A stretch of DNA of 63,960 nucleotides, the filler included, from Octopus bimaculoides (taxonomy: Eukaryota): NCBI RefSeq assembly GCF_001194135.2. It is 5 parts of 5 records of this genome, joined end to end, with 100 filler letters (N's around TTAATTAATTAA, not from the genome) between each part and the next. Parts side by side here need not be neighbours in the genome. Positions count along the whole stretch, not along the records: positions 13,100 to 43,303 come from NC_069000.1; 4 more parts are not named here. One strand, written 5' to 3'. How positions within the stretch are numbered: position 1 is the stretch's first letter; each line of letters begins with the position of its first letter. Below, piece by piece: positions 1-63,960 of the stretch. A program made the translations under genes and the position numbers. The notes under the pieces are model-generated. The model saw nothing but the letters and a program-made list of their open reading frames with translations. It was not told where the DNA came from and searched no databases.

Positions 1-98
1 TATATATGGGAGAATATACAAATAATAACAATAGACGAGGACAGGTGGTGTAAATAACAAAAGGATATATTAGTATGACGCTCGGGAATACGGAAAGT

Positions 99-133
99 CT
101 TTGACGTTTCGAGCTACGCTCTTCAACAGAAAG
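99..133 (-). ncRNA. Minimal type I hammerhead ribozyme-like motif (Penelope pLTR-type), core variant CUGUUGA, GUC site
   Basis: Reverse complement reads cuuu-CUGUUGA-a-gagc gua gcuc-GAA-ACGU-C-aaag: stem I cuuu/aaag, palindromic stem III ACGU. Confidence 0.65.
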
Positions 134-613
134 AATACGGAGACAAGGAGAAAAACACGGAGAAAAAAAATTGAATAGTGTTCAGTCAATGGTCAATCAT
201 AATAAAAAATATATATATATATATGTATGTATGTATATATACATGGGAGCATCCAGCTGTAGAATCATTGCCTGATCAGATTGGAGTCTCGCGCAGCCGC
301 TGGCTCTCCAGATCTTAGTCAAACCGTACAACCCATGCCAGCATGGAAAACGGATGTTAAACGATGATGATGACAGTGATACCTCACAGTACGAGTTTGA
401 TTCATTCCATGACTGAGCCCATTTTACGATTTACTTGTTTGACAAATCAATTTTCCTCACTGACATTAACTAAAATATAATTAATCCATTCCGGCCCCCA
501 AAAACCACTCAAAAATAATTTTTGATGGGTTTTAAAACAGAAAAGGTGCAGTTACAAAGAAAATAACAATTACAAAAAACATAATAAAATAGAATGCAAA
601 AAGAAACATGTAT

Positions 614-1035
614 AGGTGCAGGAGTGGCTTTGTGGTAAGTAGCTTGCTTACCAACCACATGGTTCCGGGTTCAGTCTCACAGTGTGGCACCTTGGGCAAG
701 TGTCTTCTACTATAGCCTCAGGGCAACCAAATCCTTGCGAGTGGATTTGGTAGACGGAAACTGAAAGAAGCCTGTCGTATATATGTATATATATATATAT
801 GTATATGTATATATGTATGTGTGTTTGTGTGTCTATGTTTTTCCCCCCAACATCACTTGAGAACTGATGCTGATGCGTTTACGTCCCCGTAACATAGCAA
901 TTTGGCAAAAGAGACCGATAGAATAAGTACTAGGCTTACAAAGAATAAGTCCTGGGGTTGATGTGTTCGACTAAAGGTGGTGCTACAGCATGGCCACAGT
1001 CAAATGACTGAAACAAGTAAAAGGGTAAAAGAGTA
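614..1035 (+). mobile_element. tRNA-head SINE family 1 with internal (TA/TG)n. Other copies: 1345-1742 +, 3556-3975 +, 7105-7480 -, 8335-8720 -, 27650-27860 +, 28590-29015 -, 31635-31990 -, 35405-35620 -, 46880-47130 -, 57447-57820 +
   Basis: Repeated gtggctgtgtggtaag...ggttccgggttcagtccc...ggcaagtgtcttctactatagcc...cagtcaaatgactgaaacaagtaaaaga consensus in many copies. Confidence 0.9.
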
Positions 1036-1744
1036 AACTGGTTTTTCATTAATTTAAAATACCTTAAAGATGGGACAATCTGTGTATGAGGAAGATGATG
1101 GAGAGGGGAGGAGGTGGATTACTGTTTAGAAGGAGAATCTCCTTCCATTAAAACTTCAAGAAGAACAATTTCTGACACCTTCTCTCTCATTTTGCTTGCA
1201 GGTTGTTTCATTGGAAAACATGTCAAGAGAAGTCTGCTTTTGCTTGACTTTCAAAATGTTTGGAAATTACACCAGAGTAGTTGCATGACCTGTGGTTACT
1301 TTTTCAAGATGATATTTTTTTACAGATTCAGAAACATAGAGCATAGGCGCAAGAGTGGCTGTCTGGTAAGAAGCTTGCTTCCCAACCACATGGTTCCAGG
1401 TTCAGTCACAGTGCATGGCACTTTGGGCAAGTGTCCTCTACTGTAGCCTCGGGCTGACCAAAGCCTTGTAAGCGGATTTTGAGGGACGGAAACTGAAAGA
1501 AGCCTGTTGTATGTGCGTGTGCATGTTTGTGTGTCTGTGTTTGTCCCCCTCGCCATTGCTTGACAATTGATGTTGGTGTGTTTACATCCCAGTAAACTAA
1601 CAATTAGGCAAAAGAGACTGATAGAATAAGTACTAGGCTTACAAAGACTAAGTCCTGGGGTTGATTTGTTTGACTAAAGGTGGTACTCCAGCATGGCCGT
1701 AGTCAAATGACTGAAACAAGTAAAAGAATAAAAGAATAAAAGAA

Positions 1745-3546
1745 TACTGTCACTTTACCAACGCTGTTTTTATGTCACTCGTAGAGATTGCCTTCTCCGC
1801 TACACCGTCCTCCTCCCGGGGAACCTATCTCTTCCACCACATCCTAATGCTGCTGCTCCTGAAGCTGCAGGCATTCATCTGTCATCAGCTCCCCTGAGTG
1901 TTCCTCGACAAGATCATTAATGTCCCCATCGTCAACCTCGAGGCCTATAGACTTGCCAAGAGGCACTATCTCCACGACTATAGGTGTCTTAGACTCAAAC
2001 CCCTTAAGGTCTCTTTCTGATATGCAGTCAGGTCACAGTTTCCACCATGCAGAATTCAGCATTCTCCTCGTTACACTCTGCCAGGCCATATTGATGATTT
2101 TCAAGCAGATAACATTATTGTAGTATTCCTTCCAAAACTCACGAAGGGTTAGATTTGTATTTTCAGTGACTTCAAAGCACTGATGAAACAGGTTATTTGA
2201 TGTACAATTTCTTAAAATTAGAAATCCCTTGTTGGTCTGTGAGCTGCAAGATAGGGGTGGTGTTGCATGAAAGGTACAGAACTTTTATGAATTTAAAATC
2301 ATCCAGGATATCATCTTCGAAGTTAGGAAGGTGAGCAGGAGCATTGTCGAGGATGACGAGGGCCTTGAGAGGAAGATCATTCTCCAGATGGTACTTTTTC
2401 ACTGCTGGTCCAAAGACAAAGTTGACCCATTCAGTGAAGAATTGCTTGGTGACCCAGGCTTTAATGTTTTCCCTCCACATGACCTGTAGCTTCTCCTTCA
2501 GGATTTTGTGTGACTTGGACGTTCGTGGGTTTTTGGAATGATAGACAAGAAGCAGCTTAATCTTCAAGTCTCCACTTGCATTGGCACAAAGGGCGACAGT
2601 TAGCCTTTCATAGGCTTGTGGCTTGGCATTTTCTTCTCCTTTGCAGTTATGTAGGTTCTTCGGGGCATTTTTTTTCCCCAAAAAAGGTCAGTTTCTTCAC
2701 AGTTGAATATGTGTTGTGTGATGAACCCCTCAGCTGTGATGAACTGACAGAATTCACACAGAAAATTTTCAGCTGCCTTCGTGTCAAAACTCCCTGCTTC
2801 TCTATTCCTGACAACACAATGAACACCAGTCCTCTTGAAATTATCAGACCAGCCACGACTGGCCTTAAATGTGTCTGCTGATGTTCCAGAGTTCTGCTTC
2901 AGGAGATCCCCATACAGTTCTTGTGCTTTCTTGCAAATGATGGTCTCTGTAATCGTATCCCCTGTGAGTTGCTTCTTGTCAATCCACAGAAGAAGCAATT
3001 TTTCCATCTCCTTGTCGACAGATATGTGTTGCTTAGAGAGCCTTTGCAGTTGTAATGACCTTGGTCTCGTCCTTTGTCTTCAAGATGGTGCAGATTGTTG
3101 ACATGTTTTGGTTGTATTGATGTGCTATGTCCGCTACATGCATTTCTCTCTCATGGTTATCAATGATTTCCTTCTTCAATTCTATCGTAATCAGCTTTTT
3201 CTTCTTCTCAGCATTGTCCTTTGCACTAACCTTCTTAGGGCCCATGGCTTACACAACTAATTATTATACAATAACAGCAAAAAACACACAAAACTAAAAA
3301 AAACAAACACTGGAAAAAGCACAATGGGGATGCTGCCACAATGAGATAAACATGTGAACCAAGCAAGCAGGGGCTGCACTTATTGGGAGAGCATGTGTGA
3401 GCTCAGCACTGACTAGCGGTCACTTGTATGAAACTTGCTCATACTAAGGATTTCCACTTCTACTTCAGGACAAAAATTCGCACAAGCCTCAGCTCATATA
3501 GCAAATTATTCGTACAATAGTGCACTCGTACTGCGAGGTTCTACTG
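1745..3546 (-). mobile_element. Tigger/pogo (CENP-B-like) DNA transposon, frameshifted and truncated
   Basis: ORFs 3033-3245 (HTH_psq-like), 2600-3007 (FKASRGW CENP-B HTH) and 2193-2681 (DDE_1: RLTVALCANASGD, LVILDNAPAH); TIR-like cgaggttctactg followed by TA at about 3534-3548. Confidence 0.92.
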
Positions 3547-5618
3547 TATATATATATAGGCACAGGTGTGGCTGTGGGGCTAAGAAGTAAGTTAGCTTCC
3601 CAACTACATGGTTCCAGATTCAGTCCCACTGTGTGGCACTTTGAACAAGTGTCTTCTTCTATATCCTTGGGTCAACCAAAGCCTTGCAAGTGGACTTGGT
3701 AGATGGAAACTGAAAGAAGCCTGTTGTATATATATTGTGTCTGTTTGTTTGTCCCCACCACTACTTGACAACCAATATTGGTGTATTTATGTTCCCATAA
3801 CTTAGTGGTTTGGCAAAAGAGACCAATAGAATAAGTACCAGGCTTTGAAAATTTTTTGAAAATAAATAAATAAATAAATGAATAAATAAAATAAGTACTG
3901 AGGTTGATTCATCTAACTAAAAACTCTTCAAGGCGATGCTCCAGCATGGCCACATTTTAATGACTGAAACAAGTAAAAGAAATAAAAGAAGGAAAAGATA
4001 AAAGATAAAAAGATAGTGAGAGATGAGATGATATATATATATTACATAAACGATGAGATACTTTAGTGAAAGATGAGATACTGCACGTATTAGTTAGACT
4101 AGCAAAAAAAGAAAGAAAGAAGAAAGTATCACAAGGCAGTGTTTCTACTTGGAAATGTAATAAATATAGAAAAAGAAACAGGATAGTAGACATAAAAAAA
4201 AACATAGATAAATAAACACAAAATAGATAGCTATACTTGACTTTCTAAGTTGATAGGTTTGATATATTATTACCAATATTATCCAGAGGATTATGCAGGA
4301 AGGTTATTTGAGAATGACCAAAAAAATAAATAGATAAATAAATAAGTAAAAGTTTTTAAAAGTTTGTTGTTGTTGTTGATTAGCATCATTGTTGTGGTTT
4401 ACTGAAGTGTATTGACGGTGGGTAAATAATTTCAAATCTGTTCATCAAAAAAAAAAAAAAGATTGAAGTTTTCTTTTTTTTGTATTTTGTATATCTTTTA
4501 TCTTTTATTTGTTTCATTCATTTAAGACTGGTTCTTCTTTTTTTCGATCTCTTTTGCTGAACTGTTAAACAAACCAATACCGGTTATCAGGTGATAGGTG
4601 GAGAGGACAAACACAAACACGAAAATGAACACACACACACCATTACCATTATCATCATCCTCATCATTACCATCAACCCTTAGCATCTGTTTTCCATGTT
4701 GGCATGGGTTGAATGAATTTGACAGAAGCTGGTGAGCCAGAAAACTGTAGTTCTGTGATTTCAAAGACATGGGGAAGAACAAAAGCCCTTTACTTGATTG
4801 AAAAACAGGTCAGGGTTAGTAATAGGAAGGGCATCTGGTTGTAAAATAATGCTTCAATGATAAGTATTTGTCTCACCTTATTAGAGGAAGAAAGCTACCT
4901 TCAAACAACAGTCGTTTTAGCACAAGACATACATTCATTGCAACCTCTGCAGCACCAATAGATGCTTCCATCAACAGTGTATATCTTCATCTTCTGTTTT
5001 TGCAACAAATCTTCTTAGGTAGTATTTCCTTCTCTTGGAAATACCATCAAAGGTAACACATTTATCAAGAGCTTCTTTTACTCCAATATTACTACATTAC
5101 AAACAAGCATTTTCATGAAACCATCTTGTACCATGTTGGGTGCCATGAAGATCTTAACACAATGGAAAAAACCCCCAAAAAAACTATGGTCATGTAACAA
5201 GTTTCAGTGGTCTTGCAAGAAACCATTCCACAAGGAACTGCGAGGAAAGAAAGAAGGAGAAATGGACAGAATAAAAGATAAATGGATCAAGAAATGGACA
5301 TTAGCGGATATGAGCTGTGGCACACAACTGTGACAGACGAGGGACCAAGACACGCATAAAAATGGTTCACGTTCATATCTTTACATATACCTGAACTGTT
5401 CACACAAATATCTTTTACCCATCACATTTGGATAAAAATACTCCAAGTGCTGAACAGTCATCGAAAGTGCTAATGAAAACCATCATATTGGATGTAAAAT
5501 TGCCTATGAGTCGTTAAACCTGACAACATCTGGGAAAAATGCAATATGGGTGAACAAAACAGGCCAGTACACCAACTTATAAAGGAAAACATGAAAAGCA
5601 ATTTCAGCCACCTTACAT

Positions 5619-6444
5619 CAGTGGTTCCCAACAGAGGTCCACGTGATCCTGGGGTAGGGTCTATATAAAATTTTGTTGTTAGAAATTACATACAATAAAT
5701 CAGTTATACTTCAACAATGCACAAAATATTTTAACTACTTTTATATACAATTTCTAATAATATTGAATAATAAAAATATAACAGGATTTTTAAAACATCA
5801 AATGACTATGGTGGTCTTGTAGAGTGTAGTGAGACCAATTTCTATTGCAGCATATTGAATATAATCAGCCTTTTATAGGCTCAGCACATTAATCTGTAAT
5901 GATTGGTCGTTTTACCTATCATGTGAGCTTTGAACATTGGTTGAGACCTGTATTGCGATTGGTTGACTATTGCGCGGGATTTGGATCGAAGATCCAATCG
6001 TGTTTCACCTAATACATTCTCAAACAATTAATCAGTATGTACTCTGGAGCCTACCTTTTTCCATAAATTTGTGTAACAAATTATTGAGAGCAGATGAATG
6101 AGTGATTTTCATGGAGGCAAATTATGTTGATTTCCTGCCATTTTTCACCAGAGTAAAATTAATATAATGGAGCACATGTAACCAATGATGACCCTAGCTG
6201 AATTATCAAAATGATGGATGAATTACAACCACCAGAATTCGTAATATTTCTGTCTTAACCCACAGAACCACTTTGCAAAGGAATAAAGGCTCATTGTCCT
6301 TTTATTATTTCCACGAGTGAACAGGCAAAATTACATTATACAATATTATACGTGGTTCAGTAGTAAAACCAAGAGAGACTTTAGACTCATCGTAAAAAGA
6401 GTAATAGGAATCAAAGAGGAATCAAAGAGTTGAGAACCACTGAT
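5619..6444. mobile_element. hAT-like MITE/composite
   Basis: Termini cagtggttcccaac and gttgagaaccactg. Confidence 0.55.
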
Positions 6445-9400
6445 TTATTTGAACGAGGTTTATTCAGACACATTCAAAGCAAGCAGAGGCTAGTCTGATA
6501 GATTCAAATGATGGCATACTCAACTCAAGCATTTGTATGCCTGGTGAAGTTGTACTTGCTAACATTTGTCATCAGAAATATTTTTTGCCTATACGTGATC
6601 GAGGCCAGGGCCGCCTGACTGGCTCCCATGCTAGTGGCATGTAAAAGGGACCCACTACACTCTTGGAGTGTTTGGCGTTAGGAAGGGCATCCAGCTGTAG
6701 AAACTCTGCCAAATCAGATTGGAGCCTGGTGCAGCCACTGACTTTCCAAACCTCAGTCAAACCGTCCAACCCATACCAGCATGGAAGACAGACGTTAAAT
6801 GATGATGATGATGATGATGATGATGATAATGACAGAGGTATTAAGTCATTGCTCAGTCCACTTTACCACTGTCTTTATCAACGATTGGTCTTTACATGCT
6901 TTAGTATGTTCTTACCTCTTTAATTAACAACTCAATGTCTATGAGAATCACTGCTATGTTCCATGTATTTCTTGCTATTGCCAGAACTCTTTTAAGAAAT
7001 TTAGTCTTTTGTTCACTGCTGTTGAAATAATGAATTACTTGTTCTCTTCTCAGCCATCACAGGGTAAGGTAAAGTTTTAAATTTTCCTTGCTGCTGCTCA
7101 TCTTTTATATTCTTTTACTTGTTTCAGTCATTGAATGTGGCCATGCTGGGGCACTATATTGAAGAATTTTAGACAAACGAATTGACCCCAGTACTTGATT
7201 TTATTTTAAGCCTGGTACTTATTCTATCAGTCTGTTTTGCCAAACCACTAAGTTAGGGAGACATAAACACACCAACACCAGTTGTCAAGCAGTAGTGGAG
7301 GTCAAAAAGACACAAACACACACATGATGGGCTTCTTTCAGTTTCCATCTATGAAATCCACTCACAAGGTTTGGTCAGCCTGAGACTATAGCAGAAGACT
7401 CATGCCCGAGGTGCCATGCAGTGGGACTGAACCTGGAACCATGTGGTTGGGAAGCAAACTTCTTACCACACAGACACACCTATAAATCTGTTTTCTTCTA
7501 TTCCCTTCTACTATCAATCTTTTATGAATTATTTCTATTCAAGATGTTGTTGTTTTTATTATCATTCCAGCTGTGGCCCTTCTATCTTTTTACATAATTA
7601 TGACCACATTCTGTAATGCATCCTTCCTTTGTTTAAATAAGAAGGAATTTAGTTGCTATTTCTAGTAAGTCAGTGATCACATAGAGGTTCCTTCATTGAC
7701 TCGTGAGTTTGCTGACTAGATTGGTGTCGTTGTTTTTTGAGTCCCAGATCAACACTGACAGAGTGACCTATTGTCAAAGTCATTCTCAAAGTGCCAATTC
7801 AGTGTTTAATCCCTTAGCATTTAAGCCAGCCCTATCTGGCCCAAATATTCTACCCTGTCACATGATCAAACCGGTCAGATATGAACTTTCGCTCCTGCCC
7901 TGTTCTGTCATTCTAAACTCAAGCAACCACATCACTGAAATTTTGTATCTACATGATGGTACTTAATTAATTCAAAACAATTTTAAATAAAAATGCATTA
8001 GATTTGACAGAGTAATAGGGTTAAGACTACATGAAGACTACATTATGTAACATGACATCTTTACAAAGATAATGGGATGTATTATATTTTATTTTTCCCT
8101 AGAACAAGTCCTGAAAATTTACCATCTATCCTAAAGGACAAAGGTTATATTTTCATTAATCCAAGAGAAGGTTTATTGTAAACTTACTGCGTCTCCATTC
8201 TGTAAAGCAAAAGAAAAAGACAAAAAATGCTGTCTGTAAATTAGCAATGGCATTTTTGCGTTGCTAAGTTATTATCAAAACCTTTTGCTAAAGTATTTGA
8301 AAGTTCTGAGACTTTGCTCTTGTTAATCTTTTTATCTTTTATTCTTTCTTTTTTGTTTCAGTCATTTGATTGTAGCCATGCTGGGGCATCGCCACAAAGA
8401 ACTTTAGTCGAACAAATCAACCCCAGTACTTATTTTTTGCTTTTAAGCCGCATACTTAATATATCAGTGTCATTTGCTGAACTGCTAAGTTACAGGGATG
8501 TAAACACACCAGCACTGATTGTCAAGTGACAGGATGAGGACAAACACAGTCACAAAGACACATTCACACAGATACATACATACGATAGGCTTCTTTCAGT
8601 TTCTGTCTACCAGATCCACTCACAAGGCTTTGGTCGACCCAAGGTTATAGAAGAAAACACTTGTCCAAGGCGTCATACAGTGGAACTAAACCCTGAACCA
8701 AGTGGTTGGGAAGCCACTCCTGTACCTAATTTTGTCTAAAAATTTCTAGTATAAGTGAGGGTGCAACTTTTAACTGGAGCATCCCCAATGCCAGAAAATG
8801 GCAATTTTACTGAGATTCAGCTACTATTTCTAGTCAGTTGAGTGACCATTTAGAGGCTGTTTAACTCTGTGTTGCACCAAAACTTACAGTAAACTAAATA
8901 AACTTATTCTTCTCTTAAAAGGATAATTGCACTTTTTTACAATGGTTTCAAATTTTGATACAAAGCCAGCAATTCTAAGGGATGAAGTAAGTCAATTAGA
9001 TTGACCCCAGTTCTTGATTGCTATTTATTTTATCAATTCTGGGAGGATGAAAGGCAAAGTCAACCTTGGTACCATTTGAACTCAGAACATAAAAAGACAG
9101 AAGAAATGCTGCTAAGCATTTTGTCTGATGCACCAAGGACTATGCCAACCCATTTAATACTACCTGGCCCCATGCCATCAAAAATGATGGCTAATTGTAA
9201 TATTTTATATATATTACAATTGAAAGAATGCTGGCTCACACATACATTCAGACACTTCCCTTGTATACACACATACAAACATATACTCACACAGAGTTGA
9301 AACACCGTTTGATTTTTCAGTGTTGAATGTTCACCATCCCACTTCCATTGCACAAACGCACACATGCGCACACACACACATTCACATGCTTCCCTTTTAT

Positions 9401-10233
9401 ATACACATGCATATACTCACACAGAATTGAAATGTTGTTTGAATTTTTTTTACCGTAGAATTTCCATCACCCCACTACCAAGTTTACCATCACCCCTTCC
9501 TTTCTCATTCATATGTTGTGGCTCAGAAAAACACAAGTGTATTATTAAAGTAGATATTAGCAATGAAATACAATCTAAGTTAGAAAAAGCACATAAAGAA
9601 AGAAATTCAACCAAAGTAACTTTAAAACATGTCCCAACATGAATAACATTGAATAATAATAGAGTGCTTTTTGATATAAGCACCACAAGGTTGTAATATT
9701 TGGGGCAGCTGGCAGAGTTGTTAGCATTCCAGGCAAAATGCTTAGCAGTATTTTGTGCATCTTTATGCTCTGAGTTCAAATCCTGCCAAGGTCGGCTTTG
9801 CTTTTCATCCTTTCAAGTACCAATTCAAAACTGGGGTTGATGTAATCTACTTACCCACTCCGCCGAAATTGCTGGCCTTGTGCCAAAATTTGAAACCAAT
9901 ATTTGGGGAAGAAATTAAGTTTATTAAATTGTTCCCAATATTTGATCAACAATAATGATGTTTGTTGGTGGCGGGGGGGGGGGGTTCTATTGAAAGAATT
10001 TCTTATGAGGTGAGGTTGTCATTGAATTTCAGAAGTAGTTTATTAATAGGAGAGAGGCTAAGTTTAATGGGATTGGTAAAATATTATCATCATCATCATC
10101 ATCATTTGATGGGTTGGATGTTTTGACAGGAGGTGGAAAGGCCAGGAGCTGAATGAGTTCCATTGTCTGTTTTAGCATGGTTTCTATGACTGGATGCCAT
10201 TCCTAATGCCAAGCACTTTACAGAGTGTATTGC

Positions 10234-10470
10234 GTGCTTTTTACGTGTCACCATCACCAGTGCTTTTTATATAACACTACCATCAGTGGTTTTTATATGG
10301 CACTACCGCCAGTGCTTGTTATGTGGCACCATCACCTGTGCTCTTCATGTGACACCATCACCTGTGCTTTTTATGTGACACCATTACCAATGCTTTTTAT
10401 CTGGCACCATCACCAATGCTCTTTATGTGACACCATCACCAGTGCTTTTTATGGGGCACCATCACTAGTG
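10234..10470. repeat. ~27-bp minisatellite (gcttttatgtgacaccatcaccagt-like)
   Basis: About 8 visible tandem units. Confidence 0.85.
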
Positions 10471-10519
10471 GGGTCACGAAGTACCTTGCAAGACAAAAAT
10501 CCCTCATTTGTTGAACTTT

Positions 10520-10630
10520 TGCTATTCATTTTTTTAATATTTATGATATGGATTGTTTCTAGTATTGTGGAGACTCCTGAGACTCCTTTTGATTTTACTG
10601 AGGGAGAATCAGAGTTTGTGTCTGGGTTTG
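10520..10630 (+). pseudogene. nad1: NUMT fragment of mitochondrial nad1
   Basis: Translates as IFMIWIVSSIVET..TPFDFTEGESEFVSGF, matching the conserved ND1 motif ETNRAPFDxxEGESELVSGF. Confidence 0.8.
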
Positions 10631-11779
10631 GCACAATGTTACATATTATAAGGCAGAGTCACCTTTTAACTAAATAGTCAAACTATATTACTCTTGTTTA
10701 TTTTATCAACCTCCAAAGGAATGAAAGGCAAAATTGATCTCAACAAGTTTGGAACTCAGTTTGTAATTCAGGGCATGCAACTAAATACCAAAGGCCGTTT
10801 TGATCCCATAATCCAAATATTATAAAAATGCTGCCACCATCAGTTGGTTTATATGATTCAGACATGAGAAGGTATTTGTCCTGTTGTTCTATTCCGCAGC
10901 TATCACCAGATGATGACCTAAGTTAGTATATTACAGTAAGAAAATATTGGTTTCAAGTTTTGTTGCAAGGCCAGCAATTTTGGGCAAGTGGGGGGTAGTT
11001 GATTACATTGACATCAGTGCTTGACTGGTACTTATTTTATTGAACCCAAAAAGGATGAAAAGCAAAGTTGACCTCAGCAGATTTTGAACTCAGAATACCA
11101 CTAAGCATTTTGCCCAGCATGCTAATGATTCGGCCAGCTTGCCACCTAAATTATAACAAAATATTGTTTGAAGATTTGCTTTCCTAGAGTGCCCTGACTC
11201 TTAAAAACTCAAGATTCAAATATTTCTAATCACTGTACTTAATCTAATTCTAATAATTTAAATTACAGGTACGACTCACTTTTGCCAGTTGGTTTCAAAT
11301 TTTGGCCCAATACCAGCAATTTTGGGAGATAGGGAGCCATTTAGTTGTTTGCAAATTTATTTTAAAATATTTCTTTCAACATTTTTACCTGCAGATAAGT
11401 CAACATATTCATCAAGGTATGTGAAATATGAAAAATAGTCAGTAAACATATACAAGTGTTCCCCCACTCCCTTCCATTCAAAATTTCAAGTTTTATTTTG
11501 TAAGATAAATATGTGATATATGTCAATATGTACGTTGTATGTCCACCAATTTTGTTTTTGTTCCCCTCATATTAAATTTCTATGTAATCCTAATCTAAAC
11601 AATCTGAAAAGTATTCATAGGAATTTTCATTAAAATATTGCAATATTTATGAAAGTTTTGAGAAAACAAAATTGGAATTTTATGAAACTCTTCTCCTCCC
11701 ACTTACAAAAAAACATTTTTCACAACAAATTCTAATATACATTTCAAACCTAGGTTCTCATTCCTAAAATATTTTTCAA

Positions 11780-11813
<34 letters not shown>

Positions 11814-11874
11814 CAGGTCACTGCTTGGAATTGAACTCAAAATCTTAGGGTTAGTAGCCTATGCTTTTAACCAC

Positions 11875-12999
11875 TGCAGAGAGGAAGCTGTCACAGATCT
11901 TGATCAATAACAAGGATCACTTTACACCAATGAAGTACAGACAACTGACTCAACACCACAGTAAACTACCACAAATATACAGTCTCCCTAAAATTTACAA
12001 GGATGGTATTCCATTAAGACCTATAGTGAGCTGTAGAGGTTCAGCATGTCATCCACTGAGCCGCTTCCTTGTGGATATAATCAGTCCATTAGCAGGAAAC
12101 TCAACATCGTACGTGAAGAATTCCAGCCACTTCACAGAATTGATCAAGGACACCCCCATTGAATCCAGCCAGATGGTGAGTCTAGATGTGATAAGTCTGT
12201 TCACCAAAGTCCCAACCGGTGATGCACTATCGGTGATACAAGAAAAACTAGTGTCAGACACCCATCTAAAAGAATGCACTAGTATAGCAATAAGAAACTT
12301 GATGGAATATTTTGACCTTCTGTGTAGAAACTACCTATTTCAGTTTGGACACTGATATATATCAACTAGAAGAGGGTTTAGCTATGGGTTTGCCATTATC
12401 ACTGGTAATAGCCAATATATACATGGAATACTTTGAGAACTTGGCTTTAGGATCAATACTACTAAAACCAACACTATGGCTATGATATGTTGATGACACC
12501 TTTATACTCTGGCCGCACCAGGAAGATGTCCAAGTGCTGTTAGATCATGTGAACTCAATAAAGCCATCCATACAGTTCACAATGGAAAAGGAAAAGGACA
12601 ATCAGCTAGCATTCTCAGACGTTTTAATAACATGCGCGCCAAGTATGGATTCAGGACATCCGTATACCGCAAGCCAACCTTCACTGGACGATACCTTAAC
12701 TTCAGTTCCCACCATCCATACAGTGTAAAGAGAGGAATTGCTTAGTACCTAAAACATTGAGCAAAGAATATAAGTAGCGATTGTGATACCCACCATGAAG
12801 AAATGATCAAGCTCAATAACGATCTGTTAAGCAACAACTACCCCAAAAGTATTCTATCCACTCCAAATATGAACAAAAGAGAAGATGAAACCCATAAACT
12901 GACCACAGTCTGTCTACCCTATGTGAAAGGCCTCTCTGGAAAGATACAAAAGATATGTGGCCCATTTGACATCAGGACAGTGTTCAAGAGTAATACAAC
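11875..12999 (+). mobile_element. Penelope-like retroelement reverse transcriptase fragment (degenerate)
   Basis: LPKIYKDGIPLRPIVS, MVSLDVISLFTKVP, GLAMGLPLS..IANIYME, YVDDT-like and IQFTMEKE motifs; stops and frameshifts; ends at a scaffold gap. Confidence 0.9.
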
Positions 13000-13099
13000 N
13001 NNNNNNNNNNNNNNNNNNNNNNNNNNNNNNNNNNNNNNNNNNNTTAATTAATTAANNNNNNNNNNNNNNNNNNNNNNNNNNNNNNNNNNNNNNNNNNNN
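13000..13099. other. Artificial 100-bp scaffold join with TTAATTAATTAA linker (also 43304-43403, 57287-57386, 61801-61900)
   Basis: Identical layout each time: 44 N + TTAATTAATTAA + 44 N. Confidence 0.95.
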
Positions 13100-13799
13100 C
13101 TGAATTTGATGAACAAAACAGGCGATTGTATAGGCCGTCCTTTACTTAGCTTAAAATTAGCTTTAGATCCTTCTGCGCTGATCAGCGCATCGGGCCGCAA
13201 ATTTCCTTCACCGCGTTCCGTCGGCAGTTACTCTTGGACATCCATTCCACTTCAGATCATCTTGAAATGTCTGCCACCAAGTGATTGTCAGCCTTCTCTC
13301 TTTACCTTTTGCCAACAGCTGGTATTTATTTTAACAATCATGGTAAAACATCAGAAAGAATTAACAAAAAAAAAAAAAAGAAAATCGAAAGTCTCCTACC
13401 CTGACAGCAATTCGAACTCTGATTGTAAAGGGAAGTAAGTAACTCTTACAACACATTTAGACATACACATTACCGTTTCTGCCAATTATACGCTGCTCAT
13501 TAGCCCAGATAACATCAACACAATCAGAAAGCCATCCCACGCCCGTACGCATGTTCTTACGTTTGAAATTTTTTGCCAGATTACTCATAACATAACAAAG
13601 TGTCATATTTTCATGCGACTAAGTAGCAATATTAAGTTACATGACAATATTAAATAGAATAATATAATATAATAAATATGAACATAAGGCAGGATTATGC
13701 TAACATAGAGCAGCTTAGCTTGGGTCTGTAGACGAGTGAAGTATCGTTCGTTCGGCGCATCTGCTAATGGATTTTGGTTTAGTTATTTGTCTGAGAGGG

Positions 13800-14152
13800 T
13801 GAAGTGTGTGTGTGTGTGTATATGTATGTATGTATGTGTGTGTGTGTGTAAGTGTATGTATGTATTATGTATGTATGTCTGTGTGAGTAAGTGTATGTAT
13901 GTGTGCGTGCGTGTGTAACTGTATGTATGTGTGTGCGTGTGTATAAGTGTATGTATGTATGTGTGCATGTATGTATGTATGCATGCATGTATGTATTAGG
14001 CATGTATGTGTGTGCGTGTAAGCGTATGTATGTATGTATGTGTGTGCGTGTATGTATGTGTATGTATGCATGTATGTATGCATGTGTGTGCGTGTAAGTG
14101 TATGTATGTATGTATTATGTATGTATGTATGTGTGTGTGCGTGTGTGTATGC

Positions 14153-14184
<32 letters not shown>

Positions 14185-14780
14185 ACTCATACACCAGTGT
14201 ATGAGTGTATATGGGCGTAACTCGTACACNNNNNNNNNNNNNNNNNNNNNNNNNNNNNNNNNNNNNNNNNNNNNNNNNNNNNNNNNNNNNNNNNNNNNNN
14301 NNNNNNNNNNNNNNNNNNNNNNNNNNNNNNNNNNNNNNNNNNNNNNNNNNNNNNNNNNNNNNNNNNNNNNNNNNNNNNNNNNNNNNNNNNNNNNNNNNNN
14401 NNNNNNNNNNNNNNNNNNNNNNNNNNNNNNNNNNNNNNNNNNNNNNNNNNNNNNNNNNNNNNNNNNNNNNNNNNNNNNNNNNNNNNNNNNNNNNNNNNNN
14501 NNNNNNNNNNNNNNNNNNNNNNNNNNNNNNNTGTTAAAGACGTTTGCCAGGAATGGCCATACATATATCTACACACATACATACATACATACATACACAA
14601 TGCATAAACACATACATATATACATACATACACACATACATACATATATACACACATACACACATACATACAAACGCACATACATACACACATAAACATA
14701 CACTCATACATACATGCACACATACATACATACATACATACACACACTTTAGCGCACATACACTTACAGACATATATACA
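13800..14780. repeat. Compound (TG/TATG)n microsatellite around a gap; many other (TA)n, (CA)n, (GA)n, (TATC)n and (CATA)n tracts flank gaps
   Basis: Directly visible. Confidence 0.95.
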
Positions 14781-16465
14781 TACGCACACACCAGAGTCGA
14801 TAAATAAAGTACGTGTTAAGCTTTGGCATAAATTCTTCCCTCTCTTCCTCTCCCGGAATCTCTTGTTCGCCGGAGAACGATCAAAGAACACCACTCGTAG
14901 CATTTCTTTCTTTCCTTCCTTCCTTCTTTCTTTCTTTATTTCTTTCTTTATTTCTCGCTCTCTCTCTCTCTCTACATATTTCATTCTTTCTTTCTCTCTC
15001 CCCCATCTCACTCTCTCTCTCATCCCACCCACCCCGCTCGAACGAACCAGTCTATGGTAGCAAAAAATGCAAAAAAAAAACCCCAACAAAAAAACAAAAA
15101 CAAAACTAAAAGACAAGAGCCAAGATAAACTTTAAAGTTTTACAAAGCGTGCAACAATTAATACTATATTGCGTTTTGAACAATAGAGATACACCNNNNN
15201 NNNNNNNNNNNNNNNNNNNNNNNNNNNNNNNNNNNNNNNNNNNNNNNNNNNNNNNNNNNNNNNNNNNNNNNNNNNNNNNNNNNNNNNNNNNNNNNNNNNN
15301 NNNNNNNNNNNNNNNNNNNNNNNNNNNNNNNNNNNNNNNNNNNNNNNNNNNNNNNNNNNNNNNNNNNNNNNNNNNNNNNNNNNNNNNNNNNNNNNNNNNN
15401 NNNNNNNNNNNNNNNNNNNNNNNNNNNNNNNNNNNNNNNNNNNNNNNNNNNNNNNNNNNNNNNNNNNNNNNNNNNNNNNNNNNNNNNNNNNNNNNNNNNN
15501 NNNNNNNNNNNNNNNNNNNNNNNNNNNNNNNNNNNNNNNNNNNNNNNNNNNNNNNNNNNNNNNNNNNNNNNNNNNNNNNNNNNNNNNNNNNNNNNNNNNN
15601 NNNNNNNNNNNNNNNNNNNNNNNNNNNNNNNNNNNNNNNNNNNNNNNNNNNNNNNNNNNNNNNNNNNNNNNNNNNNNNNNNNNNNNNNNNNNNNNNNNNN
15701 NNNNNNNNNNNNNNNNNNNNNNNNNNNNNNNNNNNNNNNNNNNNNNNNNNNNNNNNNNNNNNNNNNNNNNNNNNNNNNNNNNNNNNNNNNNNNNNNNNNN
15801 NNNNNNNNNNNNNNNNNNNNNNNNNNNNNNNNNNNNNNNNNNNNTATATATATATATATATTATGAAGAAATATTTTATAAAGGAACCTTAGAAAAACAG
15901 ACTGATACGAACCATTCGGAATGAAGTTTTCGTATTCTGTATAAGCGTTTTCTTTAAGTTTTTCACAAGCTTTTGAAAACGTTTCAAGAAACTAAACAAA
16001 ACAGTGAAAGCGCTTACACACAATACGAAAGCTTATTCCCAAAGTCATTTTTGTTTTTCTAAGATTTTTATGTTAAGAAAATCTTTCGTCAAATATAGTG
16101 ACATCGTGAGTACATCAATTATTTTTTACAACACTTTTTAAACACACATATACACACAAACACATATGTGTGTATGTATGTATGTTTGCTTGTTTAAAAA
16201 TCTGAAAAATCAAAGAAAACGAGTCAAACGATAGAGAAGCAGTTTTAGCGTGCGAAAATAGCATCATCAATGATGAAAAAGAAGTCAATAAGGACAAGAA
16301 AAACCCTTCAGAGAAGTAAGCCACTACAGCGATCAACCCTGGCACCAGGGCGACTAAATATTCCAGCCCCCAAGAGGCAAATGAATAAAACAGGATAGAG
16401 TTAAAGAAGGGAAGTTGACAGCATGCGAGAATTTGCGGCAAGCAATAACCTTCTCCCATGCTTAC

Positions 16466-16657
16466 CTCTATATAAACATCAGAAAGTTCAATATCACATT
16501 TGCTTATGAGAGCCTCGTTATCACGACTCCAGGTACCATTGCTTAGTAAAGCATTTTTTTTGTGGAATTTTCTGTCGTCAACCGCTTTCTTTCTCCAACT
16601 TAGGCTCCGTTTCAATCTGGGTTCCTGAGTGGGTTGTTTTGCTTTATTAAGGGCATT
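16466..16657 (-). CDS. ITPR-like: ITPR-like exon, variable region (NALNKAKQPTQEPRLKRSLSWRKK...SKCDIELSDVYIE)
   Basis: Acceptor ttacatctcccag|, donor GAG|gtaagc; 192 nt, phase 0-0, open. Support is from splice signals and phase rather than a recognisable motif. Confidence 0.68.
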
Positions 16658-19600
16658 CTGGGAGATGTAATTATATGAGATAGGGAGTAATGAGTAAATT
16701 GAGCGAGTGTAAATAATTTGAAACAAAAATTCAATTTGCGTATTGAATGATAAAGAAAATAACTGCACTGAAAAAAATAATTCTGAATATCTCCGTTCTT
16801 TCTGCAATTTAAGATTATTTTCAAGCTGGGATTCGGAACGGGCTGTTTAGTTTTATTAAGGCCATTCTGGAGGATGCAATTCAAGAGATAGGGCAAGATG
16901 GTTAAAATAAATAATTTAAAAAAAAACAATATGAAACAAAAAAAATTAAAAATACATATTGAGTGATAAAAAAAAATGGCTGAAAAAAAAAAAATTAATT
17001 GCAGAACATTTCTGCATTTTCTGCAGTTTCAGGGCATTTTAAATTTGGATTTCTGAGTGGGTCCTTCGACTAAATTAAGTGTGGACTTAATTGAATGGTT
17101 AAAACTAATTGTAATAAAAAATTATTTATATCGAATGTTAAACAAAATGGTTGTCTTCTACAAATTTTTATTCTTTCCTCGGCATTAATTTCTGTACAAT
17201 CTCAGTCCTCGGTAAGCTTTGTATCTTGTAATAATTTTTTTTTCACATTATTAAGAATATTCTGGAATAAGAGTGCATCAGGAGTAGCCAATGAAATGAA
17301 TAATTAAAGGAATTAATAAAGACTATAAAAATATGCAAAATGTCTACATGAAAAAGATTCAGATTTATGAAAGTACCTATACAGGGTGGTCCTTTTTTTT
17401 GTTGCTTTATTGAGAACATTCTGAAGTGAGATAGAGAGTGAAGAGTGAGATGGAAGACTTAAAAAGATCAAGTAAATATTCTGAATGTACAGAGAATGAC
17501 AAGCAGGATTCGTGCCTTAAAAATGAAATAAAATTTTAAATAGTTCTAATATTTCTCTACTTCTAAATTCTTCACAACTTCAGCTCCCAGAAGGGCGTTT
17601 TGTTTCATTAAGGGTCTTCTATGATTTGTTAGAGGGTGAGGAGTGAAAGGAACGTTTAAAAATGTAAGAAAATGGATGGAATACTACATAAGATAGCTGA
17701 CGTAACAAAATAGCAATTTTCGAAATAATTCTCATAATGCAATTAGCAAAGTAAATTAAAAAGAAAAATTTCCATGTACACTAAAGCGATTATTGCAATT
17801 GGTATGCTGCTTGATTACTTTACCACAAATCCACAGATTTATCAAGCAGTGAGAACAATAGATTAACATCAATTAGAGCGCCGAGATTGCGGTTTTCAAC
17901 TAAATATTTTAACGTCTAGAGATCAAATCTCATCTCGGTCGACCCCAGTCTTTTATTGATTAAATCGACAAAGGTGATCCTCAAAAATATGAGGTCTTCG
18001 GAATTAGCCGGAGCTGTAGAGCACTGTGCAAAGTGCCCTTTTGTTGTTCGTTCTTACTAAATCTGTCAAAATTCTGCATTCAAATCCGACCTAGGTCTGT
18101 TTTGTCTTATATTCTTCACTGTCGATAAAATAAATCACCAGTAAATTATTGTGGTCCATGGACATCTCCACAAAATCGTAACCATTTAAGGGGCGAGGCT
18201 TCGATTCCCACTTGCACTAATGCCTCTTTTTTGTGTCATGGGGGTTTATATGCTCTAATATTAGACTATTTTCTCTAATCAATATACGGTGAAGGCTTAT
18301 AATTCTATGTACAAATAAGATTCATAATTAATGGGCAGATAGCCACACTGAAAATTATAATACGAAAGCGATTGTGTTTCCTAAAGCTACAAAATATATT
18401 ATTCTATGCGAACAGACGACAGGAAATGTAACACAGTGTGTAGGCTGCTGTCATATAATGAAGGAACTTGTAGTTGAAGATGTAACCAGCAATAGGGTGA
18501 TGTAGGTTTGGACAACATAAAACTAGCTATTTATGTAAAATGACAAAAGAAAAGTAGGAGTTCTATGAAGATAAAATGGCGGAAAATTAAACGATGAATA
18601 AAGAAAGATGAAAAAAAAATGAAATAGTGTTTTATGAGAAGGCGACATTTTGGCACAAAATGGAGCAATGGATGCAAGCAGACGACAGGGAATTGTTTGT
18701 GTGCAGACGACACAAAATGAAATATGATAATAAATTGTAGCTTCGCATGTTTAATGCAGTATAGTACGGAAGACGAAGGAAACATCAGAAATGATACAGT
18801 AAAAAAGAACGTAGATAATATATATAAAAAAGTAAAAATAATATATGCATACCCATCCATTTAGTCTTTCATTTCGAAGTTTTGTTTCATAAAATTGGAT
18901 TTGCTGGAAAATAAAGAAAAAACAGTAAAAACAAACTAAGGTTTGGGCTTATCAAAATAATAAATATTTAAGTTTAAAACTATTTTTTTATTTCAGTTTC
19001 CGAGCATAAATTCACTCACTCATTTCTTCGATTATCCATTTTTTTTTAGTTCGTTATAATATACAGTCTATGCCTGAAAAATATATCCGGGTATTTCTCA
19101 ATATATGAAACTATTAGTAGCGCTTAAATATACGTAAATACATTATATATATATATATATATATANNNNNNNNNNNNNNNNNNNNNNNNNNNNNNNNNNN
19201 NNNNNNNNNNNNNNNNNNNNNNNNNNNNNNNNNNNNNNNNNNNNNNNNNNNNNNNNNNNNNNNNNNNNTATATACGCATATATATATGTACATTATCCAA
19301 ATTTTCCTTTCATGACAAGTGAACTGAGGACGGTTTGACTGTTATTTCTAGTAAATTGGCAGACCATGAACATACTTCTACACTAAGTTGTTATGGTAAC
19401 CATGTTGATGAAGATGGGAAAGGCAATGTTGATGCTGATGGGATGATGTGGAGAGATAGATAGATAGATAGAGAAAGAGAGAGGAGAAGGCAGAAAAGGA
19501 AGGACAGGAAGAGTGGAAACAGAATGCTACGTGTGATGGTGACGTCCATGATACTGATGGTGATGATGATGACGACGGCGATGACGATGAGAACGTCAAT

Positions 19601-21748
19601 GATGATGATGATGATGATGACGACAATGGTGATGACAGCGATGACGACGAAGATGTCAATGATGATGATGACGATGATGATGACGATCATATCACAACGA
19701 GGCCAACGTGGTCAACGACAAGGATATTGAGGATAATAACGTCGACGACGTCGAGGACGGCGACTACGACGACGCCAACGATGCTGCTGCTGCTGAAGAA
19801 GAAGAAACAATGACTAGGGTGGCGACGACGACGACGATGATGATGACAACAATGACGACCGTGTCGACGGTAAAGATGATGACGATGACGCAGATGAGAG
19901 TGGTACTTGTGGCAGCGACATGGTGATGGGGACTGACTAAAGAAGTAGTGACCTAAAGAGAAACAAAAACCATAAAAAAACCGGAGGTTCTACCCACCTG
20001 TAGTGCTTTACGACCAATTGAGAGGAAGGAGACTTGATTTGACGCTTGGTTCTGTTGTTCTCCATATCTGGTCTTTTTTTGCAGCATTAAATAACGGCTA
20101 GAGAAATGGTGGGGTGGAAAAAAAAAACAAACATAAAATATATTTGTCATACATCGGAGGCGGTGCTGAAAAGTTCCTGACTTTGAGTAAAAGAGAATAC
20201 AGATTCACACACTTATTGCAGCAGTCCTTCGGTTTTTCTAAGGCCTGTAAAAGAACTCGGAATATTGGGCCTTCAGCCAGGCGTTTCGCAATAGCCTAAA
20301 AGACAGGAACTTTTCAGCATGACCTCATACGTACAAACACACACACACACACACATATTATATATATATGTGTGTTTGTGTGTGTGTGTTGGCGGGCGCG
20401 CACGTATTATAACTGAAAGACTTCGATTTCCTGTACTCAGAGTTGCTCGATCCTGATCGTCAGCTGATAAACCGAATCTGGTTTTCTTTTGAAAATCCAC
20501 TGAATATTTTTTGAAAAAGGAAATGAAAGTTTGAACAAAACACTTATCCTTATGTTCTTTCGTTTAAAAACCTTTGTGAACGACACCTGCAAAGATGGCT
20601 GTTTCAAGATCACGCTTTTCATTTAATTTCTGGTTCTCGTGGTAATATCGTTATAAACGTCATAAACGTCCACACAATCGAAGACATGAAATTGCGTTCC
20701 TATTTAAGCAACGTTCCAAAATAATACATTTGACTAATCTTTTTAAAACATTTTGTGATCATGTAACACCAAAACTTGTGACTTCCAAACTCACCAGACC
20801 TAAATGTCATGGACCACTACTTTTGGAGAATCGACATCCTCATAACCACATAACTTAACTGAAGGTCGCCATTTTCCAGGTGATGTCCGAATGAATAAAG
20901 AACACATAGTACATGCATGTTAACGATTCTGGTGCCGAATTGAAGCACATAAGCGGATAATGAGACATGCAGCAAGTGCAATACCTGTGACAGGAATCGA
21001 ACCGACGAATCCTCGTCTGAGGCTCATCTAGAGTTAAGTGTCTTCGACAGACATGCAACAAATAAAATCTAGTACGGGTGACGGGAAAAGAGCAGAAGCA
21101 TTATTTTCTATTACTTCTAAACCCTGTCATTTCTTATTTCTATCGATTTTAAAATGCATGCTTTCCCTATGTGAAGCAGTTAACAATAAAGGAATAATAA
21201 CAATAATAATAATGATGATGATGATGATAATGATGATGATGGATATTAATAATAATAACAATCATAATAATAAAAATCCTTTCTACTATAGACACAAGGA
21301 CTCAAATTGTTGGCGAGGGGACTAGTCGATTACATCGACCCCAGTGTTTTACTGGTATTTAATTTATCGACTCCGAAAGGATAAAAGGCAAAGTCGACTT
21401 CAACTTAATTTGAACTCAAAACGTAACCGCTGACGAAATACTGCTAAGTATTTCGCCCGGCGTGCTAACGTTTCTGCCAGCTCGCAGCCCTTATAATAAT
21501 AATAATAATAACCCTTTCTATTATAGGCAGAAGGCCCGAAATTTGGGAGAGGGGGATAGTCAAGTACATCGACTCCAGGACGCAACTGGTACTTAATTTA
21601 TCGACCCCGAAAGGATGAAGGGCAAAGCCGACCTCGGCGGAATTTGAACTCAGAACGGGCGAAATACCACTAAGCCCGGCGTGCTAACGATTCTACCAAC
21701 TCGCCACCTTAATATTAGTAATAATAATATATAATAATAATAATAATA

Positions 21749-21822
<74 letters not shown>

Positions 21823-24800
21823 AATAATAACAGCAATCATAATAATAATAAGGATCATAAGAAAAACAAATGGATGATGCGAATAAAGAAAAAAACACGG
21901 AATAAAATAAACAATCAGCAAACAACCCAAAAGCTTTCATAAAAAGTGGAACGAAAGAACGAAACGTAGCGTCTAAGAGAGAGAGAGAGAGAGAGAAAGA
22001 ATGAAATTAAGAAAAGTAAAATGGAAGACACAGAAACAGAGCAGAGTTGGGGCCATGCAACGAATTGAAATGAAAAACCAAGAGAGAAACGAAAAGAGAA
22101 CCGAATGAAACTGAAGAATGAAAAGCCAAGCCGAAGGTTATTATAACTTTTATTCTTTTTCTTGTTTCAGTCANNNNNNNNNNNNNNNNNNNNNNNNNNN
22201 NNNNNNNNNNNNNNNNNNNNNNNNNNNNNNNNNNNNNNNNNNNNNNNNNNNNNNNNNNNNNNNNNNNNNNNNNNNNNNNNNNNNNNNNNNNNNNNNNNNN
22301 NNNNNNNNNNNNNNNNNNNNNNNNNNNNNNNNNNNNNNNNNNNNNNNNNNNNNNNNNNNNNNNNNNNNNNNNNNNNNNNNNNNNNNNNNNNNNNNNNNNN
22401 NNNNNNNNNNNNNNNNNNNNNNNNNNNNNNNNNNNNNNNNNNNNNNNNNNNNNNNNNNNNNNNNNNNNNNNNNNNNNNNNNNNNNNNNNNNNNNNNNNNN
22501 NNNNNNNNNNNNNNNNNNNNNNNNNNNNNNNNNNNNNNNNNNNNNNNNNNNNNNNNNNNNNNNNNNNNNNNNNNNNNNNNNNNNNNNNNNNNNNNNNNNN
22601 NNNNNNNNNNNNNNNNNNNNNNNNNNNNNNNNNNNNNNNNNNNNNNNNNNNNNNNNNNNNNNNNNNNNNNNNNNNNNNNNNNNNNNNNNNNNNNNNNNNN
22701 NNNNNNNNNNNNNNNNNNNNNNNNNNNNNNNNNNNNNNNNNNNNNNNNNNNNNNNNNNNNNNNNNNNNNNNNNNNNNNNNNNNNNNNNNNNNNNNNNNNN
22801 NNNNNNNNNNNNNNNNNNNNNNNNNNNNNNNNNNNNNNNNNNNNNNNNNNNNNNNNNNNNNNNNNNNNNNNNNNNNNNNNNNNNNNNNNNNNNNNNNNNN
22901 NNNNNNNNNNNNNNNNNNNNNNNNNNNNNNNNNNNNNNNNNNNNNNNNNNNNNNNNNNNNNNNNNNNNNNNNNNNNNNNNNNNNNNNNNNNNNNNNNNNN
23001 NNNNNNNNNNNNNNNNNNNNNNNNNNNNNNNNNNNNNNNNGAGGTACGTGGCTTAGTGGTTAGGGTGTTGGACTCATGATCGTAAGATTGTGGTTTCGAT
23101 TCCTGGACCGGGCGACGCGTTGTGTTCTTGAGCAAAACACTTCATTTCACATTGCACCAGTCCACTCAGCTGGCAAAAAATGAGAGTAATCCTGCGATGG
23201 ACCGGCGTCCTGTCCAGGGTGTGTGTGGAGGAATATATATACTCCACAGAAACCTGGAAACCGACCTTTATGAACTGGCATGACTCGATAAGGTAACCTT
23301 TACTTTTTACCTAGTTGAGACCTTCAGCGCTCTCGGTCTCCGAACCACATTTCCCTGCTCATCGCTATCGGGGCAGATATTGCTGTCCGTAAGAGGGAGC
23401 CCCACGTGTCAGAGTGGCTATGCCAGTGCATCTCCCTCGCTATCATCCGGGGCAACGCTTTTTCCATTCTGTCTGCAGATGGTATGAAGCCTTAAAATAA
23501 GATATAAGCTCTGATTCTGTTTAATAGCGTAGAATCTGAGTATTCCACTGACACACGTATCCATAGTAAGAATGCATGTCATTGGACGTACCACGTGTTA
23601 GCTTGATCAGCCACACTGTTTTGTACTGGCCCAGGGCATTCATTTTGGAGGTTTCCTCCTCTTAGATTGAGCCGAGGAGCTCAATCTACCCTTATGAAAA
23701 TCTATTTAACCCATAGATGGCACCGTGACAGGAGCTGCCGTTCTGGGTCAAAATGAACCTTGGAGAAATGGTGATTAAGAGGTAAATGTACACTACCCAC
23801 AAATCCAGAACTCCAGAACTTAAGTTCAAAGTTTAAACAATCATTTAAGATTTGAGTGACCATTAACAATTTAAGCATCAAAAGTTTAAATGACTGTTAA
23901 AAATGTTATTGGGCGTTAAATTCAACTGACCATTAAAAAGAATGTATCGCCAGTTAAGTGTGACGGTGTTAAAAGTATGAGTGATCGTTAAAAATCCGAC
24001 CGAGTATCAAAAATGTGACTGGTCGTTCATAATGGGACTAACTGTTAAAAATTTGACTGACCGTTGGAAATGTAATTGGCCGTTAAAACTCCGACTGACC
24101 ATTAAAAATGTGACCGGCCATAAACAATCTGACTGATTGTTAAAACTTTGCTGACCGTTAAAATTTGACTGACCATTAAAACTATGACTGACCATTAAAA
24201 GCCTGACTGCTTACATTATGATTGCTCGTTAAAATTGGCTTTAAGTTTCATATCTTGGCACAAGGCCAGCAATTTTAGGAGAGGGGGTAAGTCGATTACA
24301 TCGACCCAGTACACAGCTGGTACCTTATTTTATCGACCCTCGAAAGGATGAAAAGCAAAGCGGACCCCAGCGACATTTGAGCTCAAAACATAAAGTCAGA
24401 CGAAACGCCGCTGGGCATTTTGTCCGGCACAGTTCATTGCCTTATGATTACCTGTAAATATTACGGTTGATTAAGGCGGTGAGTCGGCAGAATCGTTAGC
24501 ATGCCGGGCAAAATGCTCAGCGGCATTTCGTCCGTCTTTACGTTCTGAGTTCAAATGCCATCGAGGTCGACTTTGCTTTTTATTCTTTCAGGGGCAGATG
24601 AAATAAGTACCAGTTAAGCACTGGGGTCGACGTAATCGCTTTATCCTTTAATCCGAAATTGCTGGCCTTGTACTAAAATTTGAAACTAATATTACGACCG
24701 ATTGCTAAAACTTTGTCTGACTGTTAAATATTTCACTGACGGCCAAAAAAATGTTCGACAATCCCAAGCGTTGAAAGACAGAAAAACAAATTCTCAAAGA

Positions 24801-25880
24801 ATTTATAGGAAAGAGGTGGATGATAAAGAAAATAAGATAAGAACAATATATGAATGATTACTTACTGTTCTTTGATAGAATTTGTGGAAACCTGCATTCT
24901 GTATCGAACTGCCATGAAGAATACCTCTTCTCTCGTAGACAGGAAGTAATCATACAAAGATTTCTAAGAAAAAATATAAAAATAATATATATATAGTTGA
25001 AATTTATAGGAAAATAAAAGACAAAGACAGGTGTATGAACAACAGGCAAGTGTATTAGTTTGACGCTCGGGAAAATGAAAAAGTCTTTTACGTTTCGAGC
25101 CTACGCTCTTCATCGGAAAGGAATAAGAGAAAATAAACAGAGAGAGAGAATGAAAAGAACTTGTAGATTTCAGAGGTCCAGCATGGCGAATATATATGTA
25201 TATATATAAAAGAAATAGTGGTACGATAAGGCACCAATGTTTGCTGGAAATAACTGTCGATAACGACACGACACTATGTAAAGCTTCACTGATATATATA
25301 TACTGGCAAAGGTATATGAGCGCAGCGAACACAGAAAATGTTCGTCTTACCTCAAAGCAGAATATCGTAAAAATGGACAACTCAGAATTAATAATCTAGG
25401 ACCCGAGTTTTGGACGTAAATTTGATTAGCCCTCATCAGCTACATTCACATGTGACTAAAGTGATACTATTGTATTGCAACGATATTTAAAATTTTTATA
25501 GAAAGCATTTTCATTGATCTCGGTTGTTAACGGCCAGGCGTTCAACCGAATATAATGGCAAGATGTAGCGATATTTTAAGATTTCGTCACATGTGAATCT
25601 ATATACATATATATAAAACGTCAGTAGATCATATATCCGAAAAAGAAGCGTACTCTAAAGGCCAGAGACGCAATGTATTTATAGGAAGTTAATCATATAA
25701 CTGGTCATGGTTTCACATTCATAAAGCACATGGCCTTATAGACGGCTCGTCGGACTCTAGTGACTGCAGGCATATAATCCGCGGCCATTAAAATCCCGAC
25801 GAGTGGTCTATAAGACTATGTGCTTTACAGATGTGAAACCATTGGCCACTCTATGATCGGCCATATAATTAACTTCATAC

Positions 25881-25921
<41 letters not shown>

Positions 25922-28900
25922 TATATATATGTTGGCTTATTAGCAATTTAACAGCCTAAAGGCAAGTTTATAGACGTCACTAAAGTGACAGATGGTGCTA
26001 AGTAGTACCAGCATTGCTAGAAATAAGAGTCAAAACAACTCAATGGCCACAGAAGTACTATCATAATGATTGACAAGGGAGAAAAACTCCCTAGCGGACG
26101 TAACCAGATCACCGGTGATGGAGTTATTTTTTAATGGTAGAGCCCCCAGCTTGGTTAGAAGTCGGAGTCATTAATGTTCTCTTATGAAGAGTATTACTGA
26201 AGGGAAATATAAAAGGAAGGCGATGATGGGGAGGAAGAAGAGGATGATGCAGAAAGTGATGGTAGTTATGACGATGATGATGGCGATAATGAAGAGCATG
26301 TTGATGAAAATGGAGGACAGTGGCCAGAGGTAGTGGCTTTAATCGAAAGAGAGTACTGTCTACTTACTTGCACATTCCGGTTTGCATTAAAGAGCATGAT
26401 GACAATAAATGAGAGCACCTCTCGTATTATTGCCTCGCTCTTCCGGGCAAGATGTGGCAGCGATGTAATAATGGCGTTGTGTGAATTAATTGCGTTCTGT
26501 ATCTCACGAATGCAATCAGTTTGTCTGAATAGGAAGAAGAAGAAGAAAAAATATGCAATTAAAAATGGCGCACGAAAATTGTTCGAGAAAGATTTCACAA
26601 CGAACAGGTTTGGGACGTTACCTTAGTTCACTGGTAGTGAACAGCTGACAGATCTGACAACAGCTAATACATCTCCAGCGTTAGAAGCTGTGCAAAGGCA
26701 ATAATAATAAGAAGAAGAATAACAGTCGCTTACTTTTTTATCTTCGGTGTTGAAGAACGCGTCTCCCAATCTTCGGGAAGTTTTCTTTCATCATTCATGA
26801 CAATGGCTCGCAACAGCTGCAGGCATTTTATATCCAAGTCTTCATTGGCAGCACATTTGGACCGACTTGAAGTGTGGGCTTTGATGGAAATACTGTTTAA
26901 TGTTGTACCATGAAATGAAATCAAATCAAATCAAAACTCTTCAGACGCATTAAGAAAATTCTAATCTCACATAAATCTTCAGATTATTTGGAAATCTTGT
27001 TTATCTGTTATCTTTTACTTACTTGAGCTATTGGACTGTGGCAATGCTGGAGCACCGCTTTGAATGGTTTAGCCAAGTAAAGCGACTCCAGCACTTATGC
27101 TTGCAGTTCGGTACTTTTTTCTATGGGTCTCTTTTGCAAGGGGACACGTAAAGAAACCAACATCGGTCGTCTAACAGAGGGGAACAAACAAAACACACAC
27201 ACACACACANNNNNNNNNNNNNNNNNNNNNNNNNNNNNNNNNNNNNNNNNNNNNNNNNNNNNNNNNNNNNNNNNNNNNNNNNNNNNNNNNNNNNNNNNNN
27301 NNNNNNNNNNNNNNNNNNNNNNNNNNNNNNNNNNNNNNNNNNNNNNNNNNNNNNNNNNNNNNNNNNNNNNNNNNNNNNNNNNNNNNNNNNNNNNNNNNNN
27401 NNNNNNNNNNNNNNNNNNNNNNNNNNNNNNNNNNNNNNNNNNNNNNNNNNNNNNNNNNNNNNNNNNNNNNNNNNNNNNNNNNNNNNNNNNNNNNNNNNNN
27501 NNNNNNNNNNNNNNNNNNNNNNNNNNNNNNNNNNNNNNNNNNNNNNNNNNNNNNNNNNNNNNNNNNNNNNNNNNNNNNNNNNNNNNNNNNNNNNNNNNNN
27601 NNNNNNNNNNNNNNNNNNNNNNNNTATATATATATATATGTATGTATATGCTTGTGTGTCTGTGTTTGTCCCCTCAAAATCGCTTGACAACTAATGCTGG
27701 TGTGTTTACGTCCCCGTAACTTAGCGGTTCGGCAAAAAGACCGACAGAATAAGTACTAGGCTTACAAAGAATAAGCTCTGGGGTCGATTTGCTCGACTAA
27801 ATGCGGTGCTCCAGCATGGCCGCAGTGAAATGACAAACAAGTAAAAGAGTAAAAGAGAGTGTCGTGTGAATCATACCGTATTATGTTCCTAAGTATTTTA
27901 TATCTAAGTAAATCATTTTAAACAAAGCATGCAGCACTTACGCCAAAAGATCCACCAGTTTCTTCGCCGGGGCATATTTCTTTGTTGGTTTCTTTTCATT
28001 CTGCGCAACAAAACAGCGGACAAAACTCTGGAACTCATCGCCAAGTGGCAGTTCTTCGTCGCCACCAATACTTGTATATTCTGCAACAAAAACATGAAGA
28101 ATAAAAAATGAAATATTTCTGCTTCTAATATTATCCCATTCTAAGGCGGCGAGCTGGCAGAAACGTTAGCACGCCGGGCGAAATGCTTAGCGGTATTTCG
28201 TCTGCCGTTACGGGGTCGATAAAGTAAGTACCAGTTATGCACTGGGGTCGATGTAATCGACTTAACCCCTTTGTCTGTCCTTGTTTGCCCCCTCTATGTT
28301 TAGCCCCTTGTGGGCAATAAAGAAATAAGAAACGTCAGCACGCCGGGCGAAATGCTTAGCGGTATTTCTCCTGTTGCTATGTTCTGAGTTCAAATTCCGC
28401 CGATGTCGATTTTGCCTTTCATCCTTTCGGGGTCGATAAATTAAATATCAGTTGCGTACCGGGGTTGATCTAATCGATTGACACCCACCCACAAAATTTC
28501 GGGCCTTGTGCCTAGAGTAGAAAAGAATATCGATTCTTTGCCTTTTCCGATTCTCTCCAGGGACCCTGTCAATTCGCCATCCCTGTATACGTTTTTTCCC
28601 TTTTTATCATTTCAGTCAGTTGACTGCGGCCATGCTGGGGCATCTCCTCGAAAGGATTTTTTTAGTCGAACAAATCTAGCGCAAGACCATTTTTTAAACC
28701 TTCTATTTATACTCTCGGTCTCATTTGCTAAATCGCTAAGTTACGGGAATGTAAACACACCAATACCGGTTGTCAAGCGATGGTGGTGGACAAACACAGA
28801 CCCAAAGACAGACAGACAGACACACATATGTATATATATCAACACACACACACGCACACACATATATACAACGGGCTTTCAGGCACTATCAAATCGACTC

Positions 28901-30402
28901 GCAAGGCTTTGGTCAGCCCGAGGCTATAGTAGAAGACACTTGCCCATGAGGTCACGCAGCGGGACTGAACCCGGAGCTATGTGACTGAGAAACGAGCTTC
29001 TTACCACACAGCCATGAACGCTCTTTGTTTTATATATTTTTTGCTAGGATGTGATCTAAATGCGATTTGGTTGCTATTTCTAGTAGGTCGAACTACCACG
29101 CAGAGTATAGGACATTGAGGATAGAACAAGGAATAACTTACCATTTTTGATGTTTTTACACTTGAGTTGTGCTGCCACCGTGTTGTGACCACAGTAGACA
29201 ATCTTACAATTCCTGGCAAATGTATGGAACTTGGCGTTGAGTTCAATCTCAGCTGCATAATATTCCATGTTGCCCTTAAAGTATACGAAACATAAGGTTA
29301 TTAGCTTCTTACATATGAAAACAGCTCTGGATTTACGTTAGTTTTAAAATTTACTTAACAGAGTCTCGATAAAATTGACATACGAAAACAAGGTAATTGG
29401 TTCTTTATATGAGAACAAGGCCCTGAAATTAGCTTTTAAATAGATTTTTGTAGTACTTAATGAAATAAAGAAGGTAACCAGTTTCTTACTTTTGATTATG
29501 GGGTGCTGGAATTGTGTTAGTTTTAAAAAATTATTTTGTAAGATTTGGATAAAATATACAGACTATAACAATGTATAAGGTTTCTTTCATTAGTACAAAA
29601 CCCTTAAATTATTTGATTCTTTAAATTTATTTGGTGAAGTTTGTATAAAATATACAGACTATAAAGTAGTTGGTTTCTTGCATTAAAACAAGACACTCGA
29701 ATTGCATTAGTTTTTAAAACTTATTTAAAAGAGTCTCGAAATAAATGTAGACGATATGTTAACTGGCTTCTTACACTAAACAACAAGGCCCTTTAGCTTA
29801 GGTATATTCTCTAAATTTATTTGGTAGGGTCTTGATGTTTGACCAAAAGAACCGGCTATTGCAAGCAAAATTAAATATTGAAACAAGAGCACTCAGAGAG
29901 CGCAAACCTCCGCCAATGCAACACCAACGTCCTCTCAATGATTATCCGGAGAGAATTTTCAAAATGAGGTTATCTGAAATAAACTCGATTGCTCTCACAA
30001 ACAAGAATACTAAAAATGAACCCGACCGCTCTCAAAATTTTAGTAAAAAAATAGGAAAAATAATTCAGAATCCTTGTCTGGTACTGGATCGATCCCAAAA
30101 TCTAATCAGTTCGTGCCAGTCACGAGGCCAAACATCTCTGGAAGTTTCATACGAAACCATTCAGTAGTTCTTGAGATATCTTGTCCACAGACAAACAAAC
30201 AAACACGACTGAAAACAATACTTCAGCCTTCGTTAAGGCGGAGGTAATAATAATCCTTTCTACTATAGACATAAGGCCTGAAATTTAGGGAAGCGGGGAG
30301 AGTCGATTACTCAACTGGCGGATTTTGAACTCAGAACGTAGCGACGGGCGAAATACTGCTAAGTATATCGTCCATCGTGCTAACGATTCTGTCAGCTCAC
30401 CG

Positions 30403-30444
<42 letters not shown>

Positions 30445-30565
30445 TGATAATAATATTTCCTTACACGTCTTACTGCTATTTGGTCATCTTCAAAGCTTAT
30501 TTCACTTGAAAATTTTTCCAAGATTCCAATTAGCATCTGAAATAATAATAATAACAATAATAATA

Positions 30566-30601
<36 letters not shown>

Positions 30602-31377
30602 AGCCACAAGCCCAGTAATTTGTATAGCACCAACACAAGTACTAGACTTGTAATCGATTTTAACGAGTTAGAACAGTGCTCCGCAACCTTTTTTCACTTG
30701 CGGCACACTTATGTTCTTTTCAAAATTTGGCGGCACACCTGAACTAGAAATATGGCTAAGAGTATAGGGGAAAAAAATTATACTCAGATTACACTGCGGC
30801 ACATATAGCATCATCTCGTGACACACCAAGCATCGTCTCATGACACACCAGCGTTCCGCACCATTCCGGTTGCGGAGCGCTAATCTAAGATAATACTTTC
30901 TTTCCTAAATGCCAGAAAGGTGCCACAGAGCACGTTACATTGAAATAGGAAGAATGAGAAAGAAAATAAAAACGAGATAAAGACGGTACACATCGTATAA
31001 AAACGTGTTAATCTCCAGGAAACGAAGTATCACATAGCATCGACAAAGGAACCTCGCTGAGCCAGAATTACGCTGATCATCAAAAACAATTAACTCCTGT
31101 TTAAGGTGTACGATGATAGTAGATTCAGTTGCTCACCAATTCTACCGAATATATAGGCGGGGAGGGGAATAGAACGGAACAAGATAACTGTTGTGGTACT
31201 CACAGTTTTTGAAACACTTGAGGTTGACACGACACTTGTTAAAGCTGACACTACATTTTTCATATGGAATGGTTTAACGAGCATTGGGCTGATGAGTTCA
31301 CAGAACGTCTTGAAACAAAGAGTAAACATTAATAAGAATATCACAGCTTTCAAATTCTGTGTATGTGTAAACATGTT

Positions 31378-31435
<58 letters not shown>

Positions 31436-34232
31436 GAATTTACAAAAAGAAACAAAAGACGAAGACGGGTGTGTAAACAACAAACAGATGTATTAGTTTA
31501 ACGCTCGGGAAGTGAGAAAGTCTTTAACGTTTCGAGCCTACGCTCTTCAACAGAAAGGAACACAGAAATAAACAGGGAGAAAAAGGTTTAGTGGCTAGCG
31601 ATCTATCATGGCGATCTCTCTCTCTATATATATATTATCTTTTACTTGTTTTAATCGTTAGACTGCGGACATGCAGGGGCGCCGCATCGAAGAATTTTTA
31701 GTCAAATGATTGGTCCTTCTGGCATTATTTTTATCGGTCTCTTTTTCAGAACTGCTAAGTTATGGAGACGTAAACAAAACAACGCCGGTTGTCAAGCAGT
31801 AGTGGGGGACAAACAATGACAAAAAAATACACACATTTATACAACAGGCTTCTTTCAGTTTCTTTCTATCAAATCCACTGGATCGGCCCGAGGCTATAGT
31901 AGAAGACTCTTGCCCAAGATGCCACGCAGTGTAATTGAACCTGGGACCATGTGGTTAGGAAACAATTTTTTTTTACCACACAGTTACGGCTTTATGTATT
32001 GGGTTGACAAGAAAGTAATTTCGGTTTTTTTAGTGTGAAACCAAAGTCATTTTTTTTTCATACAAAGGATAATCTTTAATCAATTATATATTTTCTATTT
32101 TGTTCGATGACCTTTTGCCATATTTCTGGCAACTTCATGATTTGGCGCTCATGGACCTTATCAGCCAAAGACTGAAGCATGTGCGATTTCAGGTCATCAT
32201 CATTATTAAAAGTTTTACCATTCAAAGCATTTTGCAAATTTCAAAATAAATGGTAATTTGATGGTGCAAGATCAGGGTTATATGGTGGATGTGACATCGA
32301 TTCCCAACCAAGCTCCATTAAAATTCCCCGAGTTAGCAAAGACGTGCGTGGTCTAGCATTGCCATGGTAGAACACGATTCCTTTATGATTTGCCAATTTC
32401 GACCGTTTTTCTTTGATTGCTTCCTCCAGTTTCATTATTCGTTGATAGTAAACATCTGAATTAATCGTTTGGTTCCTTGGAAGCAGCACAAAATACACAA
32501 CACCCCTGTAATCCAACCAAATCGACAGCATGACCTTTCTTTGATGCAATTCAGCTTTCGATATGGTTTGTGCTGGTTCATTACACTTGATCGTTTTTTG
32601 ACAATGATCGTTTTTTGACCATGATCGTTTTTTGACCATGATCGTTTTTAATTGATGTTATTGTAGACAATCCATTTTTCATCACCAGTGCTGATTCGGT
32701 TAAAAAAGGTCAATTTCATTGCGTTTGCGATGCATATCACAAATATAGATTCGTTGTATTAACTGAATCTCTTTCAATTTATGTGGAACCGAAATATCGA
32801 ACTTCTTAACGAGTCCCGAACATTTTAAGCAATNNNNNNNNNNNNNNNNNNNNNNNNNNNNNNNNNNNNNNNNNNNNNNNNNNNNNNNNNNNNNNNNNNN
32901 NNNNNNNNNNNNNNNNNNNNNNNNNNNNNNNNNNNNNNNNNNNNNNNNNNNNNNNNNNNNNNNNNNNNNNNNNNNNNNNNNNNNNNNNNNNNNNNNNNNN
33001 NNNNNNNNNNNNNNNNNNNNNNNNNNNNNNNNNNNNNNNNNNNNNNNNNNNNNNNNNNNNNNNNNNNNNNNNNNNNNNNNNNNNNNNNNNNNNNNNNNNN
33101 NNNNNNNNNNNNNNNNNNNNNNNNNNNNNNNNNNNNNNNNNNNNNNNNNNNNNNNNNNNNNNNNNNNNNNNNNNNNNNNNNNNNNNNNNNNNNNNNNNNN
33201 NNNNNNNNNNNNNNNNNNNNNNNNNNNNNNNNNNNNNNNNNNNNNNNNNNNNNNNNNNNNNNNNNNNNNNNNNNNNNNNNNNNNNNNNNNNNNNNNNNNN
33301 NNNNNNNNNNNNNNNNNNNNNNNNNNNNNNNNNNNNNNNNNNNNNNNNNNNNNNNNNNNNNNNNNNNNNNNNNNNNNNNNNNNNNNNNNNNNNNNNNNNN
33401 NNNNNNNNNNNNNNNNNNNNNNNNNNNNNNNNNNNNNNNNNNNNNNNNTATATATATATATATATATATATATGTATACACACACATATATATAGAGAGA
33501 GGGAGAGAGACAGACTGAGAGACAGTGGGAGAGAGACAAAGGGAAAGACAGAGACAGACAGACACAAAAAGAAAATTGATGCATTAACATGAAAAAATGT
33601 ACTGTACATATACGCTAAATAAGTGCTTAATTAAATATTCTTTGTTAAACTCAAACATGTTATGAAATCACAGTAAACACAGCGGGAAAAAAAACTCCAA
33701 GAAACTAAAATGGATCGGCTAAAATGATTGCTGAAAGCAACACATTTGGAATAAAAAACAATAATTCACAAATCTAATTTACACTGCATTCTAAGTAATG
33801 TACGCCTTTCTTTAAAAGTAACTTAAAATTCTTAGTTAACCATCATTTTTAATAACGCGAAAATATTATTATAAATTCATTTACAAATGGAAAAAATACA
33901 AGATTTGAGCTGCGTCCATTGCCATTATCATAATTATGAAGGTTGTGGGAACAGAGTATCAGATAGTTCGATGTGAGAATGGAATAATTACATGGAATAA
34001 GATTAAGAGTAGATAATTCTAATAAGATGGTCTTCCATAAGTTGTTTACAAGGGAGATAAACGATTAAGAAGAAGAAACACAACTTACCACAAGTCCTTT
34101 GGCAAGGTTTTCTGTAATGGTTATTTCACTTGAAAATAATGTTTTATCAGGCATGTAGTATAACATATAAAATACCTTAAAAGAAACAAATATATAGTTA
34201 AGTGGATATATATATATGTTNNNNNNNNNNNN

Positions 34233-34264
<32 letters not shown>

Positions 34265-37200
34265 GTGGAAATATAAAAGGAGCAAAAATGGTGTAGAATC
34301 AGTATACACCACGTGGCAAAATTATGAAGTGAAAATATGTGTTAAACTTATATAAAAAAAGGGGAAGAGAAATGCCTTCATTCCACATAATAACACAGTC
34401 CACTTTCTAATTAATTAATTAAAAAGTAAATTATTTAAACTGAAGCGAAACATAAATATTCAGTGTGTGTGTTTTATTGGCAGAATGACCCTCCCAAAAT
34501 ACAACGATATTCATTCTAGCAAGCAGTTTCACATCAGGAATCTTGTGAAACAGACACGAAGATACATGGACACATACATAGATATTGTCTCACACTCAAG
34601 TGCACATACATGCACCCGAAAATTCTCTCTCTCACACACACATACACAAGTAAATCTCATAAAAGCTTGCTCACAAAATTCATTGAGTATATTTATTCTT
34701 TTTCTGGAATTACGGAGATGTACTTGCATAGCAAATGACCTGATCTGAGATCGTGTGCTGAAACAAAAACAATTGCAGCGTGGAAGGTGTTTATAAGCCG
34801 TTTAAAAACACACAAAAACCGTTAGATTCACTTCAACATTTAAATTTAATTTGCCAAAGTATTTCTGTCGCTTTGAGATCGCAACTTGTTCACTGACAAA
34901 ATTCTGAGATTCAGCACGGAATTTTGTCAGTGAACAGGTCGTCGCAGTCTCAAAGAGACGAAAATATTTTGACAAATTAAATTTAAATGTTGAAATGAAT
35001 CTAACGGTTTCTGTGTGTTTTTAAATGGCTCATAAACTCCTTCCACGCTGCAATTGCTTATATTTATTTTATAAAATGACATATCTATGTCTACATAAAT
35101 TAGTTTACATGCAAGAAAAAGAGATTTGTATTCATTTCATACAATGTAGTGTCTATGCATATAAAAATTAGTTTACGCGCCAAAGAAAAATAGTGACAGC
35201 AGATTTATTAAACATATTCATTTTATACAATGTAATGCCTATGAATATAAAATTAAATGTAATGTTTAAAAAGTAAATATGTTAATGTTTTTATAATATA
35301 CAATGCGATATCTATGCATATAAGAATTTGCTTACGTCTAAAAGAAAAAGAGTGACAGAAGATCTATTTTAATGCATTTATTTATGTAATGTCTATTTTT
35401 TATTTTCTCTTTGTTTCAGTTATTGGGCTGCGATCATGCTGGGGCACTACCATAAAGGGGTTTAAGTCGAACAAATCTACCCAAGTAAGTATTTTTGTTT
35501 TAAAGTCGCATGCTTAGTCTTTCGGTTATTTTCGTCGAACCGGTAGTTTACGGGGTACGTAAACTAAACAACACCGTCTGTCAAGCAGTAAGTAGGTGGA
35601 CAAACACAGAAACAAAGGTACACACATTTATATCCATCCATCCACCTATCTATCTGTCTGTCTGTTTGTCTATCTGTCTATCAGTAATTGTATATATACA
35701 ATGCAATGAATTAACTTACATGCAAGAAGGGGAGTACACCTTCCAGTACATAGTAGAGATTGCCGTGGACCATTCCTCTTGTGTCACTGCTATCAGCAAT
35801 AGCACTGCAAAGGGAGACAAGAAAGTTACAGACAATGCACATTACACTGAAACAGCTTGTTATTAACTACAGTACCAATGTAACGGAGATTTACAATAAA
35901 TATATTTGTCGAATACTGTTTCTCGCTCAGGGATTTAAAACTAGTGGTTTTTCTCTTTATGAGATCAGCAACTGTGTGTCGCTTTAAAAGTATATACTGG
36001 AGCAAGGTCAAGTGGCTGCCATCTCTAGCCGGTGCTTAACCTGTACCGAGGAAAGGAAATTACCCAGAAACCATTGGTCTGCAGGTATCACTGAAGCTAG
36101 TATAATACTGTAAGCAATAAACTCTCTTGCTCACAGTATACGGACACAGACCATGTGTCGTAGCCAGCCGGGAAAGATGTTTTCCTGAGGCTAAACAGTA
36201 GACTTTATTTATAGAATCATATCCTTACGTATTGCTACAAGAAGTCGGGCCACTTTTCTCTTTTGTCCCGCCAGTCTCATGGTTACAATACAGAAGAATT
36301 CAGCAGTTTGGAATGAAACTTAAAGTGGTTAGTTTCGTCATTTTTACAACTCTTCAGGACGCATCATCTCTTCCTTCCAAGCCGCGGAAGGCAAGTATAT
36401 TTCGTAGGAGATAATGTCGGATTTTCTGATACAATGCTTCTGTTTTGTAATTGTTTTAGTCATTGAGCTGTGGCCAGATTGAGGGCACCGCCTGGGAGGG
36501 CTGTAGCCAAACAAAAGATCCACAACAACAACACCAATAATAACGACCACAGTGTGAAGACCGATCACAATAACAACAACACCAACAATAGCAGCAACAA
36601 CATCATATTATGAACAGCAGTAACAACAACAACAATAATAACAACAACAGTGGTAACAGCATCAGCAACAAGTACAACAGTGACAACAACAAAAGCAAGA
36701 AGTACACCGACGATAAAGCGAATGATTATTTTGTGAATAAAAGAAGGATTTTAAAAGCATGAAAAGAGTAACCTTTTGTCTGGATAAGTTTTCAGCAAAG
36801 AAGTGGTCCTTTCTCGGTAACGGGTGACAGACTCAAACAGCTCATTGACAGTTTGAACAGTCGTGGAAAGGAAGTCCCAAATTTTTCTGTCAGAAAAGAT
36901 AAATAAATAAGTTAATTAATGGATAAATAAATGAAGAAAAAAAAAAAAAGAATAAATGAATAAGCAATAATTGCTGCGTCAAATTTGTACGGTTTTTCTG
37001 TTCTCAAAAATAACTGCAAAAAGTGTTTGAACTAAATTCCGAAATGTCTACAGGTACCGTCAGTGTTTCAATATATTTGGTAATGTTAAGACACAATTAC
37101 TGCTCATTCATTATTCTTTATCTATCTATCTATCTATCCTTCTATCTATCTATCTATGTTGCGTTGAGTTCTTGAGCAAAATACTCCATCTCACTTTGTT

Positions 37201-38483
37201 CTGCGACCACTTCGACACCTGACGCGTGGCGCACAGTGCCCCTGTTGAGACAACGTCGATTTGATGGAGGGAGGGAGTTAATGGTCGGCACTGACATTTG
37301 ATCACTATAAAAAAATCATTTGTGCAGGTCATTCGGCAGAGGGTTGAATGTTCATGCGTAGTTTTCGATGGGAGAGTCCATTATTATTGAAGCGATGATC
37401 TGGCAGAATCAGCACGCCGGACAAAATGCTTAGCGACATTTCGTCCGACTTAACTCTCAATCTCTCTCTTCCTTCCTTTCTTTATTTCTTTCTGTCTTTC
37501 TTTCTTTCTTTCTCTCTTTCTCTTCCTCTCGCTGTCTTTCTCACGATCTCACTCTCTCATTCTCTCTCTCCCTCTCTCACTCCCTCTTTCATTCTCTCTC
37601 CCTCGCTATCTTTCTCTCTCACTTTCTCTGTTTCTCTCCCTTCTCTTCAGTCTGTCTATCTTTCTCTCTCTCACTTCCTCTCTATTTTTCTATCTCCTCC
37701 TCCTCCGGATCCCCCTTCCCCTATCTCTCTCTGACAAGCTTCCGCACAGCTTGTTTTACCCAAATTTCATTTGCAAGATTATCGTTGATGAGAAACTTCG
37801 GTTGGAGAAACTTGCCCAAGATGCAACAAGGAGGGATCGAACAAAAAAACCCACATCGTTTTAAATTTAACTTCTAAACGACGGAGACAGCCACCCCATT
37901 CATCAGTATGGGCGATGATGTTGACGATGATGATGTTGGTGGTGGTGGCAGTGATCGTGGTGATGGTGATGGTGATGAAGATGATGATGAAAATGATGAT
38001 GATGATGGTGGTGGCGGTGATCGTGACGATGATGATGATGATGGTGATGAAGTTGAGGATGATAAAGTTGTTGATGGTGGGAGTGGTGGGTGATGGTGAT
38101 GATGGTGATGACGATGATTGATGATGATGATTATTAATATGATGATGATGGTGACGATGACGATGATGATGCTGCTGATGATGATGATTATGATGGTTGT
38201 GGTGGTGGTGATGGTGATGATGATGATGATGATGATAATGGTAATGATGGTTACGNNNNNNNNNNTGGTGATGGTGATGATGATGATGATGATGATAATG
38301 GTAATGATGGTTACGGTGACAGTGATGGTGGTGATGATGATGAAGATGATGATGATGATGATGATGGTGGTGATGATGAAGATGATGACGAGGAGGACAG
38401 TGAAACGTTTGTCGCAATTATTGATCGCAACAGTATTACTTCAACATTTCGGTTATCACCCTTCACATATACGCAACTACACA

Positions 38484-38524
<41 letters not shown>

Positions 38525-38745
38525 ACACACGCACACAAGAAGCGTGTTTATTTTCCTAAGTTTCATCCACATAGTACAAGCTCTGTTCTATTTACGGCAG
38601 CACTGACCCATATCCTACATACAACTCTCTTAATGGAGTGACGTATGTTATTGCATGGCGAAGGGTGTAGCGAGGCGCTTTGTTGGAGGTGGGGGAAGAT
38701 GCGTGTGTGCATGTGCGTGCAAATGCCATGTTGTGTGTGTGTATG

Positions 38746-38792
<47 letters not shown>

Positions 38793-39207
38793 NNNNNNNN
38801 NNNNNNNNNNNNNNNNNNNNNNNNNNNNNNNNNNNNNNNNNNNNNNNNNNNNNNNNNNNNNNNNNNNNNNNNNNNNNNNNNNNNNNNNNNNNNNNNNNNN
38901 NNNNNNNNNNNNNNNNNNNNNNNNNNNNNNNNNNNNNNNNNNNNNNNNNNNNNNNNNNNNNNNNNNNNNNNNNNNNNNNNNNNNNNNNNNNNNNNNNNNN
39001 NNNNNNNNNNNNNNNNNNNNNNNNNNNNNNNNNNNNNNNNNNNNNNNNNNNNNNNNNNNNNNNNNNNNNNNNNNNNNNNNNNNNNNNNNNNNNNNNNNNN
39101 NNNNNNNNNNNNNNNNNNNNNNNNNNNNNNNNNNNNNNNNNNNNNNNNNNNNNNNNNNNNNNNNNNNNNNNNNNNNNNNNNNNNNNNNNNNNNNNNNNNN
39201 NNNNNNN

Positions 39208-39265
<58 letters not shown>

Positions 39266-40052
39266 TTGCAATAAATAATCTTCAATGAGAATTGACGAAA
39301 CAAATGTCGAGTGCCGGACTAAATGTATTTCGTTATTTAATTTAATTCCAATGATATTTGAACTTAAAATAGAAAATGAAAAAAGGGAAAAACATTATCG
39401 GCGGAGCTTTATGAGATTTTTTTTGTTTTGTAGCTGTGTTCCTCCTCGACAAATTTTGTTTCTCGTTTATGAAATCTGAATAAATTTTAAAATCTTCTCA
39501 GAAATATGATGTTGGAAAGTCAAACAGAAGAAAAACGAATTTATCTGAAAACCAAAGAAATTTTGTATGTATGTACGCATGTATGTATGTACGCATGTAT
39601 GTATATATGCATGTATGTTGGAGGAGACACGTGGGATAGAGAGTCGCTGAAGAGGTCACAGAGAGTGTGAAAAAAATTCAGACAAAGGACACTAAGATAA
39701 GAACAATAATAAACCTGAAGTAAAGAACAAATATATAGTGTTGTGTCGGGATAGAGTCATACTGCCTTAATATCTAACACACTCACCGGTTCAATTTCCA
39801 GTCATTTATCATACATATATATTTCAAAACTTTTCGTTGCTTTTGCATCCTTGTCAATGGATGTTGACTCAACATCCATTGACAAGGTTGCAAAAGCGAC
39901 GAAAATTTATGAATAATAAATGAGTGGAAACTGAACCGGTGAGTGTGTTAGATAATAAGGCATTAAGACAATATGACTCTCCCCAGACACAACAAAATTT
40001 GTTTCAACACACGAATTTACATAAAGAATCTTGTAAACCCGATACAAAAACG

Positions 40053-40103
<51 letters not shown>

Positions 40104-41698
40104 NNNNNNNNNNNNNNNNNNNNNNNNNNNNNNNNNNNNNNNNNNNNNNNNNNNNNNNNNNNNNNNNNNNNNNNNNNNNNNNNNNNNNNNNNNNNNNNNN
40201 NNNNNNNNNNNNNNNNNNNNNNNNNNNNNNNNNNNNNNNNNNNNNNNNNNNNNNNNNNNNNNNNNNNNNNNNNNNNNNNNNNNNNNNNNNNNNNNNNNNN
40301 NNNNNNNNNNNNNNNNNNNNNNNNNNNNNNNNNNNNNNNNNNNNNNNNNNNNNNNNNNNNNNNNNNNNNNNNNNNNNNNNNNNNNNNNNNNNNNNNNNNN
40401 NNNNNNNNNNNNNNNNNNNNNNNNNNNNNNNNNNNNNNNNNNNNNNNNNNNNNNNNNNNNNNNNNNNNNNNNNNNNNNNNNNNNNNNNNNNNNNNNNNNN
40501 NNNNNNNNNNNNNNNNNNNNNNNNNNNNNNNNNNNNNNNNNNNNNNNNNNNNNNNNNNNNNNNNNNNNNNNNNNNNNNNNNNNNNNNNNNNNNNNNNNNN
40601 NNNNNNNNNNNNNNNNNNNNNNNNNNNNNNNNNNNNNNNNNNNNNNNNNNNNNNNNNNNNNNNNNNNNNNNNNNNNNNNNNNNNNNNNNNNNNNNNNNNN
40701 NNNNNNNNNNNNNNNNNNNNNNNNNNNNNNNNNNNNNNNNNNNNNNNNNNNNNNNNNNNNNNNNNNNNNNNNNNNNNNNNNNNNNNNNNNNNNNNNNNNN
40801 NNNNNNNNNNNNNNNNNNNNNNNNNNNNNNNNNNNNNNNNNNNNNNNNNNNNNNNNNNNNNNNNNNNNNNNNNNNNNNNNNNNNNNNNNNNNNNNNNNNN
40901 NNNNNNNNNNNNNNNNATATATATATGATTATATATATACGATAAGTGTCAGACTGACCTCAGCACAAGTTGCCAATAAATCTACGAGTGAAATGAAGTA
41001 AGTCCGATGTCCTTTTTCAGTTTTGTTGGTCAATATTCTTTCTCTGAAATAGAAATAGAAGAGATATAATAAAGTCTAATGAGAAGATGAGAGAGAAATA
41101 GGTGTCTAAATACAAATGTTTATTATGAACATACCTCACTTCTCTGTCTTGATCGAGAACATAAGCGGCCTTCTTAAAGTTCTGCATGATATATTTCATG
41201 ACCAAGGTTTGGTTGTGTTTCAAGGTCACGTCCAGTCCTTCCACTTTGACCAAAGCTCGCAAAAGGTCAAGGAATTCGGGTGCATTCTCTTGGTTCTCAG
41301 AAGCGAGGATAACTATTTTCTGAATTTGCCTTGAGTTGATTTTCAGGCATGTAAGCTGGTTGCCTACGAATACCTTGGAAGATAAAATTTAGATGATATA
41401 AGTATATGTTTGTGTATGTGTGTGTGTTTGTGTATTGTCATTTTATCCCCTTTTATTTCTCTCTCTCTATCACTCTCTCTCCCTTCCTCTGCACACAGGC
41501 AAAAGCAAAGATATGCTATTTCTGTTTTTAATATCAAAATTCTTTTTGTAATATACACATACGTACACACACTCGCAGTTATAATAGAGGTGTACATGAA
41601 CGCATCTGTGTCTATGTCTATAAGTACCTCAATTTCTCTTTCTAAATTTCTCTTTTTCTTACTCTCTCACACTCTCACGATTTATTTGCCAGCATGTG

Positions 41699-41732
<34 letters not shown>

Positions 41733-42946
41733 ATCTATCTATCGTTTGTGTGTATATATATATATATATATANNNNNNNNNNNNNNNNNNNNNNNNNNNN
41801 NNNNNNNNNNNNNNNNNNNNNNNNNNNNNNNNNNNNNNNNNNNNNNNNNNNNNNNNNNNNNNNNNNNNNNNNNNNNNNNNNNNNNNNNNNNNNNNNNNNN
41901 NNNNNNNNNNNNNNNNNNNNNNNNNNNNNNNNNNNNNNNNNNNNNNNNNNNNNNNNNNNNNNNNNNNNNNNNNNNNNNNNNNNNNNNNNNNNNNNNNNNN
42001 NNNNNNNNNNNNNNNNNNNNNNNNNNNNNNNNNNNNNNNNNNNNNNNNNNNNNNNNNNNNNNNNNNNNNNNNNNNNNNNNNNNNNNNNNNNNNNNNNNNN
42101 NNNNNNNNNNNNNNNNNNNNNNNNNNNNNNNNNNNNNNNNNNNNNNNNNNNNNNNNNNNNNNNNNNNNNNNNNNNNNNNNNNNNNNNNNNNNNNNNNNNN
42201 NNNNNNNNNNNNNNNNNNNNNNNNNNNNNNNNNNNNNNNNNNNNNNNNNNNNNNNNNNNNNNNNNNNNNNNNNNNNNNNNNNNNNNNNNNNNNNNNNNNN
42301 NNNNNNNNNNNNNNNNNNNNNNNNNNNNNNNNNNNNNNNNNNNNNNNNNNNNNNNNNNNNNNNNNNNNNNNNNNNNNNNNNNNNNNNNNNNNNNNNNNNN
42401 NNNNNNNNNNNNNNNNNNNNNNNNNNNNNNNNNNNNNNNNNNNNNNNNNNNNNNNNNNNNNNNNNNNNNNNNNNNNNNNNNNNNNNNNNNNNNNNNNNNN
42501 NNNNNNNNNNNNNNNNNNNNNNNNNNNNNNNNNNNNNNNNNNNNNNNNNNNNNNNNNNNNNNNNNNNNNNNNNNNNNNNNNNNNNNNNNNNNNNNNNNNN
42601 NNNNNNNNNNNNNNNNNNNNNNNNNNNNNNNNNNNNNNNNNNNNNNNNNNNNNNNNNNNNNNNNNNNNNNNNNNNNNNNNNNNNNNNNNNNNNNNNNNNN
42701 NNNNNNNNNNNNNNNNNNNNNNNNNNNNNNNNNNNNNNNNNNNNNNNNNATATATATATATATAGTGAGAATTCTTCGTCTTACCTCCCTCAAGGCAATG
42801 GCCAGCTGTGATTCGACCACTTTTACCTCAAGAAGTGTGTCAAGTTTCTCAAACATTTCGCTTTGGACTTGGTTGTTTTCTTTGATTAATAACTTCAATA
42901 GATACAACGTCTTCTCCAGAATGGTCTTCATCCCTCTGTACTGATC
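16466..42946 (-). CDS. ITPR-like: Partial multi-exon gene: divergent IP3 receptor-like / RIH-domain Ca2+ release channel (15 exons seen; N- and C-terminal exons not found in window)
   Basis: Manually spliced exons with GT-AG ends and matching phases. The first three exons give 162 codons and the last twelve give 1+480x3 nt with no stop. The peptide parallels IP3R motifs from memory: VFVGNQ..FLDLLRALVKVEG..KHNQ..VMKY (second RIH domain), YFISLVDLLATCAE, LDIKCLQLLRAIV, IQNAINSHNA, NRNVQKSLYDYF, EEVFFMAVRYRMQ. Confidence 0.92.
16617..17700 (-). repeat. Degenerate 160-220-bp tandem array containing copies of the exon acceptor
   Basis: Motif (g)ctttattaagggcattct recurs at about 16645, 16855, 17075, 17250, 17410 and 17610. 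Confidence 0.75.
19998..20097 (-). CDS. ITPR-like: ITPR-like exon (RYLMLQKKTRYGEQQNQASNQVSFLSIGRKALQ)
   Basis: Acceptor caccatttctctag|, donor CAG|gtgggt; 100 nt; phase matches upstream exon (ca+c = His). Confidence 0.78.
20150..20329. mobile_element. Mariner-type MITE
   Basis: Inverted termini gctgaaaagttcctg (20165-20179) / caggaacttttcagc (20304-20318). Confidence 0.8.
20690..21000 (+). mobile_element. Tc1/mariner transposase C-terminal remnant
   Basis: Degenerate NSPDLNVMDHYFW motif (SPDLNPxD/E-type). Confidence 0.6.
23041..23310 (+). mobile_element. SINE family 3 (tRNA-like head gtggcttagtggttagggtgttggactc); second copy ~50123-50345
   Basis: A/B-box-like head and shared gtgttcttgagcaaaacacttcatttcac core. 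Confidence 0.82.
23311..23500 (+). mobile_element. 3' fragment of an RLE-type non-LTR retrotransposon (HERO/CRE-like)
   Basis: VETFSALG followed by (frameshifted) EPHVSEWLCQCISLAIIRGNAFSIL, resembling the QRxSxAxxRGNA end of RLE domains. Confidence 0.6.
23850..24740. repeat. ~20-bp minisatellite (tgactgaccgttaaaa-like) interrupted by two SINEs
   Basis: About 18 degenerate units at 23850-24210; units resume at 24690-24740. Confidence 0.8.
24866..24963 (-). CDS. ITPR-like: ITPR-like exon (KSLYDYFLSTREEVFFMAVRYRMQVSTNSIKE)
   Basis: Acceptor tattttttcttag|, donor CA|gtaagt; 98 nt; parallels IP3R SEKFFKVFYDRMK. Confidence 0.92.
25085..25120 (-). ncRNA. Minimal hammerhead ribozyme-like motif, core variant CCGAUGA, GUA site
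   Basis: Reverse complement reads cuuu-CCGAUGA-a-gagc guag gcuc-GAA-ACGU-A-aaag; same repeat family as 1-200 and 31440-31600. Confidence 0.65.
25680..25880. repeat. Foldback/MITE hairpin
   Basis: atggtttcacat..aaagcaca..cttatagac..ctcgtcgg vs ccgacgag..gtctataag..tgtgcttt..atgtgaaaccat. Confidence 0.8.
26368..26524 (-). CDS. ITPR-like: ITPR-like exon (QTDCIREIQNAINSHNAIITSLPHLARKSEAIIREVLSFIVIMLFNANRNVQ)
   Basis: Acceptor ttcttcttcctattcag|, donor CAA|gtaagt; 157 nt. Confidence 0.92.
26734..26892 (-). CDS. ITPR-like: ITPR-like exon (ISIKAHTSSRSKCAANEDLDIKCLQLLRAIVMNDERKLPEDWETRSSTPKIK)
   Basis: Acceptor cattaaacag|, donor AA|gtaagc; 159 nt; LDIKCLQLLRAIV parallels IP3R LCIKVLQTLREM. Confidence 0.9.
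27942..28080 (-). CDS. ITPR-like: ITPR-like exon (YTSIGGDEELPLGDEFQSFVRCFVAQNEKKPTKKYAPAKKLVDLL)
   Basis: Acceptor catgtttttgttgcag|, donor GC|gtaagt; 139 nt. Confidence 0.9.
28144..28530 (+). mobile_element. SINE family 2 (ggcggcgagctggcagaaacgttagcacgccgggcg...). Other copies: ~8950-9130 -, 9700-9900 +, 10950-11150 -, 21275-21490 -, 21500-21710 -, 24240-24430 -, 24475-24690 +, 30255-30405 -, 51765-52080 +, 57860-58080 -
   Basis: Recurrent gttctgagttcaaattccgccgaggtcgactttgcctttcatcctttcggggtcgataaa consensus. Confidence 0.88.
29142..29274 (-). CDS. ITPR-like: ITPR-like exon (GNMEYYAAEIELNAKFHTFARNCKIVYCGHNTVAAQLKCKNIKN)
   Basis: Acceptor tttcgtatactttaag|, donor G|gtaagt; 133 nt; joins next exon (g+aa = Glu). 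Confidence 0.88.
29882..30248 (+). mobile_element. Non-autonomous Helentron-type element (HINE/DINE-1-like)
   Basis: Subterminal inverted repeats acctccgcc (29906-29914) / ggcggaggt (30237-30245) with (ACAA)n tract near the 3' end. Confidence 0.6.
30465..30536 (-). CDS. ITPR-like: ITPR-like exon (MLIGILEKFSSEISFEDDQIAVRR)
   Basis: Acceptor tattattatttcag|, donor CGT|gtaagg; 72 nt, phase 0-0; fills the gap between the neighbouring exons. Confidence 0.8.
30673..30882. mobile_element. hAT-like MITE
   Basis: Termini cagtgctccgcaacc / ggttgcggagcgct. Confidence 0.7.
31204..31308 (-). CDS. ITPR-like: ITPR-like exon (TFCELISPMLVKPFHMKNVVSALTSVVSTSSVSKT)
   Basis: Acceptor tactctttgtttcaag|, donor ACT|gtgagt; 105 nt, phase 0-0. 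Confidence 0.85.
31522..31557 (-). ncRNA. Minimal hammerhead ribozyme-like motif, core variant CUGUUGA, GUU site
   Basis: Reverse complement reads cuuu-CUGUUGA-a-gagc guag gcuc-GAA-ACGU-U-aaag. Confidence 0.6.
31997..32833 (-). mobile_element. Mariner (Mos1-like) transposase remnant running into an N gap
   Basis: ORF 32241-32639: KVMLSIW..GVVYF.LLP..TINSD.Y, NARP, HPPYNPDLAPSNYHLF; TIR-like attgggttgacaagaaagtaatttcgg at the left end. Confidence 0.9.
34089..34175 (-). CDS. ITPR-like: ITPR-like exon (VFYMLYYMPDKTLFSSEITITENLAKGLV)
   Basis: Acceptor tttgtttcttttaag|, donor GTG|gtaagt; 87 nt, phase 0-0. Confidence 0.85.
34770..35056. repeat. Foldback palindrome, ~135-bp arms with 14-nt loop
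   Basis: caattgcagcgtggaagg...cactgacaaaattc / gaattttgtcagtg...ccttccacgctgcaattg. Confidence 0.9.
35720..35804 (-). CDS. ITPR-like: ITPR-like exon (AIADSSDTRGMVHGNLYYVLEGVLPFLH)
   Basis: Acceptor cttgtctccctttgcag|, donor CAT|gtaagt; 85 nt. Confidence 0.87.
36773..36886 (-). CDS. ITPR-like: ITPR-like exon (KIWDFLSTTVQTVNELFESVTRYRERTTSLLKTYPDK)
   Basis: Acceptor ttatcttttctgacag|, weak donor AG|gttact; 114 nt; phase joins the next exon (ag+t = Ser). Confidence 0.82.
37900..38395. repeat. Compound (GAT/GGT)n trinucleotide tract; similar tracts at 19540-19900 and 21720-21850
   Basis: Directly visible; source of the poly-M/D/H ORFs in the track. Confidence 0.95.
39739..39993. repeat. Foldback palindrome, ~125-bp arms with 1-nt centre
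   Basis: ...ccttgtcaatggatgttga c tcaacatccattgacaagg...; ctaacacactcaccggttc / gaaccggtgagtgtgttag. Confidence 0.9.
40959..41043 (-). CDS. ITPR-like: ITPR-like exon (ERILTNKTEKGHRTYFISLVDLLATCAE)
   Basis: Acceptor ttctatttctatttcag|, donor GAG|gtcagt; 85 nt; phase matches previous exon across a 91-nt intron; LVDLLATCAE resembles IP3R LVELLAVCTE. Confidence 0.92.
41135..41373 (-). CDS. ITPR-like: ITPR-like exon (VFVGNQLTCLKINSRQIQKIV...ALVKVEGLDVTLKHNQTLVMKYIMQNFKKAAYVLDQDREVR)
   Basis: Acceptor ttttatcttccaag|, donor AG|gtatgt; 239 nt; RIH-domain-like motifs. Confidence 0.93.
42785..42946 (-). CDS. ITPR-like: ITPR-like exon (DQYRGMKTILEKTLYLLKLLIKENNQVQSEMFEKLDTLLEVKVVESQLAIALRE)
   Basis: Acceptor ttgtttttcactag|, donor GAG|gtaaga; 162 nt, phase 0-0. 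Confidence 0.9.
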
Positions 42947-43507
42947 CTAGTGAAAAACAAGTTATATGTATATACATATTTGTGTGTGTGTGTGTGTGTT
43001 TATGTGTACACACTCTCTCTCATACACACACACACGTTTATATATATATATAGTTTAGAAAAAAGATTAGGGATGTATACAAATTCAATTTTTATATGTA
43101 AAAGAGGGAGGTGAAAATAGCACAGAAGTAATCTAAGATATTTCAATTTAGAAAGTATTTGAGAAAATGATTTAAAAAATTATACAAAGAAAATATTACT
43201 AGCTTCGATGATGAATCTCATCTTATCAGATATCAGTAAAAATTTATAAAAATTTGAAGTAAAAACAGTTTATTTCTGTGTGGGGGGTCAATATATATAT
43301 ATANNNNNNNNNNNNNNNNNNNNNNNNNNNNNNNNNNNNNNNNNNNNTTAATTAATTAANNNNNNNNNNNNNNNNNNNNNNNNNNNNNNNNNNNNNNNNN
43401 NNNAATGTAAATGGGACCCCCACACCCAACCAATCGAGGTGTGTGTATCTATATAAAATCAGTATCCTCATAAAATCAGTATGAAGAATGTGCTTTTACG
43501 AGGATAC

Positions 43508-43599
43508 CTTTCCTGATGAAGGGGACGTTGTCCACATGATTTGTAAAATTTATTACTTTTTCTTCCAGGACATGAACTCTAGAAACGGCCGTTGAAAGT
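43508..43599 (+). ncRNA. Type I hammerhead ribozyme-like motif with intact core and long stem II
   Basis: cuuuc-CUGAUGA-(agggga..ugucc...ggaca..cucu)-GAA-ACGGCCGU-U-gaaag: stem I cuuuc/gaaag, 8-nt palindromic stem III. Confidence 0.7.
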
Positions 43600-44987
43600 G
43601 AACTGTATTATATACCTTATAAACCACATATATTAAAAAAAAAACACACGGAACTCTATGGATCTTTTAATCGAAACTCTTAACCGCTCTTAATTTCAGT
43701 ACAAAAAGATTTTTTAGTCCTCTTTATCAGTCCTCTTTTTCTCTCACTTCCTTTCATACGTATCCCACATGGACTTTATTTACATGTATTTTTATGTATA
43801 TTTATATATATATATTCATATTCTATGAATATTTCTTAAAATATTCATGTGTCGATATGTATCAATATATGGATACGCATTTTAAGTCGAATTTATAAAT
43901 GAGTATGATTGCTTAATTTAAGTTTATATCTTAATTCTTACCATACACACACACACATATACATGTATACACATACATATACACATACATATACACACAT
44001 ATGTATTTATACACATCCATACACTTATATATACATATTTACATATACAGACATACGCTCATACATATACATGTGCGTGTGCATATACACATATTCATAA
44101 ACATATGCTTACATACACATACTCATTAATTTCATTTACCAGGTATTAAATATATATACGTGTGTGTGTGTGTGTGTGTGTGTTGTATATGTTTTATACT
44201 CTTTATTTATATCTTTTAAATGAATATTTTTATTCTTTTTACTCACTATACATTTATCTTATTGTGATTTTCTTCATTTATTTCTATTTTTACTTTATTT
44301 AATACTATATCATTTAAAAAAATTTACTTTGTTCATCATTATATTCTGATCAATCCGTTAACCCTTCACCCGCATATGATAATATCAAAATAACAAATCA
44401 TCATATTTAGTCTGGTGGTATGAATTGATAGGTCCCTATGCCTTACGGTATATCTTTTTCTTTGATGAAATTTTACTCATAGCATATTAATGCAAATCTA
44501 ATGCACAAATTTATAATTTAATTATTGAGTATTAATGGAAACAGCTGTAAGAAGTAAAGATTGCCAATTTGTAAAAAATAAATAATTATTAACTTTCAAC
44601 TCTTTCTTTTCTTTTCTTCATGTAACTGGATNNNNNNNNNNNNNNNNNNNNNNNNNNNNNNNNNNNNNNNNNNNNNNNNNNNNNNNNNNNNNNNNNNNNN
44701 NNNNNNNNNNNNNNNNNNNNNNNNNNNNNNNNNNNNNNNNNNNNNNNNNNNNNNNNNNNNNNNNNNNNNNNNNNNNNNNNNNNNNNNNNNNNNNNNNNNN
44801 NNNNNNNNNNNNNNNNNNNNNNNNNNNNNNNNNNNNNNNNNNNNNNNNNNNNNNNNNNNNNNNNNNNNNNNNNNNNNNNNNNNNNNNNNNNNNNNNNNNN
44901 NNNNNNNNNNNNNNNNNNNNNNNNNNNNNNNNNNNNNNNNNNNNNNNNNNNNNNNNNNNNNNNNNNNNNNNNTATATATATATATAT

Positions 44988-46460
44988 ATGAGGTCTGATC
45001 AATAAGTATCCGGACTGTAGCCATAGTAACGAACCTAAAGTACGCAGAGTGAAGCCGCTTGACACAGATTGACCTTGAACTCTGCTGTGCATGCGCACAA
45101 AGTTTTAACCTTTTTGCTCACTTCTGCTGTTTACACCAGTGCATATAAGGAAGGTGTGTAATGGGTGATCATTGTATTGACTATCAAAGAGAAAGTTGTC
45201 ATGGGGATACCTGCTCAGAGGCCTACGTAAAGTAGCAGAAAGAGTATGGAGAGGAGTGTATGAGCTGCAGACAAATGTACGAGTGGTTCAGACGCTTCCA
45301 AGATGACCGAAAAATGTCGGTATTGATGAATACTCTGGGAGGCCTGCAACCAACAGAACTGAGAAAACATCACAGATGTGTGTGCAGCTGCGAGGGGAAA
45401 TCGTCGAATCACCATCCGGAATTTTTCAGAGGACGTGTAGATTAGTTATGGTTCAGTTCAGTTCATTATCACTGAAGATTTGGGTATGAGACGCGTGTAA
45501 GCAACGTTTGTACCAAAATAGATTTCCGCTGACCAAAAAGACACTCGGGTTTCAGTTGCACAAGAGCTTCATGATTGTGTCGAGAACAATGAAAACGTTT
45601 TGAAAACTTTGCGTAGGCCTCTGAGGAGGTATCGCCAAACTTTTGGCAAAATTTGATGTAGATTCTCTGCTCAACTCTCTCTGTCATGGTCAATGCGAAG
45701 ATCACACGCTACACACGTTCCATCGACGCACTGTTGTAAACAGCGGAATTCAGCTAGAACGTTAAAACTTAGTGTGCATGTACAGCAGAGATTAAGGTCA
45801 ATCTGTGCTGAGTGGCTTTACACTGAATGTTTTAGCCTCGTTACTATGGTAACAATCCCGTCTTTTTTTTTCTTCACTACTTCCACATCTGCAAATTCTG
45901 TAGCACCAGCTTCCGTCACCAGTGATGACCTTCCAAAAAACATCTAGTTCAACTCCCAGCTGTTCTTTCAGTTCACGATACACATTCAATCCTGACTGTT
46001 TTTGATGTTCCGTGAGCAAGCGGGGCACAAATTTTGTTGCAACTCTTTTCTCGCTCAAAATTTGTTGGTAGAATCTCTACGACATACCACTTCATAAATC
46101 GTTCGGCAACAGTCCTCCAAGATCTGTTCATGAATTTTCATGATGTTTTCATTCGCTGGGGAGGTCGACGGTCGCCCTGAACGAGGTAGGTCCTCAAGCG
46201 ACAAGTAACCACTCTTAAAGCGTGTAAACTTGTGTTTTGCTCATGGCAGCATCCTTGTAAGTTGTCTGAAGCACGATAATTGTTTCGGTCACTGTTTTCT
46301 TCACCAGAATTCCATGGAAGCACGCTATTCCTTCGTTTCAGTCATCGAAAAGATCGACGAACAGGGGAGAAGGACTGTAAAACAAAGACACGCCACATGG
46401 CAGTATGACCCCAGCAGATGACGCCGGTCGGTAGACTATTGCTTGTGGGTAGCATCAAGT
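44988..46460. mobile_element. Composite of mariner remnants, including an inverted pair of the same 5' end (~45000-45240 vs ~45620-45860)
   Basis: TIR-like atgaggtctgatcaataagtatccggactg; translations EQRIYIKFCQKFG, KFVPRLLTEHQK, KVITGDGSWCY. Confidence 0.85.
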
Positions 46461-46552
46461 GGCTTCTAGCGGCAGAAGCCTGAACTACCACGGGCTTATC
46501 TCAGAGAGAATGTTTGCGATTACTTTTGGGTACCCCTTCGTATACACACACA

Positions 46553-46628
<76 letters not shown>

Positions 46629-47217
46629 TGTGTATGTATGAATGGATGGATGGATGGATGGATGGATGGATGGATGGATCGATGGATCACTAGTGCATGG
46701 CCCTTTGTTTTCTATCCAGAATAAGTAATACTTTGTTTCATTGAAATATGGTTATATATTCAAGAAAGTATTACGTAAAAGAATGCGTATTAGGATTAAA
46801 CAGTTTTTGTTTCTGTCTGGAATATCATATAGAGCAAACTATTGACATGAAATTTTGATAATCAATGGTTGTTTATTTTTTTTTACTTGTTTTATTCATT
46901 TGACTGCGGCCATGCTGGGGCACAGCTTTCAAGTTTTTGCCGAATGAATCAATCTCAAGATTTCTTTGATTTTTTAAAGTCTAGTATTTATTCTATCGTT
47001 CTATGCCGAACCGTTATGTCACGGGGACATAAACACACCAACATCCGTTGTCAAGCAGTTGTGGGTGGGTAGGGGGCAAACACATACATAAAGACACTCA
47101 TACACCCACGCACAATCACACACACATGTATATGTATTAATATTTCGCTTAGGCATAGCGCCACTAATAAACTGGTGTAGAAAGCACAATGCTAGATGTG
47201 TTTAGACAGAATAGTAA

Positions 47218-47484
47218 AAGGAACAAAGAGATGATACCGGAAAAATCAAAGGTTATATAATGAACATCATTAGTCTACTCAGATCTTTCGATAGTCTTCG
47301 ATAGGCGAATGAAAATGCAATTTTCTCAAATAAAGTGCAATTCATATTCAAGGATCTAATGAAGTTACAGGATGTTATTCAAGTACTCAACTAAAAGGCC
47401 TCCATATCTTATAGCGGAAACAGCTGTAAGCTGCTGCAGTTCATTACACAACCTTTGTTTTCCGGTGTCATCTCTTTGCTCCTA
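47218..47484. mobile_element. MITE with ~45-bp TIRs
   Basis: gaacaaagagatgataccggaaaaatcaaaggttatataatgaac vs gttcattacacaacctttgttttccggtgtcatctctttgctcc. Confidence 0.75.
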
Positions 47485-47490
47485 TACATA

Positions 47491-47535
<45 letters not shown>

Positions 47536-47560
47536 GTATATATATTGATAAGTATATATA

Positions 47561-49214
47561 CTTATCATGTAGTACTATATTCTTTTACTTGTTTCAGTTA
47601 TTTGACTGCGGTCGAGCAAATCGACCCCAGAGCTTATTCTTTGAAANNNNNNNNNNNNNNNNNNNNNNNNNNNNNNNNNNNNNNNNNNNNNNNNNNNNNN
47701 NNNNNNNNNNNNNNNNNNNNNNNNNNNNNNNNNNNNNNNNNNNNNNNNNNNNNNNNNNNNNNNNNNNNNNNNNNNNNNNNNNNNNNNNNNNNNNNNNNNN
47801 NNNNNNNNNNNNNNNNNNNNNNNNNNNNNNNNNNNNNNNNNNNNNNNNNNNNNNNNNNNNNNNNNNNNNNNNNNNNNNNNNNNNNNNNNNNNNNNNNNNN
47901 NNNNNNNNNNNNNNNNNNNNNNNNNNNNNNNNNNNNNNNNNNNNNNNNNNNNNNNNNNNNNNNNNNNNNNNNNNNNNNNNNNNNNNNNNNNNNNNNNNNN
48001 NNNNNNNNNNNNNNNNNNNNNNNNNNNNNNNNNNNNNNNNNNNNNNNNNNNNNNNNNNNNNNNNNNNNNNNNNNNNNNNNNNNNNNNNNNNNNNNNNNNN
48101 NNNNNNNNNNNNNNNNNNNNNNNNNNNNNNNNNNNNNNNNNNNNNNNNNNNNNNNNNNNNNNNNNNNNNNNNNNNNNNNNNNNNNNNNNNNNNNNNNNNN
48201 NNNNNNNNNNNNNNNNNNNNNNNNNNNNNNNNNNNNNNNNNNNNNNNNNNNNNNNNNNNNNNNNNNNNNNNNNNNNNNNNNNNNNNNNNTTTGAGTATAT
48301 AGCAAACTTATACCACAATAGAGGGAGGAAAAGAAAAGAAAAGTATTTTATATAAGCCTTTATGTAAATAACCCTTTTAAACAAGTACTACCAAGAAACT
48401 ATAAATTACATGTAAGGAGTAAGAGTAATAACTTCTTTAACTCTTAAACCTATAAAATAATCCCTCAATTTATATACGGAAAGATTAGTGTAAAATTTTG
48501 AATGTTCCATAACTTAAATATTCTTTTAACTGATACTAGACATTAGTATTTTATTGATATTAGCTATATAAGTTAGATTGAAAATTTTTAGTCCAATATA
48601 TTTTAAATCATTATACTTTTTCTATATAAATCTTCTCTATTGGTGTTATTAAGCTAAATATTCTTTACCATAGCATTGGTAATTTAGCTATTTAATTTCT
48701 ATGGTATTTTGCCCTAATTGATTATTTTATTTCATTTCTTTATTAATTAATAATTAGCTTTTATTTACTCATAAATAAATTAAGCAAACCTTTGTATCTC
48801 TATTAATTCATACTTAGCATATATAAAACTATACTGATATATTTACTGCATATATATAAAAAAACTCCTTAGAATATAATTTTATAAATATATAATTAGA
48901 ATGTTCTTTTAACTCAATACTCCTTCATTAATATCAGTATATACCTATTAATCAATATTCATAGACACCATATGATGAGTTAGTTTTTTTAAGTGTGCAG
49001 TATATATAAATATTAAACTATTTCATAATAATTTTCTTTTCTTTTCCTTCCTCTATTGTGGTATAAGATTGGTATATACTCAAAAGTATCCATAAATTTC
49101 TATCCTTTTGTTAATATATTCTTATTGATAACCCTATGAATAGCCATAAACTTTGTTTGTATACAGTATAGCAAGATTTTAAAAAAACTTTTAACTATAG
49201 TACTACATGATAAG
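47561..49214. mobile_element. AT-rich element with long TIRs; left TIR interrupted by a SINE and an N gap
   Basis: cttatcatgtagtactata (47561-47579) is the reverse complement of 49196-49214; 48291-48345 is the reverse complement of ~49030-49083. Confidence 0.7.
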
Positions 49215-51049
49215 ATTTCCCCTGTTTCATCATCAATGGTCTGCTAGTGGGAGCCCCCTCCCTTAGTTGTCAGTCAGCATCTTGTTTTAAGTTTTCCTTT
49301 ACCAAACCTCATGAGTTTATGACTATACCAACCATGATTTCTGTCTGCTCTCTCACCCCTACCCCTAACAGATAATGCCCTTTATTCTCTTAAGCTTTAG
49401 ATATGAAAGGTTTGATATGATAGTCTATAAATCTAAACTATAAAAACAAATAAAATCAGTGACAGGCAGAGTCTTCTTTGAGATTTTATTTATTAGCTTC
49501 CATGGTGTGGCTAAAGCAAGATGTTCTCTGTCTGTCACCCTGACTTCTGGGAGATTTTAAGTATTATTATACTAATGTTCCATCTGTTCTAATTTAATTA
49601 AATTCTATGACTTTGTGCAGCTGAAGATTGCTCTAGATTTTAAGTTGATGTAATGATTACATTGTTCAATTAAATGGAGTTGCACAAAACGATCGTACTG
49701 CTTCACCTCTGGATATCCTTGTTGCTTATTTTGATTTTAATCACCTTACTTTGAAATTGTATGGATAATACCGTATTAAATTCTGGTGCCTAAACTTAAG
49801 TACCATATTTCACCTGAATCTATATATACATATATATATATGTGTGTGTGTGTGTGTGCGTGTGTGTGTGTATGTATGNNNNNNNNNNNNNNNNNNNNNN
49901 NNNNNNNNNNNNNNNNNNNNNNNNNNNNNNNNNNNNNNNNNNNNNNNNNNNNNNNNNNNNNNATATATATATATATATATATATATATACGACGGTCAGT
50001 TTCCGACTACCAATTCCACTCCTAAGGATTTGGCTGGCTCGAGGCTATAGTAGAAGGCACTTGCCCTGGATGACACGCAATGTGTTATGCAACAATTTTA
50101 ACGATTTTAACATTCACATAATGGAGGCGCATGACTTGGTGGTTAGGGTGTTGAACTCAAAATCGTAGGATTGTGGTTTCGATTCCTGGACCGGGTGACG
50201 TGTTGTGTTCTTCAATTCATGTTGCTCAAGTCCACTCAGCTGGTAAAAATGATTAGTCATGAGACCAACCGGCGTCCGTCCAGGGAGAGAATATATACGC
50301 AACGGAAATTTGGAAACCGTCCCTATGAAGGGTTTTATACTCCTTTTTTATCCTAACATTTAAATAATTAGGACGTCTGTCCAAACCTCTTTGTATAGTG
50401 TATTCACTTTGATCAAGCAAAAATCTTTATGTCTGACGGTTCCCCAACTCCATTAAGCGCAACAGCCAAATGGTCACGTGTGAACACGTTTGTAGTGTTG
50501 CAAAGGAAGTAACTTATTAAAATTAAACGGAGAGAGATGAATATTTGTTCGTAAATTTTCTTAAGGGAAATTCAAAGAACGATGTTTCATAATTGTTTTC
50601 CTATTTTGTAATAAAGGTATTTTTAAAAAAAACAAATGATTTTTTTTTATTCGCGAAAGTGCTAGCTGAATGTCTTTGATGTTGAGAAATATGTACGTAT
50701 GCCTGAGTTTATACATACATACATACATACATACATCATTTAAGTATATATGAGTATGTCTAGATATGCAAGTATATGCATGAGTAGACATACATAAAAC
50801 AAAACATATAAATCTGCAGGTATAGATACATACAAAAATACCCTGTTGTTGATATTGAATTTCCAATGAAGTTGCCTTGGATCTAGGTTAGAAATCAACT
50901 CTTTCTCTATCGGCAAGAAATCTTGAAATAGAACCGAATAATGACATACATACATACATACATACATACATGCATGCATGCATGCATTCATGCATGCATA
51001 CATACATACATACATAATACATACATACATACATGCATGCATGCATGCA

Positions 51050-51084
<35 letters not shown>

Positions 51085-52319
51085 GCATATACGTACGTAC
51101 ATATAGAAGGTGAGAGCGAGCAAGAAAGATGAGGAGTGCAAATCTAGCCAGATTTTATGTTACAGACAGTCAGATTTAAGAAGAATTATTTTAGCGATTT
51201 GCCCAAAACAACTTCAGCTGTGAATCCAAGAATTCGATTTGAAGTTGCACACCCGTCCAAATAAAAAAAATTGCGCAGGTGTGCAAAAGGTAAGATCCAT
51301 GGCAAAGGAACAGCTAAATTTTTCCTTTAGCCAAGGAATGTCCTTGCAATGAAAGCATAGAATTTCTAAAAAGTTAATACGAATATTTCTTATATGGTCC
51401 TCCGTATTATCTCGTGCCAAGACTTGCTGGGCTGAAAACAACGAAGGTTCAATAATAAGTTCTAAATATTTTCGCTGTTAAGCCTACTAGCTGCTTGTGT
51501 GCAGTATTTAGTTGATCCAACACCGATGTTTTATGCATTGTGTTCGCTCGATAGTTTATAATTTTAGTATGGTATGTTGAGGGCAAGCACTTTTTGCGCA
51601 CTTTGTGTGCCGGCTTGTCTTTTTCTCATTATCCAAAGTTAGAGTAACAGGAAGCCTGACATTTGCCAATGCCATAGGCAAATCAATTTAAAAATTTAAA
51701 CCATTCACTTTTTACCAAATTTCTTTAGATTTCAGTGCGTCAAATTAATTAATATTATCCTGTTGAAGGCGGCGAGCTGGCAGAATCGTTTGTACACCGG
51801 GCGAAATGCTTAGCGGCATTTCGTCCGTCCTTACGTTCTGAGTTCAAATTCCACCGAGGTTGACTTTGCTTTTCATCCGTTTGGGGTCGATAGAATGAGA
51901 AATTTGGTAAGGAGTCTACTTTGAGAGATTTCAAGAGTGAATGGCTTAAACCTTAAAATTGGTTTACCTATGCCATTGGATCTCAAGGTGCGCAGAAATG
52001 TGTTTGTCCTCAGTAGCACATGCTGGGACCGAGTACTGGGGTCGATGTAATCGACTTGTCCTTTGTCCCGAAATTCCTGGTTTGATAGGCTTCCTTGCAA
52101 TTTCTGTCTTCCAAATCCACTTAAAAAGGGATTGGTCAGCCCAAGACTATAGTAGAAATTGCTCAAGGTGCCATGCAAAGGGACTGAACTCGAAACCTTG
52201 TGGTTTAAAAGTAAACTTCTTACCACAGCCAAATATTTTTCAAAAAAAGAAAAAAAGAAAAAGCCCTCAGGAACTGTTGCGACTTTTCGAGTACGGATGT
52301 AAAAGCGATTGTCTAACCA

Positions 52320-52835
52320 ATATGAATAATCCGATCATATTTTTATTTGTAATCAGTCTAATTGTTTTGCACGTTTCATGTGTTGGCAATAAAACGTCTG
52401 CATGTGTTTTTTCGTGATTTGGTGTCCACCAGTAGAATATGCATCGGATGCTGCATCATGCATAGAACTGATATATGCTACAATAAATTGATTTCAGAGA
52501 GAATGCGTTCCGCATTTCATCTCAGAATTGATACAAATATTATTACATCAAAGACTAAATAAGTATGATTAATCCGATAGTATTTTTATTTGTAATCAGT
52601 CTAATTGCTTGCAGCATTTTTCACGTTTCATGTGTTGGCAATAAAACGTTTGCATGTTTTTCCGTGATGAGATTTGGTTAGCACAATACGGATTTGGTGC
52701 CTACCAGTAGAATATTCATCGGATGCTCTATCATGCATAATGCAGATATGCGTAACCATAAATAGATTTCGGAGAGAACATGTTCCGCATTTCATTTCAG
52801 AATTGGTGCAAATATTATACATCAAAAACTAAATA
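52320..52835. repeat. Diverged ~250-bp tandem duplication
   Basis: aatccgat..tatttttatttgtaatcagtctaattg...catcaaa.actaaat present twice. Confidence 0.85.
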
Positions 52836-53129
52836 TAGAAGTATTACAACCCACTGAGATTTTCTGTAATTAACGAAAACGTGAGTGAACTATAACGAGA
52901 GAGTTAACCGGGTGAAATAATAGTATTAATGCTAGTTATTGTAGTTCTAAATAAAAATAATGGGAGCAATTATAAGCAGGTCGTTAATGACAGTTATTTT
53001 GCTAGCATTGTTAATTGGATAATTATTTTGCTTTCCTTTGTCCTATTTTCCCTTCTTGTTTTGTCAGAATATTTTTACTATGTTTTTGCCCAAATTTGAG
53101 GAGGCGCTTACTCTGAATCCCTTGCGCTC

Positions 53130-53198
<69 letters not shown>

Positions 53199-53616
53199 NN
53201 NNNNNNNNNNNNNNNNNNNNNNNNNNNNNNNNNNNNNNNNNNNNNNNNNNNNNNNNNNNNNNNNNNNNNNNNNNNNNNNNNNNNNNNNNNNNNNNNNNNN
53301 NNNNNNNNNNNNNNNNNNNNNNNNNNNNNNNNNNNNNNNNNNNNNNNNNNNNNNNNNNNNNNNNNNNNNNNNNNNNNNNNNNNNNNNNNNNNNNNNNNNN
53401 NNNNNNNNNNNNNNNNNNNNNNNNNNNNNNNNNNNNNNNNNNNNNNNNNNNNNNNNNNNNNNNNNNNNNNNNNNNNNNNNNNNNNNNNNNNNNNNNNNNN
53501 NNNNNNNNNNNNNNNNNNNNNNNNNNNNNNNNNNNNNNNNNNNNNNNNNNNNNNNNNNNNNNNNNNNNNNNNNNNNNNNNNNNNNNNNNNNNNNNNNNNN
53601 NNNNNNNNNNNNNNNN

Positions 53617-53671
<55 letters not shown>

Positions 53672-53985
53672 GTGTGTTCCTGCGTGTATGTATCTTTCTG
53701 TTTGTGCTTGTCTCTACCACCGCTTGAAACCGGTGCCGGCGTGTTTATGTCTCTGTAACTTAGTAGTTCGATAAGTATCAGGGTTTTAAAATACGTACTG
53801 GGCTAGATTGGGTCACCTAAAATGCTTCAAAGGGATATCCCAGCATGCCCACAGTCTAAAACAGCTAAAACAGCTAAAAGATATGAGTGTGTACATTTAT
53901 TCATACATACATATATACATACATACATACATACATAAACGCGCGTGTACATATGTATGACTATGTATGTATGTATGTATGTATG

Positions 53986-54051
<66 letters not shown>

Positions 54052-54129
54052 AACTCTTATATACACAGTACACACAAACGTACATATCTTACTGAACTAT
54101 CATCTATCTATCTTTAATGATAAACTTAT

Positions 54130-55300
54130 GCCTATGTCCACATCTATATTCTGTGGTGTCTCAATGACATCCATCAATATCAAGACACCAACAATGTTTG
54201 CTTCCGAGAAAAATAGAAATCGATTTTATGAACAAATAAAGGGTACTATTCAGAAAATTTTGGTTGTAGATAATATAATTCTTGGGCTTTCAATGCACGA
54301 GTTGATGAAAATTTCGAAATATGATGCTGTTTTGGATATCCTGGAATGAAATATTCTTGTTTACTGCTGCTACAAATAATCACAAGAGTGAATTCAACTG
54401 TAAGAGATTCATAAAGAAACTTGGATGAACCCAAGCTCCAAGAATTAGATTTATGTTCTAACTAGAAGGAAAGATTTGAATGATATGACAGATCTCTGGA
54501 TTTTAAGAACAGGGATTTTTATTTGATAGAGATCATAATCTTCTACAAACTAAACTGATATTCAAAGTATGCCCCAAAATTAGAAAGCAGAATTTTCGAT
54601 CCCCCAAATGGCTAGGTGTTGCAAAATTAAAAAGAAAATCTTTCAGGAAAGTTTTATTTCATTGGCATAAGGTACTAAATAGAAGGGGTTTTCCCAGTTT
54701 CAAAAGAAGTATTAATAGTTACAAAATCCAAAAGTGAGAATTGGTCTGGTGTTAATGAAATGTAAATTTGTGCAAAGATACTTGCATAAATAGCTGTCAA
54801 AATAAAACTACTCAGTCAACGGTTCAGAAAGAAATTGGAAGCTCAAAAATAAGGGACTGATCGAACGTGCCTATGATCTTCAGGAAGCACACGACAAAAA
54901 TGACATTAAGGAACTTTGCTCTGTTGTTGATTAAGTTTGTAGTCTTCGGTAAATTTCGAGTGTCCCAATCAAGGCTAAAGATGGCAAAATCCTTATTAAA
55001 AATTCCAGTGTCTCTCAGCTGTGACAAGAGCGTCTTAGTGACATGTAACATATTAAATCTCGGAGTAAGTCTTTATAAAACTGTTATTCTTTATCAGCTC
55101 TATCCCAGAAGACTTTCTCAAATGGATCCGAAAATAACTATATTTGGCAAAACTTGAAAAATCGTATGTGTATTCAAATATCTTGACAACGTGTTAAACA
55201 AGGGACGAAAATCTTAACGAAACTGAAAACAAAATTCAAAGTTATGAATATGTTTTAGCAATTATAATCAACTCGATTGCTTCAACGATATGTGAAAAAA
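54130..55300 (+). mobile_element. Highly degenerate APE-type LINE (RTE-like) fragments
   Basis: PTMFASEKNRNRFYEQIK..DNIILG / FNARV (APE GDFNAR-like); later FKYLDNVL (YLG-like). Confidence 0.5.
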
Positions 55301-55369
55301 TAGCACAAAAATATAAATTTTGAAAGCATGAAATTTGTCTGTATAACTGTGAAACAAATATATCTTCAA

Positions 55370-56455
55370 ACCTATTTAACAATTGAAACGTTATCAAGCA
55401 AAAGTGTCTCCGACAAATTTTTCCGATAAAAGGTTTTGTGAATGGTTTTGGTATACGGAAATTAAAAGAAGCGAGCGTCGAAGTGCATCCCTTGACCAAG
55501 TTTACATACATGAGGCTGATAACATCATTAGACTTGGAAGGCAGCTCCTTGAGCAACACTCTTTGCCTGATAACCTAAAGTGCATGCCCAAATTCGCGTG
55601 ACTCTAACGCAACATATCATCATATGAAAGGATGAGCCTATATGAGCAGAAGACTATGTATGGATATGTTAGTAGAAAGCTCCGTGATGATAGTAACATC
55701 GATCATCAAATAAGTTTATCATGGACGAATAGCCGGATTACTAACTCTCACTTTGAAGGGTTTGCAATCCAGGCACAGGAAATATCAACCAAATACTTGA
55801 TGCACAAAAGGGATAGAGATGCTGGAAAAGCCGTAAAATGTGACAACCAATTCAGACTTTGTGAAATTCACACTGAAGATATCACCCACATCATAAGCAG
55901 TTGACCGAAAATGTCATCACGGTATTATCTACCTATGAGATATGACGTTGTAGCTAGGACACTCTATAATGAAATCTGTAGGAAGGATAATCCCGAGGAC
56001 AAAGAAATAAACCCCCACAATATGGTAGAAGCCATAGCTTGTCATAATAAAAAGGAATACTGGTGTAATACTCCAGTGAAGATCTCAATAAAATGTAAAC
56101 ACAACAGACCTGATATAAGGATTTGAGATAGAGAAGAGAAACTGTGCACAGTTGTGGAAATTAGCTGCCCAGCGGATGTTAACATAAAATTGAAGATCAG
56201 TGAAAAAAGAACACCTATGCTGAACTATTGAAAAATTTGCAGTTACTTTATCCAGATTACAAGTTCAAGTTTATACCTGTAATTATTGAGGCCCTCTGAT
56301 ACGTAACACACTGCCTAAATACCAACCTTGAGAAATTAGCCTTCTGAAAGCAAGAAAGGAAAAAGCCAATTCGAAGACTACAGTTACAATCCATCATTAG
56401 AACTGTAAAAATCTGTAAAAACTTTCCAGAAGTTTATCGTTTAAATATATATGAG
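55370..56455 (+). mobile_element. R4/Dong-like RLE non-LTR retrotransposon 3' part (degenerate)
   Basis: AIQAQEISTKY, RLCEIHTEDITHIISS (CCHC knuckle remnant), RYDVVAR, HNRPDIRI (RLE PD motif). Confidence 0.8.
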
Positions 56456-56879
56456 CATGTCAAGGTCTGAAACATGTATAAGACAAAAAATATGTGTGTG
56501 TGCGTGACCACCGCTTGATAACCCGTGTTGGCTTGTTTACGTACATGTAACTTAGGGGTTCGGCAAAAAAGTGATCGATAAAATAAGTACATGGCTTAAA
56601 GGAAAAATATTACTGGAACTGAATCATTCAACTAAAAGTTGTTCAAGGCTATGCTCGAGCATGGCTGCAGTCTAATGACTGAAACAGATAAAAGAAAGAA
56701 AAAGTTAATCCTTTCAAATGTTCAAATAGTAATCGAGGTTGTCTTTCTAAGGCTGATCTAATTAGCCACTCTAGGGTACTTGAACCAAAGTAAGACATGT
56801 ATTAATCATTTGTTGTAGCGTTTAATGGCTTTGAATGTACTGGTATTCTGAGAGCGCACACTGTGAGTGTATCTGTGTA

Positions 56880-57286
56880 TATGAATTTTGCAATATCTTA
56901 TTCACTTAGTTTTACATGTTTACACTTTTATCGTGTTCAAAATATTCTCCATTTGAAGCAATGCATCGGTCCAGACACGTTTTCCACTTGGAAGCAATGT
57001 TGAAACTCTTGCAAAGGCCTTTTAACGCCTCCGTCGTTTTTTTTTGTTTTTTTTCACCACTTCCACATCTGCAAATTCCGTAGCACCAGCTTCCGTCACC
57101 AGTGATGACTTCGAAAAAAGATTCAGATCAATTGTCAACTGTTCTTTCAGTTCATGATGCGCATTCGGTCGTGACTGCTTTTGACGTTCCGCGAACAAGC
57201 GGGGCACAAATTTTGTTGTAACTTTTTTCATTCGCAATTCGTTGGCAGGAGCTCCAGGACACACCAGTCATATCAACAAGTTTGTG
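56880..57286 (-). mobile_element. Internally deleted mariner remnant
   Basis: KFVPRLFAERQKQSR...; C-terminal RCIASNGEYFE-type motif. Confidence 0.8.
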
Positions 57287-57446
57287 NNNNNNNNNNNNNN
57301 NNNNNNNNNNNNNNNNNNNNNNNNNNNNNNTTAATTAATTAANNNNNNNNNNNNNNNNNNNNNNNNNNNNNNNNNNNNNNNNNNNNAGCGTGAGACGAAA
57401 TAAATTGAAATAAATTTAAATAAAGTTTCCCCAAAATTAGACATAT

Positions 57447-57622
57447 AGGCGCAGGAGTGGCTGTGTGGTAAGTAGCTTCCTTACAAACCACATGGTTCCG
57501 GGTTCAGTCCCACTGCGTGGCACCTTAGGCAAGTGTCTTCTACTATAGCCTCGGGCCGACCAAAGCCTTGTGACTGGATTTGGTAGACGGAAACTGAAAG
57601 AAGCCCGTCGTATATATATATG

Positions 57623-57661
<39 letters not shown>

Positions 57662-57820
57662 CCAACATCGCTTGACAACCGATGCTGGTGTGTTCACGTC
57701 CCCGTAACTTAGCGGTTCGGCAATAAGATAGAATAATTACTAGGCTGGGGTAGATTTGCTCGACTACAGGTGGTGTTCCAGCATGGCCGCAGTCAAATGG
57801 CTGAAACAAGTAAAAGATAT
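57447..57820 (+). mobile_element. SINE family 1, CpG-intact copy
   Basis: Near-consensus copy retaining CpGs (cactgcgtgg, gggccgacc, gcggttcgg). Confidence 0.9.
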
Positions 57821-58196
57821 CTAATATAATAGATGTGAATGCCAGTGTCACACTTCTTCAATTTTAAAAATCCTTTCTACTGGAAGCACAGGGCCTCAAG
57901 TTTTGGGGAAAAGGATTAAGTCGATCCCAGTACGTAACTGATACTAATTTTATCGATTCCGAAAGGATGAAAGGCAAAGTTGACCTCAGCGGAATTCGAG
58001 CTCAAAACCCTAACCGCAGACGAAATACCGCTAAGTATTTCGCCCAGCGTGCTAACGATTCTGCCAGGTCGCTGCCGTAATATAATAATATAATATAATA
58101 TAATACAATACAATAAATGTGAATGTCAGTGTGTCACACTTTTTCAACTTTACTCCTAGAGGCCGTAGCCCAACATATCATACCATTTTGGAATCA

Positions 58197-58420
58197 GGCT
58201 GACTCTGTGAGTAAATTAAAAACACTCCGAGCCAAATCTGGACCCACAATCCTGAAATTTTGGATTCCCAAGCTTTCATTAGTGTGATTGTTTTCGGCAA
58301 TTTTTTTATGTGACTTTTTGCGACAAATTTTTTCGTACCATAACAATTTTTATAATATAAGGGCCAGCTCTGTGAGTAAATTACAAACATTCCGGGCCGA
58401 ATCCGGACCTGCAATCCTGA
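58197..58420. repeat. ~170-bp tandem repeat running into a gap
   Basis: ctctgtgagtaaatta.aaaca.tccg.gcc.aatc.ggacc..caatcctga at ~58203 and ~58368. Confidence 0.75.
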
Positions 58421-60279
58421 NNNNNNNNNNNNNNNNNNNNNNNNNNNNNNNNNNNNNNNNNNNNNNNNNNNNNNNNNNNNNNNNNNNNNNNNNNNNNNNN
58501 NNNNNNNNNNNNNNNNNNNNNNNNNNNNNNNNNNNNNNNNNNNNNNNNNNNNNNNNNNNNNNNNNNNNNNNNNNNNNNNNNNNNNNNNNNNNNNNNNNNN
58601 NNNNNNNNNNNNNNNNNNNNNNNNNNNNNNNNNNNNNNNNNNNNNNNNNNNNNNNNNNNNNNNNNNNNNNNNNNNNNNNNNNNNNNNNNNNNNNNNNNNN
58701 NNNNNNNNNNNNNNNNNNNNNNNNNNNNNNNNNNNNNNNNNNNNNNNNNNNNNNNNNNNNNNNNNNNNNNNNNNNNNNNNNNNNNNNNNNNNNNNNNNNN
58801 NNNNNNNNNNNNNNNNNNNNNNNNNNNNNNNNNNNNNNNNNNNNNNNNNNNNNNNNNNNNNNNNNNNNNNNNNNNNNNNNNNNNNNNNNNNNNNNNNNNN
58901 NNNNNNNNNNNNNNNNNNNNNNNNNNNNNNNNNNNNNNNNNNNNNNNNNNNNNNNNNNNNNNNNNNNNNNNNNNNNNNNNNNNNNNNNNNNNNNNNNNNN
59001 NNNNNNNNNNNNNNNNNNNNNNNNNNNNNNNNNNNNNNNNNNNNNNNNNNNNNNNNNNNNNNNNNNNNNNNNNNNNNNNNNNNNNNNNNNNNNNNNNNNN
59101 NNNNNNNNNNNNNNNNNNNNNNNNNNNNNNNNNNNNNNNNNNNNNNNNNNNNNNNNNNNNNNNNNNNNNNNNNNNNNNNNNNNNNNNNNNNNNNNNNNNN
59201 NNNNNNNNNNNNNNNNNNNNNNNNNNNNNNNNNNNNNNNNNNNNNNNNNNNNNNNNNNNNNNNNNNNNTATATATATATATATATATTGGAGGAGACATA
59301 TATGTGTGTATGTATAGTGTTTGTGTGAGACTGTACTTGTGTATTTATATGGAGCTTTCGTTAATGTGAAGTAGCGAGGCTTTTTAACATCAGTAAGGAA
59401 AAAAAAAAAACACTTTTACGGTACTCTTCGGACAAGGTTCCTGACACCATTTGTTCTGCACCGAGTTACAAATACAACCTTGTCGTTGTTACCGTCAGAA
59501 ACGAAGTGGGCCTGCAATTAGTCCAAAGGAAATAATGACGATGTCCTTTTCCATTTATTGACATATAAAATGCGCAATACTAACGCTAAGTACTTATAGT
59601 AAACAATGAGCATTTCATTCTTTTATTCTTTAACTTAAGTCATTATACTGAAGCACCATCTTGACGGGTTTAAATCTATCACGACAATTCCAGAACTTAT
59701 TTTAGAATGTGGTACTTATAGTACTGTAATCCTATTACAAAACTACTAAGTCACGAGGGCATAAACAAGTCCACACCGGATGTCAAATGGCTAAAAATGT
59801 GAGCACAATGACGCCTCCATACTCGTATAATAAACACACACGCGCGCGCGCATGTGTGTGTTACAATAATGTTACTCTTTTTAAAGTAGTTTTAAGTATA
59901 GCAACTTATGATGATGATGTGATCTCTACACTGTGAGTAGAATGCAATTCATTGTGAAGATCAAATTTAGCAAGCCAAGAGGCGAATCTTAAAGTCTTAA
60001 TAAACTTGAACTTTTATAACTTACCCAGCATTAATTCGCTACAACGCTCTTTTTTTTAATTATCTTGGAGATGATATTTTCAATAAGATAACACTATATA
60101 TTTTTCTATAATAACTAGTTGAACCAATAGGAATTCCATATGTTCTAAATCTGCTTTTATTTTGATGTCAAAATGTATTTATCTTCATATAAGTGTTCAA
60201 TTATGCTTAAAGCATATGATAATGAGCTCGAAAAAATTATTCATTCTGATGTTGTATACGAGCAGCAGATCGTCTATGA

Positions 60280-60966
60280 CAGTGTTTCCCAACCTATTCC
60301 CCACCAGGCCCCGTTATTACTTATCCGAAAAATCTATGTTATATTGGTAGTTGGCAAAAAACAACTTTATTCGTTATGCTTCATAATTATATACTTTCCT
60401 TAAAGAAATATCCACACTAGAGCATTAAAGTAGCGCTATACTGTATCAGTTTTCACCCAATATGCTTGGCTGGAGGGATTGCTTTAGCTAGACTGGGTTC
60501 TCAACCATTTTTTTTATCTACGGACCTAGTCATTTGATGTTTTAAAACTAGTTTTATAGAAACTTCTTTCAAAATTCCTATTTTGTAATTCACACATTAA
60601 CTTGTGTAGGTTGAACTATGTAAAACGTCAGAGAAAGAAACCTAGTTATTTCTTGCAATATATGCCAATACATACATCTAGAGCAAAAATTTTTCAAGGG
60701 CCTTTAAAATACTATTGTTGACAATTTACTATTTTCTTGCGTGGACCCCCCCCCATCTTATATGGTCCCTAAGGGGCCATATGGACCCCATTTGTGAACC
60801 CTTGGGTTAGACAGAGTATTGGTGTAATATGTTTACTGTGAATAAAGATTTTCATCATTCCATGTCCCACTTAAAAAAAAAAAAGAAAAAAAATTTGATC
60901 CCTGCTCCACTACAATTTTCTCAGGCCCCCATCGGTGAGGCGTATGTTCCACGTTGGGAATCACTG
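60280..60966. mobile_element. hAT-like MITE with 8-bp TSD, containing a nested second hAT-like MITE (~60493-60804)
   Basis: Termini cagtgtttcccaac / gttgggaatcactg; flanks gtctatga / atctatga. Confidence 0.8.
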
Positions 60967-61900
60967 ATCTATGACATTGTCTCGTCTGAACTAAACATTT
61001 CCCAAATTCAGTAATTGTTCTATCTTGTCATACTTTCTTCTTTTCTCGAAGTTTTTCTAATATCTACCAGCTTTTCTTCGTTTATGAAATTACGTTAGAC
61101 CTCTCCCAGAACGTGCGAGTGTGTGTGTGTGTGTGAACGTGGTTACATATAACTAGATCTCTTCTCACTATGTTTTGTTTTTTAATCTGTTGATTTTCTC
61201 TTTGACAATTAATGTATCGTACACGATTGTACACGATTGCACTTAGCTTCTTATCGGCTGGTTTTGTCTTAAATGTTTTCTACTTCCTTGTCTTCGTTCT
61301 CTTAACCTGTCTGTTTCAAACTACGTTGCTTGTTGCTACAACTCCGATCTTATTCCATAATGAATGTTGTTTAAATGCGAAATCAAAAGCAAGCCTCAAT
61401 AAAAATAAAAGTTGACAAAAATATTGTTTATTCCTTTGTCACTCTAATTTCTCGTTACTGCACTGAACTCGACTGAAGATTCGTTCTGAAGCATATTAAT
61501 ATTGAGTTTTAACACGAAGTTATTGATATCGCTGTGCCTAAGCGAAATAGTGACTGACTGATACTCTGTCAGTTACGACTACGAGGGTTCAACAGAACAG
61601 ATTGCTCGTGAAATTAGCGTGCAAGTGGCTGAGCACTCCACAGACATGTGTACCTGTAACGTAGTTCTTGGGGGAGATTCAGCATGACACAGAATGTGAC
61701 AAGGCTGGCCCTTTGAAATACAGGTACTACTAATTTTTGCCAACTGTGTAGACACACACAAACACACTGACACTGACACACACACACACACACACACACA
61801 NNNNNNNNNNNNNNNNNNNNNNNNNNNNNNNNNNNNNNNNNNNNTTAATTAATTAANNNNNNNNNNNNNNNNNNNNNNNNNNNNNNNNNNNNNNNNNNNN

Positions 61901-62135
61901 AGGTGCCTTAGGTATAATAAAAAAATATTCAGAACAATACATAACAAAAACACCAGGACTTACAAATATATATAACATACAGAAAATTGCACTACTGGGT
62001 ACTGCACACATTCTACGCAAAACACTTTCAATACAGTAAACATAAGAGCACCACAGCAAACCACAGCACATACCCAAGGCGCACAGAGCTGCGCTCGGTA
62101 GTGAAGTGAAAGCACGTTATAAAAATAAAACTACT
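61901..62135 (+). mobile_element. 3' end of R4/Dong-like element A, followed by (TAA)n
   Basis: GALGIIKK...IQKIALLGTAHILRKTLSIQ* then 3' UTR and an (AAT)n tract at 62136-62221. Confidence 0.8.
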
Positions 62136-62170
62136 GAATAATGATAATAATAATAATAATAATAATAATG

Positions 62171-62205
<35 letters not shown>

Positions 62206-62221
62206 TAATAATAATAATAAT

Positions 62222-63650
62222 TGTGGATAAAACGAAATATTGTACAATAAGCTACCACGAAGGAAAAAACACGAACAGAGTCTTACAGAATACGACTCAT
62301 ACCAAAACCTGAACTCAGCTCCAAAATTCGCATCGAAGACACTAACACCCGGTACTTTCAGTAATCCAATACAGTTCTAGTATCATTAAATGGAATTTTA
62401 CAGAACTCCATCGCCTGGACAGGAAGACAAAAAAACTTCTAATATCCACCCAAAAGGAGACGTTGATCGATTGTACCTACATAGAAGTAATGTTGAAAAA
62501 GGAAATAATATATGTTGAACTGTGCTATAAGACTTCCACACTAACAATGTACTTATCTAGTACAAAGGATTGGATGCTGCAGGTTCTGTGCAAACACGAA
62601 AGCAGCGAAAAGTCACATTCTATTATCAAGGAAGCTTGTACTTTCGTACGGGAACTTGGCTTTAACCCTTAATGAGATGAAGAACATGAAACCACTGTCA
62701 CGAAAAAAGCAAAACGGATCAAATATACTGCAAAAAAAGGGGAGTAACAAATTGAGGAGCGGTGGAACCAGAAGCGTCTCCATGGACAGTAAATACTTCG
62801 AAGCTGAAATGCTGATGTAGACCAAGCAACAACCCATCAGTGGCTGAGAAGCTCAGGACAGAAAGCAGAGACGGAACGTTTCATATTGGTGACATAATAT
62901 CAAAGCTTGCTTACCAAAAACTACCAGGTTAACGTCCTTCAAAACGTTTCTGACCCTAAATGCAAATTCCGCGATCAATTTCATGAAACAATAGACCATC
63001 TCATCTCAGGATGTCCTGTGCTGACACCGAACTTATAGAAAAAGTCACGATAGGTTAGGACAGTATTTACATTGGAAAATATGGAAACATTATAGAATCA
63101 GCAATCCCGCTTACTGGAATGAACATCCTCCTAAACCAGTCATTGAAGGTGAAAATGTTACTATCCTCTAGGATTTTTCCGTCAACACCGACAGATGGAT
63201 CCGGGTAACGCAATCAGACATTGTCGTTAAAGACAGAGAAGAAAATACTTGTACACCTCTAAGTGTTCCCACAGATAAAAAATATATATATCTGTAAAGG
63301 AATTTTAAAAATTAAATACTTATAAGGACCTGGAAACTGAAATACAACCTATGTGGAATCTTAAAATGAGATCTGTTTCTATTATGGCGTCTGTCAGAAG
63401 CATCTAGATAATATGCCGGGAGAACCATGTCTCAGAGAAATCCTAAAGATTGTGCTGACAGTACTGCCTACATCCTTAGCAGAAGCCCATCAATTTAAAT
63501 GTATGTGTTGTATGACATTTCGCTACTGCCCCTGCTATTTTCCCTCCCCAAGATGTCGGTCATACTGTAAAATCTCTTGTACTTCACTCGCCCTCGGACG
63601 CTGGGTGTGTCTCGGTGAGTGATTGTAAAAAAAACATGCAGATTAAAAGT
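62222..63650 (+). mobile_element. 5'-truncated R4/Dong-like element B between (TAA)n tracts
   Basis: GDVDRLYL-like, CKF..ETIDHLISGCPVL (CCHC), DFSVNTDR..SDIVVKD, YKDLETEI motifs; many disablements. Confidence 0.85.
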
Positions 63651-63651
63651 A

Positions 63652-63701
<50 letters not shown>

Positions 63702-63702
<1 letters not shown>

Positions 63703-63960
63703 TGACATTGATGCCACCATAGAAACCATCAAGCAAAAGGTATGTGCTAAAGCTGCCCGCATAGCAAGGTATGAAAAGCGTGTTAGATTCTTCCGAGATA
63801 ATAACATGTTCAAAAATAACCCCAAAAATTTCTACAGGAAGATAGGGAAAACACCAGTAACAATAAAGTCTGTCCCATCAAAAGAAGAAGAGCAAGAATT
63901 TTGGAATAAAATCTGGGCAGAAGATAAAACACACAATGAAAAGGCCCCTTGGATTGATAG
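63702..63960 (+). mobile_element. Start of 5'-truncated R4/Dong-like element C (continues past window end)
   Basis: Open frame IETIKQKVCAKAARIARYEKRVRFFRDNNMFKNNPKNFYRKIG directly after (AAT)n at 63651-63701. Confidence 0.8.

What the first reader, a model, noticed from the sequence alone, without database searches (positions are those of the whole stretch)
16466..42946. Hidden 15-exon segment of a divergent IP3-receptor-like Ca2+ channel
No full-length ORF shows it; the exons are 72-239 nt and buried in repeats. Spliced by hand they give about 640 aa in two phase-consistent blocks covering the second RIH domain to just before the RIH-associated domain. Motifs such as GGDEELPLGDEFQ, GHNTVAAQL and KCLQLLRAIVMNDERKLPEDW differ strongly from vertebrate/insect canonical IP3R. 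This suggests one of the poorly characterised non-canonical invertebrate IP3R/RyR-family paralogues (inference).
Basis: partly seen in the sequence, partly recalled or inferred. Interest (0 to 1): 0.7.

Follow-up and report, generated by a model that had tools for sequence, protein, structure and literature searches.

The report
Partial non-canonical IP3-receptor-like channel gene
The window holds 16 short minus-strand exons coding for the middle part of a real but unannotated calcium-channel gene of the non-canonical "IP3R-B" type; many other molluscs have this gene, so it is a sound gene call rather than a new kind of thing.

Summary
On the minus strand, 42946 to 16466, I rebuilt 16 exons of 51-239 nt. 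All have AG/GT splice sites and matching phases, and none contains a stop. They give two blocks of 162 and 497 aa. About 62 aa between the blocks is missing and probably lies in assembly gaps. Every N gap falls in an intron.

Block A passes Pfam's threshold for the RIH domain. The segment ends about 20 residues before the RIH_assoc domain of its orthologues.

The closest relatives are full-length proteins of 2,700-2,900 aa with the IP3R domain set. The nearest is a cuttlefish-project transcript (67% identity, 100% bootstrap). Next come gastropod and bivalve proteins labelled "ITPR-like" (54-59%). All family members fetched are at most 25% identical to IP3R1. One oyster species carries a separate canonical-type gene as well. 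So this is a paralogue of the canonical receptor and matches the published IP3R-B family, which vertebrates lost.

Molluscs have three such paralogue groups. This gene falls with group 1, and the cuttlefish genomic locus I fetched is group 2.

I rate it a new member of a known kind, of modest interest.

The parts
42785..42946 (-). Exon 1 (162 nt, phase 0-0): DQYRGMKTILEKTLYLLKLLIKENNQVQSEMFEKLDTLLEVKVVESQLAIALRE. Second RIH domain.
   Evidence: Acceptor cactag|, donor |gtaaga. tblastn against 73 family proteins, best 3e-17.
41135..41373 (-). Exon 2 (239 nt, ends in phase 2): VFVGNQLTCLKIN...YVLDQDREV. Core of the RIH domain.
   Evidence: Donor |gtatgt restores the frame into exon 3. 75-78% identical to P0006 and P0191, E 6e-44. 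Directly follows exon 1 in transcript L002.
40959..41043 (-). Exon 3 (85 nt): (R)ERILTNKTEKGHRTYFISLVDLLATCAE. End of block A.
   Evidence: HMM 36 bits. Blocks A and B are separated after this exon.
36887..40958 (.). Interval in which about 188 nt (62 aa) of coding sequence is missing. It contains N gaps 40104-40916, 38793-39207 and 38256-38265.
   Evidence: L002 positions 4107-4294 have no counterpart in the window. The family HMM finds nothing in the readable DNA on either strand.
36773..36886 (-). Exon 4 (114 nt, starts with 1 nt of a split codon): KIWDFLSTTVQTVNELFESVTRYRERTTSLLKTYPDK.
   Evidence: tblastn with 40 family proteins, best 7e-07. Splice sites.
35720..35804 (-). Exon 5 (85 nt): SAIADSSDTRGMVHGNLYYVLEGVLPFLH.
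   Evidence: 73% identical to P0191, 8e-09. tblastx match to cuttlefish locus L001.
34089..34175 (-). Exon 6 (87 nt): VFYMLYYMPDKTLFSSEITITENLAKGLV.
   Evidence: The 12-N gap at 34221-34232 lies 46 nt upstream of the acceptor, inside the intron.
31204..31308 (-). Exon 7 (105 nt): TFCELISPMLVKPFHMKNVVSALTSVVSTSSVSKT.
   Evidence: Abuts exons 6 and 8 in L002.
30465..30536 (-). Exon 8 (72 nt): MLIGILEKFSSEISFEDDQIAVRR.
29142..29274 (-). Exon 9 (133 nt, ends in phase 1): GNMEYYAAEIELNAKFHTFARNCKIVYCGHNTVAAQLKCKNIKN.
   Evidence: 86% identical to P0191, 9e-18. Splice sites.
27942..28080 (-). Exon 10 (139 nt): EYTSIGGDEELPLGDEFQSFVRCFVAQNEKKPTKKYAPAKKLVDLL(A).
26734..26892 (-). Exon 11 (159 nt): ISIKAHTSSRSKCAANEDLDIKCLQLLRAIVMNDERKLPEDWETRSSTPKIK(K).
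   Evidence: Acceptor aaacag|T gives the same length as P0191 and cuttlefish P0001.
26368..26524 (-). Exon 12 (157 nt): QTDCIREIQNAINSHNAIITSLPHLARKSEAIIREVLSFIVIMLFNANRNVQ.
   Evidence: 75% identical to P0191, 8e-18.
24866..24963 (-). Exon 13 (98 nt, ends in phase 2): KSLYDYFLSTREEVFFMAVRYRMQVSTNSIKE.
   Evidence: 82-85% identical to P0191 and the chiton P0188. Donor CA|gtaagt.
19998..20097 (-). Exon 14 (100 nt): (H)RYLMLQKKTRYGEQQNQASNQVSFLSIGRKALQ.
   Evidence: 20 family proteins hit it, best 0.002. Phase and splice sites fit.
18853..18903 (-). Exon 15 (51 nt): QIQFYETKLRNERLNGW.
   Evidence: Matches QIQGYEQKLRRDKFNGW of P0191. Sites ccag| and |gtatgc. This is the weakest exon on statistics alone.
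16466..16657 (-). Exon 16 (192 nt): NALNKAKQPTQEPRLKRSLSWRKKAVDDRKFHKKNALLSNGTWSRDNEALISKCDIELSDVYIE. A basic linker just upstream of RIH_assoc.
   Evidence: 46% identical to P0006 1752-1821, 4e-08. A homologous stretch is present in all gastropod and bivalve group-1 proteins but absent from transcript P0191.

Best explanation
This is a genuine, apparently intact but incompletely assembled, central segment of a gene for a non-canonical IP3-receptor-like channel subunit. It belongs to the 'IP3R-B' branch of the IP3R/RyR superfamily, in mollusc paralogue group 1, and is transcribed from the minus strand.

The segment corresponds to residues about 1105-1765 of a roughly 2,700-2,900-aa protein. 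That covers the C-terminal 60% of the second RIH domain, the helical armadillo-like modulatory domain (equivalent to IP3R1 about 1186-1915), and a basic, probably disordered linker that ends just before RIH_assoc.

The following is inferred from the full-length orthologues, not from the window. The whole protein has an N-terminal beta-trefoil/MIR ligand-binding region and a C-terminal six-helix channel domain. It most likely forms a tetrameric Ca2+-release channel in the ER membrane. The window-encoded domain would be the part that relays N-terminal conformational changes, and regulatory inputs such as phosphorylation of the basic linker, to the Ca2+-sensor and gate.

Whether IP3 is the activating ligand is doubtful. 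Only 6 of the 11 IP3-contacting residues are kept, and the pore filter is GLIGD rather than GGGVGD.

The source organism is probably a cephalopod distant from cuttlefish, for example an octopod. This is an inference.
For: Gene model:
- 16 exons with canonical splice sites, consistent phases and no stops.
- Junction-by-junction collinearity with transcript L002/P0191.
- 83 of the 88 positions that are at least 95% conserved in 43 relatives are retained, within the range of the other members tested, 93.5-100%.

Family:
- RIH hit above Pfam's cut-off.
- The exhaustive HMMER search gave 649 hits.
- The full-length relatives have the IP3R domain set, and their best PDB matches are IP3R1-3 at only about 290 bits.
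- A profile of this region scores 133 bits on IP3R1 (1186-1520 and 1785-1915) against 17 bits on a RyR.

Non-canonical status.

Placement in the NJ tree:
- Window + P0191, 100% bootstrap.
- Group 2, which includes cuttlefish P0001/P0192, is monophyletic without the window at 100%.
- Groups 1+2 together, 100%. Group 1 including the window, 60%.

P0191 comes from the same SRA run series as P0192, and P0192 is 98% identical to Acanthosepion pharaonis P0001.

Functional residues in the orthologues: S6, the Zn finger and the Ca2+-sensor residues (D/E, E, T) are conserved. The RTTGR loop reads R[VIA][MI]DQ and Y567 is S.

Residues 1-681 are 100% identical. Residues 1195-2749 score 2.28 bits per residue, against 2.30 for the identical part.
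Against: - Only about a quarter of the gene is in the piece.
- About 62 aa is missing between the blocks, and the N- and C-terminal domains are not present. Intactness of the whole gene is therefore unproven.
- There are no expression data from the source species.
- Group-1 membership has only 60% NJ bootstrap. No ML tree was made, and no canonical mollusc or cephalopod full-length sequence was available.
- Exons 14 and 15 rest on weak similarity (E 0.002 and about 1) plus splice-site and phase fit.
- The equation of this family with the published IP3R-B clade rests on my recollection of Alzayady et al. 2015, which is not held in the library. It also rests on Capsaspora hit P0022 (XP_004347257.1) not being IP3RA (XP_004347577.1, PMC9522344).
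- Foldseek matches of a model of the cuttlefish paralogue fragment to IP3R3 and RyR1 were not significant (E >= 0.07).
- The channel mechanism is inferred from homology only.
Confidence: 0.85

Rival explanations
1. It is simply the ordinary canonical ITPR orthologue of this animal, evolving fast.
For: NCBI names for the relatives read 'inositol 1,4,5-trisphosphate receptor type 1/2/3-like'. The domain set is the same as in IP3R.
Against: - The window peptide is 17.6% identical to IP3R1.
- All relatives fetched, including slowly evolving hemichordate, amphioxus, brachiopod and annelid members, are at most 25% identical to IP3R1 but 35-59% identical to the window.
- C. virginica has a separate canonical-type gene fragment, 78% identical to the canonical pore against 36-37% for its three proteins of this family.
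- Capsaspora and choanoflagellate members fall on the window's side of the tree.
Confidence: 0.03
2. It is a decaying or partial pseudogene copy, or an assembly chimera, rather than a working gene.
For: - No protein from this genome is in the 5.8-billion-protein collection.
- About 62 aa is missing between the blocks.
- Five of 88 highly conserved positions are changed, slightly more than in most relatives.
- The region is very rich in repeats and gaps.
Against: - 1,978 nt of coding sequence in 16 exons has no stop or frameshift, and all 32 splice sites are canonical.
- Exon order is fully collinear with a relative's mRNA.
- 94% retention of conserved positions is within the family range.
- The missing part coincides with N gaps.
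Confidence: 0.08
3. It is a member of the same non-canonical family but not a group-1 orthologue. It could be a cephalopod-specific lineage sister to mollusc groups 1+2.
For: Group 1 including the window has only 60% NJ bootstrap. The window + P0191 pair branches at the base of group 1.
Against: - Identity is highest to group-1 proteins: 54-59%, against 45-54% for group 2 and 37-39% for group 3.
- Exon 16 has homologues only in group-1 proteins.
- Group 2 already contains a cuttlefish member, at 100% bootstrap.
Confidence: 0.12
4. It is a ryanodine-receptor-type gene.
For: RIH domains are shared with RyR. The family's pore ends in IGD, as in the RyR motif GGGIGD. Foldseek also lists RyR1 and RyR2 among its weak matches.
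Against: Orthologues are 2.7-2.9 kaa and have no SPRY or RyR-repeat domains. The regional profile scores 133 bits on IP3R1 against 17 bits on RyR. PDB matches of P0006 are about 290 bits to IP3Rs and about 100 bits to RyRs.
Confidence: 0.01

Closest known systems
IP3R-B family (Alzayady et al. 2015, Mol Biol Evol 32:2236; cited from my own knowledge, the paper could not be read here)
   Same: - It is a non-canonical branch of the IP3R/RyR superfamily.
- It is found in Capsaspora, choanoflagellates and invertebrates of both protostome and deuterostome lines.
- No vertebrate member appeared among the hits.
- It has IP3R-like size and domain order.
- The IP3-binding pocket is incompletely conserved. 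That fits the reported failure of Capsaspora IP3R-B to bind IP3, which I cite from memory.
   Different: Nothing contradicts membership. New here are the cephalopod member, the split of mollusc members into three old paralogue groups, and the GLIGD pore motif of groups 1-2. Whether these were described before could not be checked.
Annotated mollusc 'ITPR type 1/2/3-like' proteins of group 1, e.g. Pomacea canaliculata PVD21456.1 (P0006), Haliotis rufescens (P0171), Crassostrea gigas (P0178)
   Same: They are 54-59% identical over 594 aligned columns and have the same order of motifs. They include the basic RLKRSLSWRKK-type linker exon.
   Different: The window's gene is not annotated. Its sequence is a long branch shared with the cuttlefish-project transcript P0191 (67%). 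Only the central quarter of the gene is available.
Canonical IP3 receptors (vertebrate ITPR1-3, Drosophila Itpr; the IP3R-A branch)
   Same: Domain order is the same: Ins145_P3_rec, MIR, RIH, RIH, RIH_assoc, Ion_trans. S6, the Zn finger and the Ca2+-sensor positions are conserved in the orthologues.
   Different: - About 18-25% identity.
- The IP3-binding loop RTTGR reads R[VIA][MI]DQ, and Y567 is S.
- The GGGVGD filter is replaced by a shorter GLIGD.
- It is a separate gene from the canonical-type one in the same oyster species.
Ryanodine receptors
   Same: They share RIH and RIH_assoc domains, pore and S6 architecture, and an IGD filter ending.
   Different: This family has no SPRY or RyR-repeat domains and is about half the size. 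Similarity in the window's region is much weaker (17 bits).

Membership tests
IP3R/RyR superfamily | RIH domain (Pfam PF01365 RYDR_ITPR) | tested here: met
   Spliced block A scores 28.2 bits, E 1.7e-06, above the gathering cut-off of 22.3, over profile positions 77-192/201. The crude unspliced join scored only 13.9 bits.
IP3R/RyR superfamily | RIH_assoc domain, N-terminal Ins145_P3_rec/MIR domains and C-terminal ion-transport domain in the same protein | not testable with these tools
   These parts lie outside the piece. tblastn finds nothing beyond 42946 or below 16466. The orthologues P0191, P0006 and P0009 have all of them.
Canonical IP3R (IP3R-A; ITPR1-3/Itpr orthologue) | Close sequence similarity to vertebrate ITPR over the whole length. 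From established knowledge, fly Itpr is roughly 55-60% identical. | tested here: not met
   - 17.6% identity to IP3R1 over 510 columns.
- phmmer gives 16.9 bits.
- No PDB hit at E<=1 for 303 aa.
- Orthologue P0006 scores 291 bits against IP3R3, whereas ITPR2 scores 2,327 bits against the C-terminal 1,555 aa of ITPR1.
Canonical IP3R (IP3R-A; ITPR1-3/Itpr orthologue) | It is the only IP3R-type gene of its kind in the genome, with no separate canonical copy | tested here: not met
   C. virginica has a canonical-type fragment, P0293 (78% identical to the canonical pore), in addition to three proteins of this family (36-37%). This was not tested in a cephalopod.
Canonical IP3R (IP3R-A; ITPR1-3/Itpr orthologue) | Complete set of IP3-coordinating residues (R265, T266, T267, G268, R269, R504, K508, R511, Y567, R568, K569) | tested here: not met
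   This was tested on orthologues only, because the N-terminus is outside the window. R265, K/R504, K508, R511, R568 and K569 are kept. T266, T267, G268, R269 and Y567 are replaced (R-[VIA]-[MI]-D-Q and S).
Canonical IP3R (IP3R-A; ITPR1-3/Itpr orthologue) | GGGVGD selectivity filter | tested here: not met
   Orthologues of groups 1-2 have RYGLIGDMFE, and group 3 and the hemichordates are more divergent. Only S. rosetta keeps GGGLGE. This is alignment-based and lies outside the window.
IP3R-B (Alzayady et al. 2015) | Groups with the second, non-A Capsaspora IP3R homologue and with invertebrate members, apart from vertebrate IP3R1-3 | tested here: met
   Capsaspora CAOG_04510 (P0022, XP_004347257.1) is a family hit at 2e-40. 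It lies on the window's side of the tree. It is not IP3RA, which is XP_004347577.1 (PMC9522344). That it is the published 'CO.IP3R-B' is inferred by elimination.
IP3R-B (Alzayady et al. 2015) | Absent from vertebrates, present in non-vertebrate deuterostomes and protostomes | tested here: met
   The 92 hits to P0006 and the named hits of the exhaustive search are molluscs, annelids, nemerteans, brachiopod, flatworm, hemichordates, amphioxus, Capsaspora and choanoflagellates. The only vertebrate hit is a RyR, at 5e-14.
Ryanodine receptor | SPRY and RyR-repeat domains, about 5,000 aa | tested here: not met
   Orthologues are 2,473-3,071 aa and Pfam finds no SPRY or RyR domains. The regional profile scores 17 bits on RyR2b.

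The most novel reading that the evidence does not exclude
Cephalopods, like other molluscs, express at least two members of an ancient IP3R-like channel family that vertebrates lost. With an altered phosphate-binding loop and a GLIGD pore, these may not be IP3-gated at all. They could instead form a third, functionally distinct class of intracellular cation-release channel beside IP3R and RyR. The window's gene would be an unannotated member of that class, carrying a conserved basic, possibly phosphorylated or calmodulin-binding, linker exon that is skipped or lost in cuttlefish.
Probability: 0.3. Interest if true: 0.6.

Novelty: new member of a known kind. Interest (0 to 1): 0.3.

Why it matters
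The finding adds a missing gene model to a poorly assembled genome. No protein from this locus, and no full-length genome-annotated cephalopod protein of this family, turned up in the protein collections searched.

The family itself deserves attention:
- It is as old as the split between Filasterea and animals.
- It is kept in up to three copies in molluscs.
- It is expressed as full-length mRNA in cuttlefish.
- To my knowledge it has no functionally characterised animal member.

For cephalopod neurobiology, a second or third type of ER Ca2+-release channel would matter for how Ca2+ signalling is interpreted. NCBI's automatic names ('ITPR type 1/2/3-like') hide the fact that these genes are not orthologues of ITPR1-3.

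The window itself adds nothing mechanistic beyond the gene call.

Tried and rejected
- First crude join of ORF pieces. It gave no PDB hit, and RIH scored below threshold. Correct splicing fixed this.
- Search for the missing 62 aa in the readable DNA between 40958 and 36887, on both strands, with a family HMM. Nothing was found.
- Third homologue search, with a canonical pore query meant to fetch full-length canonical mollusc or cephalopod ITPRs. It returned only fragments of at most 212 aa. One oyster fragment was still useful.
- Looking up two mollusc-like canonical fragments in the hope of hitting the cuttlefish project. Both came from other samples.
- Structure prediction of the spliced window peptide. 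The substitute model was the cuttlefish group-2 fragment P0001 (pLDDT 80.6). Its Foldseek matches put IP3R3 and RyR1 on top, but with E >= 0.07 and TM 0.33-0.40. That is consistent but not evidence.
- Reading Alzayady et al. 2015. The paper is not held. Text searches for 'IP3R-B' only found 'IP3R-binding'.
- Scan of intron 13 for the optional 'TLLLKKTRRNKSG'-type micro-exon seen in some gastropod and bivalve isoforms. There was no candidate, but part of that intron is an N gap.
- Other ORFs on both strands. They are microsatellite-coded low-complexity runs or have no Pfam family. There are no tRNAs.
- The repeat finder families D1, D2 and the long 'inverted repeats' are artefacts of N runs.

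Full report
**The piece.** The piece (13100-43303) has 37% G+C and eleven N gaps, and it is full of microsatellites. Mechanical ORF listing shows only low-complexity runs.

**Check of the observation.** A crude join of eight minus-strand ORF pieces found only five relatives in the word-indexed protein collection, and all five were fragments. They came from cuttlefish, Biomphalaria, Macrostomum and an ENA contig. tblastn with them confirmed the exons.

An exhaustive HMMER search with an alignment of these sequences gave 649 hits, including full-length proteins of 2.4-2.9 kaa. tblastn with those proteins, and with 83 further family members, mapped residues about 1079-1821 of Pomacea P0006 onto 42946 to 16451. 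It also revealed more exons. tblastx against the cuttlefish locus L001 did the same.

Reading the splice sites, I built a model of 16 exons. Every exon has an AG acceptor and a GT donor, phases are compatible throughout, and there are no stops. Block A is 486 nt (162 aa). Block B is 1,492 nt (497 aa plus a split first codon).

**Gaps.** No N gap lies in an exon. For six gaps, the flanking exons abut exactly in the mRNA of the closest relative (L002), so nothing coding is lost there. About 188 nt (62 aa) of that mRNA has no counterpart between exon 3 (ends 40959) and exon 4 (starts 36886). A family HMM finds nothing in the readable DNA of that interval. The missing exon or exons are therefore most likely inside the 813-N or 415-N gaps. 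Blocks A and B cannot be joined from this assembly.

**What it is.** Spliced block A passes Pfam's gathering threshold for the RIH domain (28.2 bits against 22.3). Block B has no Pfam family, as expected for the stretch between RIH2 and RIH_assoc.

The relatives P0191, P0006 and P0009 carry Ins145_P3_rec, MIR, two RIH domains and RIH_assoc. P0191 and P0009 also carry Ion_trans, which Pfam does not report for P0006. In these proteins RIH_assoc starts about 20 residues after the point where the window's last exon ends.

A profile of the window's region matches IP3R1 residues 1186-1520 and 1785-1915 at 133 bits. A RyR scores only 17 bits.

Residues 1-681 are 100% identical to 5xa0. Residues 1195-2749 align end to end with 3jav at the same bits per residue.

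**Canonical or not.**
- The window peptide is 17.6% identical to IP3R1.
- P0006 scores 291 bits against IP3R3 over its whole length.
- All 255 family proteins held at that point are at most 25% identical to IP3R1.
- The named relatives are molluscs, annelids, nemerteans, a brachiopod, a flatworm, hemichordates, amphioxus, Capsaspora CAOG_04510 and choanoflagellates. The only vertebrate hit is a RyR.
- In Crassostrea virginica, a separate fragment (P0293) is 78% identical to the canonical pore and C-terminal region. That species' three proteins of this family are 36-37% identical there, lower than a fish RyR at 45%.

So the family is paralogous to the canonical receptor within one species.

The Capsaspora hit is not IP3RA, which is XP_004347577.1 according to PMC9522344. 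As far as I recall, this pattern is the IP3R-B family of Alzayady et al. 2015, described as lost in vertebrates, with Capsaspora IP3R-B not binding IP3. I could not read that paper here.

**Placement in the family.** I made an NJ tree on 594 columns with 200 bootstraps.
- Window + P0191 are sisters at 100%.
- Three mollusc paralogue groups appear.
- Group 2 contains cuttlefish P0001 and P0192, at 100%.
- Group 3 has 100%. Groups 1+2 together have 100%.
- Group 1 including the window has 60%.

Identity of the window peptide is 67% to P0191, 54-59% to group 1, 45-54% to group 2 and 37-39% to group 3.

P0191 is a complete 2,725-aa ORF on an 8,968-nt Logan contig of run SRR29271483. P0192 comes from eight runs of the same series and is 98% identical to Acanthosepion pharaonis P0001. 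P0191 is therefore very probably the cuttlefish group-1 transcript.

Exon-level nucleotide identity to L002 is 70-75% for nine of the ten exons that aligned, and 87.5% over a 48-nt stretch of exon 10. The window therefore comes from a distant relative, probably another cephalopod order. This is an inference.

The cuttlefish genomic locus L001 is the group-2 paralogue, not the orthologue.

**State of the gene.** The window keeps 83 of the 88 positions that are at least 95% conserved in 43 relatives. Other members tested keep 93.5-100%. There is no sign of decay in the part that can be read.

**How it probably works (inferred from the orthologues).**
- S6 (LNIIFGIIVDTFSELRD) and the C-x-x-C...H...H zinc finger are conserved. 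The three Ca2+-sensor positions defined for IP3R1 in PMC9522344 (E1978, E2042, T2657) are conserved as D/E, E and T.
- The filter reads GLIGD in groups 1-2, where IP3R has GGGVGD and RyR has GGGIGD.
- Of the eleven IP3 contacts, R265, K/R504, K508, R511, R568 and K569 are kept. T266, T267, G268, R269 and Y567 are replaced.

I therefore expect a tetrameric ER cation/Ca2+-release channel with Ca2+ regulation. Its activating ligand may not be IP3.

The window encodes the helical domain that couples the N-terminal ligand-binding region to the sensor and gate. It also encodes a basic linker (exon 16, RLKRSLSWRKK). That linker is conserved in gastropod and bivalve group-1 proteins and absent from the cuttlefish transcript. 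A regulatory role for it (phosphorylation, calmodulin binding or alternative splicing) is speculation.

An AlphaFold model of the homologous cuttlefish fragment is all-helical (pLDDT 80.6). Its best, non-significant Foldseek matches are IP3R3 and RyR1.

**Surroundings.** The introns hold a mariner-type transposase fragment, several SINE-like dispersed repeat families and many microsatellites. There are no tRNAs. No other ORF has a Pfam family.

**Verdict.** This is a new, unannotated member of a known and widely annotated, though functionally uncharacterised, family.

Noticed in passing
window 32244-32657 (-): A 138-aa open frame inside intron 6 is a fragment of a mariner-type transposase (Pfam Transposase_1, 72.6 bits, E 2.5e-20). 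A 17-nt tandem repeat lies at its upstream end (32588-32649).
   Followed up: partly
window 21268-21660, 24246-24650, 27002-27064, 28208-29002, 30245-30426, 31507-31972, 35394-35456: Several families of dispersed, SINE-like intronic repeats, with copies 65-83% identical (repeat finder D11-D20). They were not classified.
   Followed up: no
window 35719-34176 versus L001:325-495: The 1.5-kb intron between window exons 5 and 6 is absent from the cuttlefish group-2 paralogue, where the two parts form one exon. The other intron positions compared (exons 7-13) are shared.
   Followed up: partly
window 16466-16657 (exon 16): The basic stretch RLKRSLSWRKK followed by ...NG..RDNEALIS..DIEL has homologues in all gastropod and bivalve group-1 proteins (for example KLRRRLTWRRKSS in Pomacea). 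It is missing from the cuttlefish transcript P0191, so it is either alternatively spliced or lost there.
   Followed up: partly
L001 (Acanthosepion pharaonis CAHIKZ030005385.1, 1071481-1148293): The cuttlefish genome annotation splits its group-2 gene into at least two models: a 480-aa product with a weak RIH hit, and the 291-aa P0001 spanning 57 kb. RNA assemblies from a cuttlefish project give a single 2,862-aa ORF (P0192).
   Followed up: partly
family proteins P0191, P0006, P0178, P0200, P0238 and others (outside the window): Family-wide differences from IP3R and RyR: the phosphate-binding loop RTTGR reads R[VIA][MI]DQ, Y567 is S, and the pore filter is GLIGD in groups 1-2 and more divergent in group 3 and hemichordates. 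S6, the Zn finger and the Ca2+-sensor residues are kept.
   Followed up: partly
window, edges of all N gaps (e.g. 34221-34232, 38793-39207, 40104-40916, 41773-42749): At the gap edges I read, the gap abuts a microsatellite ((TA)n, (GT)n, (AG)n or (TCTA)n). The assembly breaks appear to be caused by simple repeats. Long His/Met/Ile-rich 'ORFs' such as 37779-38417 are translations of (GAT)n-type repeats.
   Followed up: no
(protein collections): No octopod protein, and no full-length genome-annotated cephalopod protein, of this family appeared among the hits, although gastropod, bivalve and chiton orthologues are plentiful. The family seems to be systematically missed or fragmented in cephalopod annotations.
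   Followed up: no

What the first reader, a model, noticed from the sequence alone, without database searches (positions are those of the whole stretch)
16617..17700. Six tandem copies of a 3' splice site plus exon start upstream of the last ITPR-like exon, all retaining AG
The real acceptor (ag|aat gcc ctt aat aaa; NALNKAKQPTQEPRLKRSLSWRKK, start 16657) is echoed at 16866 (NGLNKTKQPVPNPSLKIILNCRKN), 17085 (STLNLVEGPTQKSKFKMP*), 17261 (NILNNVKKK), 17420 (NVLNKATKKR) and 17618 (KTLNETKRPSGS*). Spacings are 209, 219, 176, 159 and 198 nt. Every copy keeps the AG at the homologous position despite heavy divergence. Use of the nearest copy shifts the frame to a premature stop. The array could be a decayed exon-duplication series, a set of decoy acceptors, or a source of NMD-coupled or truncated isoforms of the channel's variable region.
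Basis: partly seen in the sequence, partly recalled or inferred. Interest (0 to 1): 0.7.

Follow-up and report, generated by a model that had tools for sequence, protein, structure and literature searches.

The report
Decaying tandem copies of a splice junction
A roughly 209-base piece spanning the end of an intron and the start of a real IP3-receptor exon was copied head-to-tail five times into the intron, and the extra copies are decaying like neutral DNA, so this is an ordinary relic rather than a conserved set of alternative splice sites.

Summary
On the minus strand, five degenerate copies (u2-u6) of the junction "pyrimidine tract-AG|AATGCCCTTAATAAAGCAAAAC..." lie head-to-tail upstream of the real acceptor (u1, exon 16657-16466). 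Spacings are 209/219/176/159/198 nt. Self-BLAST gives E=1e-32, 1e-10 and 2e-3, and the piece holds no other copies.

The exon is genuine. It is 192 nt, phase 0/0. A distant relative has it at the same length with the same AG|...|GT borders (dN/dS about 0.1). It lies downstream of clear ITPR exons on the same strand.

The array is lineage-specific. A close relative (L001-L003) has it unit for unit. The distant relative (L004) lacks it in the 7.4 kb available upstream.

The decoys show no constraint:
- Between the two close species the exon is 96.9% identical, unrelated intron 84.3%, the decoy array 79.6% and the decoy cores 84.4%.
- Only 2 of 5 decoy AGs survive in the relative (two became AA, one GG).
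- Unit spacing drifts by indels.
- No decoy has its own donor, and every decoy gives a premature stop.

Best reading: an old microhomology-bounded tandem amplification of the intron-exon junction, now neutral intronic relics. Exon definition would favour the acceptor nearest the donor. Occasional NMD-bound use of the nearest decoy cannot be excluded without RNA data.

The parts
16466..16657 (-). Real coding exon of the ITPR variable linker. It is 192 nt, 64 codons, phase 0/0, and encodes NALNKAKQPTQEPRLKRSLSWRKK...CDIELSDVYIE. Its first 81 nt or so are the exon-derived part of repeat unit u1.
   Evidence: 96.9% identical to L001 against 84.3% for unrelated intron (Fisher p=1.6e-7). L004 has the same 192-nt length and the same AG|...|GT borders, and nucleotide homology stops within 2 nt of the exon ends. 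dN/dS is 0.10 against L004 and 0.24 against L001.
16658..16659 (-). AG of the real 3' splice site (tctcccAG|AAT).
   Evidence: Identical in L001-L003. L004 also has an AG at this border. It is the only AG of the six from which the frame stays open to the donor.
16464..16465 (-). GT of the real 5' splice site (GAG|gtaagc). It is the only good donor on this strand between 17800 and 16400.
   Evidence: A crude position-weight scan scores it 11.3. No other GT in the array region reaches 5. It is conserved in L001 and L004.
16577..16784 (-). Repeat unit u1, the source copy: about 127 nt of intron 3' end, the AG, and the first 81 nt or so of the exon. Both ends carry a CAGAA(T/A) microhomology. Unit ends are approximate.
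   Evidence: Unit alignments. u1/u2 homology runs to about 16587. The microhomology is read directly from the sequence and its role is inferred.
16785..16993 (-). Decoy unit u2, pseudo-acceptor tcctccAG|AATGGCCTTAATAAAAC with exon-start homologue at 16866. It is the youngest and best-preserved copy. Its use would add 209 nt, shift the frame, and reach a stop at about 16612-16614.
   Evidence: 77% identical to u1 over 86 nt. AG is kept in L001-L003. Frame and stop.
16994..17212 (-). Decoy unit u3, pseudo-acceptor caattaAG|TCC with homologue at 17085. It is the most decayed copy, with A at -3 and a weak pyrimidine tract.
   Evidence: In L001 the homologous AG is GG, and about 17 nt of the unit are deleted.
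17213..17388 (-). Decoy unit u4, pseudo-acceptor ttattccAG|AATATTCTTAATAAT with homologue at 17261.
   Evidence: AG has become AA in L001-L003.
17389..17547 (-). Decoy unit u5, pseudo-acceptor tctcacttcAG|AATGTTCTCAATAAAGCAA with homologue at 17420. It has the best pyrimidine tract of all six copies.
   Evidence: AG has become AA in L001-L003.
17548..17745 (-). Decoy unit u6, pseudo-acceptor aaatcatAG|AAGACCCTTAATGAAACAAAAC with homologue at 17618. It is the distal end of the array.
   Evidence: AG is kept in L001 and L002.
18853..18903 (-). Candidate 51-nt cassette micro-exon (QIQFYETKLRNERLNGW, phase 0/0). It is preceded by ttctttattttccAG and followed by gtatgc. If real, it is the exon immediately upstream of the array. 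Unverified.
   Evidence: It lies inside the longest perfect identity run between the window and L001 (66 nt, 18905-18840). No RNA structure signal (z=+1.1). No Rfam match. Not found in L004.
19998..20097 (-). Candidate upstream exon (100 nt; C + RYLMLQKKTRYGEQQNQASNQVSFLSIGRKALQ), with donor CAG|gtgggt. It is in frame with the exons on both sides but no homologue confirms it.
   Evidence: Sequence. Frame bookkeeping with exon 24963-24866. No homologue found. The only similarity to ITPR3 residues 1668-1688 is insignificant at -1.2 bits.
24866..24963 (-). Confirmed ITPR exon (KSLYDYFLSTREEVFFMAVRYRMQVSTNSIKE...). It anchors the array downstream of the conserved helical region.
   Evidence: Homologous ORFs P0052 and P0053 carry LDYFLSTREEVFFMAVRDRM.
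26368..26524 (-). ITPR exon (QTDCIREIQNAINSHNAI...MLFNANRNVQ), with good splice sites on both sides.
   Evidence: Sequence. Homologue P0052.

Best explanation
The array is a relic of tandem amplification, by unequal exchange or replication slippage, of a roughly 209-nt segment that straddles one intron-exon junction of an inositol-trisphosphate-receptor gene. The segment holds about 127 nt of intron 3' end (branch region, pyrimidine tract, AG) and the first 81 nt or so of a 192-nt exon in the receptor's variable linker. It is bounded by a CAGAA(T/A) microhomology.

A tandem duplication puts each new copy upstream of the copy that stays joined to the rest of the exon and its donor. The extra copies therefore became intron; they are intronised exon fragments. 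Each began as a complete 3' splice site without a donor.

The gene tolerates them for two inferred reasons. The flanking introns are long (>2 kb), so splice sites are paired across the exon and the acceptor nearest the only donor is preferred. Any mis-splicing to a decoy adds a length that is not a multiple of three and meets an early stop, so such transcripts would be lost or harmless.

Since then the copies have decayed without detectable constraint. The survival of AG in all five decoys of this genome is largely chance plus the way the copies were recognised.

Shown: the array, its derivation from a real conserved exon, its age and lineage restriction, and the lack of constraint.
Inferred: the duplication mechanism, exon definition as the reason the real site wins, and the fate of mis-spliced RNA.
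For: 1. Tandem homology is significant and local. Self-BLAST gives E=1e-32, 1e-10 and 2e-3, and no copy lies elsewhere in the 30-kb piece on either strand.

2. Homology between units covers intron and exon parts alike and ends about 81 nt into the exon. No decoy has a usable donor.

3. The exon came first.
- It is a real coding exon under purifying selection, with the same 192-nt length and AG|...|GT borders in L004 and dN/dS=0.10.
- L004 has no second copy of the junction in the 7.4 kb upstream or anywhere in its 17.7 kb on that strand.

4. The array is old. It is present unit for unit in L001-L003. Orthologous units are 68-93% identical and paralogous units 30-66%, so there has been no recent homogenisation.

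5. There is no constraint on the decoys.
- Identity between the two close species is 96.9% for the exon, 84.3% for unrelated intron, 79.6% for the decoy array and 84.4% for the decoy cores.
- Decoy AGs are kept in 2 of 5 units. P(<=2 of 5) is 0.15-0.26 under neutrality.
- Unit spacings are 198/159/176/219/209 in the window and 203/182/169/196/197 in L001.

6. Every decoy gives a premature stop after 12-84 codons. The nearest one does so in both species.

7. Gene identity.
- RIH domain PF01365 scores 31 bits against a cut-off of 22.3.
- The upstream exons match human ITPR3 residues 1261-1383.
- Homologue P0008 is named inositol 1,4,5-triphosphate receptor type 1 by its source.

8. Literature.
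- Intragenic tandem duplications that duplicate splice signals, followed by intronisation of one copy, are documented (PMC3265369; PMC2891723).
Against: In this genome all five decoys keep AG, and u2, u4 and u5 have pyrimidine tracts and a -3 C as good as the real site. Retention of all five has a nominal chance of about 0.03-0.15, so a weak past constraint cannot be ruled out.

The AG+25-nt core is somewhat better preserved among paralogues than the rest of the unit: 3.8 of 5 matches per column against 3.0 of 5. I attribute this to anchoring and ascertainment but have not proved it.

No transcript data were available, so use of the real acceptor and non-use of the decoys are inferred from conservation and reading frame only.

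Only two other lineages could be compared. Only 7.4 kb upstream of the exon was available in the distant one.

The organism was not identified.
Confidence: 0.8

Rival explanations
1. The copies are maintained as working alternative or decoy 3' splice sites. On this view they give NMD-coupled (unproductive) or truncated isoforms that tune receptor levels, or they soak up splicing factors and so regulate inclusion of the variable-region exon.
For: All five decoys keep AG in this genome. u2, u4 and u5 have acceptor features as good as the real site. All give premature stops, as poison sites do. The real exon is symmetrical (192 nt, phase 0/0), and the 75 nt of intron after it are about 96% conserved, which is typical of regulated cassette exons. 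u2's AG and tract are kept in both species.
Against: Three of five decoy AGs are lost in the close relative. Decoy cores are conserved no better than unrelated intron, and the array evolves slightly faster than it. Spacing drifts by indels. The array is absent in a distant relative that keeps the exon. No decoy has a donor, so there are no poison cassette exons. No transcript-derived protein containing a decoy was found, though the databases searched hold almost only genomic ORFs.
Confidence: 0.08
2. The array is the remains of whole-exon tandem duplications, that is, a decayed cluster of mutually exclusive alternative exons for the variable linker.
For: The copies begin with exon-like sequence whose translations echo the real peptide, such as NGLNKTKQPVPNPSLK. 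Tandem exon duplication is a known source of mutually exclusive exons (own knowledge).
Against: Homology to the exon ends about 81 nt in and then jumps back to intron sequence. The period of about 209 nt is mostly intron. No copy has a donor or an open frame. Unit lengths are not multiples of three and differ between species.
Confidence: 0.04
3. The repeat is a pre-existing intronic minisatellite or transposon-derived array, and the exon acquired its 5' part by exonisation of one unit. The direction of descent would then be repeat to exon.
For: The piece is rich in dispersed and simple repeats.
Against: The distant relative has the full exon, including the repeated N-terminal part NALSKAKQPTPELKLKRSKSWKKK, but no array. 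No copy of the unit lies elsewhere in the 30-kb piece. The unit has no transposon hallmarks.
Confidence: 0.03
4. The similarity is due to chance in AT-rich sequence, or the array is an assembly artefact of a gapped draft genome.
For: The region is AT-rich (about 33% GC), and the assembly has many N gaps.
Against: BLAST E-values go down to 1e-32. Motif matches are absent from shuffles and from the rest of the piece. There is no gap within 15845-19165. The same array appears in three independent assemblies of a related species.
Confidence: 0.01

Closest known systems
Intragenic tandem duplication of splice signals followed by intronisation of one copy (Rogers' model; Hellsten et al. 2011, PMC3265369; Lehmann et al. 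2010, PMC2891723)
   Same: A short head-to-tail duplication inside a gene copies splice signals together with coding sequence. The redundant coding copy ends up inside an intron and the protein is unchanged. Premature stops in the intronised copy, with NMD as a safety net, are described for the Drosophila cases.
   Different: In those cases an exonic AG|GT proto-splice site is duplicated and a new intron is created. Here an existing intron-exon junction is duplicated, so an existing intron is lengthened by exon-derived sequence. The duplication also happened about five times, giving an array of pseudo-acceptors.
Competing or alternative 3' splice sites under exon definition (Carranza, Shenasa & Hertel 2022, PMC9225289). 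Classical cis-competition constructs with duplicated splice sites are cited from own knowledge only.
   Same: Several acceptors of similar strength compete for one donor, and the flanking introns are long. The rule that the sites closest across the exon pair with each other predicts use of the most downstream copy, which is the one conserved as the real site.
   Different: Those are used alternative sites or engineered constructs. Here the upstream sites show no conservation and no evidence of use.
Tandem exon duplication giving mutually exclusive exons (own knowledge)
   Same: A local tandem duplication within a gene that includes the start of an exon and its acceptor.
   Different: The units lack the 3' 111 nt of the exon and the donor. 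Their frames are broken. They cannot be spliced in as alternative exons.
Poison exons or regulated unproductive splicing (AS-NMD) sites (own knowledge)
   Same: Use of any decoy would introduce a premature stop.
   Different: Functional poison sites are typically conserved, often very highly. These decoys are not: AG is lost in 3 of 5 in a close relative, and identity is at or below the intron background.
Intronic minisatellite or VNTR (own knowledge)
   Same: Head-to-tail units of about 160-220 nt inside an intron.
   Different: The units are old and strongly diverged (30-66% identity between paralogues). Copy number is the same in two species and in three individuals. The array is derived from a splice junction rather than from simple sequence.

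Membership tests
Tandem (head-to-tail) segmental duplication array | Significant sequence homology between successive units in the same orientation | tested here: met
   Self-BLAST E=1e-32, 1e-10 and 2e-3. The repeat finder families D1 and D2. Unit alignment.
Tandem (head-to-tail) segmental duplication array | Roughly constant period with contiguous units | tested here: met
   Spacings are 198/159/176/219/209 nt with no unrelated sequence between units. The variation comes from indels, as the comparison with L001 shows.
Tandem (head-to-tail) segmental duplication array | Local origin, not a dispersed repeat family | tested here: met
   No other copy in the 30-kb piece on either strand. A genome-wide test was not possible.
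Selected alternative or decoy 3' splice sites (AS-NMD) | AG and pyrimidine tract conserved between species above the intron background | tested here: not met
   2 of 5 decoy AGs are kept in L001-L003. Decoy cores are 84.4% identical against 84.3% for unrelated intron. The array as a whole is 79.6%.
Selected alternative or decoy 3' splice sites (AS-NMD) | Splice junctions to the sites seen in transcripts | not testable with these tools
   No RNA-seq is available. The protein databases returned only genomic ORFs for this exon.
Mutually exclusive exon cluster from tandem exon duplication | Each unit holds a complete exon homologue with acceptor and donor, an open frame and a compatible length | tested here: not met
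   Homology ends about 81 nt into the exon. There is no donor scoring >=5 in 17800-16467. All units have stops within 12-84 codons.
Recursive splice sites | A 3' splice site juxtaposed to a 5' splice site (YAG|GTRAGT) | tested here: not met
   The decoys read AG|AAT, AG|AAG or AG|TCC. None is followed by GT.
Inositol 1,4,5-trisphosphate receptor gene (host gene) | RIH (RYDR_ITPR) domain and collinear similarity to ITPR on the same strand | tested here: met
   PF01365 scores 31 bits against a cut-off of 22.3. PDB ITPR3 residues 1261-1383 match. A homologue is named IP3 receptor type 1 by its source. Further exons at 26524-26368 and 24963-24866 have homologues.
Inositol 1,4,5-trisphosphate receptor gene (host gene) | The 16657-16466 exon is spliced into ITPR mRNA | not testable with these tools
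   This is inferred from strand, position inside the gene, frame compatibility, conserved borders and dN/dS of 0.10. No full-length protein or transcript containing the exon was retrievable.

The most novel reading that the evidence does not exclude
In this species the five pseudo-acceptors are kept, all with AG and three with acceptor features as good as the real site. They would act as a graded set of competing 3' splice sites that divert part of the ITPR pre-mRNA into NMD-bound products, or slow commitment to the variable-region exon. That would make the array a lineage-specific dial on receptor dosage or isoform choice, and the sister species would be dismantling it.
Probability: 0.05. Interest if true: 0.5.

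Novelty: new member of a known kind. Interest (0 to 1): 0.2.

Why it matters
As it stands this is a tidy but ordinary case of gene-structure evolution. It shows that a tandem duplication across an acceptor is tolerated, because the copies land in the intron and the exon-proximal site keeps pairing with the donor. It also shows how fast such pseudo-sites then decay.

It is a natural cis-competition experiment: five upstream acceptors of similar strength are apparently ignored. That could serve to test exon-definition rules in this animal group if RNA data were added.

The practical gains are for annotation:
- It confirms a real 192-nt linker exon of the IP3 receptor, which is symmetrical and so could be a cassette exon. 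The exon carries a basic KRxxS motif.
- It flags a possible 51-nt micro-exon.
- It warns gene predictors against choosing the decoy acceptors.

Tried and rejected
1. Tandem Repeats Finder at minimum score 30 did not report the array because the units are too diverged. Gapped self-BLAST and seed-based repeat finding were needed.

2. No full-length ITPR protein or spliced transcript was obtained to fix the exon chain.
- All three homologue searches and the exhaustive representative search returned only short genomic ORFs.
- An exact look-up of the window's own ORF found nothing.
- Transcript support is therefore untested.

3. The upstream exon 20097-19998 was searched for in L004 by BLASTN and TBLASTN, with no hit. 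Its apparent match to ITPR3 residues 1668-1688 is insignificant at -1.2 bits.

4. Naming the species behind SRR11869385/90/91 from the literature failed. The one paper found is unrelated.

5. Rfam found nothing in the piece. The ultra-conserved 66-nt block has no fold signal, so a structured RNA was rejected there.

6. The AATAAA inside the core was considered as an intronic polyadenylation signal. It is kept in only some units and species (reading) and was not pursued.

7. A 9-bp complementarity between the body of u6 and the real acceptor was considered (inverted repeat I3). It is at chance level among 29 such pairs and weakened in L001, so it was not pursued.

8. A proper MaxEnt splice-site score could not be computed because the tables are not on hand. 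Only tract composition, the -3 base and a crude donor matrix were used.
Full report
**What is there**

The gene reads on the minus strand. Read that way, the real junction is ...ctatctcatataattacatctcccAG|AATGCCCTTAATAAAGCAAAACAACCCACTCAGG... (exon start 16657). It is preceded by five degenerate copies of itself, with homologous exon-start positions at 16866, 17085, 17261, 17420 and 17618.

- The repeat finder reports a 33-nt family with five members at 64-82% identity, and an 86-nt pair between u1 and u2 at 77%.
- Gapped self-BLAST shows that the homology is not confined to the motif. It aligns 17147-16796 with 16941-16587 over 366 nt (E=1e-32), 17620-17397 with 16868-16634 (E=1e-10), and 17498-17394 with 17342-17235 (E=2e-3).
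- The AG+28-nt motif reaches 20/30 matches only at four of the six sites in the whole 30-kb piece, on either strand. Shuffled sequence gives 0-1 hits.
- A self-comparison of the piece finds several dispersed repeat families, none of which touches the array.

Tandem Repeats Finder missed the array because the units are too diverged.

**Corrections to the anatomy**

- The real exon is 16657-16466: 192 nt, 64 codons, phase 0 at both ends, donor GAG|gtaagc.
- Homology between units covers about 127 nt of intron and only the first 81 nt or so of the exon. It then returns to intron sequence.
- Both ends of the unit carry CAGAA(T/A), a plausible microhomology for the original duplication. This is an inference from the sequence.
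- The array therefore spans about 17745-16577.
- No GT in 17800-16467 on this strand resembles a donor. The only one scoring well is the real donor. The copies are pseudo-acceptors without exons of their own.

**The host gene and the exon are real**

Upstream on the same strand lie clear IP3-receptor exons.
- The peptide from 42931-41020 hits the RIH domain PF01365 above Pfam's cut-off.
- The same region matches human ITPR3 residues 1261-1383.
- Homologous ORFs include one named IP3 receptor type 1 by its source.
- Further exons at 26524-26368 and 24963-24866 (KSLYDYFLSTREEVFFMAVRYRM...) have homologues.

The exon of interest lies in the poorly conserved linker that follows. An exhaustive HMMER search found it in two other places only.
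- P0001 is 95% identical. It comes from Logan assemblies of three runs and gave loci L001-L003.
- P0050 is 69% identical. It lies on a 272-kb ENA contig and gave locus L004.

In L004 the exon has the same 192-nt length and the same AG|...|GT borders. Nucleotide homology begins and ends within 2 nt of those borders. dN/dS is 0.10, with synonymous sites saturated. It is therefore a genuine coding exon. That it is spliced into ITPR mRNA is inferred from position, strand and frame, not shown.

**History**

L001 aligns with the window over 2.9 kb and carries the whole array, unit for unit. Orthologous units are 68-93% identical and paralogous units 30-66%. The array therefore predates the split of the two species by a wide margin and has not been homogenised since.

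L004 keeps the exon, including the part that is repeated here. It has no second copy of the junction in the 7.4 kb upstream or elsewhere in its 17.7 kb on that strand. So the exon is ancestral and the array is a lineage-specific derivative of it, not the other way round.

**Are the decoys maintained?**

Identity between the window and L001:

| Region | Identity |
|---|---|
| Unrelated intron (18990-17701) | 84.3% |
| Exon | 96.9% (Fisher p=1.6e-7 against unrelated intron) |
| Decoy array | 79.6% (p=0.005, lower than unrelated intron) |
| Decoy cores, -10..+25 | 135/160 = 84.4% (p=1) |

The decoy AGs in L001-L003:

| Unit | State |
|---|---|
| u6 | kept |
| u5 | AG became AA |
| u4 | AG became AA |
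| u3 | AG became GG |
| u2 | kept |

With 16-20% divergence per site, two or fewer of five identical AGs is expected 15-26% of the time. That is neutral behaviour.

Unit spacing differs between the species: 203/182/169/196/197 in L001. There is thus no constraint on length or frame.

Within this genome, survival of all five AGs has a nominal probability of about 0.03 if the 66-74% identity to u1 is used per site. It rises to about 0.15 if one allows that paralogue identity counts change on both branches. In that alignment 3.7% of all adjacent column pairs are invariant across the five decoys. This is a weak, post-hoc signal, and the sister species contradicts it.

**How it most likely works**

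Each duplication placed a complete 3' splice region, but no donor, upstream of the copy that stays attached to the rest of the exon.

The flanking introns are long: at least 2.2 kb upstream and more than 3.3 kb downstream. [quoted passage not shown] That favours the real, most downstream AG. The exon would be 192 nt with the real acceptor, against 401-1153 nt with a decoy.

Any slip to a decoy adds 209, 428, 604, 763 or 961 nt, none a multiple of three. A stop follows after 12-84 codons. For u2 this is also true in L001. Such products would be NMD substrates or truncated, which is an inference.

This is the junction-spanning counterpart of documented intragenic tandem duplications that duplicate splice signals and intronise one coding copy (PMC3265369; PMC2891723).

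u2 is the only decoy close enough to the donor to be a realistic competitor. It keeps its AG and tract in both species. If any decoy is used, it is this one.

**Verdict**

The 'decayed duplication' reading is right, with the correction that junctions rather than whole exons were copied. The 'decoy or NMD isoform source' reading has no support from conservation but needs RNA data to be closed. This is a new example of a known kind of event and of modest interest.

**Limits**

- No transcript data were available.
- Only two other lineages could be compared.
- The organism was not identified; a literature search for the run accessions failed.
- Splice-site strength was judged by simple features only.

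Noticed in passing
window 18840-18905 (minus strand); candidate exon 18903-18853: This is the longest perfect identity run between the window and the related species (66 nt, in an intron that is otherwise 84% identical). It has the anatomy of a 51-nt phase-0/0 micro-exon: ttctttattttccAG|CAAATCC...GGATGG|gtatgc, encoding QIQFYETKLRNERLNGW. It has no fold signal and no Rfam match, and it is not seen in L004. If real, it is the true upstream neighbour of the array.
   Followed up: partly
window 16391-16465 (minus strand, intron just after the real exon): The first 75 nt or so of the downstream intron are about 96% identical to L001, against 84% for unrelated intron. Together with the exon's symmetry (192 nt, phase 0/0), this is the usual signature of a regulated cassette exon.
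   Followed up: partly
window 16600-16620 (minus strand), within the repeated part of the exon: The exon encodes a basic motif: RLKRSLSWRKK here, KRRLS in L001 and KRSKS in L004. It looks like a PKA/PKG-type phosphorylation consensus, as found in the regulatory linker of vertebrate IP3 receptors (own knowledge). The decoy copies have lost it.
   Followed up: no
window 19998-20097 (minus strand): A candidate 100-nt exon with good splice sites fits the reading frame between exon 24963-24866 and the 16657 exon. No homologue was found, and its resemblance to ITPR3 residues 1668-1688 is insignificant. Directly after it, at 19555-19860, lies a long GAT/GAC trinucleotide-rich stretch.
   Followed up: partly
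window 16649-16672 and 17576-17599: A UUCUGGGAG in the body of decoy u6 is complementary to the real acceptor CUCCCAG|AA (9 bp perfect, 18 of 24 overall). It is weakened to 7 bp in L001 and is probably chance.
   Followed up: no
window 32241-32657 (minus strand): A remnant of a mariner-type transposase lies inside an ITPR intron (PF01359 Transposase_1, E=2.5e-20).
   Followed up: yes
window 21260-21760, 24244-24687, 28126-28526, 30317-30454; also 34761-35065, 39739-39994, 25707-25842: A dispersed short repeat family (70-88% identity between copies) and several self-complementary, MITE-like palindromic elements populate the introns. None overlaps the array.
   Followed up: partly
window 14230-14531, 15196-15844, 19166-19268, 22174-23040, 27210-27624 and further N runs: The assembly has many gaps. 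ITPR linker exons could be hidden in them, especially in 22174-23040, which lies between exon 24963-24866 and the candidate exon at 20097. The exon chain given here may therefore be incomplete.
   Followed up: no
L004 5318-5560: The distant relative's intron holds a 240-nt element with a tRNA-like start (GGCCTAGCGGTTAGAG...GGTTCAATCCCAGG), flanked by (TA)n. It looks like a tRNA-derived SINE.
   Followed up: no
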